From positions 1 through 50,537 of the forward strand of contig WQUF01000185.1 of NCBI GenBank assembly GCA_009785875.1: DNA of 50,537 nucleotides. The letters run 5' to 3'. The first letter of the stretch is position 1; each line of letters opens with the position of its first letter. Below the pieces are notes generated by a model. It worked only from the letters and a program-made list of their open reading frames with translations. It did no database searches and had not been told where the DNA came from. This document shows positions 1 through 50,537 of this stretch, piece by piece. The translations under genes and the position numbers were made by a program. The stretch is from Oscillospiraceae bacterium. Lineage in GTDB: Bacteria > Bacillota > Clostridia > Clostridiales > Clostridiaceae.

Positions 1-1
1 A

Positions 2-130
2 CTTCTACAAAAAGATTTTGACCTTCATAAAAAGATTGTCAAAAATAAATATGGTGAAAGACGTATGAATGAAGCTAGAGAAGCTTTAGTTAGAATTGAT
101 GAAGTTATAGAGGGAAAGAGAGAATTATAG
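2..130 (+). CDS. 3' part of a ~49-aa ORF split by the window ends (hypothetical protein)
   Basis: Frame 2 is open from base 2 to TAG 128..130 (LLQKDFDLHKKIVKNKYGERRMNEAREALVRIDEVIEGKREL*). It joins in frame to ATG 50518 (MDDKII) if base 50537 is followed by base 1. Confidence 0.35.
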   Translation, partial: LLQKDFDLHKKIVKNKYGERRMNEAREALVRIDEVIEGKREL

Positions 131-216
131 ATTAGCAATTTATTAGACATCAAGGTATATTTTTTAGATAAGAAATAATTTTGCGTTACAAAAAAATAGT
201 AATGGGAGGATTGTAA

Positions 217-498
217 GTGCAACTATTATCAAATTTAAGAGAAATAACACAAATCCTTTTTTGTATATTATTTTTGATATTGATGAGTGAATCGCTCAAA
301 AGCAAAATGGATAAAGCTTTAGTGATTCGAAAAATTAAAAAGTTAAGAAATTATAATTTGAGTTGGGAAGAAAAAAATCTGTTAAACAGTTTAGAAAAAG
401 CATTGAATCCAGATTACTTAAAGGTAAATAATGTTGAACTAAATGCACTGATAAAGGATAAAAAAATTCAAAAAGTTACTAATAATAGAATGTGTTAA
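217..498 (+). CDS. Hypothetical small protein with hydrophobic N-terminus
   Basis: GTG 217 lies 7 nt after GGGAGGA (203..209). Hydrophobic segment ILFCILFLILM is followed by a K-rich tail. No family recognised. Confidence 0.35.
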   Translation: MQLLSNLREITQILFCILFLILMSESLKSKMDKALVIRKIKKLRNYNLSWEEKNLLNSLEKALNPDYLKVNNVELNALIKDKKIQKVTNNRMC

Positions 499-529
499 GA
501 GAACATAAACATATTTATAAATTATATAT

Positions 530-800
530 TTATGAGCGAAGCTCATTGATTCAGGGCTTAAAAATCATCGTAAATAAAAGATGAAAATATAGCCCTGAAA
601 GTGATTAGCAAGCAATGGGAAAACATATCCACTTCGTTCCTATTTTTTTCCCGCTTGTTAGTCATATTTCATCTCGCAAGCTCGTGAAATATTGGGGCTA
701 CCGCCCCCTAAGACCCCCGTTAATTTCGATGTATGATACCATCAGAAGAATTATATATTAACTGACGGCGCAGTTAATATAGGTTATGCAATTTGAAGCC
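530..800. promoter_or_regulatory. Candidate origin of transfer (oriT) region
   Basis: Non-coding, locally GC-richer DNA just upstream of mobC/relaxase with several inverted repeats: 550..558/591..599 (TTCAGGGCT/AGCCCTGAA), 664..671/685..692 (ATATTTCA/TGAAATAT), 754..764/771..781 (TATATTAACTG/CAGTTAATATA), plus a C-rich tract GGGGCTACCGCCCCCTAAGACCCCC (694..718). The nic site cannot be assigned by eye. Confidence 0.45.
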
Positions 801-862
801 ATAAACACTTGAATATTTTAATCGATTATCAAATTAATACAGAGAATAACAAAAGCTTTTTG

Positions 863-877
863 AACTCACCGTGAGTT
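863..877. repeat. Dispersed palindrome copy 1, AACTCAC-C-GTGAGTT (perfect 19 bp over 861..879)
   Basis: Read directly: tGAACTCACcGTGAGTTCa. Intergenic, 165 nt upstream of the mobC start. Confidence 0.95.
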
Positions 878-1042
878 CATTTAGTAAGTAGAATTAATTT
901 AGCAATTACTGTTTTTCATATTGATAATGAGAGGTATATGCATGAGAATAGTAATTCTTTTATTTTATTTTTTTATAAATGGTTTTGAAATAATTAAACA
1001 TAAAGTTAAAGACAATTTATTAGATGCAAAGGAGTACATTAA

Positions 1043-1378
1043 GTGGCAGAGAAAGACAGAAAAAGAAGAAAGCAATTTCTTCTACATCTACTATATGAAG
1101 AATATGAAGTGCTTTGTGAAAAGGCAAGTGACGCTAAAATGACAAAATCAGAATTCGTGAGAAATGTAATTTTATATGGGGCTGCCAGAGGTAAAAGAAA
1201 TTTCAGTACAGAGGACGCAGTTAAAATTTGTTATGAGCTTAACAGAATTGGAAACAATATTAATCAAATTGCTTATCAAGCTAATAGAGATTCCTTTGTA
1301 AGCAGGAATGATATTGATACATTAAAAGACCAATATGAAAAAATTCTTGATTTGTTTAGCAGTTTTGCTATGACATAA
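1043..1378 (+). CDS. mobC: MobC-family relaxosome accessory protein
   Basis: GTG 1043 lies 8 nt after AAAGGAG. LNRIGNNINQIAYQAN matches the MobC signature (IG-x-N-x-NQIA). Directly precedes the relaxase gene. Confidence 0.85.
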   Translation: MAEKDRKRRKQFLLHLLYEEYEVLCEKASDAKMTKSEFVRNVILYGAARGKRNFSTEDAVKICYELNRIGNNINQIAYQANRDSFVSRNDIDTLKDQYEKILDLFSSFAMT

Positions 1379-1386
1379 GGAGACAT

Positions 1387-3351
1387 ATGGCTATAACAAA
1401 AATATTCAAAATTACTACAACTGTGTATCGTTCAATTAAATATGCTGAGAATGATAAATACGAAGTAAAAGAGATTAATGATAATCGAGAAGATGATATA
1501 AGTAGAAGTATTTCATATGCTGAAAGAGATAAAATAATTTCAAACGATAAATTCAGTTTAAATGTTTATAAAACATTTAATTCTTATAACATATGCACTA
1601 GTGGAAATGCTAATAAAATTTTTGAGAAGTGTAAGGAAGATGGATTAAGGCGAAACAAAAGCAAACAGAAATTAACTAAAGATGGTGAAATGATTATTGC
1701 ATATCATTTATTTCAGAGTTTTGAAACAAATGAAAAAATGCCAGCGCACGTCGCAAATGAAATAGGCTCAAAACTTGTTAAAGAAGTCTTTCCTAATTAT
1801 CCATGTGTCATATCGACGCACACGAACACCGATAACATACATAATCATATAATTATTTGCGCTTGGGATGTAAATGGGCGCAAATGGAATGACGACTTAA
1901 ATAGCAAAAGATTAATCAGGAGAGCATCGGACAAATTGTGCGAGGAGTATGGTCTGAATGTTCTTTATGAAACACAAGATATGAAGGTATGCAAATACAA
2001 AGATAAAAACGGAATCACAAGATTTTTTGAGCCAACTGACCGCAAAATAAATTTAGCAAAAGAGAGACAGCTAGATGAAATAATAGGAGACGTTAACGAC
2101 TATAGAAATACTAAGTCTTATGCAGATTATGTTGAAACAAAATTAAAAAGAGAAGATATAATAAAGAATGATATTGATAAGATTTTGCCAATTGTAATAA
2201 GCTATGATGATTTACTTGATAGGTTAAAAGATATAGGATATAAAATAAATGATAAGAAGAAAAATGGCGAGTGGTTGAAACATATAACATTTACGGCACC
2301 TTCCCATGAAAAAGGAGTAAGAGATAATAAAATAGGTGATGGGATTTTTTACTTACGAGAAAATTTAACTTCATATATCGATAAGCTATACCAAGACCGA
2401 AATATAAACAAACAAGAATTTGATGATGAATCTCTTAGAAAGAAATCTATTGAAATTGAAAAAGAAAAAATTGATAAAGAAGACAATCTAAGGCTTGAGG
2501 ATATTAAAAATTTAGAAAAAGATTATATAGAAGAATATAGATATGAGAATTTAGATGTTTCCAAAATAGATGAAGAAAAGAGAGTCGCTAAAGATACGGA
2601 TGGCAGTTTTTATTATGAGCCAAGAAGCAGTATTGAAAAAATTATTTTGCTTGATATAAAGAAAACAGATATCGAGGTTCGTGGATTAATAGACACTAGC
2701 GGTTTAAAGAGAATTATTGAAGAACAAAACAGAGCAAAAAAAGAGAGGAAAAAAGGTTCTTTATCTAAAAGAGAGGAAGAATTAATAAGACAAATTAGAG
2801 AGTCTTTTGAGAGTTTGCGTACGGCTGAGAACTATAAAATTAGAGATTATGAACATGTTAACTCTATTTATAGAGCTACGTATGAAAAATACATGGATAG
2901 CTTAAATCAGCTTAATCAAGCCGACCAAATAATAAGCCATTTCAAAACCGTACTGGAAGTCCCAAAGCAAGCATTTGAGCTTCAGGAAAAAGTAAATGCA
3001 AGTAAAAACAATATTGATTATATGTTTGAATCATATACAGATGACGTGTATACCTTAGAAAAAATGAAAAATACAATGTCCCAATATAAAATAGAAGATG
3101 AGGATGGGCGAGAAAAACTTAAAAATAAAATCTTAGACGCAGAAAAACGTGTTGCAGAATTAAAATCCCGTCTGTTTAGTTATGATGATGAAATACAGGA
3201 GCTTAAACAATGTATACGTGTCCTTGATAGAATCAGTGAAGAATCTGGTAATCACATTCCAATAAATAGTAATAATGAAATGAAATCAGAAGACCAACGC
3301 GATTCTACGATGATAAGCAATAGAAAACGAGATAGCAGAAACAAAGCATAA
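1387..3351 (+). CDS. Conjugative relaxase, MobA/VirD2 (MOBP/MOBQ-like) N-terminal domain with long coiled-coil C-terminus
   Basis: N-terminal Tyr region (TVYRSIKYAEND). STHTNTDNIHNHIII is the HxDxDxxHxH histidine-triad motif III, as in RP4 TraI. K/E-rich helical tail. Confidence 0.85.
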   Translation: MAITKIFKITTTVYRSIKYAENDKYEVKEINDNREDDISRSISYAERDKIISNDKFSLNVYKTFNSYNICTSGNANKIFEKCKEDGLRRNKSKQKLTKDGEMIIAYHLFQSFETNEKMPAHVANEIGSKLVKEVFPNYPCVISTHTNTDNIHNHIIICAWDVNGRKWNDDLNSKRLIRRASDKLCEEYGLNVLYETQDMKVCKYKDKNGITRFFEPTDRKINLAKERQLDEIIGDVNDYRNTKSYADYVETKLKREDIIKNDIDKILPIVISYDDLLDRLKDIGYKINDKKKNGEWLKHITFTAPSHEKGVRDNKIGDGIFYLRENLTSYIDKLYQDRNINKQEFDDESLRKKSIEIEKEKIDKEDNLRLEDIKNLEKDYIEEYRYENLDVSKIDEEKRVAKDTDGSFYYEPRSSIEKIILLDIKKTDIEVRGLIDTSGLKRIIEEQNRAKKERKKGSLSKREEELIRQIRESFESLRTAENYKIRDYEHVNSIYRATYEKYMDSLNQLNQADQIISHFKTVLEVPKQAFELQEKVNASKNNIDYMFESYTDDVYTLEKMKNTMSQYKIEDEDGREKLKNKILDAEKRVAELKSRLFSYDDEIQELKQCIRVLDRISEESGNHIPINSNNEMKSEDQRDSTMISNRKRDSRNKA

Positions 3352-3403
3352 AAATATCTTCATTTTAAACTAAATGATTTTTTATAGAATAATTATGATA
3401 TCC

Positions 3404-3434
3404 AAAGACAACTAAAAAAGGTTGTCTTTTTTTT
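3404..3434 (+). terminator. Rho-independent terminator after the relaxase gene
   Basis: AAAGACAAC (3404..3412) pairs with GTTGTCTTT (3421..3429). 8-nt loop, then a T-run to 3434. Confidence 0.6.
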
Positions 3435-3542
3435 ATTAATTTATTTCACTAAATATTTTTAAAGAATTTTTTTCTTTTGGTTCCGTAAATTGTCATTTTA
3501 TAAGACATAATAAATTTTTATAATATTTTTTGATGGTTTAGC

Positions 3543-3571
3543 TTGCATTTTGTAGAATTATATTCTATACT
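3543..3571 (+). promoter_or_regulatory. Candidate sigma-70 promoter for the T4SS operon
   Basis: TTGCAT (3543..3548), 17-nt spacer, TATACT (3566..3571). Lies 62 nt upstream of the 3634 start. Confidence 0.4.
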
Positions 3572-3633
3572 TACTAAAAGATAAGTGTTATGCCAATACA
3601 CATAACTGATGAAATTGGAAATGAGGGAAAAAA

Positions 3634-5730
3634 GTGTCAGATTTCGGTACAGACGTTGGAAATACAACAATTCAAGCTATGGGAAATGTAACCACAAAAA
3701 CGCTTGAATTAATTGGTGAAATTTTTAAAGCTTTACTTCAATACTGGTTAAATAGCAACGAAAGAAAAATTGCTCAAATGAAACTAGATGGTATGAAAGA
3801 TGAAAAGGCAAAAAAAGAATTTTTAGATGAAATAGATGGTAAAGTTGGATTTGTCTCTCATGAGGAACTTATGAAAGCTGGAGTTCCAATTATACCAATT
3901 GAAATGTCCATGAGTGAGGAAGATTTTCAGAAATTTTCAGAATTATGTAAAGAAAACAATGTGATGATTAGCGGTGTTATGGACGTAAGGGATATGGCAT
4001 TAAACGGTAAAAAATCATTTATCCTTGAATGTAAACAGCAAGACCTTGAAAAGATTAAGAATCTAGTTGAGCTATTTAATGACCAAAAGAAAATTAAAGA
4101 TTATGAAGGACGTATCGAAGAAATAAAAAAGAAAGCTGAGAGAATAGACCCAGATACAGGAGAGGTCGTTGTTAATTTATCAGACCAAGATAAGTTTGAC
4201 ATAAGCTTTCTCAGACAAAAAATTCAAGAATTTAAGGACGGATTTAGCAAAAGCTTTAATGACGCACAATCAAAGTCTGCTATTGATAAAGCATTATATG
4301 GCAATATACAAGATGGAATGACTTTAGATGGAGCTTTAAATGAACTTATAAATAGAGAGATTAACAAAGATACAACATTTATCGTTGCAGACGCTAAAGA
4401 CCCCAAAAAACATATAGTATGCGAATCCAAACCCTATGTGTTTCAAGGGAATCCAAGTGTAAAAACTAACTATACGGTATACGATGGAGTAAAAAAAGTG
4501 TTCAAAGGTAATGATGAGCAAATTGTTGGTAGAAATCATAAAGAATATTGGAAAAACTTAAAAGAATCAATTAGAAACAGCGTAGGTATAGGAGACTTTG
4601 TATACAGATTTAATAATGCCAATGACTATAGTAATTACGTAAAAGAACTTGATAAGCTTAACAAGGTTGGTTTAACAAATACACATCTTGCAAGCGAGAA
4701 AATAAATTTCGACGCTGTTTATTCTGAACTTATGTACAAGCTTATGGAATGCGGAGCCGAGTATAAAAATGGAGTTATCATCGATAGTGCGTCGCAAAAA
4801 CCAATTATGGAATTAAACCCAGAATCACCTATGATTGGTAAAGCTCTTATGTTAGGCGAACAACTTCAACTGTATCAATATATTCAAAAGATTGAAAATG
4901 AATATGTACGGGCGCATTCCATGATGACGCAGCAAATAAGCGCAGGTGTTGAATACCAGTCAACAGTGAATTATCTAAATGAACTAAAAGGTTATTATTC
5001 AAAAGCTTTAAATGATAGAGAGATACTAATTGATAAGCTTGAAACATTTAATGCGACTATTGCAAAAGAAAAAAGTGAAAAGGAAATCAAAGATTATAGT
5101 AAAACAGATGATAGCCGTGATGATGTAATAATTAATGATACAAGAAATTATAGTAGTATAGTTTTAAACCTTAAAGATGAGCTTCTCAAATATAATGTCG
5201 TGTATGTAAATGAAACTCTTTACAATTCAAGAGTCGGTTTGCCACTTAATAATGAGGATACTTCATATTTAACATCAGACCAAATTGCACACTTAGACGA
5301 AATCAATATAATTGGAAATCAAATTAAAAACTATGCGATACTTCGAAGTATAAGAGAAGATTACATAACAGCTCATGCTTTAATGGAAAGCTCAAAGAGG
5401 AAAATCGAAGATAAGCAAAACTTCGGAAATCCAGAAGACCCAGTAACACAAAAAGAAATTAATGAACTACAAGAACAAATTAATGAGGTTAATAATCTCG
5501 GTAATATATATGGTCAGTATATAGCATATGAAAAATTACTAGCTGATAAACGTTTAGAATTTGATGATAAGAATGAATACGAACAAAAGGTTAATGAAAA
5601 TGTTAAGGGTGGCAGAACATCAACTTTGAAAGAAGCAAAAGAAAAAGTACAGAATCTAAAGAAAGAAGATGGAGCAGGCTCGAAAATTTCAGATAGCATT
5701 TCGAGGAAGGTTAAAGAACGTTCGGAATAG
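3634..5730 (+). CDS. PcfB/DUF3801-like N-terminal domain protein with long coiled-coil extension (relaxosome/T4CP accessory?)
   Basis: GTG start after GAGGGAAAAAA. GKVGFVSHEELMKAGVPI...FQKFSELCKENNVMISGVMD...SFILECKQQDLEKI resembles the DUF3801 pattern that precedes VirD4 genes in Firmicutes elements. The remainder is unassigned. Confidence 0.45.
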   Translation: MSDFGTDVGNTTIQAMGNVTTKTLELIGEIFKALLQYWLNSNERKIAQMKLDGMKDEKAKKEFLDEIDGKVGFVSHEELMKAGVPIIPIEMSMSEEDFQKFSELCKENNVMISGVMDVRDMALNGKKSFILECKQQDLEKIKNLVELFNDQKKIKDYEGRIEEIKKKAERIDPDTGEVVVNLSDQDKFDISFLRQKIQEFKDGFSKSFNDAQSKSAIDKALYGNIQDGMTLDGALNELINREINKDTTFIVADAKDPKKHIVCESKPYVFQGNPSVKTNYTVYDGVKKVFKGNDEQIVGRNHKEYWKNLKESIRNSVGIGDFVYRFNNANDYSNYVKELDKLNKVGLTNTHLASEKINFDAVYSELMYKLMECGAEYKNGVIIDSASQKPIMELNPESPMIGKALMLGEQLQLYQYIQKIENEYVRAHSMMTQQISAGVEYQSTVNYLNELKGYYSKALNDREILIDKLETFNATIAKEKSEKEIKDYSKTDDSRDDVIINDTRNYSSIVLNLKDELLKYNVVYVNETLYNSRVGLPLNNEDTSYLTSDQIAHLDEINIIGNQIKNYAILRSIREDYITAHALMESSKRKIEDKQNFGNPEDPVTQKEINELQEQINEVNNLGNIYGQYIAYEKLLADKRLEFDDKNEYEQKVNENVKGGRTSTLKEAKEKVQNLKKEDGAGSKISDSISRKVKERSE

Positions 5731-5762
5731 ACAGCTAAATGAGGTTACCCTATGGTAAAAAT

Positions 5763-5777
5763 AACTCACGGTGAGTT
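5763..5777. repeat. Dispersed palindrome copy 2, AACTCAC-G-GTGAGTT
   Basis: Read directly. Intergenic, 55 nt upstream of the T4CP start. Confidence 0.95.
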
Positions 5778-5832
5778 CAAAAAGAGGTGAAGGGAAATAG
5801 AACCGAAAAAAAAGAGCAGTTTTAATTTTGTA

Positions 5833-8604
5833 ATGGCAATTTTAGCTTTACTCCTTGTTATATATGTAACACTTCAAGGTTGTGTTGTTTACAAGAACCT
5901 TTCACCTCAACAAACATCTACTAATATATTTACTTCTCTTGATATTTATATAACGGGATTTGAAGAAAGAATAGCGAAGGAACCTTTTTCATTTGAAGTA
6001 ACTGAAAATACCACAAAAGCATTAGAAATTACGTGTTTAGCTTGGCTTATAGTCGTTTTGTACATATACAGTTCCAAAAGAAAATACATACGTGGTAAAG
6101 AGTATGGAACAGCTAGATGGGCAAGTTCAGGTGAACTTAGGAAATTACGTTCTGAATATTTGATGAATGAAGAAATCAAAAAAGTTCGTCAGTCACGTCT
6201 TGTTTTTATCAGATATTTTATGGAAAAAAAAGCATTAAAAAAATGCGATGATGATGGTAAAAAATTAAAATCGCTACTTTTAAGAGAATTAAACGAACAA
6301 GTAGAAGCATTAAAAGAAAACAATTCTTATGATGATGAGATTTATAGTGCAAAAAAGAAAGAAATAAATATGAAAGTCAAAGAGTTCGTTCATTTTGCAA
6401 AAATAGAATCATGGAAACCTTACGCAATTAAGGTGAAGTATGAAGAATCAGTAAAGGAATTAGAAGATAAATTAAAATATCGAATACTCAAGGAAAATGA
6501 AAAGGAAATTGAATTAGAAAAGGTTTATAAAGAATACAAAAAGTCACTTCACAACTTTTATTATGGTAAATCAAGAATCAGGTCTATTGAACAAAAATAT
6601 ATGAACTCCGATGAATACTTCACTCAAACAGAGAAAATAAGTATATACAATCTGCTCCTTAATAGAAACACACTAATAGTAGGCGGTAGTGGTAGTGGTA
6701 AAACTCGTGGTTATGGTATTCCTAACATATTGCAGACAAATAGCTCATTTGTGATAACAGACCCTAAGAGCGACATCCTTTTAAGATGTGGTTATTTTCT
6801 TTCTAAAGTGAAGGGATATAAGATACATGTTTTAAATTTAGATAATAAAGCAAAATCAGATGGTTACAATCCATTTGTTTATATACGACCAGAACGGGAA
6901 GGTTATGAAGAGCGAATTCTTATGCTCATCGAAACTATAATCATAAACACAGATGGTGGCGAAAAAAGAAATTCTAATGACCCGTTTTGGGACAAGGCTG
7001 AAAGATTATTTCTGCAATCTATATTTTTCTTTACATGTGATGGTTTTGAATTATCTGACCGCAATATGAATACCGTTTTAGCTTTAATCGCAATGCTACA
7101 AATCGCTGAGGAGGAAGACAAATATGATAGTGACCTAGATTATTATGCAAAAATATTTGAAAGAGAACATGGTTCTGAACATATAGGAGTGCAACAATTT
7201 AAGGAGTTCAGAAGCAAAGCAAGTGGAAAAACTGCAAAATCTATAGTCATATCAGCTATAGCCCGTTTAGCTCCTTTTAGAACAGAAGCAGTAAGAAGGA
7301 TATTCAGCTATGACACTATGGGACTTGACAGGTTAGGTGAGGAAAAGACTGCTATATTCATCGTTGTACCTCCCACAGATGGTACGTTCAACTTCATAGC
7401 AGGTATGGTATTTTCTCAAATGTTTCAAGAATTACAATACTCTGCTACGGAAATACATAAACGTGAAGGTCAAAAACTCCCAGTACCAGTAAAATTCATT
7501 CTAGATGAATTTGCTAACACTTGCACTATACCGAATTTTCTTAAAATACTAGCTTATGCAAGGTCTTTTGGTATCGGAATTTCAATAATTATCCAAAGCC
7601 TTGACCAGATAAAAAACATGTACAAAGAAGAGTACGGTATTCTTATCGATAACTGTGATACACTCCTTTATCTTGGTAACATAAAGCACAATGAAACACT
7701 GGAATATATGTCAAAATTACTAGGCAAGGGAACCTATGATAAAAAGACCACAGGGCGTACAAAAGGAAGGCAAGGGAGCTTTTCAACTAACTATGATGTA
7801 TTTGGTCGTGAATTACTAGACCCTTCTGAAATAATGAAAATGCCAAAGGAAAAATGCCTATTAATAGTGAGTGGGAAGAATCCTTTTTATAGCACTAAGT
7901 ATGATTTAACAAAACATCCAAATTATATGTTTACTTCGGATGCTAATGAATCTTATTTATTTGATTATAACCCACCGCAAAAACCCAAGGAGTTTCTTCC
8001 TAATAATACTGAAACTGAAAAAGTAATAACTCACGGTGAGTTCGCTAAATCACAAAAAGAATTGAAACCAAGCAAAAATACTTTAGTGGATTTTGAAGAA
8101 ATCAAGTTAAATCTTGATTACGCTAAAATAGCGAACAAGCTTGGTCGAAGTTTGCGCCATTATATACCTATTCCAGACAGTTTCTTTAATGTTAATGGAA
8201 CAGAAGAAAAACTTACAAAAGAAGAAAACGAAATAATTCTTGGATTTTTAACTGATAAGGAAACAAAAGATGAAGCAGATAGAATGTTTTCTCTGTCGTC
8301 AAAAACTATGGAGGTTATCGAAAAAGCAGAAGATGATGAGATAAAGATAGACACCAATGTTTATTCTATTGCTCATAAGATAACCACTATTGGTAGGTAT
8401 CTTGCGCCTATTCCAGATAAACTTTTTGGCGCAGAAGAACTACCTGTTCTTTCAGAAGAACAAAATACCATAATTTTTGAAGAGATTGAAAACAGCGAGT
8501 TAGAAAGCAATTTAAATGATATCAAAGAAATGTCGGGGGGTGTGATAAATGACTTAATTGATGATTTACCTATACCAATGAGAGATATAGTAATTCAGAC
8601 TTAG
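5833..8604 (+). CDS. virD4: Type IV coupling protein (VirD4/TraG family)
   Basis: Two N-terminal TM helices, GTARWA motif, Walker A GGSGSGKTRG, Walker B-like VKFILDEFAN, IIQSLDQ motif. Extra K/E-rich insert and a long C-terminal tail. Confidence 0.9.
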   Translation: MAILALLLVIYVTLQGCVVYKNLSPQQTSTNIFTSLDIYITGFEERIAKEPFSFEVTENTTKALEITCLAWLIVVLYIYSSKRKYIRGKEYGTARWASSGELRKLRSEYLMNEEIKKVRQSRLVFIRYFMEKKALKKCDDDGKKLKSLLLRELNEQVEALKENNSYDDEIYSAKKKEINMKVKEFVHFAKIESWKPYAIKVKYEESVKELEDKLKYRILKENEKEIELEKVYKEYKKSLHNFYYGKSRIRSIEQKYMNSDEYFTQTEKISIYNLLLNRNTLIVGGSGSGKTRGYGIPNILQTNSSFVITDPKSDILLRCGYFLSKVKGYKIHVLNLDNKAKSDGYNPFVYIRPEREGYEERILMLIETIIINTDGGEKRNSNDPFWDKAERLFLQSIFFFTCDGFELSDRNMNTVLALIAMLQIAEEEDKYDSDLDYYAKIFEREHGSEHIGVQQFKEFRSKASGKTAKSIVISAIARLAPFRTEAVRRIFSYDTMGLDRLGEEKTAIFIVVPPTDGTFNFIAGMVFSQMFQELQYSATEIHKREGQKLPVPVKFILDEFANTCTIPNFLKILAYARSFGIGISIIIQSLDQIKNMYKEEYGILIDNCDTLLYLGNIKHNETLEYMSKLLGKGTYDKKTTGRTKGRQGSFSTNYDVFGRELLDPSEIMKMPKEKCLLIVSGKNPFYSTKYDLTKHPNYMFTSDANESYLFDYNPPQKPKEFLPNNTETEKVITHGEFAKSQKELKPSKNTLVDFEEIKLNLDYAKIANKLGRSLRHYIPIPDSFFNVNGTEEKLTKEENEIILGFLTDKETKDEADRMFSLSSKTMEVIEKAEDDEIKIDTNVYSIAHKITTIGRYLAPIPDKLFGAEELPVLSEEQNTIIFEEIENSELESNLNDIKEMSGGVINDLIDDLPIPMRDIVIQT
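8028..8042. repeat. Dispersed palindrome copy 3, AACTCAC-G-GTGAGTT (inside virD4)
   Basis: Read directly. In frame it encodes I-T-H-G-E-F. Confidence 0.95.
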
Positions 8605-8678
8605 TACCAATTCAAAAGACTTTCTAGGTTTGACGCAACAAAATTTACATAAAAATATGAGCGAAAAGAGGATGAGAA

Positions 8679-9077
8679 ATGAACAAGGAACAAATGGATA
8701 CAAGTGTAAAAGAAACAAAAGAACTATTTTGGAAAGATTCATTAAAAAAAATCGGAAATTTTTTATTGAGAAATGCTCCGATAATATGTGTTGTTCTTCT
8801 TTTCATAATAGTTGTACTTCCACACACTGTACTGGCAACTGGAATACAAGATAATGCTCAAGCTGAAAAAATGTGGACAGACATGGCAACTCTTATACAA
8901 AAATGGGTAACTCGACTCGGCGGTGTAGTTATGTTCGTAGGCGGAATCATGTTTGGACTCGGCTGGAAGAACGACGATGCTGAGGGTAAGTCCCGTGGCA
9001 TAAATACACTAATAGCTGGTGCTATAGTGGCTGCGGTTGCTGCAACAGCAGGTACATTCTTCACGATGGGTGCTTAA
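8679..9077 (+). CDS. VirB2/TrbC-pilin-like small membrane protein
   Basis: RBS AGAGGATGAG. Signal-like segment IICVVLLFIIVVLPHTVLATG plus two hydrophobic helices (LGGVVMFVGGIMFGLGW; LIAGAIVAAVAATAGTFF). Sits between the T4CP and VirB6-like genes. Confidence 0.45.
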   Translation: MNKEQMDTSVKETKELFWKDSLKKIGNFLLRNAPIICVVLLFIIVVLPHTVLATGIQDNAQAEKMWTDMATLIQKWVTRLGGVVMFVGGIMFGLGWKNDDAEGKSRGINTLIAGAIVAAVAATAGTFFTMGA

Positions 9078-9094
9078 TAATAGATAGAAAAAAT

Positions 9095-9135
9095 AAGCCG
9101 TGATGTCTCTAATGTAATATGGCATTACGGCTTTT
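9095..9135 (+). terminator. Intercistronic hairpin / partial terminator after the pilin-like gene
   Basis: AAGCCGTGATG (9095..9105) pairs with CATTACGGCTT (9123..9133) with one G-U pair. 17-nt loop, short T-run. Confidence 0.4.
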
Positions 9136-9162
9136 AAAAAGGCAAAGAAAAGAGGTGATGTA

Positions 9163-10053
9163 ATGAATGCTTTAAGGGATCAAGTAGGTAATCAAATTTC
9201 TAACGCATTTACTGGTTTTGACGATATGATACAAAATTCTAGCACAGTATTAGGGCATGGTCTTGATTCTTTTGACCAAGCCGTAACCCTATCAAATACA
9301 ATTGCAAATCCTTTTTGTGATATTCTTATTGCTATTTGCATTTTAATCGAAATTGCGCAAGTGGCTTCCAAAGTAGATGTTATAAAATGGGAACATGGAC
9401 TTAAACTACTCGTAAAAATGGTCTTCGCAAAACTTTGTATAAATATTGTCCCTCACTTACTTTTAGCTTGCTATCTACAAGCAGGTAAATGGATAGACGA
9501 CTTAGGTAATATGACAATAGGCAGTGATGTAATGAATTTAGGTTCAACAGCCAATGACCAAATAAGTGGTCTTCTGACCAAAGTAAAGAGTTTTTGGGCA
9601 ATTATTGGACTATTTCTATCAGTTTTTATTGTTGTATTAGCCATTAAGATTTGTGGCTTAGTAGTCTCTGTAATGGCGTTTGGACGTATGTTTGAACTCT
9701 ATGTTTATGTTGTGATATCGCCTCTGCCATGCGCTTTTCTACCTTTAGGGAATGGTGATGGAACTGGTTTCAGCCATCTTACAGCAAAGTTTTTTAGAGG
9801 TTTTGGAGCTGTGTGCTTACAAGGTGTTATGATGCTAATTTGCCTTAAAATATTCGGATTACTAATGTCGGCAGCGGTGAATACGGCTATTCAAGCAGGT
9901 GTAAAGGCTACTGAAGCTGCAAATGCCCCTGCGTCGGCGTATACGGTTGCGGTGGGTGACTTATGTTTTGCGCTTCTACTAGCATGTATTGTTCTTGTAA
10001 TGTCACTGGTAAAATGCGGAGGATGGGCAAAGAGTGTACTTGACGTAGGATAA
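9163..10053 (+). CDS. VirB6/TrbL-like polytopic membrane protein
   Basis: At least five long hydrophobic helices. Position between the pilin-like and VirB4 genes. Confidence 0.55.
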   Translation: MNALRDQVGNQISNAFTGFDDMIQNSSTVLGHGLDSFDQAVTLSNTIANPFCDILIAICILIEIAQVASKVDVIKWEHGLKLLVKMVFAKLCINIVPHLLLACYLQAGKWIDDLGNMTIGSDVMNLGSTANDQISGLLTKVKSFWAIIGLFLSVFIVVLAIKICGLVVSVMAFGRMFELYVYVVISPLPCAFLPLGNGDGTGFSHLTAKFFRGFGAVCLQGVMMLICLKIFGLLMSAAVNTAIQAGVKATEAANAPASAYTVAVGDLCFALLLACIVLVMSLVKCGGWAKSVLDVG

Positions 10054-10108
10054 TTGTAATAGCTTACAAATAGCGCATTCGTGTTATTTGCATAAAGGAG
10101 GTTTTTTT

Positions 10109-13100
10109 TTGATATCTGTAAGAATTCCTGATGAAATAAGGAAATATAAGGAGAAAATACTGTTCGGGCTAAATGCACGTCAATTAGTTGCAACTGTCCT
10201 AACATTTCTTATATGCGTTCCACTATATTATTTCGGAAAAAAATATATATCAGAAGATATACTGTCATGGCTTATTATCATTATTGCTGTTCCTCTAATT
10301 TCTATCGGTTTTTTTAAATTCAATGGTATGCCTATGGAAAAATTCATCATTGAAGTATTAAAATTTGAACTTTTATTTCCACAAAAAAGAAGATATAAGG
10401 TTGAAAATGCTTTTAAAGAGTGGGAGAGAAAAGCAGATAAGGAATTAGCTCCTAAATCTTTTTTAGATAAGATTAAATATAAAAGATATCTCGAAGAAGC
10501 GAGCCTTGAAAAAATTTTAATGATGGAAAAAGCAGAAAAAAGAGGCGACACTGATTATAACTTAAAAGATTTTAAGCCAATCACTGTTAATAAAAGTTGG
10601 AGCCATAATCCTAAAAAAAATAATAATAAGAAAGATAAAAAGAACAAGACTAAAAAGAAAACCGTACTTCAAAAAAAGGCAGAACAAATTGAAAAAAAGA
10701 AGGATAAAGACCCTCTATATAAACTAACAAATGAAGAAATTAAAGTAATGAAAAAATGGAATGCGAAAAAACTCGAATTAAAGAAAAAAGAAATTAATGA
10801 AGAAAAAAAGATTGTAAGAAAAAAATCTAATGTAATGAAAAAACGCAGGAATGCAAAAACCACCATTCCACGAACAACACAACAAACAATACCATTTTTA
10901 GCAGACTACGATGAGGGACTATTTGAGGTAAGAGCGAATAAATTCAGTAAACTCTATAAGCTCAAAGATATAAATTATAGAACATCCAAGGAAGATGAAC
11001 AGGTTACTATATTCGTTAAGCTCACAGAGTTTTTAAATTATTTCTCGGAGGATATGAATTTCGCTTTTGTAATTGACAATAGAGTTATTTCAAAGGATAT
11101 GCAAGAGCGTAAAATATTTTTTAAAGAAACAGGAGATAAATACGATAGACACCGCAAGGAGTACAATGGCATATTAAGAAGACAAATAATGGCAGGGCGT
11201 AACGACATACAAATTGAAAAATTTCTTACGATTACGATTGACGCAAATTCACCTATCGAAGCATTATTGAGATTTCATAAAATAGATGATGAGATTATTG
11301 CAAACTTGAGAAAAATTGGCTCTGACGCTGTAGTTGTCTCTACTACTGACCGCCTTTCTTACTATCACGATAAATTTAGGAAGGGCAAAGAAGGAGAATT
11401 TCAAATTGATTATGATTTTATCAAATCACAGGGGATAAGTAGCAAGGATTATATCGCACCTACTTTTTTCAGATTTGAAAATAAGCATTTTCAAATAGAG
11501 GATGACTTTTATAGGGTTATGTTTCTTAATAATCTTCCAAAAAGTCTATCAGATGAAGTTCTTTTCGATTTATGTGATAACTCTTTTCCAGTTACAACGA
11601 GCATTTCAATACAACCTGTTTCACAGGATAAGGGTTTGAAAATTGTTCAAAGGCAATTAACTGGAATTTTAACGAACAAAATGGACGCAGAAAAACGTGC
11701 TATACGTGGAGGTTATAGTCCAGAAAGTATTCAACATTCCATAATAGACGCTCATAAACAGGCGGAAGAGTTATATGACGATATGCTTAATAAATCACAA
11801 AAAATGTTTTTTGTGACTATTACATTTATGATTCATGGTTCAACCTTAGATGAACTAAATGAAAATTGTAAAATTATTGAGAGTAAGGCAAGAAAATATA
11901 CATCTCAATTACAAACCTTAACAATGCAGCAGGAGGAAGGTTTTAAAATAACGCTTCCGTTTGGCTACACGCCACAATCTGTTGGGGTAGAAAGAACATT
12001 GACATCAGAGTCCACGGCTATTTTTATGCCGTTCTCAAATCAAGAGCTGTTTCAACCTGCCGGTTTTTTCTATGGACTCAATCAAATAAGCAGGAATCTA
12101 GTTGTAATCAATCGAACTCAGATGAAAACTCCATCTGGATTTGTATTGGGAACTTCTGGTTCGGGAAAATCATTTCAGACAAAAAAAGAGATTTTACAGG
12201 TCATTTTAAGTGACTCAAATACGGGGGTTTTGATAATAGATCCTGAGAACGAATATGGAGATTTCAGCCGTGCTTTCGATGGAACAGTATTAAAAATAAG
12301 TGCGGACAGCAATAATTACATAAATCCTTTAGATATGGGGATGGATTATGGATTAGACGAAGACGACCCTCCTGATACACCGATATCTGTTAAGAAAGAT
12401 AAAGCTCTGAAAAAAAAGAGCGATTATATAATGTCAATTATTGAGAGAATGATTTGTAATGGAAATAATGCTGATTTTTCCTCAATTACTCCTGTTCAAA
12501 AAACTATTGTTGACCGTTGTGTATCTAATTGCTATCGAAAATATTTTGAAAGTGATTTTGACACTCAATATTTACCGACTCTCTTAGATTTGCAAAATGA
12601 ACTTGATAAGGAAAAAAGCACGGAGGAAGGAAGACTTCTAGCAAATGGTGTTGAGTATTATACACGAGGGAGCATGAATATTTTCGCTCATAAAACAAAT
12701 GTTGCAATCGAAAACCGTTTGGTTGTTTTCAATGTCAGAGATTTAGGGGAACAGCTAAGACAAATAGGGCTAATTATAATTTTCGACTTCATATGGAACA
12801 GAATGATAAATAATAAAAATCGTGGAGTTAGAACATATTGCTATGCAGATGAAATCCATGTGATGTTTAACTCATTTTATTCAGCAAATTTTTTAAAACA
12901 ATTATACAAACGTGGTCGTAAATACGGTCTTTGTATCACTGGTTTAACTCAAAACGTCGAAGACTTGTTGAGGTCAGAACAGGCAAGAGGCATGATTGGA
13001 AATTCAGACTTTATCATGATGTTAAACCAGAATTCAGAAGATTTAAAAATATTAGCAAGTATGCTCAATATATCAGAAACACTTATGGGCTTTGTAAAAG

Positions 13101-13927
13101 GAGCTGATGTCGGGTCGGGACTCATATTTGCAGAAAAGGTTACTGTCCCTTTCGTCGATAGGTTCCCACTGGACAGCTATTTATATCCTCTAATGTCTAC
13201 GAAATTTGGTGAAGATATGTCGAAGAAAGAAATAGACGAAAAAATTAGACAAATCATGTATGATGAACAAGAAAGTAATGATGTGAATTTTGACTCAGAA
13301 ACAGAAGTTCAAATGCAAGAAATAAAACTTAACTCTGATAATTTAAATTATCATTCAATACCAGAAGAAAATTTAAATAATCAATATGAAAGACCTTTGA
13401 TAGAGAGTTTTTCAAAGCAGCATATAAATACACATCAAGAGAATTTCTATTCAAATAGTAGAACTAATTATAATGTTCAACAACGGGAAAATGAAATAGC
13501 GTTGAATGAAAAAGAAGCGGAAGAAATTTTAAACAATCTATTAATGAATTATGAAGATAATTCATATTCAAATGAAAGCCTTAGATATAGGGCAGAACTG
13601 ATAGAAAATGTCAAAAAAAATCAATCAGTCTTAAACCCACAAAAACTCAATATATACGATAGTAATATGTATGAAGTTTATCCTAATGAAAATGAAACCA
13701 AAAAGCAAATTGAAAATTATAGTTTTGATAGATTTTATTCTAAGGATAATCCATTTCATCAAATCCTAAAGGATGATGTAACTTTTTTCGAAGAATTTGG
13801 TAAAGACATGCCTTCGAAGTCATCTATTAATCAAGATGAAATAAAACCTAAAGAAGAACACAGTTTTGATTTAAACAATAATTCAAAAATAGATGAGATA
13901 CTAAAAGAACTTAGACAATATAAATAG
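10109..13927 (+). CDS. virB4: PrgI(VirB3-like)::VirB4 ATPase fusion protein
   Basis: TTG 10109 lies 7 nt after AAAGGAGG (the ORF-track start 10088 lies over the RBS). IPDEIRKYKEKILFGLNARQL plus two TM helices is PrgI-like. Walker A GTSGSGKSF and Walker B YCYADEIH are VirB4/PrgJ-like. Confidence 0.85.
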   Translation: MISVRIPDEIRKYKEKILFGLNARQLVATVLTFLICVPLYYFGKKYISEDILSWLIIIIAVPLISIGFFKFNGMPMEKFIIEVLKFELLFPQKRRYKVENAFKEWERKADKELAPKSFLDKIKYKRYLEEASLEKILMMEKAEKRGDTDYNLKDFKPITVNKSWSHNPKKNNNKKDKKNKTKKKTVLQKKAEQIEKKKDKDPLYKLTNEEIKVMKKWNAKKLELKKKEINEEKKIVRKKSNVMKKRRNAKTTIPRTTQQTIPFLADYDEGLFEVRANKFSKLYKLKDINYRTSKEDEQVTIFVKLTEFLNYFSEDMNFAFVIDNRVISKDMQERKIFFKETGDKYDRHRKEYNGILRRQIMAGRNDIQIEKFLTITIDANSPIEALLRFHKIDDEIIANLRKIGSDAVVVSTTDRLSYYHDKFRKGKEGEFQIDYDFIKSQGISSKDYIAPTFFRFENKHFQIEDDFYRVMFLNNLPKSLSDEVLFDLCDNSFPVTTSISIQPVSQDKGLKIVQRQLTGILTNKMDAEKRAIRGGYSPESIQHSIIDAHKQAEELYDDMLNKSQKMFFVTITFMIHGSTLDELNENCKIIESKARKYTSQLQTLTMQQEEGFKITLPFGYTPQSVGVERTLTSESTAIFMPFSNQELFQPAGFFYGLNQISRNLVVINRTQMKTPSGFVLGTSGSGKSFQTKKEILQVILSDSNTGVLIIDPENEYGDFSRAFDGTVLKISADSNNYINPLDMGMDYGLDEDDPPDTPISVKKDKALKKKSDYIMSIIERMICNGNNADFSSITPVQKTIVDRCVSNCYRKYFESDFDTQYLPTLLDLQNELDKEKSTEEGRLLANGVEYYTRGSMNIFAHKTNVAIENRLVVFNVRDLGEQLRQIGLIIIFDFIWNRMINNKNRGVRTYCYADEIHVMFNSFYSANFLKQLYKRGRKYGLCITGLTQNVEDLLRSEQARGMIGNSDFIMMLNQNSEDLKILASMLNISETLMGFVKGADVGSGLIFAEKVTVPFVDRFPLDSYLYPLMSTKFGEDMSKKEIDEKIRQIMYDEQESNDVNFDSETEVQMQEIKLNSDNLNYHSIPEENLNNQYERPLIESFSKQHINTHQENFYSNSRTNYNVQQRENEIALNEKEAEEILNNLLMNYEDNSYSNESLRYRAELIENVKKNQSVLNPQKLNIYDSNMYEVYPNENETKKQIENYSFDRFYSKDNPFHQILKDDVTFFEEFGKDMPSKSSINQDEIKPKEEHSFDLNNNSKIDEILKELRQYK

Positions 13928-13995
13928 CCTGAAAGATACTTTGCAATGATTTAAGAAGTTATAGACTTAAAAAATAGCATGAAAGGAGGGATAAA

Positions 13996-16953
13996 GTGGA
14001 GGAAAAATCTATAAAAACTGTAAAACCTACAAGTTTAATTAATTCTTCAAATGTAATAATTGGTGGTAAGACATATTCAAGTGCTGAAATAAAATCTATT
14101 GCAAAAGAGAAAATAAGCCAAGTACAGGCTTTCTCGAATGCTGAAAATAAAATGATTAAATCTACAGAAAATCAAACAAGCGTTATAAACACTATGACGG
14201 TATCAAATAGAGAAAAAAGTATAAATGTTTCAACTAATAGTATTGTTAATGTCTTTGATAAAAGCTCGACGAATTTATCGAATAGTAAAAGCAATAAAGT
14301 ACAAACACAGATTCAAAATGAACAAAATAACTCGACGAATATAATAAAAATTATTACAGGTGAAAATCTGATTCAAAAAAATCAAATTAATATACATAGT
14401 AATACAAGTGGTAATATAAATCAGAATAATGCAAATATCAAAACAAATGATAGCAATACTCAAAGTAACACGAATAATATAAACAATAATAATAATAAAA
14501 ATTCAAGTAAAACTCAGCCTGAAAAAAAACAGCCTAACAAAGTCTCAGCAACGTCACAGATTGCGAAAGATGTTGTCTATATTGGGAGTAAAGCTATTAA
14601 TTATGTTCAAGGAGCAATGCTAGGAAGTGGCGATTTAAGCGCACAGGTAGCAGGAGGTGCAATCGTCGCAGGTAAGTTAGGGTTTTATACCTTTAAAGTT
14701 GCTCAGAAAACCCCAAAAGCGATAAAAACTAGTTTTGATGTAACAAAAAAAGTAGGTGTAGGTATTTATAAAACGGGAAAAAACGCTATTGATGTTGTTA
14801 CAACTACAGGGCGTACTACACTTACTGTTGCAAATACACTGTATATTGCAAATCAATTAAAGAATCAACTTAATTTACCTGTAAGTCGAAAGGATTTTAC
14901 CAATATACTAAAAAGTCAAGCAGACATTACAAATCTTAATAAAACTGCTACTTCTAAAGCGATTATTAAAGGCGTTCAAAGTGTACAAAAGAAATTACAG
15001 ACCGTAAAAAAAGGATTATCACAGATAAAAACAGGTGCTATAAAGACAGCTACAGTTATTCGTGGCATGACTAATGGAACCATCCAAACTGCTGTTGTGG
15101 CTCGCTCTGTGTTATCTATAGCTAAGAGAGCAACTGTTAAGTTACTTAAAACAGGCGGTAAAGCTGTTGTTAAAGGCACTCTTAAAGGTTTAAAGGTTGC
15201 TACTCTTAAAGGTATACCGAAGCTTGCTAAAGTATCGGGCAAGGTTACAATGGGAGTCGGGAATGCCCTATCAAAGTCAGATGATATGGCACTTCAAGGA
15301 GTTGGACAGGCTTTAAAGGTTGGAACACAGGGTATAAAAACAGGGATACACACTACTAAGTTTGCATATAAGACTGTAAAAACAAGTGTCAAAGCAGGAT
15401 ATAGAACAGGTAAAGCAATATATAAGACAGTTTCATATATAAGAAACAAAGGATTAAAGGCAGCATGGCAAAAGGCAGGGCAAATGACGAGAAATGCATT
15501 TGCGAAAGCTGGCAAAAGTGTTGTGAATATGGCAATTAATCTTGTAAAACAGGCTGCTTCAAAAGTTATATTGCCAATTCTTATAATAGTTGTTGTCGTT
15601 GCTGTAGCCTCTGGTGCGGTTGCCGCTCCCTTGGGTGCGGTAGGTGGTGTTTTCGGCAGTGTGATAAGCATTTTTACAGGTAATGGTGATTCAGAAGATT
15701 TTGATGTCAAAGAATATCTGATGGGGAAGGTACCAGCTTTACGTAATCTATACATACAAGACCTTTCAGCTTATTTAAATAATCAATTTAAAGCAAATGG
15801 TGGTACTTATGATTTTGTAAGACTTTTTACAAATCAATCGTCAAATGAAGTAGATCGTGATATCGATAGTATAAATGCTGTATTTTATACAGAAGAAAAG
15901 ATAGTAGATATCATGGAACCAATTTTCAATGCTATCATCATGCAAAAGTATGAGTCTTCACCATCAGATATCGAGGCGCAAACTACTCTTGGTGAGATAT
16001 TTGGAAACATGTTTTCACGAAACGAAGAAGCTGTTACTGAATGGTGCGGTGAGGACGCTGATGGAACTACTTATCCTCATAGTTGTGGACATATACATGC
16101 GTTAAGTAATTGTCCAAATAAGGTGTCAGGCGTTCATACAAGCTATACTTGCTCATTATGTGATTCGAGAGAAACGCATATTTCAACAACAATTGATGAA
16201 GAAGGTAATACTAGAGAATCATCGACGAGTACGTTTCATTGTAGTGGATATTCATATTGTGGTGGTCACAGTGTTTTAAAACTCACTTTATCTATGGATG
16301 GCACTTACAAATTGTTAAAGAAATATTTTACTGACCCTATTGATAAATTAGCCAATAAAACAAATCGTACAGACGATGAAGAAGAAGAACTCGATAATCT
16401 TAAATCTTATTATGAAATTTGCCAACAAATGATGAGATTAAATGGAGGGGCTGTAGGTGGATTTAATGGTTCTATGACTGTTGCAGACCTTGGCAATATT
16501 AACTGGGTCGAAGGTACAAGATTAGGTAATAGTGAAATTATTGACCTTGGCTTAACTCAAGTTGGACAAGTCGGTGGACAGCCTTATTGGAGTTGGTATG
16601 GCTTCGATTCTAGGGTAGAATGGTGTGCGTGCTTTGTGAATTGGTGTTTTTACATGAATGGCGATGACGAGTTGTATGGTCATTCTGATAATAATGCTTA
16701 TTGTCCGTCCATGGTAAATTATTTTAAAAGTCGTGGAATATGGGAAAACGGGGGCTATACAGACCTTACGTCAGGCGATGTTATCCTTTTTGATTGGGAG
16801 CAAGATGGAATAGCAGACCATATTGGAATTGTGATTGGCAGGGACGAAAACAATGTGTATACAGTAGAGGGCAATAGTGGCGATGAAGCAAGAGTATACA
16901 GCTATAACTTAAATAGTAATGTTATTTTAGGTTACGGTCTGATATACAACTAA
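13996..16953 (+). CDS. T4SS-associated cell-wall hydrolase with C-terminal CHAP domain
   Basis: GTG after GAAAGGAGGG. C-terminus has VEWCACFVNWCF ... DHIGIV ... EGNSGD (CHAP Cys/His pattern). One TM helix (ILPILIIVVVVAVASGAVAAPLGAV). Cys/His-rich segment. N-terminal low-complexity regions. Confidence 0.8.
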   Translation: MEEKSIKTVKPTSLINSSNVIIGGKTYSSAEIKSIAKEKISQVQAFSNAENKMIKSTENQTSVINTMTVSNREKSINVSTNSIVNVFDKSSTNLSNSKSNKVQTQIQNEQNNSTNIIKIITGENLIQKNQINIHSNTSGNINQNNANIKTNDSNTQSNTNNINNNNNKNSSKTQPEKKQPNKVSATSQIAKDVVYIGSKAINYVQGAMLGSGDLSAQVAGGAIVAGKLGFYTFKVAQKTPKAIKTSFDVTKKVGVGIYKTGKNAIDVVTTTGRTTLTVANTLYIANQLKNQLNLPVSRKDFTNILKSQADITNLNKTATSKAIIKGVQSVQKKLQTVKKGLSQIKTGAIKTATVIRGMTNGTIQTAVVARSVLSIAKRATVKLLKTGGKAVVKGTLKGLKVATLKGIPKLAKVSGKVTMGVGNALSKSDDMALQGVGQALKVGTQGIKTGIHTTKFAYKTVKTSVKAGYRTGKAIYKTVSYIRNKGLKAAWQKAGQMTRNAFAKAGKSVVNMAINLVKQAASKVILPILIIVVVVAVASGAVAAPLGAVGGVFGSVISIFTGNGDSEDFDVKEYLMGKVPALRNLYIQDLSAYLNNQFKANGGTYDFVRLFTNQSSNEVDRDIDSINAVFYTEEKIVDIMEPIFNAIIMQKYESSPSDIEAQTTLGEIFGNMFSRNEEAVTEWCGEDADGTTYPHSCGHIHALSNCPNKVSGVHTSYTCSLCDSRETHISTTIDEEGNTRESSTSTFHCSGYSYCGGHSVLKLTLSMDGTYKLLKKYFTDPIDKLANKTNRTDDEEEELDNLKSYYEICQQMMRLNGGAVGGFNGSMTVADLGNINWVEGTRLGNSEIIDLGLTQVGQVGGQPYWSWYGFDSRVEWCACFVNWCFYMNGDDELYGHSDNNAYCPSMVNYFKSRGIWENGGYTDLTSGDVILFDWEQDGIADHIGIVIGRDENNVYTVEGNSGDEARVYSYNLNSNVILGYGLIYN

Positions 16954-16957
16954 AAAT

Positions 16958-16972
16958 AACTCACGGTGAGTT
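16958..16972. repeat. Dispersed palindrome copy 4, AACTCAC-G-GTGAGTT
   Basis: Read directly. Lies between stop 16953 and ATG 16975. Its right arm GGTGAG is the only SD-like sequence for the next gene. Confidence 0.95.
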
Positions 16973-16974
16973 TA

Positions 16975-18222
16975 ATGAAAGGGGCTTTATTTTTGAAAAA
17001 AGGAGTTTTTATATCGACATTATTATCACTTAGTATTCTTTATATAGTGTTTTCCTGTTCAACAGCTTTTGCAAATGATGTTTTTACTCAAAATTCTCAA
17101 GAAGGTTCAATAGTAAAACCTCCCACTGGTGGGAATGTAGAGTATAGCTATTTAAGCTTTAATGTTACAGATAAGACAAATGGCGAATATATAGACGATA
17201 TAAAAGTAGTTTTAAAAGATATTGCAGCAGGGAATACATATGAAATAGTCCTTGGGAAAGATATTGATTATACAAATATAACCAGTGTGCTTGCCAATAC
17301 TACATATAAGATTACCCTAGAATATCCGCATTCTAATGAATTTATCGTTTGTAATTCTGACGGTACGGTTATTGATAAATTTGGTGCTACTGTTGATGGG
17401 TATGTTTTTGATTGGATTGTAAAAAGCATTTCAGATACACAGGCAAATACAACAGCAAAAATTACTGAGGTATCTAATAGTAAGGCTGATGATTCTACTG
17501 TTAAAGACGGGGAAACTCTTTTTAAAGAGTTTTGTGGTTTAATGGAAAAAACTGAAAGTGATACTCATTGGAGTAATTTTTATAGTGTTTATGACGTATA
17601 TAAATATACTGAATCAAAACAGTATGCTACAGTATGCAAGGGTGATACCTCCGATTGGCTTAAACTAAGCGATTTTGATAAATCCATATGGTATGAAACA
17701 TATATAAGGTTATGCAATTGTATCGAGCTATCTGACTATGACTATTTTTTTGGTAGCGATGGCAACTTCTTAAACAATACTATAAATAATACATATCATA
17801 ATTTAACACTATTTGGGGACGGCTCACAGGCTGAAGCATATAAATCGTTAATGCTTTGGCAGTACAACTATTTTTTAATAAACGCCAAATTCTATGATTT
17901 TGTGACTAATTTAAATTATATACAAATCAATAAAGATTCTACTTCAAAAAAAGTTATTTCACAGAATCAAGAACAAGTAAACGTAACAGATTCACAAACA
18001 CAATCACAAACGCAAATTCAAGAAGGTATAAAAGAGACGGTTAAAGATATTTTCACAGGAAATCCTATCCAAAGTAATCCTGATAAGAATATTTGGGGGA
18101 AAACGGGTGAGGTAATTAAATCAAATATTACTACAATTATTATTTTTATTGTTTTGAGTAGTATTTTAGGTGGAGTAATGCTTTATCGAAAGCGAAAAAC
18201 AATTGAAGATGAAGATGAGTAA
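16975..18222 (+). CDS. Secreted, C-terminally membrane-anchored surface protein (paralogue of the C-terminal part of 18382..21810)
   Basis: ATG 16975 preferred over GTG 16966. Signal peptide (ISTLLSLSILYIVFSCSTAFA). C-terminal TM ITTIIIFIVLSSILGGVMLY followed by RKRKTIEDEDE. Shares two conserved blocks with the next gene. Confidence 0.7.
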   Translation: MKGALFLKKGVFISTLLSLSILYIVFSCSTAFANDVFTQNSQEGSIVKPPTGGNVEYSYLSFNVTDKTNGEYIDDIKVVLKDIAAGNTYEIVLGKDIDYTNITSVLANTTYKITLEYPHSNEFIVCNSDGTVIDKFGATVDGYVFDWIVKSISDTQANTTAKITEVSNSKADDSTVKDGETLFKEFCGLMEKTESDTHWSNFYSVYDVYKYTESKQYATVCKGDTSDWLKLSDFDKSIWYETYIRLCNCIELSDYDYFFGSDGNFLNNTINNTYHNLTLFGDGSQAEAYKSLMLWQYNYFLINAKFYDFVTNLNYIQINKDSTSKKVISQNQEQVNVTDSQTQSQTQIQEGIKETVKDIFTGNPIQSNPDKNIWGKTGEVIKSNITTIIIFIVLSSILGGVMLYRKRKTIEDEDE

Positions 18223-18351
18223 AAAAACATTCATTTAGGTGGTATACAAACTATCTGCTATTAAGAGCCTTACAAAAAAATTCTTAATTGCATTGATGAA
18301 CAGTCTTTTTATTTTAAGGTCATTATTTGCTACATAGTTAAATTAAAAAAG

Positions 18352-18366
18352 AACTCACGGTGAGTT
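18352..18366. repeat. Dispersed palindrome copy 5, AACTCAC-G-GTGAGTT
   Basis: Read directly. 15 nt upstream of ATG 18382. Confidence 0.95.
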
Positions 18367-18381
18367 GAAAGGGGTATACAA

Positions 18382-21300
18382 ATGAAAAAAATAAATTTAT
18401 ATATTTCAGGGATTTTAGTTGTTATTTTTTCCTGCATGATGTTTTATATACCGAGCTATGCTTCTTCTATAGAACCTGATTACATTATATCAGAGGAATA
18501 TCCAGCTACAGAGGAACAGCCAATGGAAGGGGAATGTGCACTAATTGAGGAACAGCCAGTTGTAGAGGAAAATCCAGCCGAAGATTACCAAACGACTGAT
18601 GAACAGCCAGTGGTTGAGTATCCGACAGAAGATTACAAAACAATAGATGAACAGCCAGCAGCTGAGTATCAAGCAGAAGACTACCAGACGGTTGATGAAC
18701 AGCCAGTGGTTGAATATCCGACAGAAGATTACAAAACAGTAGATGAACAGCAAGTAGTTGAATATCAAGCAGAAGACTACCAGATTGTTGATGAACAATC
18801 CATAGTTGATTATCAAGCAGAAGACTATCAAACGACTGATGAACAGCCAGCAGTTGAGTATCCAGTAGAAGACTACCAAACTATTGATGAACAGCCAGTG
18901 GTTGAGTATCCAGTAGAAGACTACCAAACTATTGATGAACAGCCAGTGATTGAGTATCCAGTAGAAGACTACCAAACTATTGATGAACAGCCAGTGATTG
19001 AGTATCCAGCAGAAGACTACCAAACTATTGATGAACAGCAATCAGCTGAGTATCCAGCAGAAAATTATAATTCAATAGAATATAAAGACAATACTGAGAA
19101 CGTAGATAAGGTTAAATCCTCTGATGATGAGGAAGCTAATGTTATTGACGATACTGATAACAAAGACAAAACCGAAAGTAAAAGTGATTTTAAATCTACC
19201 AATGATGAAGAAGAATCTGCTTTTATAGACGAAACATATAACGAAGATAAGACCGAGAGCGCAGATAAGATTAAATCCTCTGATGATGAAGAAGCTAATA
19301 CCATAGATGATACTGAAAACAAAGACAAGACCGAAAGTAAGAATGATTCTAAATCTACAGATGATGAAGAAGAATCTGCTGTTATAGACGAAACATATAA
19401 CGAAGATAAGAGTGATAGCGTTGATAAGGTTAAATCCTCTGACAATAAGGAAGCTAATGTTATTAACGAAACTGATAACAAAGACAAAACCGAAAGTAAA
19501 AGTGATTCTAAATCTACCAATGATGAAGAAGAATCTGCTGTTATAGACGAAACATATAACGAAGATAAGAGTGAGAGCGTTGATAAGGTTAAATCCTCTG
19601 ATGATGAGGAAACTAATGTTATTGACGATACTGATAACAAAGACAAAACCGAAAGTAAAAGTGATTCTAAATCTACCAATGATGAAGAAGAATCCGCTGT
19701 TATAGACGAAACATATAACGAAGATAAGAGTGAGAGCGTTGATAAGGTTAAATCCTCTGACGATGAGGAAGCTAATGTTATTGACGATACTGATAACAAA
19801 GACAAAATCGAAAGTAAAAGTGATTCTAAATCTACCAGTGATGAAGAAGAATCCACTGTTATAGACGAAATATATAACGAAGATAACACTGAAAGCACAG
19901 ACATATCATCATTTGATGAAGAAAATGTTTATAACATAGGTGGTACTATTATCGAAAATAACACTGATGTAAATGAAACTACAGAAGCAAAAGAACCTAT
20001 TTCAATTTCAATAGAAGAATCTCAATCTACAAATATACAGCCAGAAATAGGGACAACCCAAGTTATAGAGGATACTCAACAAGTGGATTGTTCTCAGACT
20101 CCAAGTATATTACCTAAAATTGAAATTGTACCACTAACAGATTCTCTTCCAGATTTAGTGACAATACAGACATTTCAATTAATAAAACCTGAACCATACA
20201 TAGATTACTCTCAGACTGAAAGTGCTACACCTGCAATTGAAACAGTACAACAAATAGACGCACAACCAACAATAGCTACAACACCAGTTGTAGAGGAAGC
20301 TCCTCTACTAACCATAGATACAATGCCAATTATTGAAGAATCTCCGAATGTAGATTATACACAACCGGATTTACCTATAACGAATGAGACACTTCCAGTT
20401 ATAGAGCAATCTGACACCATGGAAAAATCTACAGTAAATACTACAACTAATACAAAACCATCAGCTAAAAATGAGTCCACGAGCGTTGTTGAATCTTTGA
20501 ATAATGATGAATCTTTGAATCAAAACGAGTCTTCAACTAAAGAAGAACCTGCTAACCAAGATAATTCCTCAAAAATGATAGCTTCTGCTGCTACAAAAGA
20601 CGAATCACAGAAAGATGATGAAACTACTACCGAAGAAGTATCTAAAAACGATAATAAATCTTCAACGCTCACAGCCACGGCGACACCAGAAGTAGATAAT
20701 AATTCAACATCAAAGCCTGTTACATATAGTTTAATAGCTTTTAACATTACAGATAAAACAAAAGGTGCGTTTTCTGAAAATATTAAGGTAACATTAGAGG
20801 ATGTAAAGAGTGGAAAGACTTATGAGTTTTTTCTTGCGGATGATACAGGATATCTGAGCGTTGGAAATATCATCACGAATGCATCATATAAAATTACACT
20901 TGAATATCCAAACTCAAACAAGTATTTATTACAGAATGTAGATGGATCTCCAATTGATTTATTTAGCTCAACAGCAGATGGAAATTATTGTGATTGGGTT
21001 ATCGTGAATACAGATGATGTAAAACCAGTAGAAAATGATTTACCATCATCAGAAGTAAAAGCGGACGCTGATATTGCTTTTAATGACTTTTACAATGCAG
21101 TAAAGACAATGGACGATAATAAAGATTGGGATGGATTTTATAAAAGATATGATGTTTATGATAACATTGACTCAAAAAAATACGTCGATATAGTTGGCGG
21201 TAAAACTTCGGATTGGGTATCAAAGAAAGATTTTGACAAATTTTTGTATTATGAAACATATATAAAACTTGCTTCTTACATAAAACAATCAGACTATGAT

Positions 21301-21810
21301 TACTATTTTGGAAGCGAACAAAATTTTTTAGATAATTCTGTAAGTAGTACATATCAAAGTCTTAAAGCATATGGTGATGGCTCAGAAGCAGAAGCATACA
21401 AGAAAATTATGCTATGGCAGTATAACTATATCTCAGATAATGGAAAAGCATATGATTTTGTGTCTAACCTTAGCAATGTAGAAAGTGATAATTCTTTAGT
21501 ATCAGGTCAAGATGAGAATATTAGTGAAACTCAGAATAAAAGTGATGTAGAGACAACGAGTAACACTACTATTAACACAACTATGCAATCTAACGTTGAT
21601 GAATCTAACGTAGAGCAATCTAACATTGATAAACTTAACGTGCAACAGGCTAACGCTGGATTAACTCCTACTAGTGCTTCTGTAGGAACAAAAAATAATA
21701 TATCAAAGAGCATTATGCTTATTGGATTTATAGTTTTGGGCTTTGTTACTGCTGGTGTAGTTCTTTTTATACGAAAGAGAATGACTGTTGATGAAGATGA
21801 TGAAGAATAA
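18382..21810 (+). CDS. Large acidic repeat-containing surface protein, tail-anchored (candidate mating adhesin)
   Basis: Signal peptide, two tandem-repeat arrays, P/T/Q-rich spacer, conserved C-terminal domain shared with 16975..18222. TM IMLIGFIVLGFVTAGVVLFI followed by RKRMTVDEDDEE. No LPXTG motif. Confidence 0.75.
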   Translation: MKKINLYISGILVVIFSCMMFYIPSYASSIEPDYIISEEYPATEEQPMEGECALIEEQPVVEENPAEDYQTTDEQPVVEYPTEDYKTIDEQPAAEYQAEDYQTVDEQPVVEYPTEDYKTVDEQQVVEYQAEDYQIVDEQSIVDYQAEDYQTTDEQPAVEYPVEDYQTIDEQPVVEYPVEDYQTIDEQPVIEYPVEDYQTIDEQPVIEYPAEDYQTIDEQQSAEYPAENYNSIEYKDNTENVDKVKSSDDEEANVIDDTDNKDKTESKSDFKSTNDEEESAFIDETYNEDKTESADKIKSSDDEEANTIDDTENKDKTESKNDSKSTDDEEESAVIDETYNEDKSDSVDKVKSSDNKEANVINETDNKDKTESKSDSKSTNDEEESAVIDETYNEDKSESVDKVKSSDDEETNVIDDTDNKDKTESKSDSKSTNDEEESAVIDETYNEDKSESVDKVKSSDDEEANVIDDTDNKDKIESKSDSKSTSDEEESTVIDEIYNEDNTESTDISSFDEENVYNIGGTIIENNTDVNETTEAKEPISISIEESQSTNIQPEIGTTQVIEDTQQVDCSQTPSILPKIEIVPLTDSLPDLVTIQTFQLIKPEPYIDYSQTESATPAIETVQQIDAQPTIATTPVVEEAPLLTIDTMPIIEESPNVDYTQPDLPITNETLPVIEQSDTMEKSTVNTTTNTKPSAKNESTSVVESLNNDESLNQNESSTKEEPANQDNSSKMIASAATKDESQKDDETTTEEVSKNDNKSSTLTATATPEVDNNSTSKPVTYSLIAFNITDKTKGAFSENIKVTLEDVKSGKTYEFFLADDTGYLSVGNIITNASYKITLEYPNSNKYLLQNVDGSPIDLFSSTADGNYCDWVIVNTDDVKPVENDLPSSEVKADADIAFNDFYNAVKTMDDNKDWDGFYKRYDVYDNIDSKKYVDIVGGKTSDWVSKKDFDKFLYYETYIKLASYIKQSDYDYYFGSEQNFLDNSVSSTYQSLKAYGDGSEAEAYKKIMLWQYNYISDNGKAYDFVSNLSNVESDNSLVSGQDENISETQNKSDVETTSNTTINTTMQSNVDESNVEQSNIDKLNVQQANAGLTPTSASVGTKNNISKSIMLIGFIVLGFVTAGVVLFIRKRMTVDEDDEE
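18580..19059 (+). repeat. In-frame tandem repeat, 10 x 48 bp (16 aa, EDYQT[IV]DEQPV[VI]EYP[AV])
   Basis: Period verified from the GAACAGCCAG recurrences (18841 and 18889 are 48 bp apart). Ten consecutive units counted in the translation. Confidence 0.9.
19105..19899 (+). repeat. In-frame tandem repeat, 5 x 159 bp (53 aa, D/E/S/K-rich)
   Basis: GATAAG[GA]TTAAATCCTCTGA recurs at 19105, 19264, 19423, 19582 and 19741, exactly 159 bp apart. Confidence 0.9.
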
Positions 21811-21942
21811 ATCTTTCATCAAATATAGTTACAGATAAAAATAAGAACTTTGAGAATAGAATTTTTAATATGATAAAGATGAATTTTTCCTTTTACTGCT
21901 GTTTTATTACCGATAACTGTATAACTAAAGGAGGAATGTTTC

Positions 21943-22416
21943 ATGAGAACCAAAGACCCTAATAAACTTGCAGAACTAATTAAAGAAGAAAGGGATCGAC
22001 TTTCAAAGTACGAGAAAAAGAAATCTGAGTGGGATACGAAAGTGCAGAACTGCAAAGAAAAGTTAGATAATTTAATAATGTTACAAAATAGTCAAAATTT
22101 TACGATTTTATCTGAAAAACTAGTTAATAGTGGTATGTCATTTGAAGATATAATTAAAGCTATTTCATCTGGTGAAATGAGTTCACTAAAAGAAAAGACA
22201 TTCAATAATAGTAACGAAAAAGCTACTTCTGAACAGAAAACGGAGAACAGTACTGATAAAACTGAAAACGAAGATTTCCCTTACAGTCCCCAATTAATTG
22301 ATTCATGGCAAAAAATTGAAATTAGTGACGCTACATTAAAGCCTACAACAACTAATATGGACTTTTACGAAAACATTCAAAACGTTAATGGAGATTATAT
22401 TCCATACAATAATTAA
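21943..22416 (+). CDS. Hypothetical protein (N-terminal coiled-coil)
   Basis: ATG 8 nt after AAAGGAGG. No family recognised. Confidence 0.55.
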   Translation: MRTKDPNKLAELIKEERDRLSKYEKKKSEWDTKVQNCKEKLDNLIMLQNSQNFTILSEKLVNSGMSFEDIIKAISSGEMSSLKEKTFNNSNEKATSEQKTENSTDKTENEDFPYSPQLIDSWQKIEISDATLKPTTTNMDFYENIQNVNGDYIPYNN

Positions 22417-22480
22417 CTAATTATAGCTCTATATTTTATATGAACAATAATTTTTAGTATAAGTTGAGAATTACATTAAG

Positions 22481-22879
22481 GTGAAGGAAGGGATAAAAAT
22501 TAGTGAAAGTGCGTATCAATTCAATAACTTATCACCTAATGCTAATATAAGAAATGAAGTGAAAAGAATGTTTGAACTTGATATTTTAAATGGCAAATAT
22601 GTGGTAGGGGAACGTGTACCTACAATATCACATTTCACTAAAATATATAGAGTAGGTGAATCAACTGCATATAAAACATTAAGTTCTCTGGTGGATGATG
22701 GAATACTCATAAAAAAGCATGGAGTCGGATATTTTTTAAAACCTTGTATTTACGATAAATTAATGCAATCACATGTAACTGAACTTGAAAGGCAAATGCG
22801 TGAAGTTATAAACTATGCAATTCGTATAGGGCTTAAAACGGAAGAAATATACGAACTATTAAAAAAAATCGTAAGCTAA
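22481..22879 (+). CDS. Small GntR-type winged-helix transcription regulator (paralogue 1)
   Basis: ILNGKYVVGERVPTISHFTKIYRVGESTAYKTLSSLVDDGILIKKHGVGYFLKP fits the GntR wHTH pattern. Short helical C-terminus with no effector domain (YtrA-like size). Confidence 0.7.
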   Translation: MKEGIKISESAYQFNNLSPNANIRNEVKRMFELDILNGKYVVGERVPTISHFTKIYRVGESTAYKTLSSLVDDGILIKKHGVGYFLKPCIYDKLMQSHVTELERQMREVINYAIRIGLKTEEIYELLKKIVS

Positions 22880-22938
22880 AAATGTTTTTTTGGTATATTT
22901 ATTTTACTAAGGCTATGGTCTGTTTTCTTAAATAGATG

Positions 22939-22953
22939 AACTCACGGTGAGTT
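22939..22953. repeat. Dispersed palindrome copy 6, AACTCAC-G-GTGAGTT (17 bp perfect over 22938..22954)
   Basis: Read directly. Lies between the GntR-like gene and topB, about 30 nt upstream of GTG 22984. Confidence 0.95.
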
Positions 22954-22983
22954 CGAAGTTTATATAGGAAGGAGGTATTAGTT

Positions 22984-25260
22984 GTGGGATTTGCTTTATG
23001 CGTAGCTGAAAAACCAAGCGTAGCGAACGATATTGCAAAAGTCATAGGTGCTACAAAGCGTGAAGATGGTTTTTTTGTGGGAAATGGGTATCTTGTTTCA
23101 TGGGCAATAGGACACCTTGTAGGGCTTTGCGAGCCAGAAGTGTATGGATTTGTACCACAGAATAAAATATTCGATGAGATGATGGATAAAGCTTACGCTG
23201 AACTTCCTTTAGTTCCTGATGATTTTAAACTTATGGTATTAGAATCCACCAAAGCTCAGTTCCGTATATTGAAAGATTTAATGGCACGGAAAGATGTAGA
23301 TTATATTATTGATTGTGGTGATATGGGTCCTGAAGGTCACATTCTGCAGTGGTTCATACGCAAGATGGCAGGTTGTACAAAACCAGTGAAACGGTTTTGC
23401 GCAACCTCCATGACAGAACAAGCTATAAAAAAGTCATTTCAAAATTTGCGCCCTATTGAGGAGTTTGAGAATATCATAAGGGGAGAATTTTGCAAAAAAA
23501 AGGCTGATTGGATTTTGGGTATGAGTATGTCACGGGTTGCGAGCATTAAGTATAAATCAGGTATAAATATAGGTAGAGTACAGTCTCCTACTTTGTTTTT
23601 CATTGTCAAACGTTATTTAGAAGTAACGAATTTTAAGGTTACAAATTATTTCACTATGAGGGTAAATTTGGCGGAAGGGTTTAGCGTCTTTTGGAAAAAG
23701 GATATTGAAAATAAAATCCCTTTGAAAATGAAAGATAATGAAGGACGTGTACTAGATAAGGCAACAATAGATAAAATAGTTCAGGAAATTATAAAAGATG
23801 GTACAGGCATTATCACAGAGCTAAATACAGTGAAAAAAGGCATAGATAGACCACAGCTTTTCGATATAACAGAACTACAGAGGGAGGCAAACCGCAAATT
23901 TGGATACACAGCTTCGGTAACACTAGCGAACGCTCAGGTTTTGTATGAACGTATGAAATTAATAAGCTATCCAAGAACTGATAGTAGATACATCACCAGT
24001 GATTTGGTACCGTTAATGGCAGATAGAATAAATGAAATTGGAACAATTGCAAAATACAGTAGACAGGCTCAAGAGTTAATTAAAAGGGGTCTGAATATAG
24101 ATAAAAAAATTGTAGACGATAAAAAAGTTACTGACCACCATGCAATAATAGTCACTGAAAAGATTAAAAATGTTGATTTATCTAAACTTTCTTCAAGTTC
24201 GGAAGAAAGCAAAAAAGGAGTAACGTCCGATTCACTTAAAAATATACTTAACTTAGTTTTATGCCGTATGCTAGTCTCATTTTCTGAGGCTTATATCTTC
24301 GAGCAGACATCATTAACAGTAAAATTTCAAAATGGATTTTCTTTTTCTGCAATTGGAAAAAAACCAATTAGTTTAGGCTTTAAAGCTGTAGAAGAAGAAC
24401 TATCTGGTATTGAAAAAGAGGATGAGGATAAACAAGATGAAGAACAAGTTTTTAAAAACGTTGTAAAAGGTCAGACTGTAACAGTAAAGGACTGTCTTAA
24501 TATTCCGTGTAAGACAACGCCCCCAAAGCTTCATACCGAAGCAACTCTACTTACCGCAATGGAAAACGCAGGTGCAAACGTTGAAAACGGGGCTATTCTA
24601 AAAGGACGAGGTATTGGAACTCAGGCGACTCGTGGGGATATTATTAGGAAATTGTTTGAAACAAAAGTCGTCGAAGGTGAAAAGAAAGGCAAGACTACAT
24701 ATATTAAGCCGACATCCAAAGGTCTTAGCGTGATACGTGTATTACCCCAAGAGCTTTATAGCGCAGGTATTACTGCAAAGTGGGAAACAAAAATTGCCCA
24801 AATAGCAGAAGGAAAAAGTACCGAAGATGATTTTATGAAGGATTTTCTTGTATTTATAAAAGAAAAAGTACAGCAAGTAAAAGATAATAAAGAACCTATT
24901 TCTTTCAAAAAAGAACGTGAAGTTGTGGCAAGCTGTCCTCTTTGTTCAGAAAATGTTTATGCATTTTATAATAAAGATGAAAACGGAAAAAATGATTTTA
25001 TAAGGTATTATTGCTCTGAAAATTGCGGTTTTCAACTTCAAACAAATAACGAAGTATTCTTAAAGAGATTAAGACGAAGCATTACAGAAACAGAAGCTAA
25101 AAAATTCATGCATAATAGGTTTCTTGCACTTGATTGTATTTTATCTCTCGATGATGGGAAAACAGCTACATATAAAGGTGAGTTCACTTTTAGCAAAAGA
25201 GTTGTAGATGATAAAACATACTGCAATATTGACTGTATACCAATTAAAAAGAAGAAATAA
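22984..25260 (+). CDS. topB: DNA topoisomerase III (type IA)
   Basis: Toprim N-terminus (LCVAEKPSVANDIAKVIG), active-site region ISYPRTDSRYIT, C-terminal Cys-rich zinc-ribbon-like segment (CPLCSENVY...YYCSENCGF). Confidence 0.9.
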   Translation: MGFALCVAEKPSVANDIAKVIGATKREDGFFVGNGYLVSWAIGHLVGLCEPEVYGFVPQNKIFDEMMDKAYAELPLVPDDFKLMVLESTKAQFRILKDLMARKDVDYIIDCGDMGPEGHILQWFIRKMAGCTKPVKRFCATSMTEQAIKKSFQNLRPIEEFENIIRGEFCKKKADWILGMSMSRVASIKYKSGINIGRVQSPTLFFIVKRYLEVTNFKVTNYFTMRVNLAEGFSVFWKKDIENKIPLKMKDNEGRVLDKATIDKIVQEIIKDGTGIITELNTVKKGIDRPQLFDITELQREANRKFGYTASVTLANAQVLYERMKLISYPRTDSRYITSDLVPLMADRINEIGTIAKYSRQAQELIKRGLNIDKKIVDDKKVTDHHAIIVTEKIKNVDLSKLSSSSEESKKGVTSDSLKNILNLVLCRMLVSFSEAYIFEQTSLTVKFQNGFSFSAIGKKPISLGFKAVEEELSGIEKEDEDKQDEEQVFKNVVKGQTVTVKDCLNIPCKTTPPKLHTEATLLTAMENAGANVENGAILKGRGIGTQATRGDIIRKLFETKVVEGEKKGKTTYIKPTSKGLSVIRVLPQELYSAGITAKWETKIAQIAEGKSTEDDFMKDFLVFIKEKVQQVKDNKEPISFKKEREVVASCPLCSENVYAFYNKDENGKNDFIRYYCSENCGFQLQTNNEVFLKRLRRSITETEAKKFMHNRFLALDCILSLDDGKTATYKGEFTFSKRVVDDKTYCNIDCIPIKKKK

Positions 25261-25322
25261 TTATTATTAAGGATGTACAATTAGTTTTTTCTTTCATTAT
25301 ATAAAGGAAAGAGGTATAAAAT

Positions 25323-25745
25323 ATGGGAATAACCGAAAGAAACTATGAAGCAATGGCTTCGGATGAACTCGAAATGTATTTACAAGGCTTTGAAAAAAGA
25401 AATAAACAAAAAGTAACAAAACTTAAAAACGAGCAAGATTTTAATACAGTAATGAGCAATATTGATTTTGCACAGCGTTTACAGCTTATAAACGAAATAC
25501 AGGCGAATATGTATCGTATGCGTGCGCAAAATGCACGATTGGATTTTGAAAAGCTTGAAAGAAACGAAACAAGAGATATTGTTGATGATTTTGAAAACCC
25601 GAGGGAACACACTAAGAGGTTACAAACACTGGATGAATGTAAATCAGCAATAGCCGAAGAACGTAAAAAGTCTAGTGTAAACGAAAAAAAGAAAGAGCAG
25701 TCTCAGAATACAGAGCAAGACGAATTTCTTAAAGATAGGAATTGA
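25323..25745 (+). CDS. Hypothetical coiled-coil protein
   Basis: ATG after AAAGAGGTATAAAAT. K/E/Q-rich. The stop is 6 nt before the start of the polyvalent protein gene. Confidence 0.5.
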   Translation: MGITERNYEAMASDELEMYLQGFEKRNKQKVTKLKNEQDFNTVMSNIDFAQRLQLINEIQANMYRMRAQNARLDFEKLERNETRDIVDDFENPREHTKRLQTLDECKSAIAEERKKSSVNEKKKEQSQNTEQDEFLKDRN

Positions 25746-25751
25746 TTTGAC

Positions 25752-28700
25752 GTGAACAATATTTCTATTGAGCAAGAAGATTACTTTCAAAATAGTGTAA
25801 TGCGTGACCCTCAAGGTAATCTCTTGGTGTTTTATCATGGTACGCCATATGGAACTTATAATGAGTTTTACGCTGGTACGCATTTTACTAGAAATAAAGA
25901 ATATGCAGACAGATATCAGAATCCATCAGCTAGTAGTAATGTTAAATCTATGAGAAATGAGGAACTAACACCGAAGACATATGCAGTTTACTTGAACATC
26001 ACAAAACCATTTGATACTAGATTTACAAAAGAGAGAGATATATTCTACAATGAATATTTGGGAAAATATAGTGCTTCTACAGCTGGTTTATCAAAAAATG
26101 GTTTTCCTGATTGGACAGAATCTGAAAATCTTTTAGAATTTTTTGAAAAAAAAGAATATGATTACGATGGATTAATCCTTGATGAAGGATCTGACGGTGG
26201 CTATGAATTTGATGTGTCAAATAGGGGATTTTCATATGTTATTCGTTACCCGAATGAAGCAAAGGATATTGAAAATCTAAAACCTACTTTAGCAAATGAG
26301 TTTAATGAAGAATCAACTCACCGTGAGTTCGAAAATTTGTTGAATGTTTTAAGTCAATCTGAAAAGTTTAATGCAGTTTATAGTTATGAGAACAGGTATG
26401 AAAACGAAGTAAGTTTAAATCCTATTACCACTTATGATGAGGTAGCTCAAAAAGTGACCTTTAAGGATGAAGTATTGCGAAGTAATAACGCTGAAAAGCT
26501 TAAAACAATTCTGGATACTGCCTATCAACACGCTATGAATGAATGGAATCTTCAAAATGGGACAATATCATTTAATGATGTTAATAAGGTTGACTTAATG
26601 CTACATATAAATAGGCTTTCAGAAGGACAATTGTCAAGTTTAAATAGAACCCAAATAGAAACGGCACTTAAAAGAATTTCTACACCAGTAGAAAATCGAC
26701 CAAGAGATATTGATATTAATTTTTTAAGAAACAGGTTGAATGTTGCTCTTGATAGACTAAATTATCTTGATAGAGACTATAGACTGGACAAGCTATACTC
26801 CCAAACCGAAAAATTTGAAGCAGTTTATGAATATGAAAAAAAGTATGGTAAAAATTATAATACTATAACCACTTATGATGAGTATTTAGATAGGATAAGC
26901 TTTAAGAAAAATATTGAAATTATACATACGATAGAAGGATTACAAGAAATACTTGATAATGCCTATAATGTTGCAGTAAGTGATAAAGAGCTTCTTAATG
27001 GCACTAATAAATTTGAAGACGCTAGTTTACGTGACCTTGCATTTCATATTATGAGACTTTCTGATGATGAATTAACTAATTTAGATAAGGAAAAACTACA
27101 TACTGCATATGAAAGGCTTAATGCGCCAATCGATCGCCGTTTACTATTGGAATTTGATATAAATAATGTGGTAAAACGACTTAATTCGACTCTTGGCTTT
27201 GAAACAATTGGAAGTGGAAGCATGGGTGCCGTAATAAAGTATGGTGATAAAGTATATAAGAACCTTAGAGAGAATGAAGCAGAAGTCTACACAGCTCTAC
27301 AAAACGTTGAAGGTATAGCAAAAGGTGAGGTTGCATTACTAAATGGCGTTTTAAAAATTAAGACAGATTATTATGATAAAATTATATCTACAGACGATAT
27401 ACGGAGTAATATGCGTCAAAATGAAACCATAAGAAATATTATCAAAGAGAACTATGAGAGAATAATAAACGCAGTTAGTAATTTAAGCTCACAAGGGTAC
27501 TCGTATTCTGACCCTTTGCAATTTGGTTATTCAATTAAGACGGGGAAATTGGATTTGCTTGATTTTTCAAATGCGTATATTCCTGAAATATCCTTTGGAC
27601 AATCAAGCATAGACCAAGCATTTGAAGATAATTTTTTGTATCTAAGGAATTATTTTAGTGCATTCGGAAGAGAAGATTTAGCACAGATATCAAGTAGTGC
27701 AACTGCATTTGAAAGAATTTCAAAGCTGGATAATCATACACTTCAATTAATGGATGATAAATTAGGATTAGAATTTAAAAGAGCTGTCGGTGACACAAAA
27801 CTTAATAACATATACTTTTCATATAGTGCAAGAACTGTTGGTATAAAAGACGCATACCAGTTTTATGATGATGAAATAAAGAAAAACTTTGTATTTTCTG
27901 AAAGACAGTTATCTCAGAGAGATATATTAGAATGGGAGCTAAATCCCGTTAAAATAACATTTGAAAGTGAAAATCATGAAAAAGTACGGAAGGAAAGCGA
28001 ACTTAGAATAGCAAATGCTATGGAGGTGTATAGAGAAATGCCATCTAATGAAAATAAAATTGATGTAGCAATTGAGAGTACAAATGAATATGCAGAAGAT
28101 AATTTTCATAGGGATTTAATAGATATTGATGTACAAAACGAAGACGGTTCTTATGGCAAGGTTGTTGACTTATATAGGGTTGTATATGTCAATGAGAATT
28201 TAGCCTTTACACCTATTTTTCAGAATGTTTTTAAAAGTGAAGAGGAAGCTAGGCGTTCGATTGCCCAAAAAGATAATCTCAATCTTGTGCCATATGATAA
28301 CCTTGTCAATGAAACATTGAAAAAACAAATGGAACTAAAAAAAGTCGTTGAGAGTACCAATGAGGCTAACCATGAATCAGTAAAGCAAGTAGAACTTGAT
28401 GATTCTCAAAAAAATAATGAAGCCCAAGATAACCCAAATAAGGTTCGAAATAAAAAAGAATCTCTACAAGAAGTTCAAGAATCAGATAGCGAAAAGAGCA
28501 AGAAAGATGTTTTACTTGAAAAAATTCAAACAGGTGTTAAGAGTGTCTTGGAAAGTGAAAATCTAAAAAACTATCTGAATACCAGTAGTAAACTTTTTAA
28601 AAATAAATATAGTTTTAATAATACCATACTTGTGTGGTTACAAAAAAGGGACGCTTCTTATGTTATGGGGTATGAAGACTGGAAAAAGTTTGGTCGTAAC

Positions 28701-30845
28701 GTAATTCAGGGAGCGCAAGCAGCTCAAATAATCGTTCCTGTAATGGCAAAAGAAGAAACTAAGGGTAGTCTATATGGTTCAATTAAAAAGAATCTTAAAG
28801 AGCAGTTTTCTCGTAATCCATCGCTTGAACTTGCTATGTATAGGCTTGGTTCAAGCAAAATAATTTTTACGATGAATAAAGCTGGCATAGTAGGACTTAA
28901 AGATAATGGTCAGGAGCGTGGTTTATTCAAGTCTGATGAAGAATTGAAAAAGTATATAGACCGTGCGGTTTTAGGTAAGGTTCCTGTCTTTTACAAAGTA
29001 GGAAATGTCTTTGATGTAAAAGATGTATGTATACCTGAATACTTGTGGCTAAAGAATGGGTTTACTAAAGATGAAATCGCACTTGATAATAACGATAAGC
29101 CAATCAAGAACAAGCATGGAGAAACAAAAATAATAAACACACCTGAAAGACAAGCTCGTTATCAGGAAATTTTGGATAATAGAATTGTGGTTCAAGACCC
29201 AGAAAAAATGAAAATACTTTTTGATGCTTGTGTCAGTGTGAGTGAAAGAAACGGTGTAAAAGTTTTCCTCAAGGATAAAGATTCAGATGATACACTTAAA
29301 GACGGAGCGAAAGGCTATTTTCATAAAAAAAATAAGGATATAGTAGTTGACAAAGACCTTGAAATAACTGAAAAGTGTGCGGTTATGTTTCATGAAATGG
29401 GGCATTCGGATTTACATAAAAATCTTGAAAAACTTGCACAGCAAATGGGGATAGATAAAATAACCCAAAGCATGAGAGAAGTGCAAGCTGAGTCAGTTGC
29501 TTACTGCACAGCATCAAATTTTGGAATAGAAACAGATACAAGCAGTTTTGCGTATCTTGCGCTTTATTCAAAAGGATTTGAACTTCAAGATTTTCAGAAA
29601 AGCCTTGAAGTTATACATAAAGAATGTACTAATCTTACAGCAGATATAAAAGCTGAACTAGATTTAAGGGGGCTTAACCTTGATTTAACTCCAAAAGTAA
29701 GCGAATCCCTTGAACCTGATACAAAAAAAGCATTTATAAAAAGCTATGTTGAGTTTGTTTTAGAGCAGGAAGCAATTTATGATTCAGCTATGAAAGAATT
29801 ACCGACTTTGCTAACCCAAAGTCAAAATAATCAAGGTTTAATTGACGTTTTAAAAGAACAAAAAAACAATCTTGACATCAGAAAAGAAGATTTAGATAGT
29901 ATCAAAGATTCTGTAAAAGAACTAACTAAAGCAGTTAGTCGTTCACTGCAAAGTAATATTATTAGCGATATTAATAACGCAATGAGTCGTATTAATGAAC
30001 GTAGTGATGATTTTGAAAAACTCACTGAACGTTTCATATCATTAAATCAAGATAAAGATTCTCTAAGAGAAGAATATACTAAAAACCCATATGAAACTTT
30101 GGAAAAATTGAAAACTGTTTATCCAAGATTAAATGATTTGACAGAATTTCAAATGAGATATATTTCAAAAAGCATATATATATCTTATGAATATGGGAAA
30201 CTACTGAATACTAAACCAGAAGAATTCATTAATAAAGCTTGTGACCGTGCGGATATTATAGGGAATTATTCATCGAAAAATGGTACATTCATTGAAATAA
30301 CTGGATGTGAGAAATGGACTGATAAGCCAGTTTTTGAAGACGGCGCAATTTTACATCCGAAGGTTTGCGATACAATAATGAAAAAAAGAGAGATTGAGAT
30401 AAGAGAAATAAAAGCTGAGGAAGAAAAAAAAGGGGGTTATCATCCTTATACTCAATGCTCCCTTATTGTTTTTACTCCTACAGAAGTTAAAAATGGTCTG
30501 TCTGCTCTCTACACTCATGTAAATATCGGAAGTGGCAATCAAGAAGGTTTAAAAGAGCATTTACAGAGCTGTTGTTCCCGTGGGCAAGAAAAGCATGAGA
30601 TTTATGCTAAATACGAGGATTCTTTAAAAGAAAGAGCCTCAATGAAAAAAATTTATCTCCCTTCTGCTAATTCACATGGAGATGAAAATGAAATAAAGAA
30701 GAACAATAATTATACGAATATGAAGGATTTGGGGAAAAAAATTTCTAATGAAAAAAACTTAGCGTCACAAAGACAAGAGAGTGACAAAAATTCAAAAAGT
30801 GATATCCATAAAATTAGCCGTCAAAAAAATCAAGAGATTAATTAA
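25752..30845 (+). CDS. Large polyvalent protein: putative ART-like N-terminal domain, duplicated ~150-aa domain, kinase-like segment, ArdC (ssDNA-binding N domain + HExxH metalloprotease), unknown C-terminal third
   Basis: ArdC-N pattern KYSFNNTILVWLQKRDASYVMGYEDWKKFGRNV (about 28600..28710). Zincin motif HEMGH (29391..29405) followed by EVQAESVAYC. N-terminus LLVFYHGTPYGTYNEFYAGTHFT resembles ART-PolyVal-type domains (low confidence). Confidence 0.8.
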   Translation: MNNISIEQEDYFQNSVMRDPQGNLLVFYHGTPYGTYNEFYAGTHFTRNKEYADRYQNPSASSNVKSMRNEELTPKTYAVYLNITKPFDTRFTKERDIFYNEYLGKYSASTAGLSKNGFPDWTESENLLEFFEKKEYDYDGLILDEGSDGGYEFDVSNRGFSYVIRYPNEAKDIENLKPTLANEFNEESTHREFENLLNVLSQSEKFNAVYSYENRYENEVSLNPITTYDEVAQKVTFKDEVLRSNNAEKLKTILDTAYQHAMNEWNLQNGTISFNDVNKVDLMLHINRLSEGQLSSLNRTQIETALKRISTPVENRPRDIDINFLRNRLNVALDRLNYLDRDYRLDKLYSQTEKFEAVYEYEKKYGKNYNTITTYDEYLDRISFKKNIEIIHTIEGLQEILDNAYNVAVSDKELLNGTNKFEDASLRDLAFHIMRLSDDELTNLDKEKLHTAYERLNAPIDRRLLLEFDINNVVKRLNSTLGFETIGSGSMGAVIKYGDKVYKNLRENEAEVYTALQNVEGIAKGEVALLNGVLKIKTDYYDKIISTDDIRSNMRQNETIRNIIKENYERIINAVSNLSSQGYSYSDPLQFGYSIKTGKLDLLDFSNAYIPEISFGQSSIDQAFEDNFLYLRNYFSAFGREDLAQISSSATAFERISKLDNHTLQLMDDKLGLEFKRAVGDTKLNNIYFSYSARTVGIKDAYQFYDDEIKKNFVFSERQLSQRDILEWELNPVKITFESENHEKVRKESELRIANAMEVYREMPSNENKIDVAIESTNEYAEDNFHRDLIDIDVQNEDGSYGKVVDLYRVVYVNENLAFTPIFQNVFKSEEEARRSIAQKDNLNLVPYDNLVNETLKKQMELKKVVESTNEANHESVKQVELDDSQKNNEAQDNPNKVRNKKESLQEVQESDSEKSKKDVLLEKIQTGVKSVLESENLKNYLNTSSKLFKNKYSFNNTILVWLQKRDASYVMGYEDWKKFGRNVIQGAQAAQIIVPVMAKEETKGSLYGSIKKNLKEQFSRNPSLELAMYRLGSSKIIFTMNKAGIVGLKDNGQERGLFKSDEELKKYIDRAVLGKVPVFYKVGNVFDVKDVCIPEYLWLKNGFTKDEIALDNNDKPIKNKHGETKIINTPERQARYQEILDNRIVVQDPEKMKILFDACVSVSERNGVKVFLKDKDSDDTLKDGAKGYFHKKNKDIVVDKDLEITEKCAVMFHEMGHSDLHKNLEKLAQQMGIDKITQSMREVQAESVAYCTASNFGIETDTSSFAYLALYSKGFELQDFQKSLEVIHKECTNLTADIKAELDLRGLNLDLTPKVSESLEPDTKKAFIKSYVEFVLEQEAIYDSAMKELPTLLTQSQNNQGLIDVLKEQKNNLDIRKEDLDSIKDSVKELTKAVSRSLQSNIISDINNAMSRINERSDDFEKLTERFISLNQDKDSLREEYTKNPYETLEKLKTVYPRLNDLTEFQMRYISKSIYISYEYGKLLNTKPEEFINKACDRADIIGNYSSKNGTFIEITGCEKWTDKPVFEDGAILHPKVCDTIMKKREIEIREIKAEEEKKGGYHPYTQCSLIVFTPTEVKNGLSALYTHVNIGSGNQEGLKEHLQSCCSRGQEKHEIYAKYEDSLKERASMKKIYLPSANSHGDENEIKKNNNYTNMKDLGKKISNEKNLASQRQESDKNSKSDIHKISRQKNQEIN
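26315..26329. repeat. Dispersed palindrome copy 7, AACTCAC-C-GTGAGTT (inside the polyvalent protein gene)
   Basis: Read directly. In frame it encodes S-T-H-R-E-F at the start of the first copy of the duplicated domain. Confidence 0.95.
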
Positions 30846-30866
30846 TTTAATTGGGAGGATTTAATC

Positions 30867-31082
30867 ATGGAACTATCTTGTATTTTAACTGGAATATGCA
30901 GAAGACAAGAAACTAGTAAAAGTAAAGCGGTATTAGAATATGATTTAGATGATGAAATCATATTAGAACCATTAAAACCAATTGCAATAATAATGGATGA
31001 TGAGCTTATAAAACGTAGGGACAATGAAATTATAAGAAAAAAATACAATATAAAAGAAACTAAAACTGCGACGATTTTATAA
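30867..31082 (+). CDS. Hypothetical 71-aa protein
   Basis: ATG 7 nt after GGGAGGA. No family recognised. Confidence 0.5.
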   Translation: MELSCILTGICRRQETSKSKAVLEYDLDDEIILEPLKPIAIIMDDELIKRRDNEIIRKKYNIKETKTATIL

Positions 31083-31282
31083 CTCCTATCCTATAGTCTA
31101 TAGGGTAGGGGATAGGTTTGGTTTTTCTCACTATTTTAATATTATCTAGTATCCATCCCTTTTTATCTCTACCGATAACTTATGCATTGTAAATTTATAA
31201 TACATTAGGTGTACATTATGCTATAATAATAATCGTATATGCTTGAGATAAAAGGGGATGAAATTTGAAATGATTGATAATA

Positions 31283-31307
31283 GAATGCGTAACCGCAATA
31301 CGCATTC
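31283..31307. promoter_or_regulatory. Inverted repeat upstream of the wHTH gene (candidate operator)
   Basis: GAATGCGTA (31283..31291) and TACGCATTC (31299..31307), 7-nt spacer, 21 nt before ATG 31329. Confidence 0.35.
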
Positions 31308-31328
31308 AGGTTTTGACACGGTGATAGA

Positions 31329-31646
31329 ATGCTTTTAACAGAAACAGAAATTCTTTTACGTCTTAATAAGACTGCCAAAGAGAAAAACATAAATTTGACT
31401 TATTCTCAAAAGCTCTTTTTTTTAAGATTATTGAACTATATGGTATCTAACAAGTTAGAGGATTATACTATAACTATGGCAATTGAGAATATGGCTAAGA
31501 CTCTTAATTTCTCGAAAAGTACCGTGGCAGTCGGTCTTATTAGACTTGAAGCTTGTGGGGCTATTATGCGGATGGTCGGAGCAAGTCAATTTCAAAGGAA
31601 ACCCTATACGATTATATTAAATAATAAAATTATTGAACAGGAGTAA
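31329..31646 (+). CDS. Small winged-helix/HTH DNA-binding protein
   Basis: IENMAKTLNFSKSTVAVGLIRLEACGAIMR fits a wHTH recognition-helix pattern. 105 aa. Confidence 0.5.
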   Translation: MLLTETEILLRLNKTAKEKNINLTYSQKLFFLRLLNYMVSNKLEDYTITMAIENMAKTLNFSKSTVAVGLIRLEACGAIMRMVGASQFQRKPYTIILNNKIIEQE

Positions 31647-31651
31647 TTGTT

Positions 31652-31945
31652 ATGAAAACAGAAAAATTCATTGATTTATTAAATGCTGATGAATGTATCG
31701 TAATCAATAGTATATCGAAGGATATTCTGCCCTCAGAGTTCACAAGAAATAGACTTTTGGAACATATCCAATTTATCATAAATATGAGTACAGATAAATT
31801 AGTCTTAGACCTTGCAGATGGGCTTAAAGAAAAAGTGTTAGAAATCACAGATGATGAGTGGAATGATATTAAGAAAAAAATACCGTTTTCTACCCCTTAT
31901 GGAGAGGATTGCGATAGGGTACCTGAACCTGATGATTATGTATAA
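31652..31945 (+). CDS. Small acidic hypothetical protein (97 aa)
   Basis: AGGAG 9 nt upstream of the ATG. By my count 22 D/E versus 12 K/R. Starts 5 nt after the wHTH gene. Confidence 0.55.
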   Translation: MKTEKFIDLLNADECIVINSISKDILPSEFTRNRLLEHIQFIINMSTDKLVLDLADGLKEKVLEITDDEWNDIKKKIPFSTPYGEDCDRVPEPDDYV

Positions 31946-31959
31946 GGATTACCTTATAT

Positions 31960-31974
31960 AACTCACCGTGAGTT
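31960..31974. repeat. Dispersed palindrome copy 8, AACTCAC-C-GTGAGTT
   Basis: Read directly. 14 nt after stop 31945. Confidence 0.95.
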
Positions 31975-31993
31975 TTTATATGTAGCTAAGGGC

Positions 31994-32030
31994 TGAGATA
32001 GGCAAAGTGCGCCTATCTCAACCCTTTTCT
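31994..32030 (+). terminator. Rho-independent terminator
   Basis: TGAGATAGGC (31994..32003) pairs with GCCTATCTCA (32011..32020). 7-nt loop, then CCCTTTTCT. A second hairpin (T-run CGGT ... ACCG A-run) follows at about 32066..32096. Confidence 0.6.
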
Positions 32031-32207
32031 AATTTTACTTATTATGTGACGCTATCAAAACAGAATTTTTTTTCGGTACACTACACCGAAAAAAATTTCA
32101 ATTTTGACAGCGGTAGGGCTATCAGCAAAGGTATATTTGTCTTTTCGTTTATTTCTATATAGAAAAAATATATATGTCAATTAAGAAATAAGATAATAAT
32201 TTTATAC

Positions 32208-32236
32208 TTGACATTATATATACATTTTAGTATAAT
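32208..32236 (+). promoter_or_regulatory. Conserved promoter cassette P1
   Basis: TTGACA (32208..32213), 17-nt spacer TTATATATACATTTTAG, TATAAT (32231..32236). 39 nt before the PRTase-like gene. Confidence 0.65.
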
Positions 32237-32275
32237 GAATAAGAAATGAGGATGTTATCTATATTTTGAGGATGA

Positions 32276-32998
32276 ATGGTAGTGTCATATCCAGATGTAA
32301 TGCAATTAACTACTATTACAAAGATGAAAAAACATCCTGATTATAAAAATGCAAAATCAGGCGATGTGAGTTCATCTTATCGGCTGGTTCGTGATTTATT
32401 GAGTGGAAAAAATCAAATCCAGAAAATTAATTATATAGCTGAAAATTTTCAAAATGCAATTTTACTTGGTGTTTATGCATCGGAGCAAATGGGAAAAAAT
32501 AAGATTCCTCACGCCCTTGTAGCTATCATTGGTGAAATGACTGGACTTGAAACGGAAGCTAGGATAGTACAATCAAATGAAGTGGGGCATACTGGATCGG
32601 ACGCTATACATCGTTTAGCCTATCGTGCGAAGTTTACAGGCGATGTTAAACAAGGTAGGAACTATATTCTTACAGACGATGTAATCACATCAGGTTCGAC
32701 TTTAAGTGAGTTAAGGTGTTATATAGAAGATAATGGCGGTAGAGTTGTCCTTTTTTTAACTGCCGGAGCAGCACAGTTTAGTACCAACATAAAGTTATCA
32801 GATGAAACGAGGTTTAAATTAATCGATAAATATGGTATACTTGAGATACAAAAATTACTAAAGGAGCTGGACATCTATGGTGGAGCCTTTGAGTTTCTCA
32901 CAGAATCAGAAGGAAGAACCTTATTGGGAGCAGGGACGACAATTGACACCGCTAGAAATAGAATCATTGAAGCAAGAATCAGTGGACGCTATAAATGA
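32276..32998 (+). CDS. Type I phosphoribosyltransferase-fold protein (orphan, ComF-like PRT domain)
   Basis: PRPP-binding loop YILTDDVITSGSTLSEL. The start could be ATG 32276 or GTG 32282 (GAGGA at 32268..32272). Confidence 0.65.
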   Translation: MVVSYPDVMQLTTITKMKKHPDYKNAKSGDVSSSYRLVRDLLSGKNQIQKINYIAENFQNAILLGVYASEQMGKNKIPHALVAIIGEMTGLETEARIVQSNEVGHTGSDAIHRLAYRAKFTGDVKQGRNYILTDDVITSGSTLSELRCYIEDNGGRVVLFLTAGAAQFSTNIKLSDETRFKLIDKYGILEIQKLLKELDIYGGAFEFLTESEGRTLLGAGTTIDTARNRIIEARISGRYK

Positions 32999-33221
32999 AA
33001 TATCTGAATTATGGAGAGCGGAAAAAATAGAAAAAGTCAAATGCTGTTCTACCTGTAATTTTCATGAAAAGGAAGGAGGAGATAAGGTTTCATATGGCAG
33101 TACGGTAATAGTAACGCCAGAATATAGTAACTGTAATTGTCCAAATATTGACTCAGATTATTTTGAAAAAATGGACGACGAAGGGAAAACATGTATTTAT
33201 TACATTATTTCTGAAAAGTAG
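32877..33221 (+). CDS. Cys-rich small protein overlapping the 3' end of the PRTase-like gene
   Basis: ATG 10 nt after AAGGAG (32861..32866). CCSTCNFH ... CNCPN ... C suggests a metal-binding module. Overlaps the upstream gene by 122 nt in another frame. Confidence 0.45.
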   Translation: MVEPLSFSQNQKEEPYWEQGRQLTPLEIESLKQESVDAINEISELWRAEKIEKVKCCSTCNFHEKEGGDKVSYGSTVIVTPEYSNCNCPNIDSDYFEKMDDEGKTCIYYIISEK

Positions 33222-33545
33222 CAAACATATAACTATATATTAGTAAAATGGTATAATATGGTGAATTGTAAGTTCACTTTTATTTTATTGCTATAAAAAA
33301 CACTGGGCTATAGATATTGTTACAATATCTGTAATTGAATTAGCTACAGCAAGGGAAAATGAAAATTATGATAAGAATAAACCAGATATGAAAACGTTTA
33401 CTAAAAATGCATTGGAATGTATATGCTCGATAGATGATGGTGTAAGTATAATGTATTTTTTTTGAGATTAAATGCGGACTTTAAGTTCGCATTTTTATTT
33501 TGTCATCCATAGTTCATATGGTATGTGTAAGATAAAATCAGAAAG

Positions 33546-33560
33546 AACTCACCGTGAGTT
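33546..33560. repeat. Dispersed palindrome copy 9, AACTCAC-C-GTGAGTT
   Basis: Read directly. Lies in the 680-bp intergenic region 33222..33900. Confidence 0.95.
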
Positions 33561-33800
33561 AAATCTAAAAAATATCTTAAAAAATGCACACAAAAATTTA
33601 TGTTTATATTTTAAGTATAGACAGATTTAAAAATGTTTATACATAATAAACTGAAATATTATATAAATATTATACATATTCACGAAAATATATGAGTTAG
33701 CCTATGCATGGTATGAAAGAAAAATATTAAAAGAGTTAGAGTATCCTTAAAAATACAAAAAGAGTATGAATTTTTTTGTAAATTTGTGTTTTAGTATCAT

Positions 33801-33829
33801 TTGACAAACGATAGGTAGTGATTTAAAAT
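33801..33829 (+). promoter_or_regulatory. Sigma-70 promoter of the RHH-coiled-coil gene
   Basis: TTGACA (33801..33806), 17-nt spacer, TAAAAT (33824..33829). Confidence 0.55.
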
Positions 33830-33918
33830 GTATACAAGAAATAAGTATGTATACATATAGTAATCATATTGATTTTACAATGTATACATAGATTAATTTA
33901 TGCTAAATAATGTATACA
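33829..33918. promoter_or_regulatory. Array of four TGTATACA palindromic boxes (candidate operators)
   Basis: TGTATACA at 33829..33836, 33848..33855, 33881..33888 and 33911..33918. Boxes 2-4 extend to ATGTATACAT. They lie between the -10 element and the RBS of the 33936 gene. Confidence 0.6.
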
Positions 33919-33935
33919 TGAAAAGGAGAGCCATT

Positions 33936-34916
33936 ATGGATGATGTTATTACCATCAGAACGAATGATGAGGCTAAAGCAAGGTTTAAAGAATTCGTAAA
34001 ACAGGGAGATTTTCGCAATCAAGATGAATTATTTAAGCATTTACTTACACTTTATGAAATGCAGGAAACAGGCTTTCGGGTGTCTTCTTTAGAAAAAGCT
34101 GTAAGTGCTGTTAATGAATTGTCTGATAGGATTGCAAAAATAATTATAGGCGTTGGCAACATAACCCTTGTTAATGAGGAAAAACTATTAGAAGAAAAGA
34201 ATAAGATAAGGACAGAAGCCGAAGATAAAATACAGGGTATTACATCCGAATATGAAAAGGTTAAACTCGAAGTTGAAACAAAAGAAGGAATTATAAAAGA
34301 TATACAGGAAAAATATAATAAATCCCAAGAGCAAATAAAAAGCATAAATCTTTCTCTGGTTGATAAATCAGCTTTAAATGACCAATATTACTTGCGTATA
34401 ACAAATTTGGAAACTGAAATAAACAAAAATAAAATTCTTGTAGAAGGTGCAAATGATAAATTAGCGGAATTTTCAAAACTTCATCAAGATTTCAAAGAGC
34501 AATCAATTTTGCTTGCACAAAAAGATATAGAAAAAGAAAAAGCTATTATAGAGATTTCTGATAGTTTTAAAGATGAGATTGATAAACTGAAAAGTGAAAA
34601 CCTAAAAGAATTGGAAAAGCTTCGCTATGATATTCAGGAACAATCTATTAAACTCACACAAAAAGATTTAGAGATGGAAAAAGCTTTAATGGAACAAGAA
34701 AAATTATTGAGGCAAGAGAATAATGAACTAGAAAAATTATTGAGGCAAGAGAATAATGAACTTAAAAATGAGCTTACAAGGGTAACTACTGATTACGAGA
34801 GAAAACTCATTGAAAAGGATAAAGAGTCAATAGAGAGAGAAAAGAAATTTATGAGTGAAATAAATGCAGAACGTGAAACTATTCAGTCAGAGATATTGAG
34901 TAAAACAAAAAAATGA
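33936..34916 (+). CDS. Ribbon-helix-helix N-terminal domain + long coiled-coil protein (KfrA-like architecture)
   Basis: ATG 33936 after AAAGGAGAG. N-terminus MDDVITIRTNDEAKARFKEFV fits an RHH beta-strand plus helix. About 270 aa of heptad-like K/E/L sequence, including a 33-bp tandem duplication (34698..34730 and 34731..34763). Confidence 0.6.
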   Translation: MDDVITIRTNDEAKARFKEFVKQGDFRNQDELFKHLLTLYEMQETGFRVSSLEKAVSAVNELSDRIAKIIIGVGNITLVNEEKLLEEKNKIRTEAEDKIQGITSEYEKVKLEVETKEGIIKDIQEKYNKSQEQIKSINLSLVDKSALNDQYYLRITNLETEINKNKILVEGANDKLAEFSKLHQDFKEQSILLAQKDIEKEKAIIEISDSFKDEIDKLKSENLKELEKLRYDIQEQSIKLTQKDLEMEKALMEQEKLLRQENNELEKLLRQENNELKNELTRVTTDYERKLIEKDKESIEREKKFMSEINAERETIQSEILSKTKK

Positions 34917-35251
34917 TTCATAGCTTAAAAAGTTCAAAAAATCTTAAAAACATGAGTAAAAAAATCATGTATTTAATAGATTGCTGTTAAATGCGTGTAA
35001 TGCGCTCGTATTTGCATTTTTCTCTATAGAGGTATAAAACCATTACAAAGGTGATTAGAATGCAATACAGGGCAGATATAAAGGTGTGTTTTTTAATTCA
35101 GTTCTTTGCCATATCTGGTACATTTGATTTTGATTTTGCTCAAATTTAATAGGGTTGTAAAAGTATATAAAAAGACCTTTTATATATTTTACCCATTAAA
35201 TTTAACTATACTAGTTATAATATGATATTTATTAGTTTGGGAGTGAAACAA

Positions 35252-35467
35252 ATGATAAAAAAAACGATAAAAAAACCTCCAAAGTTCGTACAGACCTATA
35301 TTGAACAAGCTGTTATTCATAATAGAAAAGCTCAAAGATATAAAGAAAAGCTCAAAGGATGGTTAAAAGTTAATGAAATTAACGTTGATATTAGCGAACT
35401 AGAATCTGCACTAACTTATGAAATGGTAATTACTATTCTTAATAAAATTAGGCAATCAATACAATAG
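35252..35467 (+). CDS. Hypothetical 71-aa basic protein
   Basis: ATG 35252 after GGGAGTG. The ORF-track start 35222 lacks an RBS. Confidence 0.45.
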   Translation: MIKKTIKKPPKFVQTYIEQAVIHNRKAQRYKEKLKGWLKVNEINVDISELESALTYEMVITILNKIRQSIQ

Positions 35468-35557
35468 AACATCCTGTGGTTATAAAAGGAAATGATAAGT
35501 CACTTTATTTGTGTTAAAATAAAAGAGAGTTCAGCTTATATATGGGAGGAAAGATTT

Positions 35558-36118
35558 ATGAATGAAGAAAATATCTTGAGTTTTTTAGATGAATATGGAA
35601 ATGAAAAAAAATTCAACATTTTATCACAATACACCGTAGGTACTCAAAGCTATATAGCTCTGAAAAGGTACGATGGCGGTGTCGATATTGAAATCTATCG
35701 TGCATTTGAACGTGATGGGCTGAACATTGAACTGAGCTGTATAAAATCTGATTCAGAGCTTGAAGAAGCAAAGAGGGGTTTCTATAAAAACTTCAAAGGG
35801 TCATTTAGTATAAACTCAAAACCGCCCGAGTACATAATTGATGAGTCAGCAGAGCCAGATCCAGCTACGGTAATTTCAATAACCGATAATGAAGGCAAAA
35901 ATCACGAATGTCAAATTATTCTTACCTTTACATTCAATAATAAAGATTATATTGCATTAATGCCGTTAGAGACTAAGCAAGATGAATCAATGAATATAAA
36001 TCTTTATGAGTATGAAACCTCTTTTTTGGATAGTGAATATAATCGGTTATCTTTAAGTGAAATTCCTACATATGCATATGATGATGTATGCGCTTATTTC
36101 ATGGAACAAATTGCTTGA
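35558..36118 (+). CDS. Tandem DUF1292-like protein
   Basis: ATG 35558 after GGGAGGA. Two copies of the DUF1292-like pattern (LSFLDEYGNEKKFNILSQYTVGTQSYIALKR and ISITDNEGKNHECQIILTFTFNNKDYIALMP). Confidence 0.55.
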   Translation: MNEENILSFLDEYGNEKKFNILSQYTVGTQSYIALKRYDGGVDIEIYRAFERDGLNIELSCIKSDSELEEAKRGFYKNFKGSFSINSKPPEYIIDESAEPDPATVISITDNEGKNHECQIILTFTFNNKDYIALMPLETKQDESMNINLYEYETSFLDSEYNRLSLSEIPTYAYDDVCAYFMEQIA

Positions 36119-36168
36119 TAAAGAGTATATATTATTAATTTTGCTCGTGCGCCATTGCCTAAAAAAAT

Positions 36169-36202
36169 AAGAGACTGATTTTCATTATCAGTTTCTTTTT
36201 TT
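36169..36202 (+). terminator. Rho-independent terminator
   Basis: AAGAGACTGAT (36169..36179) pairs with ATCAGTTTCTT (36187..36197) with one mismatch, then a T-run. Confidence 0.55.
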
Positions 36203-36209
36203 ATATGTG

Positions 36210-36238
36210 TTACATATGAAATGTGTTATATTTATTAT
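36210..36238 (+). promoter_or_regulatory. Candidate sigma-70 promoter
   Basis: TTACAT (36210..36215), 17-nt spacer, TATTAT (36233..36238). Confidence 0.4.
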
Positions 36239-36290
36239 AGTAATATTAAGATTTTAGCTTGGAGAATCAATAAAAAGGAGTATCTTATAT

Positions 36291-36911
36291 ATGGAAATTG
36301 ACACGATATCATATATTAACGAACATGTAAATAGTATAACTTTAGGAAAATTGTATTTTTTTGATTATAAAGACTGTTGTACGATACCTGTTATAAGACT
36401 TGATAATAAGAATTGGTTTATTGGATTAGGAATCGCATTAAAACTAAACTGTTGTGATATTTATTATAGCTCTGAATTTTTACCAAATTATGTTAAGAGT
36501 TGCAACATAGGTAAATACAAAATACCAAAGGAACATTCCCAGAAAAGCTATATATTTGGATTTGCAGAGATTGACTGTCCATTTACAGTTACAGCACAGA
36601 ACTTTTATAAAATGGAAAGATTTATAACTATTATAAATGAAGATGGAGTTTTGGATTTAGTACAACACTCTGAGAAGCCAAGTAAAATAAAAAATGATTT
36701 TTTTGACTGGATACATGGTTTAGCTCATTTAACAGATGGTACGGTTGGTGGTTTTTCTGATTTATTAGATTGTTCAATAGCTAGAGGCTATCCTTTAGAT
36801 GAATTGGAATATAACTTGTATTCTCAGCCATATGTAGCGAGAGATTTTTTTGAAGATTTAGAAAAATATAAAGGGTCTATGTATGGTCAACTGTATAATA
36901 GTTATGAATAA
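36291..36911 (+). CDS. BRO-N-like domain protein
   Basis: IPVIRLDNKNWFIGLGIALKL ... RFITIINEDGVLDLVQHSEKPSKIKNDFFDWI follows the BRO-N (phage/plasmid DNA-binding) pattern. Confidence 0.5.
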   Translation: MEIDTISYINEHVNSITLGKLYFFDYKDCCTIPVIRLDNKNWFIGLGIALKLNCCDIYYSSEFLPNYVKSCNIGKYKIPKEHSQKSYIFGFAEIDCPFTVTAQNFYKMERFITIINEDGVLDLVQHSEKPSKIKNDFFDWIHGLAHLTDGTVGGFSDLLDCSIARGYPLDELEYNLYSQPYVARDFFEDLEKYKGSMYGQLYNSYE

Positions 36912-36914
36912 TAT

Positions 36915-36945
36915 AAGGCTTTGACTTATATCAGAGCCTTTTTTA
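36915..36945 (+). terminator. Rho-independent terminator
   Basis: AAGGCTTTGA (36915..36924) pairs with TCAGAGCCTT (36931..36940) with one mismatch, then a T-run. Confidence 0.55.
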
Positions 36946-37040
36946 TTTGCAACAAGAACAAGTCTTGAATATATGAAAAAGCTGAAAACTGAAAAGTAGC
37001 TGGGATAACCATTAATTTAAAATATGTGGCAATTAAGGCT

Positions 37041-37131
37041 AATACACATATCAAAGCCTTTCGACGGCATAACGAGGAATCCCCCTACGGACTGCCCCCT
37101 CATTATTCCACGGTGCTTTGACATGTGTATT
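37041..37131. other. Long imperfect hairpin enclosing a C-rich core (candidate structured RNA or ssDNA element)
   Basis: AATACACATATCAAAGC (37041..37057) pairs with GCTTTGACATGTGTATT (37115..37131), 16 of 17 positions. Inner GGAAT/ATTCC pair (37076..37080 / 37105..37109). No credible ORF. Confidence 0.5.
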
Positions 37132-37639
37132 TCAACATGCTCGTATACTCTTGCCGATGGAACTCAGAAAAAAGTAAATTAGAAAGTGTAATTCCATCGT
37201 TACTCTATTTTAGCATGTTGACCGCCAAGGTTTTTCGCCTCCGGAATCTTGAAAAAAGTATGAAAACTACATTTACAGTTTCTTCTCTTTATGGAACTAA
37301 GTGGTTTTTATAAATAGCTTATTCAATATTTTTTATTTTATAGTTGCTATTTTTTGCATTATTTAAACGTTTACATAATCTTGTAAAACATCTTGAAACA
37401 GCTTAAAACCGCATTATCTCTACATTGTTATACTTCATGAAGTATGGTATAATTTTATTATACAAAAGAAATAGAATTTGCTAATAAGCGAATAAAAAAA
37501 GGTTTAATCCTAAAAAAGTATGCGGACTAAACCAGAATAAAACACATTTACTAAATTATAAACTAAATATTATTTTTTTTCAATACAAAATAATAATCAA
37601 AAAAGACATATAAAAAAATCTAAGTATGGAGGAAATAAA

Positions 37640-38008
37640 ATGCAATTATTATCACAAGAATTTAAAGAATATAATAAATATTTGTCAAAATTAGGTGTAT
37701 ATGGAAGTATGTTAGATGAACTAAACAATGGCAACTACATAATTACAATGACAACAAATCATTATTATTTGGAGCATAGAAAAAGTTTTTCAAAAAAACC
37801 ACAAAGGAATGAGACAAAAATAATAACACCTAGAAATTATGCATGTTACATTACATCAATACCTTTTTTTAAGGATAGAATTAAAAATAGTTATACTACA
37901 GCAGGTTACTTACCAACAAGTCTAATTTGTTATTCTCCAGATAGAACGTATAAGGTTGAGAGAATATTTAAAATAGAATACAAGACAGAACCTATAAACC
38001 AAAAATAG
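37640..38008 (+). CDS. Hypothetical protein (122 aa)
   Basis: ATG 8 nt after GGAGG. No family recognised. Confidence 0.55.
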   Translation: MQLLSQEFKEYNKYLSKLGVYGSMLDELNNGNYIITMTTNHYYLEHRKSFSKKPQRNETKIITPRNYACYITSIPFFKDRIKNSYTTAGYLPTSLICYSPDRTYKVERIFKIEYKTEPINQK

Positions 38009-38010
38009 AT

Positions 38011-38033
38011 TGAAAGGGGTCAAGCCCCTTTCA
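38011..38033 (+). terminator. Hairpin after the 37640 gene
   Basis: TGAAAGGGG (38011..38019) pairs with CCCCTTTCA (38025..38033). 5-nt loop. No T-run. Confidence 0.4.
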
Positions 38034-38076
38034 ATACTAAATGGCTTAAAATGTATACAAGGAGGAATAATAATAT

Positions 38077-38418
38077 ATGATAATTAATGTTTTTTTAGTT
38101 AACAAGAATAAATATTTCAATGAAAATGAGTTAGTGGGTGAATGGTTGAAGTTACCTTGTACAATAACTCAAATTGAGAGTATGAAAGAAAATATTTTGC
38201 TTGATAAATACGATGATTATATGATTGAAGATTATAAAACAGATATTCCAAATATGATAATTCCGGTATATGATACGATTGAATATTTGAATGTGCTTGC
38301 ACAAAAATTAGAAACTTTAAGCATAGATGAGCTAAAACAATTTGATGAAGTTCTTAAAAATGAAACGAGTGATTATTATGAGGCGTACAAAAAAATATTT
38401 GAATTAAAGAAAGATTAG
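38077..38418 (+). CDS. ArdA N-terminal-domain-like small acidic protein (possible antirestriction)
   Basis: MIINVFLVNKNKYFNENELVGEWLKLPCT ... DDYMIEDYKTDIP ... IEYLNVLAQKLETLS resembles the ArdA N-terminal pattern. At 113 aa it is shorter than canonical ArdA. Confidence 0.45.
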   Translation: MIINVFLVNKNKYFNENELVGEWLKLPCTITQIESMKENILLDKYDDYMIEDYKTDIPNMIIPVYDTIEYLNVLAQKLETLSIDELKQFDEVLKNETSDYYEAYKKIFELKKD

Positions 38419-38633
38419 CTTATAAAGAATAATAAATATATCTCTACAATTTTTGTAGAGATTATTTTATATCAGTAACAAAAAAATTAAAGCCTTTGTT
38501 AGACTAGCATTAGAGAACTAAAAGCTTTAATATGGCATATTATTTAATCAAATCAAAACAATGATTTTATCTCTTTGAAAAGAAAAAAGCTCCTGTTTTT
38601 GCAGAAGCTTTTCCTTTTTTTATGCAATTGGTA

Positions 38634-38662
38634 TTGACAAATTGCACAAAAAGCCGTATACT
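38634..38662 (+). promoter_or_regulatory. Sigma-70 promoter upstream of rep, flanked by an inverted repeat
   Basis: TTGACA (38634..38639), 17-nt spacer, TATACT (38657..38662). TGCAATT/AATTGCA brackets the -35 element. Confidence 0.55.
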
Positions 38663-39014
38663 ACGGGAAAAATAGTGTTGCGTTGCAAATTTCGTGTGCG
38701 CTATTTGGCTGCGGTTTGGCGACCCTGTAAGTCCAAATGCTCACTTTGCGTCAAGGTTAAGTATCCAAAAAAGATACTTACACACTCCCTTATGTCCTTA
38801 TATTATAACGTTTTGTAGATTTTATGCAAGTGGGTAATGTTAAAATCTATATGACATCATATGTACATAATACGTTATAGATAAAAAGGTTATGAGGAAG
38901 CACAGGGGTAAAGTGATTCATTGATATTAGGGTTCGACAAAGGACAAGCCGACATTTATTTTTTTAATGATGGCTTTTTTTGTTGTTTAAAATCAACTGG
39001 ATAGGAGGGATAAC

Positions 39015-40823
39015 GTGTTAGGTACATATGGAACATCAGCTTTTAACAGTTTAGATGATTTTTCGAATCATAGAGATTATTTGAGTTTCCTATATGCAGA
39101 TTTAGAGGGATTTATCGCACGTTGCACTATCTCTCCATCCCATGATGAAAATGGTAAACCAGAATTTCATCAAACACTTTGGAAGAACGAAAGGCTCATC
39201 AATTATAATAGGTATTTTAATGTTTTAGATGTTTATACATCTATGAACAGTTTTTGGAAAGGCGAGCGCAAAGTATCGGAATTGAAACATTTGAATGCGT
39301 TGTTCATTGATATTGATTGCTACAAAATAGGGAAAACACAGGAACAAGTAATCTTAGAACTTGAAACTGAATATTTTGGAGAAAAATTGCCTGTACCTAC
39401 ATTTTTAATAAATTCTGGCAGGGGTCTTTATTTAATTTGGAAAATTGACGAAGATAGGAACGCATTGCCGAGATGGAAAAGCGTTCAACAGTATCTTTAC
39501 GAAACATGTTTGCCTTTTGGTGCTGACTCACAGGCTTTAGACGCAGCTAGAATTTTACGTGTGCCTTATTCCATAAACTCAAAAAATGGCGAAACAGTTT
39601 CAATATTATCATACAGTAATGTTCAGTATACACTCTATGAGATAATTCATGAATTTGATATTGAACCAGTTTCTATAAAAGATAAACCTAAGAATGAAGT
39701 ACATAAATTTGGTGAGGCTACAGAAAAACAACGCAAGTTCGCTAAGGATATATCTGAAAAGACTGGACTTCCCTTGCCTGACTTTAATTCCTTTGATAAA
39801 ACTTTTGATTTTATAAAAGATAATTTAACTCACGGTGAGTTCAAAAGTGATGAAAAGAAGAATAACATTTTATTATTTCCACCTATTAGTATTGAAAATA
39901 CGGCTGAGATTAAGTCTTTACTTGAAGGACGTTGCAATGACCTTCGCCTGCTATTTTCCATGAGAAAAGGCGTAGATTGCTGTCGTGAGTATGGTTTGTT
40001 TTTATACCGTCTATGGCTTTGTCAAATTACAAAAGATTTTGATTATGCACTTATAAAAACCCTAGAATTTAATTCAAGTTTAGATTGCCCGTTTACTGAA
40101 AACTATGTAATATCACATACAAAAAGTGCAGAAGAAATTATCAAAAAGGGCAGTACATATAAATACAAAACAGAAACTCTTATTGAAGTTCTGAAAATTA
40201 CACAAGCTGAAATGAAATATTTACATTACATATGCGATTCTCCTATATCGCAAAAAGAAAAAAAATCAAAGAAAAATCATAGAAATTATAAGAATAGATT
40301 AAACCGTCAAGGCAAACTAGAAAAAAAAGAGCAAATAAATGAACGTCGTCAAACTATTATTAATATGAGAAACGAAAAAAAGACAAAAGAAGAAATATGC
40401 GATTTTTTAAATATATCATTTCGTACCTATGAAAGAGATTTAGTTGCCATATTTGCAAATGGTGTTTTAAATGTAGTTAAAAACACTGTTGAAACTATCG
40501 TGGATAATATAAGTGATACCCTCGAAACTATTTCCAATAAGGTTAATGGTCTTATTAATGATACTATTGATACTTTAAAATCATCAGAATTCAATTTACA
40601 TAATAATGATAATGAAAACGAGAAAATCGTCAATGATAATTTAACAGACAGTATGAATTTAGTTTCTAAAGAAAATGAAATAATCATTAATAAATCTTCT
40701 AATAACGTTGAAAACGGTGAAGAATTATCGGATAGCACGGATTTAGTCATTGCGACAAAAAATCAGCCCCTATATTGTAAGAAGAACGCTAGTTCCGCTC
40801 TGCTTAGTGAAAATACAGGTTAA
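39015..40823 (+). CDS. Replication initiator with primase-polymerase (AEP)-like N-terminal domain and C-terminal HTH
   Basis: GTG after AGGAGGG. LNALFIDIDC (acidic metal motif), NSGRGLYLIWKI and ARILRVPYSINSK resemble AEP/prim-pol motifs. HTH-like KTKEEICDFLNISFRTYERDL. N/D/E-rich tail. Confidence 0.55.
   Translation: MLGTYGTSAFNSLDDFSNHRDYLSFLYADLEGFIARCTISPSHDENGKPEFHQTLWKNERLINYNRYFNVLDVYTSMNSFWKGERKVSELKHLNALFIDIDCYKIGKTQEQVILELETEYFGEKLPVPTFLINSGRGLYLIWKIDEDRNALPRWKSVQQYLYETCLPFGADSQALDAARILRVPYSINSKNGETVSILSYSNVQYTLYEIIHEFDIEPVSIKDKPKNEVHKFGEATEKQRKFAKDISEKTGLPLPDFNSFDKTFDFIKDNLTHGEFKSDEKKNNILLFPPISIENTAEIKSLLEGRCNDLRLLFSMRKGVDCCREYGLFLYRLWLCQITKDFDYALIKTLEFNSSLDCPFTENYVISHTKSAEEIIKKGSTYKYKTETLIEVLKITQAEMKYLHYICDSPISQKEKKSKKNHRNYKNRLNRQGKLEKKEQINERRQTIINMRNEKKTKEEICDFLNISFRTYERDLVAIFANGVLNVVKNTVETIVDNISDTLETISNKVNGLINDTIDTLKSSEFNLHNNDNENEKIVNDNLTDSMNLVSKENEIIINKSSNNVENGEELSDSTDLVIATKNQPLYCKKNASSALLSENTG
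39827..39841. repeat. Dispersed palindrome copy 10, AACTCAC-G-GTGAGTT (inside rep)
   Basis: Read directly. In frame it encodes L-T-H-G-E-F. Confidence 0.95.
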
Positions 40824-41190
40824 TAAGTATGCTATTATTTTATAGGTTAATGGATGTTAAAGGGATGTTTATTACTGGTTTATAAGTTGTTTAATATTGG
40901 TTAAATAAGTGTTAATTGGGTATTTATTGTTTGATAATACGGAATTAATATAGGTTAATACGGAATTAATGATTCTTTAATATTTGAAAGAATTTTAATA
41001 TTTATATTTATAATGAAAAGAAAGATAAAAGGGATGGAGGAGTTTGATTGGGAAAAGGGTAGTGGCTTGGATAGGGGTATAGAGAGCAGATAACATATAA
41101 GATATTATCTTGAATGATATGATTGGAGAAGACGAATAAGAATTGTTTTTGTGTTTAATTCAAAAGATTAAGCTTTTTTGGAGGTGTCAA
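40824..41190. repeat. Iteron-like direct repeats / candidate oriV
   Basis: TAATACGGAATTAAT at 40935..40949 and 40956..40970 (21-bp period). ATAGGTTAAT at 40842..40851 and 40950..40959. Multiple GGTTAA[AT] and TGTTAA motifs, an AT-rich tract at 40975..41015, and a purine-rich tract at 41030..41090. Confidence 0.45.
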
Positions 41191-41191
41191 A

Positions 41192-41905
41192 ATGGCAAGA
41201 CCGATTAAATTGGGTCTTGATAGCTTTTATTTTGATGTGGATTTTTTTAATGATAAAAAAGTAAGAAGAATAAAAAAAGATTGTGGAGTTTCTTCAATTA
41301 GTTTGTTAATTTGTCTTCTAACTATTATTTATCGCAATGGTTATTGTGTTTTATTTGATAAGGATATTATTTTTGAAGTCTCCGACATAGTTGGAGTGGA
41401 TGAAGATGATGTTTCAAGAATGGTTGAAAAAGCTCTTGAAGTAGGTTTTTTTGATAGAGGTATGCTACAGAAATTTGGTATATTAACTTCATTAAGTATT
41501 CAAAAAAATTTTAACAGCATTATAAAAGAAAAAAAGCTTAAACAGGAAGGCATTTCATCTGTACATAATTTGTTAATTAATACAAGTAGTCATCTTAATA
41601 ATGAAAGTAGGGTTAATAAAGTATTTATTCCTCCAACACTTGATGAAGTTGAATCTTATTGCTTGGAGCATGGATATACAATAGATTCAAAATTTTTTAT
41701 TGCCTATTATAGTGAAGCTGGTTGGTTAGATAATGATAATAAAATAGTTAATTGGAAACAAAAAATTGTTACATGGGAATCTAATCAAAAGAGAAGGGAG
41801 AATAGCAATGGAGGATATAGGAACAATATTGCAGAGGCGAGTGTTAGAAATAAGGGAAGCGTCAATGATGGAGAAGTCCCAACGTGGGGTAAAGTTTACA
41901 AATAA
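41192..41905 (+). CDS. DUF4373 (Lin1244-like)/DnaD-like replisome organiser
   Basis: N-terminus MARPIKLGLDSFYFDVDFFNDKKVRRIKKDCG. C-terminus PPTLDEVESYCLEHGYTIDSKFFIAYYSEAGWLDNDNKIVNWKQKIVTWE is typical of phage/plasmid DnaD-like proteins. Confidence 0.6.
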   Translation: MARPIKLGLDSFYFDVDFFNDKKVRRIKKDCGVSSISLLICLLTIIYRNGYCVLFDKDIIFEVSDIVGVDEDDVSRMVEKALEVGFFDRGMLQKFGILTSLSIQKNFNSIIKEKKLKQEGISSVHNLLINTSSHLNNESRVNKVFIPPTLDEVESYCLEHGYTIDSKFFIAYYSEAGWLDNDNKIVNWKQKIVTWESNQKRRENSNGGYRNNIAEASVRNKGSVNDGEVPTWGKVYK

Positions 41906-42641
41906 TACATATCATCCTTTCATTGAAGAAAGAAAGTCTCTTGGTATTGAACATTGCTCAATATGTGATGATTATGGTGTTGAACAATATATAGCAGAAG
42001 ATAATGTAGTTCGTACTAGACCTTGTGAATGTATGAAGGAATTTTATAATAGAAAAAGGATTAAATTTAGCGGTCTTGGAACTACTGTAGCGGATAAGAC
42101 ATTTGAATCATATAAAGCAGATGAGACATGGCAAGATGGTATTAAACGTACTGCAATGAGTTTTGTCTATACTCCTAATGCATGGTTTTATATAGGTGGT
42201 GCTGTTGGATGTGGGAAAACTCATATATGTACAGCTATATGTGGAGTGCTTTTAAAATCAAAAAATGTTCAGTATTTATCATGGAGAGGGGGACATATTC
42301 AGGCAATAAAATCATCTGTACTAGATGAGGTAAGGTATAGAGAGTTAATAGAACCATTAAAAAATGTTGAGGTACTGTATATAGATGATTTGTTTAAAAA
42401 TGGTGGTGGAAAGATTACGGACGCAGATATTAACTTAGCTTTTTCTATACTTGATTTTAGGTACATAAATAAGCTTACAACAGTTATATCTAGTGAGTAT
42501 TTCATTGATAAACTTATGAAAATCGATGGAGCGATATCATCACGTATTTATGAAATGTCATATGGATTTTGCTCTCAAATAATCGATGATGATGGAAGTA
42601 AAAATTATAGATTAAAAAAACGTGAACTAATACAGAAATAG
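41808..42641 (+). CDS. DnaC/IstB-like AAA+ helicase loader
   Basis: Walker A GGAVGCGKTHICTAI, Walker B VEVLYIDDL. ATG 41808 after GGGAGAATAGCA is preferred over 41766. It overlaps the upstream gene by 98 nt (alternative ATG at 41865). Confidence 0.7.
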   Translation: MEDIGTILQRRVLEIREASMMEKSQRGVKFTNNTYHPFIEERKSLGIEHCSICDDYGVEQYIAEDNVVRTRPCECMKEFYNRKRIKFSGLGTTVADKTFESYKADETWQDGIKRTAMSFVYTPNAWFYIGGAVGCGKTHICTAICGVLLKSKNVQYLSWRGGHIQAIKSSVLDEVRYRELIEPLKNVEVLYIDDLFKNGGGKITDADINLAFSILDFRYINKLTTVISSEYFIDKLMKIDGAISSRIYEMSYGFCSQIIDDDGSKNYRLKKRELIQK

Positions 42642-42756
42642 ACATATGCTCTAATTTTATTGTTTATGCAATAAGAGTGTTGAAAGATAATAATTTTTAC
42701 TCTCTCTCAATACTCTCATTTTTACACAAATCGCATATATATAATTCTAGGAGTAA

Positions 42757-42906
42757 TTATTTTTGTGTTTGATTTAATTCATTATTTAAAACTAGTCTTT
42801 TGATTGCTCTCCATAAAGAAAATATGCAAGCAATTATTAATATGCTCAAACATACACCAGTTTTTAAAATCAATCCAGTTAATTCATATTTTAAATTTGT
42901 TTCCAT
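42757..42906 (-). CDS. 49-aa single-TM peptide (type I toxin-like or small membrane protein)
   Basis: ATG 42906 lies 7 nt after GGAGGTG. METNLKYELTGLILKTGVCLSILIIACIFSLWRAIKRLVLNNELNQTQK. Confidence 0.5.
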   Translation of the reverse strand: METNLKYELTGLILKTGVCLSILIIACIFSLWRAIKRLVLNNELNQTQK

Positions 42907-43075
42907 ACTAAACACCTCCGATATAAAAATTATTGACATGTTGAACAACCATTAATCAAAAAGAAAGGAATATATCTCTATCTCAATATTATTTAATGTG
43001 AAGCCATCCGTCATTCTTGGCAGAACCCTTTTTTTGTGCTTTTTATGTAACATCGAGGTCGATAAAATTCAAAAG

Positions 43076-43090
43076 AACTCACGGTGAGTT
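43076..43090. repeat. Dispersed palindrome copy 11, AACTCAC-G-GTGAGTT (25 bp perfect over 43071..43095)
   Basis: AAAAGAACTCACgGTGAGTTCTTTT followed by more T. 31 nt upstream of the -35 of P2. Confidence 0.95.
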
Positions 43091-43121
43091 CTTTTTTTAA
43101 TATCTCTAAATAAAAAAATAC

Positions 43122-43150
43122 TTGACGTTTAAAATACAAAATAGTATAAT
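43122..43150 (+). promoter_or_regulatory. Conserved promoter cassette P2
   Basis: TTGACG (43122..43127), 17-nt spacer TTTAAAATACAAAATAG, TATAAT (43145..43150). Confidence 0.6.
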
Positions 43151-43199
43151 GAATAGTATAAGAAAGAAATATAAAAAAGAAAAGGGGAGTGTATTAAGA

Positions 43200-43580
43200 A
43201 TGAAGAAACTAATTGCACTTGATGTTTGGGAATCAGTTCCAGATGAAAAAGGTCTTATCAGATATGCATATGGTCGGAATTGTCTTGATGTGTTTAATGA
43301 ATTAAGACAGTATCTTGAAGAAATAGGGTACATACCTGATGAATACTTTATTCTTGATAGTTATTGGGAACATGAGCGAATACCAAAAGACGCAATTCTA
43401 AAATTTGACATAGACTATGGCTCATCAGAAGGAATATATATTGATTTATACATAAACTGGAATGATTCAGGAGAAGCTCATTCAAAGCATTTTATTACTG
43501 GAAAAACTTTAAATGATAACGATGAAGGTATGGACAAGATGTTTTTGATTGCCTCTAATATACGTAAAGTAATAAATTAA
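43200..43580 (+). CDS. Hypothetical protein (126 aa)
   Basis: ATG 43200 after AAGGGGAG. The ORF-track start 43122 coincides with the -35 hexamer. Confidence 0.55.
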   Translation: MKKLIALDVWESVPDEKGLIRYAYGRNCLDVFNELRQYLEEIGYIPDEYFILDSYWEHERIPKDAILKFDIDYGSSEGIYIDLYINWNDSGEAHSKHFITGKTLNDNDEGMDKMFLIASNIRKVIN

Positions 43581-43656
43581 TAGCAATGTAGATTATATAA
43601 GCTGTGCTATCGGCTTGACGGGCGAATCAATAAACGATGACAATGGAATAATTTTT

Positions 43657-43671
43657 AACTCACTGTGAGTT
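43657..43671. repeat. Dispersed palindrome copy 12, variant AACTCAC-T-GTGAGTT (33 bp perfect over 43648..43680)
   Basis: ATAATTTTTAACTCACtGTGAGTTAAAAATTAT checked base by base. 13 nt upstream of the -35 of P3. Confidence 0.95.
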
Positions 43672-43693
43672 AAAAATTATGAAAATATTTTAC

Positions 43694-43722
43694 TTGATAT
43701 TAAATATACATTTTAGTATAAT
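43694..43722 (+). promoter_or_regulatory. Conserved promoter cassette P3
   Basis: TTGATA (43694..43699), 17-nt spacer TTAAATATACATTTTAG, TATAAT (43717..43722). Confidence 0.6.
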
Positions 43723-43773
43723 GAATATATTCAGATGTACATAAAAATATTCAGGAAGGGGGAAAAATTAGCA

Positions 43774-44052
43774 ATGGCAACAATACGAAAATTATATAGG
43801 ATAAAACCCAATGGAAGCATACATGAATCCGTTGAGCTTGAAATTGAAAATTACAGGTATATGAGTGAGTTTGGCGTTGAAGACGGAAAAATAACACAAG
43901 ATGAAGCTGATAAGTTATTTGAGCAAATAGATGTAATATATAGCATTCTGCAAAAAGCTTTATATCATGGTGTAACTGGAAAGGAAATAGGAATACTAAA
44001 GGAAATATCAGCAGGGCGAGCGATGAGACAGGATATGCAATTAGTAGAATAG
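43774..44052 (+). CDS. Hypothetical protein (92 aa)
   Basis: ATG 43774 after GGAAGGGGGAA. No family recognised. Confidence 0.5.
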   Translation: MATIRKLYRIKPNGSIHESVELEIENYRYMSEFGVEDGKITQDEADKLFEQIDVIYSILQKALYHGVTGKEIGILKEISAGRAMRQDMQLVE

Positions 44053-44111
44053 GTGAATAAAGAGTAGCATGGTTTAACCCTGTTACTCTTGCAGTACCAA
44101 TAAAAAGAAGG

Positions 44112-44432
44112 GTGATAATTACAGTGGATAAAATAAAAGTATTAGTAGTTGAACCTGAAAAAGAGCCATATTTGAAGGAAATAGATAATGAAATAAAGAC
44201 AATGCAGAAATTAGTAAATGGATATATTGAAACAGTCTTTTTAACCAGTACAGCAGTATTAGTGTGTAATGATGAAGGCATGATTAATGGCTCAAAAAGA
44301 AATAGAAGTTATGACTTTGGTTTTATATATGGAACATTCTTTATAGCTGGTATTGATGAACCTGATTTTGCTTCTCTCAACGATTTGGATATAAAAAAGT
44401 ATACTAAAAAATTTGGATTAATAAACACTTGA
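44112..44432 (+). CDS. DUF3846-like protein
   Basis: KIKVLVVEPEKEPYLKEIDNEIKTMQKLVNGYIETV ... VLVCNDEGMINGSKRNR ... IYGTFFIAG matches the DUF3846 pattern common on conjugative elements. The start is GTG 44112 or GTG 44124. Confidence 0.6.
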   Translation: MIITVDKIKVLVVEPEKEPYLKEIDNEIKTMQKLVNGYIETVFLTSTAVLVCNDEGMINGSKRNRSYDFGFIYGTFFIAGIDEPDFASLNDLDIKKYTKKFGLINT

Positions 44433-44457
44433 CATATTACATACATTTTAGTAAAAT
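44429..44457 (+). promoter_or_regulatory. Conserved promoter cassette P4 (upstream of parA)
   Basis: TTGACA (44429..44434, overlapping the stop of the previous gene), 17-nt spacer TATTACATACATTTTAG, TAAAAT (44452..44457). Confidence 0.55.
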
Positions 44458-44549
44458 GTATGTAGTTTTAAGAATAGGATAACAAAACACAAAATAAAGC
44501 TTCTGGTTAATATATATGAAAGTTATTATATGGAAGTGAGGTTGTAACC

Positions 44550-45401
44550 TTGGTTAGTAAATTGGTTAATAAAGTAGCGTTCGTAAACTCTAAAGGTGGT
44601 TGCGGAAAAACGACATCAATTTTCCACATAGCAGGAGTTCTTTCAAAAGATAAAGATAATAAGGATAAAGCAAAGGGGAGAGTTTTAGTAGTCGATTTAG
44701 ACCCACAGTGTAATACAACAGATACACTGTTAATGAACGTAGATAAAAAACAAAAACCAGATGAAACTGTACTTGATTTTATTACAGGAACTTCAAGTGC
44801 GGAAGAAGCGACTGTTCAGTGTCTATTTCAGACGAGAGGAAACGCTAATGCAAAATATTTCGGGGTCGATTGTATGCAGGGTGATGTATTACTTAGTAAA
44901 GAATCGCTTTTAAAGTCTATTGACCCTGAAAAGCTCCAAAAAAATTTTGAGTTATTCTTATCAGAGCAAGGATACTCATGGGTTTTAATCGATATGCCAC
45001 CTAATAGTTTGACTTTAAATGAGATTTGCTTTTCTTATTTGGCAAATCATGTGATTGTACCGTTTTCATCTGATATATTTTCTGTTCTTGGTTACTCTAA
45101 ATTAATGACTACAATTGACAAAGAAAGAGCTAATAATCCTTCACTTAATGTACTTGGCGTTTTTTTAGCAAGATATATGGCTAATTGCAAAGTTGATACT
45201 TATATACGAGATGAACTTATTAAGAATTTTGACACATTTATAGACATTCAAATTCCTCTTAGTTCAGATTTGCGAGAGAGCATTTTTTGTGGTAGACCCA
45301 TAAGCTACTACAAAGAATTCTCTAAAGGCAGAATCGCATTTGAAAGTTTAGTAAGTGAAATAAAGAAACGCATAAATAAATTTAATAAGGGAATTTCATA
45401 A
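44550..45401 (+). CDS. parA: ParA/Soj-family partition ATPase
   Basis: TTG start after GAAGTGAGG. Deviant Walker A NSKGGCGKTTS. VLVVDLDPQ. Walker B-like WVLIDMPP. Confidence 0.85.
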   Translation: MVSKLVNKVAFVNSKGGCGKTTSIFHIAGVLSKDKDNKDKAKGRVLVVDLDPQCNTTDTLLMNVDKKQKPDETVLDFITGTSSAEEATVQCLFQTRGNANAKYFGVDCMQGDVLLSKESLLKSIDPEKLQKNFELFLSEQGYSWVLIDMPPNSLTLNEICFSYLANHVIVPFSSDIFSVLGYSKLMTTIDKERANNPSLNVLGVFLARYMANCKVDTYIRDELIKNFDTFIDIQIPLSSDLRESIFCGRPISYYKEFSKGRIAFESLVSEIKKRINKFNKGIS

Positions 45402-45458
45402 GGCAGTACATAAAGTGAATTAAGCTAAATATAAAATATAAGAGAGTGAGGGTAAAGA

Positions 45459-46778
45459 ATGGCTAGAAATTTTAGTAAAGCTGGAAGCGTATTTGCAGAG
45501 GTTGCAAGAGAAAGCTCGGAGAAAGCTAATGTTCAGACTATAAAAATGATACAGAATGAGAACATTATAGATTATCCTAATAATCGAGAAGATATAAACG
45601 ATACGCTTGATATAGAAAATAGCATTAAACAGATTGGCTTTAGTGACCCACTAGAAGTTACAGATTTTGGAATGACAAATGGGAAATTCATGATAGTAAG
45701 TGGTCATAGGCGAAGGAGTGCAGGGGTGAAGACTGGTATGAGCCTTTTCCCCTGTATAGTTAAGGATTTTAAAAGCGATAATGATGTTTTCAATTATGTT
45801 CTATTATCGAACAGTCAAAGGGATAGTGAGAAAGACCCTTTGTTATTTGCCAATCGTTACTTGTTACATGAAGCATATTTAGACAAAATTGGTTTTAAAG
45901 GCAGTAAACAAGAAGAAATAGCAAAGAGGCTCGGTATATCGACACATCATGCCGCCCGTTACGCAGCAGTCAATAGGTTAATATCTCCTATAAAAGACAT
46001 GATTCGTGATGGAGATGTAGGAATGTCAAACGTTCTACCAATTGCGAAGCACACACCAGAAGAACAAGTTGAAATTTTAGAAATACTAAAGGAATGCATT
46101 TCATCAGGAAAGGATTTGACAAGAGAAACTGTTAAGACGCTAGTTGAGGGTTACAGGGATGGCAAAAAGACATTTAATGAAATAATGAAGCCAGAAGTAA
46201 AAGATAAGGAAAAATCAGAAATCACATTTATTAATGAAAATGAAGCTGAGAGTAGGGATCCTTCAATAAGGGAAGAAGAATCAAAAGGTTTAAACATTGA
46301 TTCACAAAGTAATGATATTGTGTCCGAAAACAAGAAGGAAAAAAGCACAGAAGCACATGAAGATGAAATTCAAAACGAAGACAGAATTACAGAATCGACA
46401 GATGAAATTAGCTTTTATGATGAATCAATTGAAGCAAAAGAAGATGAAAGCCAAGATAATATAGAAAATGAAAATGATATAAATAACGTTGAGGACAGAG
46501 AGAGTTCCGGAGCAGACGACAATATTCATGATATTAATAATGATAAAAATTTAAAGGCAACAAAAGATATTCGAAAGTATTTAGACAGATTGAATGCTCT
46601 TTTAAACACAACTTATGAATTCTCAGATAAAGAAGAAGCGGAGAATACATTTGATAATATGAAAGAAACACTATCGATGATTATTGATGAAATGTATAAT
46701 ATTTCTCGTGCCTTTAATCTGACTGATGTTTTTATAAATGCAGTTTCAGAAATGCAGGAAAAGCTAAAATCTTATTAA
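45459..46778 (+). CDS. parB: ParB/KorB-like protein with long acidic linker
   Basis: ParB N-domain GFSDPLEVT ... MIVSGHRRRSAG (arginine patch). HTH QEEIAKRLGISTHHAARYAAV. About 130 aa of D/E/N/S-rich low-complexity linker, then a C-terminal helical domain. Confidence 0.8.
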   Translation: MARNFSKAGSVFAEVARESSEKANVQTIKMIQNENIIDYPNNREDINDTLDIENSIKQIGFSDPLEVTDFGMTNGKFMIVSGHRRRSAGVKTGMSLFPCIVKDFKSDNDVFNYVLLSNSQRDSEKDPLLFANRYLLHEAYLDKIGFKGSKQEEIAKRLGISTHHAARYAAVNRLISPIKDMIRDGDVGMSNVLPIAKHTPEEQVEILEILKECISSGKDLTRETVKTLVEGYRDGKKTFNEIMKPEVKDKEKSEITFINENEAESRDPSIREEESKGLNIDSQSNDIVSENKKEKSTEAHEDEIQNEDRITESTDEISFYDESIEAKEDESQDNIENENDINNVEDRESSGADDNIHDINNDKNLKATKDIRKYLDRLNALLNTTYEFSDKEEAENTFDNMKETLSMIIDEMYNISRAFNLTDVFINAVSEMQEKLKSY

Positions 46779-46795
46779 AACAGGAGGCAGACTAA

Positions 46796-46830
46796 AATAA
46801 GAGGCAGGGATTGTCCTGTCTCTTATTTAA
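46796..46830 (+). terminator. Terminator-like hairpin after parB
   Basis: AATAAGAGGCAGG (46796..46808) pairs with CCTGTCTCTTATT (46815..46827) with one G-U pair. Confidence 0.5.
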
Positions 46831-46835
46831 AGTAC

Positions 46836-46904
46836 ATATGCTATAAGCGACTTATAGCATATTGATAAAGAAAAATACGAATTTTAATGCAAATTTTAAT
46901 GCAA
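46836..46904. promoter_or_regulatory. 12-bp inverted repeat plus tandem 12-mer direct repeat between parB and the tandem-RHH gene
   Basis: ATATGCTATAAG (46836..46847) and CTTATAGCATAT (46851..46862). ATTTTAATGCAA x2 (46881..46892 and 46893..46904). Confidence 0.5.
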
Positions 46905-46952
46905 TTAAGGCAATATTTAGTTAAACTAAATAAAGCTGAAAAGGAGGAAGTA

Positions 46953-47366
46953 ATGACAACAACAAATAATGATAGCAAGTCTAGTTATTTAAATGTAAGG
47001 GTTACCAGTGACTTAAAAAAAAGATTTGATGTATTTTGCAAAGGTATTGGGTCTACTGGAAGCAAAACTGTTATGTTATTCGCAAGATATTGTATATATT
47101 CGGATAAGGCGTTTTCATTTAATTTCTCGAATTATGACATTGCTCAAGACAACTCAGAACCTATTATAGTTGGATTTCGTTTAACAAATGGATTGCGAGA
47201 GAAGTTCGCAAAATTTTGCGATAAATTTGAATTACCTATGGCTGTATTTATACGTGATTTCATGATTTCATGCATAACAAAAAATAAACTTCCATTTGAC
47301 ATAAATGAAATAGCCAAAATGAAGTCATCACTCACAATAAGCAAAGAAAAAAAAGAGAATGTGTAA
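46953..47366 (+). CDS. Tandem ribbon-helix-helix-like protein
   Basis: ATG 46953 after AAAGGAGGAAG. Two RHH-like units (YLNVRVTSDLKKRFDVFCK... and IVGFRLTNGLREKFAKFCD...). Confidence 0.5.
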   Translation: MTTTNNDSKSSYLNVRVTSDLKKRFDVFCKGIGSTGSKTVMLFARYCIYSDKAFSFNFSNYDIAQDNSEPIIVGFRLTNGLREKFAKFCDKFELPMAVFIRDFMISCITKNKLPFDINEIAKMKSSLTISKEKKENV

Positions 47367-47374
47367 AGCCATTT

Positions 47375-47389
47375 AACTCACCGTGAGTT
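47375..47389. repeat. Dispersed palindrome copy 13, AACTCAC-C-GTGAGTT
   Basis: Read directly. 8 nt after stop 47366. Confidence 0.95.
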
Positions 47390-47653
47390 CTTCTTTAAAA
47401 TGTATAAGCATAAAACATATAAGATTCTTGATAGAGAAAATGATTATTTTTATCCAGATGATATAATAAAAGATACTAGGTGGTGAAAGAACTAAAGTAA
47501 AAAATTACAGAGCCTCAAATAATATTAAGTAATAAAAAACACAGAAGATAAGATTGACGAAAAAGACATTTCAAGATGGCTTTGAGTTTGATGTATTTAA
47601 AGGTTATAAGGATGTAAAAATACTATATCAAATCTTTTTACGGAGGTATTTAA

Positions 47654-47755
47654 ATGCAAAACTTAAATGAAATTTTAGGGGCTTATATTCTTCTTTTTAT
47701 TGCTGGTGTATGTGTTGGAAGAATAATAAAGTTCATTAAAAAAAATATGAAATAG
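47654..47755 (+). CDS. 33-aa hydrophobic peptide, Fst/Ldr-like type I toxin candidate (not in the ORF track)
   Basis: ATG 47654 lies 6 nt after GGAGGT. MQNLNEILGAYILLFIAGVCVGRIIKFIKKNMK has one TM helix and a basic tail. Confidence 0.5.
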   Translation: MQNLNEILGAYILLFIAGVCVGRIIKFIKKNMK

Positions 47756-47827
47756 AAAGATGTTAAACTCTAATAATTTACTTATTAGCTGTTTATGCTT
47801 TGTCATGTAGTAAAAGGTGGTATTAAG

Positions 47828-48817
47828 ATGGTTAGTGAGAAATATGTATGGAAAGCCATTGATTTTGTTATCGATTATGCAAAAGAACAAGGTTTGAAGT
47901 ATCGACGTGGGGATTTTAAAGATATAAGCTTTTGCAATAAAACATATGATAATTGTGTTTTTAATACATATCAAAATTGCGGATATAAAAATACTAAAGC
48001 TATACAAATCTGTTTGCGTTATGACTTTGAACGCTGTGGAAGAAGCTTAAAGCAAGCTAAAGATAAATTTTTAAGCTACATGTATGTAAGGGTAAAAAAC
48101 GATGGAATATATTTTATATTTACTTACAGAGAACTAGATTTACTCATATTGAAAGAAAACGGCGAAAATACAGAAGATAAAATCGAAAAGATTATTAGTA
48201 AAGTCACAAAATTGCTTGAACTTGCGGATTTAGAAAAGAACAATTCTGAAAAAGAGGCTATTGCAGCAAGTTTAAAAGCACAGGAACTACTTGTAAAGTA
48301 TAACCTTGATTTATGTGATATACAAGGTGATAAAAAGGAAAATATAGAAGAAATTATTGCAGATGTACCATCAGGATTCAAATGGAAATACAGTCTTGCT
48401 GAGGTTGTCGCCAGAAGTTATCGTTGCCGATTTTATATCATTGGTTCAAATAACATTGTTTTTTACGGTTATCGTTCAGATAGTTTAATTGCACGAAGGG
48501 TATTTATCTATCTATTTAATGTCGGAAATAGACTTGCAAATGCATACGTAAAAGTTATGTCTATGAAACTCTATAATACAAATGGTATATACAATAGCTT
48601 TTGTGCAGGATATGTTAAGGGTATAAATACAGAATTGTCTAGAAACTCAACAGCCCTTGCGATAATAGTGCCGTCAGAAGTTAATGAGAATTTTGAAGAA
48701 TTTTCTAAAAATTTTAGAAACAAAGGTAATTTTTTAAATGTAATTGATGACACTGCATATGAGAATGGGATAGTCGAAGGAAAGCGAGCGATGAATGCTC
48801 AATATTTAGAGGCATAA
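47828..48817 (+). CDS. DUF2786-domain protein
   Basis: ATG 47828 after AAAGGTGG. KIISKVTKLLELADLEKNNSEKEAIAASLKAQELLVKYNLD matches the DUF2786 signature. The conserved C-terminal part (WKYSLAEVVARSYRCRFY) follows. Confidence 0.6.
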   Translation: MVSEKYVWKAIDFVIDYAKEQGLKYRRGDFKDISFCNKTYDNCVFNTYQNCGYKNTKAIQICLRYDFERCGRSLKQAKDKFLSYMYVRVKNDGIYFIFTYRELDLLILKENGENTEDKIEKIISKVTKLLELADLEKNNSEKEAIAASLKAQELLVKYNLDLCDIQGDKKENIEEIIADVPSGFKWKYSLAEVVARSYRCRFYIIGSNNIVFYGYRSDSLIARRVFIYLFNVGNRLANAYVKVMSMKLYNTNGIYNSFCAGYVKGINTELSRNSTALAIIVPSEVNENFEEFSKNFRNKGNFLNVIDDTAYENGIVEGKRAMNAQYLEA

Positions 48818-48897
48818 AAATTAAATCATATTACATGGAATAAATACAACAGCTTCAAAGTTGAATAATTAAAGTCACAAATCACAAATCACAAAGC

Positions 48898-48931
48898 AAA
48901 GAAAGAGCCATATAAAAACGGCTCTTTCTTT
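48898..48931. terminator. Bidirectional terminator between convergent genes
   Basis: AAAGAAAGAGCC (48898..48909) pairs with GGCTCTTTCTTT (48920..48931). 10-nt loop, A/T runs on both sides. Confidence 0.65.
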
Positions 48932-49035
48932 AAGGTATGAGTCAATAAAATGTATCTAGTTAAATTATTATCTATAATATTTTTTTTATTCAACACTTTA
49001 TATAAGTGAATACTTATTTTTTGTATTCTAATTTT

Positions 49036-49050
49036 AACTCACCGTGAGTT
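49036..49050. repeat. Dispersed palindrome copy 14, AACTCAC-C-GTGAGTT
   Basis: Read directly. Intergenic, next to the hairpin at 49059..49090. Confidence 0.95.
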
Positions 49051-49058
49051 CTTTAAGA

Positions 49059-49090
49059 TAGCCCATTATCCTTTTTGCCATAATGGGCTA
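49059..49090 (-). terminator. Hairpin immediately downstream of GntR paralogue 2
   Basis: TAGCCCATTAT (49059..49069) pairs with ATAATGGGCTA (49080..49090). 10-nt loop. No clear U-run. Confidence 0.45.
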
Positions 49091-49099
49091 AGTTATTGT

Positions 49100-49426
49100 T
49101 TAATTCAAATTGAGAGTTTCTATAAATAAATCCAGTATATCTTCATTTTTAAGCCCAATATGCCTAGCGTGATTAATAGCTTCGTTTATCTGTTTTTTTA
49201 TATCTATAACATGTGATTGCATTAATTTATCAGTTATATAAGGCTTTAAAAAGTATCCAACCCCGTGCTTTTTTATGAGTATACCATCATCAACAAGAGA
49301 ATCCAATACTTTATATGCAGTTGATTCACCTACATTATATAATCCTTTAAATTGCAATATTGTAGGTACACGTTTTCCAGCTAAGTATTTACCACTTAAA
49401 ATATCGAACTCAAATTTTCTTTTCAC
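49100..49426 (-). CDS. Small GntR-type winged-helix regulator (paralogue 2), apparently 5'-frameshifted
   Basis: DILSGKYLAGKRVPTILQFKGLYNVGESTAYKVLDSLVDDGILIKKHGVGYFLKP closely parallels 22481..22879. Homology continues upstream of GTG 49426 to 49490. The RBS-proximal ATG (49494..49496) is in a different frame. Confidence 0.65.
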   Translation of the reverse strand: MKRKFEFDILSGKYLAGKRVPTILQFKGLYNVGESTAYKVLDSLVDDGILIKKHGVGYFLKPYITDKLMQSHVIDIKKQINEAINHARHIGLKNEDILDLFIETLNLN

Positions 49427-49549
49427 TTCAAGCCATTGATTTGTATTTGGTGTAAACTTATTTTCATGATATGTATTTTTCTCTGATATTTTTCATCACT
49501 CCCTCATAATGTCCATATGGTTTGGTGTTTATCATCAGTATTTTTATGT

Positions 49550-50140
49550 CTAACTTAATCTTACAAGACCGCCAATTCGTGATTCTATTTTTATTGCTCC
49601 GAATTCACTACTTTCAGGGTCGTCTAAATTCTTCACATAAGCGATTGGACAATTATTTTCTAAATCTTCTATTTCTATTTCCCATTCGTCTTTATATGCT
49701 GAAACATATAATATTGAAAAGCATTTTCCAAACTGAAAATTTGTGACTATTACATGATATACAAGAGTACAATAAATATCTTGAAATTCATTTACGTATT
49801 CTTGCTCCTTTTCATCAAGCCAAAATAAAAGTCCACATCCTTCAGATTTGTTTATTTTTCCTTCGTTTTTAAAATCATTTTTGACATTAGGGTGGAGTTT
49901 TAACATATTTAGTCTGCTTAATGCTTCATTCCTTTTTTCTTCTTTGCTTGGTGTATAAGTTAGAAATTTCTCTTGCGCTAGTTTATTTGCTTCTTTTTCT
50001 GCTTCATCATAAGTTTTAAAGCCTGTAAAGACATTATCAATATCTTTGTTCCATTCGGCTTCTGTGTTGTATGTCTTAACAGTTATCATTTTTTCCCCAT
50101 TCCCTATAAGTAAGGGAGCGTAAACAGTTTGCCATCCCAT
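49550..50140 (-). CDS. Hypothetical protein (196 aa)
   Basis: ATG 50140 lies 8 nt after AAAGGAG. Driven by cassette promoter P5. No family recognised. Confidence 0.6.
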   Translation of the reverse strand: MGWQTVYAPLLIGNGEKMITVKTYNTEAEWNKDIDNVFTGFKTYDEAEKEANKLAQEKFLTYTPSKEEKRNEALSRLNMLKLHPNVKNDFKNEGKINKSEGCGLLFWLDEKEQEYVNEFQDIYCTLVYHVIVTNFQFGKCFSILYVSAYKDEWEIEIEDLENNCPIAYVKNLDDPESSEFGAIKIESRIGGLVRLS

Positions 50141-50182
50141 AATATATACTCCTTTTCATAGAATCTAGTAAATCATAATTCC

Positions 50183-50211
50183 ATTATACTAATTTGTATA
50201 TTTATTGTCAA
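50183..50211 (-). promoter_or_regulatory. Conserved promoter cassette P5 (minus strand)
   Basis: On the minus strand: TTGACA (50211..50206), 17-nt spacer ATAAATATACAAATTAG, TATAAT (50188..50183). Confidence 0.6.
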
Positions 50212-50357
50212 GTATTCAAAAATAATTAACTTTATAAGATTGGTAATTATTATTTTCATTTTTTAATAACATTGCATAGTATCACCTTAAAGCAACATAA
50301 AATAACAGGCTAATTATTATTAGAGGATGATTCGCAAAAAAATTCTTTATTAAAACG

Positions 50358-50380
50358 TAACCCTTAATAGGGTTATTTTT
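50358..50380 (+). terminator. Small hairpin with T-run
   Basis: TAACCCT (50358..50364) pairs with AGGGTTA (50369..50375). Loop TAAT, then TTTTT. Confidence 0.4.
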
Positions 50381-50448
50381 AATTGAAACATTAATTTGAT
50401 AAATACATTTTATGGAAATTATTGGCGAAAATACATTCGGTGTTTTTC

Positions 50449-50494
50449 TTGCATAAATTGAATGTCCGTGTTATATTCTATAGATAGAATATAA
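50449..50494 (+). promoter_or_regulatory. Candidate promoter with overlapping 11-bp inverted repeat operator, upstream of the junction-spanning ORF
   Basis: TTGCAT (50449..50454), 17-nt spacer, TATATT (50472..50477). TTATATTCTAT (50471..50481) and ATAGAATATAA (50484..50494). Confidence 0.45.
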
Positions 50495-50517
50495 GTTCGT
50501 AAAAGAAAAGGTGTATG

Positions 50518-50537
50518 ATGGACGACAAAATAATATT
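50518..50537 (+). CDS. 5' end of the ORF that continues at base 2 (see 2..130)
   Basis: AAGGTG (50508..50513), then ATG 50515 or 50518. ATG GAC GAC AAA ATA ATA TT| continues with A|CTT CTA... in the frame that is open at the window start. Confidence 0.35.

Follow-up and report, generated by a model that had tools for sequence, protein, structure and literature searches.

Dispersed palindromes of a Clostridia-type conjugative plasmid as candidate parS-type sites for its own ParB protein

Based on the comparative evidence presented here, the 14 copies of the palindrome AACTCACNGTGAGTT in a 50,537-nucleotide stretch of DNA (hereafter the window) are probably parS-type sites for the plasmid's own ParB, forming a dispersed partition and operator grid; AACTCACSGTGAGTT is the candidate target of this protein. 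The initial annotation had proposed an operator/centromere network resembling KorB-OB. Comparison with related plasmids supports this proposal and singles out ParB as the putative binder, because the motif travels with parAB and its outer bases co-vary with the helix-turn-helix (HTH) of ParB, not with ParA. The same reading is favored because predictions made from ParB held, tandem arrays adjoin parAB in relatives, and the distance to promoters is fixed. In the mechanism that we propose, a ParB dimer would place one HTH on each half-site. It would read the inner TCAC as in canonical parS, with an additional central G:C pair between the halves, and the outer bases (AAC here) would act as a lineage-specific discriminator recognized by recognition-helix residues 163 and 166 together with residue 151. 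From sites spaced every few kilobases along the conjugative plasmid, mostly in short intergenic gaps and with no single centromere cluster, ParB would nucleate and spread locally, presumably as a CTP-type clamp, so that the whole plasmid would become loaded and form a ParA-driven partition complex. Where a site precedes a conserved promoter module by ~30-40 nt, as it does at the head of the par operon, ParB may also control transcription, probably with a second protein on the promoter spacer; the sign of this regulation is one that we infer.

The window is a metagenomic contig from a Clostridia-type conjugative plasmid. It has no terminal overlap and matches, at 99.95% identity, a section of a 64.6-kb metagenome contig, which runs beyond the window end and carries a 15th copy of the palindrome; a distribution of the copies round a whole replicon is no more than a supposition. 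Their number and non-random nature are confirmed: the window contains 14 exact matches, tolerance of one or even two mismatches adds none, and dinucleotide shuffles yield 0.00 expected exact matches and 0.18 at up to two mismatches. The centre base is C in six copies, G in seven and T in one (43657). As C- and G-centred copies are mutually reverse-complementary, they represent a single site type in two orientations.

Eleven of the 14 copies are outside coding sequences, as described initially, although coding sequence makes up 85% of the window (p=2e-7). The three others are indeed within the T4CP (site 3, 8028..8042, frame I-T-H-G-E-F), polyvalent protein (site 7, 26315..26329, S-T-H-R-E-F) and Rep (site 10, 39827..39841, in a variable linker) genes, all in the frame T-H-G/R-E-F; the Rep gene of the Oscillibacter plasmid pOBV01 has a site at the position homologous to site 10. 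Among the intergenic copies, the C-centred site 1 (863..877) is upstream of the NikA/MobC-relaxase genes, site 2 (5763..5777) precedes the T4CP start by 55 nt, site 4 (16958..16972) follows the stop codon of a CHAP hydrolase by 4 nt and reaches into the start region of the following gene, and site 9 (33546..33560) is located ~240 nt upstream of an 11/12 promoter at 33801. The reported proximity of two copies to gene starts is correct: site 5 (18352..18366) ends 15 nt before the ATG (18382) of a repeat-rich surface protein, and site 6 (22939..22953), in the gap between the genes for GntR paralogue 1 and a topoisomerase, ends 30 nt before the topoisomerase start. Three copies had been placed just after stop codons. 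This holds for site 8 (31960..31974), 14 nt past a stop and with its centre 241 nt ahead of the promoter module at 32208, and for site 13 (47375..47389), 8 nt past the stop of the tandem ribbon-helix-helix (RHH) gene. Site 14 (49036..49050) lies in the gap between two genes that converge: 49 nt separate it from the stop of GntR paralogue 2, and the upstream plus-strand gene ends 218 nt before it, so that the site is not just after the stop of the latter gene. Finally, site 11 (43076..43090), whose palindrome reaches 25 bp (11-bp stem) and precedes a T-run, and the T-centred site 12 (43657..43671) are upstream of -35 boxes as claimed: their ends precede TTGACG and TTGATA of 11/12-consensus promoters by 31 and 22 nt, and their centres by 39 and 30 nt.

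When the palindrome was searched for in related plasmids, its core TCAC-N-GTGA, the centre of canonical parS with one additional base pair, recurred in multiple copies in ~60 loci encoding relatives of the window ParB (295 sites in 859 kb versus 9.3 expected). In control viral contigs (570 kb), whose ParB-like genes are all distant, there were six core matches and none of the 11-bp form. Relative to gene orientation, the centre base of the core sites is G in 139, C in 137, T in 12 and A in 7; the near equality of G and C indicates that recognition is two-fold symmetric and occurs on duplex DNA. Two loci (L011 and L058) have only ParA and ParB in common with the window, two more (L007 and L012) have one further window homologue each, and these four still carry 4-11 sites each. 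A site is found 48-180 bp upstream of parA in seven of nine genome loci. Tandem arrays adjoin parAB in L009/L044 (four copies of a 25-bp unit) and L045 (11 sites, period ~32 bp), and their sequence organization is that of the classical centromere-like form. Dispersal is not universal, since L006, L093 and L042 have few or no sites near parAB. The grid of pOBV01 (26 copies, one per 2.3 kb) is far more regular than chance, with a spacing CV of 0.45 versus 0.95 for random placement (P<1e-4) and no gap longer than 4.6 kb (P=3e-4); the CV in the window is 0.61 (P=0.054). By sequence, the same system recurs in a large, undescribed plasmid family, whose members belong to different genera and range from 29 to 60% GC.

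In the window, parA (44550..45401, +), encoding a Walker-type partition ATPase, precedes parB (45459..46778, +), and the two genes are kept side by side in nearly all related loci. The putative palindrome binder ParB combines a ParB_N CTPase-type domain, an HTH (residues 147-208; 45897..46082, +), an acidic linker and a C-terminal helical region. Its P-motif, GHRRR, is without the canonical glutamate, and its N-terminus (MAKNFGK) presumably corresponds to a ParA-interaction peptide, not to the membrane helix of Noc. Scores below the curated cut-offs for Pfam HTH_ParB (19.3 versus 22.6 bits) and TIGR00180 (46 versus 58 bits) indicate divergence. The protein is most similar in sequence to ParB and Noc structures (E ~1e-7); the comparison with chromosomal ParB gives 2e-7 and that with KorB in the PDB 0.008, and the KorB Pfam domain has no match in the protein. 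The window ParB is therefore a divergent canonical-type ParB and not a KorB orthologue.

The outer half-site bases vary by lineage and co-vary with HTH residues of ParB, which in the window are Q151, H163 and A166. We tested 245 ParB and 283 ParA columns in 39 non-redundant loci, treating related sequences as independent and with ParA controlling only partially for common ancestry. Base -7 is most strongly associated with ParB columns 166 (p=2e-6) and 151 (p=9e-6), all other columns of the two proteins reaching p ~1e-2 at best, and base -5 with ParB column 163 (p=5e-4); none of the 283 ParA columns comes close. The changes arose in at least five separate lineages. One E166 lineage (L071) retains T at -7. 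In Caulobacter ParB, the aligned equivalents of columns 151, 163 and 166 are Q162, which contacts parS, and S174 and A177, two recognition-helix residues flanked by the contact residues R173 and N178 (PMC7383237). Homologues chosen by their HTH residues before inspection of the DNA mostly carried the predicted sites. R163 proteins were accompanied by GTCAC-S-GTGAC, i.e. G at -5, and an F166 protein of a different subfamily (58% identical to earlier F166 proteins) again had the half-site ACTC-TCAC. For N166/S166 proteins the strict prediction failed: T stays at -7 and -6 changes instead, giving a new TTGC class. Among 120 homologues, both the T-H-H-A-A recognition helix and the AAC flank are found only in the window.

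Five copies of the promoter module are found in the window. Two, with the conserved spacer (..AATACA..TAG), are linked to sites 11 and 12: TTGACG-17-TATAAT (43122..43150, +) and TTGATA-17-TATAAT (43694..43722, +), the latter heading the operon that leads into parA-parB. The others are directly before parA (44429..44457, +), at 32208..32236 (+, 12/12 consensus) and at 50183..50211 (-, 12/12), for the minus-strand p196-GntR2 genes. Across the plasmid family, promoter-like sites accumulate 30-39 nt downstream of site centres, and 40 of 86 conserved module copies are preceded by a site at no more than 120 nt. The distance from site centre to -35 has its mode at 36 nt, which is kept in many plasmids although the intervening sequence has diverged. 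Sites 11 and 12 fit this pattern. Because a site centred near -71 does not touch the core promoter, outcomes other than repression are also conceivable. The tandem RHH (RelB-like) protein, whose gene (46887..47366, +) follows parB and is directly 3' of it in more than 30 related loci, may be a partner regulator, but is not the palindrome binder. The small GntR (YtrA/PmtR-like) paralogue 1 (22481..22879, +) is a possible binder of the promoter-spacer palindrome.

All evidence for ParB binding applies equally if the sites are only centromeres, that is, redundant and evenly spread parS that turn the whole plasmid into a single partition complex or condensate and do not affect transcription. Proximity to promoters would then be incidental, because sites and promoters are both confined to intergenic DNA. 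The even spacing on pOBV01 agrees with this, as do the window sites, most of which are in short intra-operon gaps with no recognizable promoter nearby, and the absence of a site within 120 nt at three of the five window modules. However, without some function at promoters it is hard to account for the sharp 36-nt mode over diverged sequence in many plasmids, or for the site that most relatives have ahead of their par operon promoter, and we consider a purely centromeric role rather unlikely.

A combined role for ParB-bound sites also has to be weighed against other binders. Short palindromes are common targets of GntR-family and RHH proteins. Copies 6 and 14 lie close to the 3' ends of the two GntR genes, and 8 nt separate the end of the RHH gene from copy 13; the palindrome might thus be the operator of one of these proteins, with ParB binding elsewhere. 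Such binders, which the initial annotation listed as candidates, are not needed: L058, L068, L065 and L050 (15-21 kb, 5-11 sites) have no detectable GntR or RHH homologue, and GntR homologues are present in just 3 of 80 metagenome loci. Moreover, neither GntR gene (paralogue 2, 49100..49426, -) has an upstream site, and the covariation and the successful predictions involve ParB only, which makes this alternative very improbable. It is extremely improbable that the palindromes act as single-stranded hairpins, whether as mRNA 3' stabilizers or terminators, REP-like mobile palindromes, or conjugative priming or ssDNA-promoter signals on the transferred strand. Sites directly past stop codons in co-directional operons, the stem and T-run of site 11, and the joint change of both arms between lineages, which also preserves pairing, would suit a hairpin. 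Against this, the predicted RNA folds are weak (-3.3 kcal/mol for the window 15-mer, -2.3 for that of pOBV01), the inner 9 bp are invariant across lineages instead of compensatory, the centre base has no strand bias despite co-oriented genes, and the covariation partner is a dsDNA-binding HTH. A host-genome-wide repeat that the plasmid merely also carries, such as an uptake sequence or host-factor target, has a negligible probability: the core is shared by plasmids of different genera and GC content, the flanks follow the plasmid's own ParB and not taxonomy, and unrelated mobile DNA has chance-level counts.

The proposed system is reminiscent of several known ones. With chromosomal ParB(Spo0J)-parS (TGTTTCAC/GTGAAACA) the window shares an identical inner half-site TCAC, and with Noc-NBS the many dispersed sites. 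A few HTH residues set specificity in the ParB/Noc switch (PMC7383237), as they appear to do by sequence in the window ParB family. The latter differs in its extra central base pair (an odd palindrome of 15-17 bp), in its discriminator (bases -5 to -8; columns 151, 163 and 166) and in being plasmid-borne, with 14-26 sites on 50-60 kb. Omega of the Firmicutes plasmid pSM19035, an RHH protein, both serves partition by binding the centromere and regulates transcription globally, having sites ahead of several promoters (PMC2441792). It is thus, like the proposed role of the window ParB, a case of a Gram-positive plasmid protein in both partition and transcription control, but it binds heptad repeats at three promoter regions and has no CTPase domain, palindrome or plasmid-wide grid. 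In the linear plasmid-prophage N15, as in the window, the centromere is dispersed: a sopC-like centromere is split into scattered inverted repeats, some near promoters. N15 differs by having four sites only, a SopB-type binder and a Gram-negative host, and to our knowledge an even grid of sites has never been reported for it.

The closest functional parallel is KorB-OB (with KorA/TrbA) of the IncP-1 plasmid RK2, and by analogy we infer that the window grid functions like KorB-OB(-KorA). In both, a protein of the ParB family is paired with a ParA, and a palindrome of odd length, centred on S, is present in a dozen or more promoter-proximal, distal and intragenic copies. Both also have a possible second operator within promoters, and both would link partition to global control. 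KorB promoter sites abut the -35 box, whereas the promoter-linked sites here are centred near -71. The two systems also differ in half-site (parS-like TCAC here, TTTAGC for KorB), in host (Bacillota here, RK2 being a Gram-negative plasmid) and in spacing, which is markedly even here, unlike that of KorB-OB. They have in common a P-motif without the canonical glutamate, GHRRR in the window ParB and GARRYR in KorB (PMC11790492).

The 14 dispersed palindromes read in the initial annotation are fully reproduced: AACTCACNGTGAGTT matches the window exactly 14 times, at the coordinates first noted (863 to 49036), and the same 14 sites are returned when up to two mismatches are allowed, against 0.00 exact matches expected from shuffles. 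They represent one site type in two orientations (six C-centred and seven G-centred copies, mutual reverse complements), plus a single T-centred copy, and isolated half-sites in the window number merely three or four. Eleven of the 14 copies lie outside coding sequences in a window that is 85% coding (p=2e-7); the other three are intragenic and lie, as had been proposed, in the T4CP, polyvalent-protein and Rep genes, each in the frame T-H-G/R-E-F. The distances originally given to starts, stops and -35 boxes are all correct, except for copy 14, which is found 218 nt past the upstream + strand gene and not a few nucleotides after it. Site 11 lies within a perfect palindrome of 25 bp (AAAAGAACTCACGGTGAGTTCTTTT; 43071-43095) that is followed by a T-run and scores as a bidirectional terminator-like hairpin just 5' of a promoter.

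More than 500 homologues of the window ParB (45459..46778, + strand; predicted target AACTCACSGTGAGTT) are present in metagenomes, and our sample comprised 9 genome loci and 80 metagenome loci fetched around ParB relatives (L-numbers below). In the motif count in related plasmids envisaged at the outset, the invariant core TCAC-N-GTGA is multi-copy, with 295 sites in 859 kb versus 9.3 expected. By comparison, 570 kb of viral contigs with distant ParB-like genes only, which served as a negative control and not as relatives, contained six core matches, as expected by chance, and lacked the 11-bp form altogether. The core corresponds to the inner half of the canonical parS (TGTTTCAC|GTGAAACA) plus one extra central base pair. 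This central base is G or C in 94% of sites and shows no strand bias when loci are oriented by gene direction (139 G, 137 C), which argues for recognition of the sites as duplex DNA with two-fold symmetry. The outer bases vary by lineage, with AAC in the window, GTCC as the commonest class, and ACTC, CCTC, xCCC, GTAA, TCCA, xTTA and ACAG in other lineages; a search for alternative palindromes in the loci devoid of the core revealed single CCAC-type variants only.

In several relatives the sites are clustered. Four 25-bp tandem units (ACCGTTATCACGGTGAGTACAAGAT; L009:1-100) lie 59 bp 5' of parA in L009 and L044, at least 11 sites with a period of about 32 bp are found next to parAB in L045 (L045:10744-11085), and close site pairs flank parAB in L058. 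Such tandem arrays beside parAB have the appearance of classical centromere arrays; those of L009, L044 and L045 are at contig ends, in relatives without dispersed copies. ParA and ParB are the sole homologues that L011 and L058 have in common with the window, yet 4-11 sites are present; L007 and L012 are similar, each with one additional shared homologue. Two site classes (GTCC..GGAC and ACTC..GAGT) are adjacent on single short contigs with only one ParB (L010/L062, L060, L070), and hybrid sites with unlike halves (e.g. GTTA-TCAC-G-GTGA-GGAC) recur just 3' of parB (L006, L014-16, L018, L020, L026). These mixed and hybrid classes could reflect inter-plasmid cross-talk or a second specificity.

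The ParB-like protein, the GntR paralogues and an RHH protein had been put forward as candidate binders of the palindrome. In 39 non-redundant loci, ParB residues 1-245, with 283 ParA columns as a same-phylogeny control, were scanned for covariation with the half-site bases (outer bases -5 to -8) using Fisher tests of consensus versus non-consensus states; raw mutual information was dropped as a statistic because hypervariable ParA columns dominated it. Base -7 (T or other) is tracked best by ParB column 166 (D versus F/A/E; contingency table 32/0/1/6; p=2e-6), followed by ParB 151 (p=9e-6), the next-best column of ParB or ParA being at p about 1e-2. Base -5 is tracked best by ParB column 163 (Q versus P/A/R/H; p=5e-4), and the lone G-class locus has R163. 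Since the nearest relatives of every non-consensus lineage are consensus-type, these residue/base changes have at least five separate origins. When aligned with Caulobacter ParB (6T1F), column 151 matches Q162, and columns 163 and 166 match S174 and A177. In the Caulobacter protein, Q162 contacts parS, and R173 and N178 are contact/specificity residues of the recognition helix (PMC7383237); the S174 and A177 equivalents sit on this helix, between R173 and N178. Among 120 homologues, the window ParB alone has the recognition helix T-H-H-A-A (with Q151), which parallels its unique AAC flank.

Homologues were also picked by their ParB residues before their DNA was viewed. Two R163 proteins picked in this way are accompanied by GTCAC-S-GTGAC sites, matching the prediction, and an F166 protein of another subfamily (58% identical to the earlier F166 proteins, its nearest relatives being D166) has exactly the same ACTC-TCAC half-site as these earlier proteins. 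The N166/S166 proteins define a new TTGC class with a change at -6; a strict rule that non-D166 residues imply a base other than T at -7 failed here, base -6 being altered instead. Were the palindromes GntR/YtrA-type operators, motif and regulator should co-occur; of the 80 metagenome loci (flanks of up to 10 kb per side), most carry sites but only 3 a GntR homologue, and in site-rich loci of 15-21 kb neither a GntR nor an RHH homologue was detected, which speaks against both of these candidates. The palindromes were also considered as REP/terminator-like hairpins, a function that is unlikely because the predicted RNA hairpin is weak (-3.3 kcal/mol), the core is kept in sequence and not in structure, and the central G and C are balanced between strands. 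The covariation between HTH residues and half-site bases, the prospective picks and the lack of GntR and RHH in site-rich loci, together with the tandem arrays beside parAB, thus support the ParB-like protein among the candidates, and we strongly infer that the window palindromes are bound by the plasmid's own ParB.

The window ParB matches Pfam ParB_N at 26.9 bits (cut-off 26.3), its HTH_ParB match is sub-threshold (19.3 versus 22.6 bits), and it aligns through the HTH with Caulobacter ParB 6T1F (E=2e-7), Noc and Spo0J. Its parA (44550-45401, + strand) is directly 5' of parB, and the ParA-ParB pair is kept in nearly all related loci. With a ParB_N domain, a ParB/Spo0J-homologous HTH and an adjacent Walker-type ParA, the par locus is predicted to be of the ParABS type. 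The P-motif reads GHRRR across the whole ParB family, His replacing the canonical Glu of GERRxR, and G82-H83-R84-R85-R86-x-A88, N118 and R121 do not vary among 16 family members. Residues about 255-385 form a low-complexity, highly acidic linker of unusual length, longer than those of relatives. A tandem RHH gene (RelB/DinJ-like; 46887-47366) follows parB, and this position is kept in more than 30 related loci, forming a parA-parB-rhh triad.

By its gene content, the window encodes a conjugative plasmid backbone, with NikA/MobC, a MobA/VirD2 relaxase, T4CP, a PrgI-VirB4 fusion, a CHAP hydrolase, a topoisomerase, a polyvalent ArdC-type protein, Rep, ParA, ParB (ParB_N and HTH regions), the tandem RHH protein and two small GntR paralogues (YtrA/PmtR-like; 22481-22879 on the + strand and 49100-49426 on the - strand). 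A 1142-aa surface protein gene has long in-frame tandem repeats at 18544-19896 (a 48-bp unit x10.8 and a 159-bp unit x5.1), and the C-terminal part of this protein is paralogous to the 418-aa protein ahead of it. The window ends do not overlap, leaving it an unproven replicon; a 64.6-kb metagenome contig includes a 99.95%-identical match to the window, runs past its end and holds one further copy of the palindrome. Beyond this end, the sister contig (L003:15053-21320) carries Y-family polymerase, resolvase and Fic/VbhA toxin-antitoxin genes, and a 9-kb contig breaks off exactly where the window does, suggesting that the junction there is variable or repeated.

Searching PLSDB by megablast with the rep-par region gave no match, relatives being found at the protein level only. 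PLSDB contains a single close relative, the circular, complete plasmid pOBV01 from Oscillibacter valericigenes (60.6 kb, 43% GC), which is syntenic with the window and whose ParB is 42% identical. It has 26 exact CTCAC-S-GTGAG copies, 19 of which are not fully within a coding sequence (p=2e-12), mostly 2-14 nt past a stop codon and 15-56 nt ahead of the next start. The Rep-gene copy is at homologous positions in pOBV01 and the window, and is common to these two only, being absent from L006, L008 and L013. The single GntR gene of pOBV01 occupies the same place, ahead of the topoisomerase gene. pOBV01 also has a repeat of at least 400 bp in four copies (L001 about 1700-2230, 6580-7110 and 13680-14210; L002 about 1390-1920), each with one predicted ParB site, a promoter module 36 nt later and a gene about 110 bp downstream. 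The 26 sites are far more even than random (CV 0.45 versus 0.95, P<1e-4), the widest gap being 4.6 kb (P=3e-4) and every point being within about 2.3 kb of a site; the window tends the same way (CV 0.61, P=0.054). This even spacing suggests selection to cover the whole element.

Promoter-like sequences concentrate 30-39 nt downstream of site centres and belong to a second family-wide repeat, a strong, near-perfect promoter module, TTGACA-N3-TATGTACA-N4-TGC-TATAAT, present in 86 copies (12 in pOBV01), all on the gene strand; 40 of the 86 have a site no more than 120 nt 5' of them, most often at 36 nt, despite diverged intervening sequence. In the window, the module occurs five times in a spacer variant of its own, ..ATACA..TAG (TTGAYR..ATACA..TAG-TAWAAT), at 32208-32236, 43122-43150, 43694-43722 and, just before parA, 44429-44457 on the + strand, and at 50183-50211 on the - strand. 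The centres of sites 11 and 12 are 39 and 30 nt 5' of the -35 in two of these modules, and a site is located 48-180 bp 5' of parA in seven of the nine genome loci. The promoter spacer includes a conserved palindrome, TGTACA (ATACA in the window), a candidate operator for a second regulator, possibly a GntR paralogue or the tandem RHH protein encoded after parB in more than 30 loci. The specificity code and the promoter module are family-wide features that go beyond the initial annotation.

In the mechanism that we propose, ParB dimers would nucleate at every site and, as a ParB-CTPase-type clamp, would then probably spread locally. The site grid would provide ParA with a plasmid-wide partition complex, and promoter-linked sites would additionally control transcription, that of the par operon among others; site binding, the dependence on CTP and the sign of the regulatory effect are what we infer here. 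More tentative, and in our view rather doubtful, is the idea that an evenly spaced, replicon-wide ParB-CTP clamp grid coats the whole conjugative plasmid as a silencing, insulation or protection layer as well as a centromere, the natural recognition code (163 to -5; 166/151 to -6/-7) letting co-resident plasmids keep orthogonal grids. The carriers, conjugative plasmids and smaller ones from gut Clostridia, make up a large and so far undescribed family whose ParB homologues number in the hundreds in metagenomes. They offer a natural specificity code for ParB-DNA recognition, addressable by point mutations, a built-in contrast between clustered and dispersed centromere layouts with the same protein, and a second system for examining whether long-range regulation by ParB-CTP clamps is general among mobile elements. 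DNA-labelling or plasmid-engineering parts for Firmicutes could be derived from the orthogonal site variants.

Full-text searches for the 11-mers returned unrelated primer sequences only, and no description of this motif or system was found in the KorB/Firmicutes literature. Among known systems, Noc and its NBS sites are similar in that a ParB paralogue has dispersed sites, and N15 has four dispersed centromeres. The omega protein of pSM19035, from Gram-positives, serves both in partition and as a global regulator (PMC2441792), but it is of the RHH type. The likeness to a KorB-OB plasmid-wide operator/centromere network drawn in the initial annotation is supported by the multiple dispersed sites, promoter-proximal ones included (14 in the window and 26 in pOBV01, with a preferred 36-nt promoter offset). 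As in KorB-OB(-KorA) of RK2, the palindrome is of odd length and centred on S, it recurs in at least a dozen dispersed copies, and partition is putatively coupled to transcriptional control; KorB also lacks the canonical Glu of the P-motif, which reads GARRYR (PMC11790492). In contrast to KorB, the half-site of the window is parS-like. The window ParB is not a member of the KorB family, because the KorB Pfam family is absent from its domain hits, its match to KorB in the PDB (8QA8, E=0.0076) is weaker than those to chromosomal ParB or Noc, and its half-site resembles parS. If true, this would extend KorB-like plasmid-wide ParB site networks beyond Proteobacteria for the first time.
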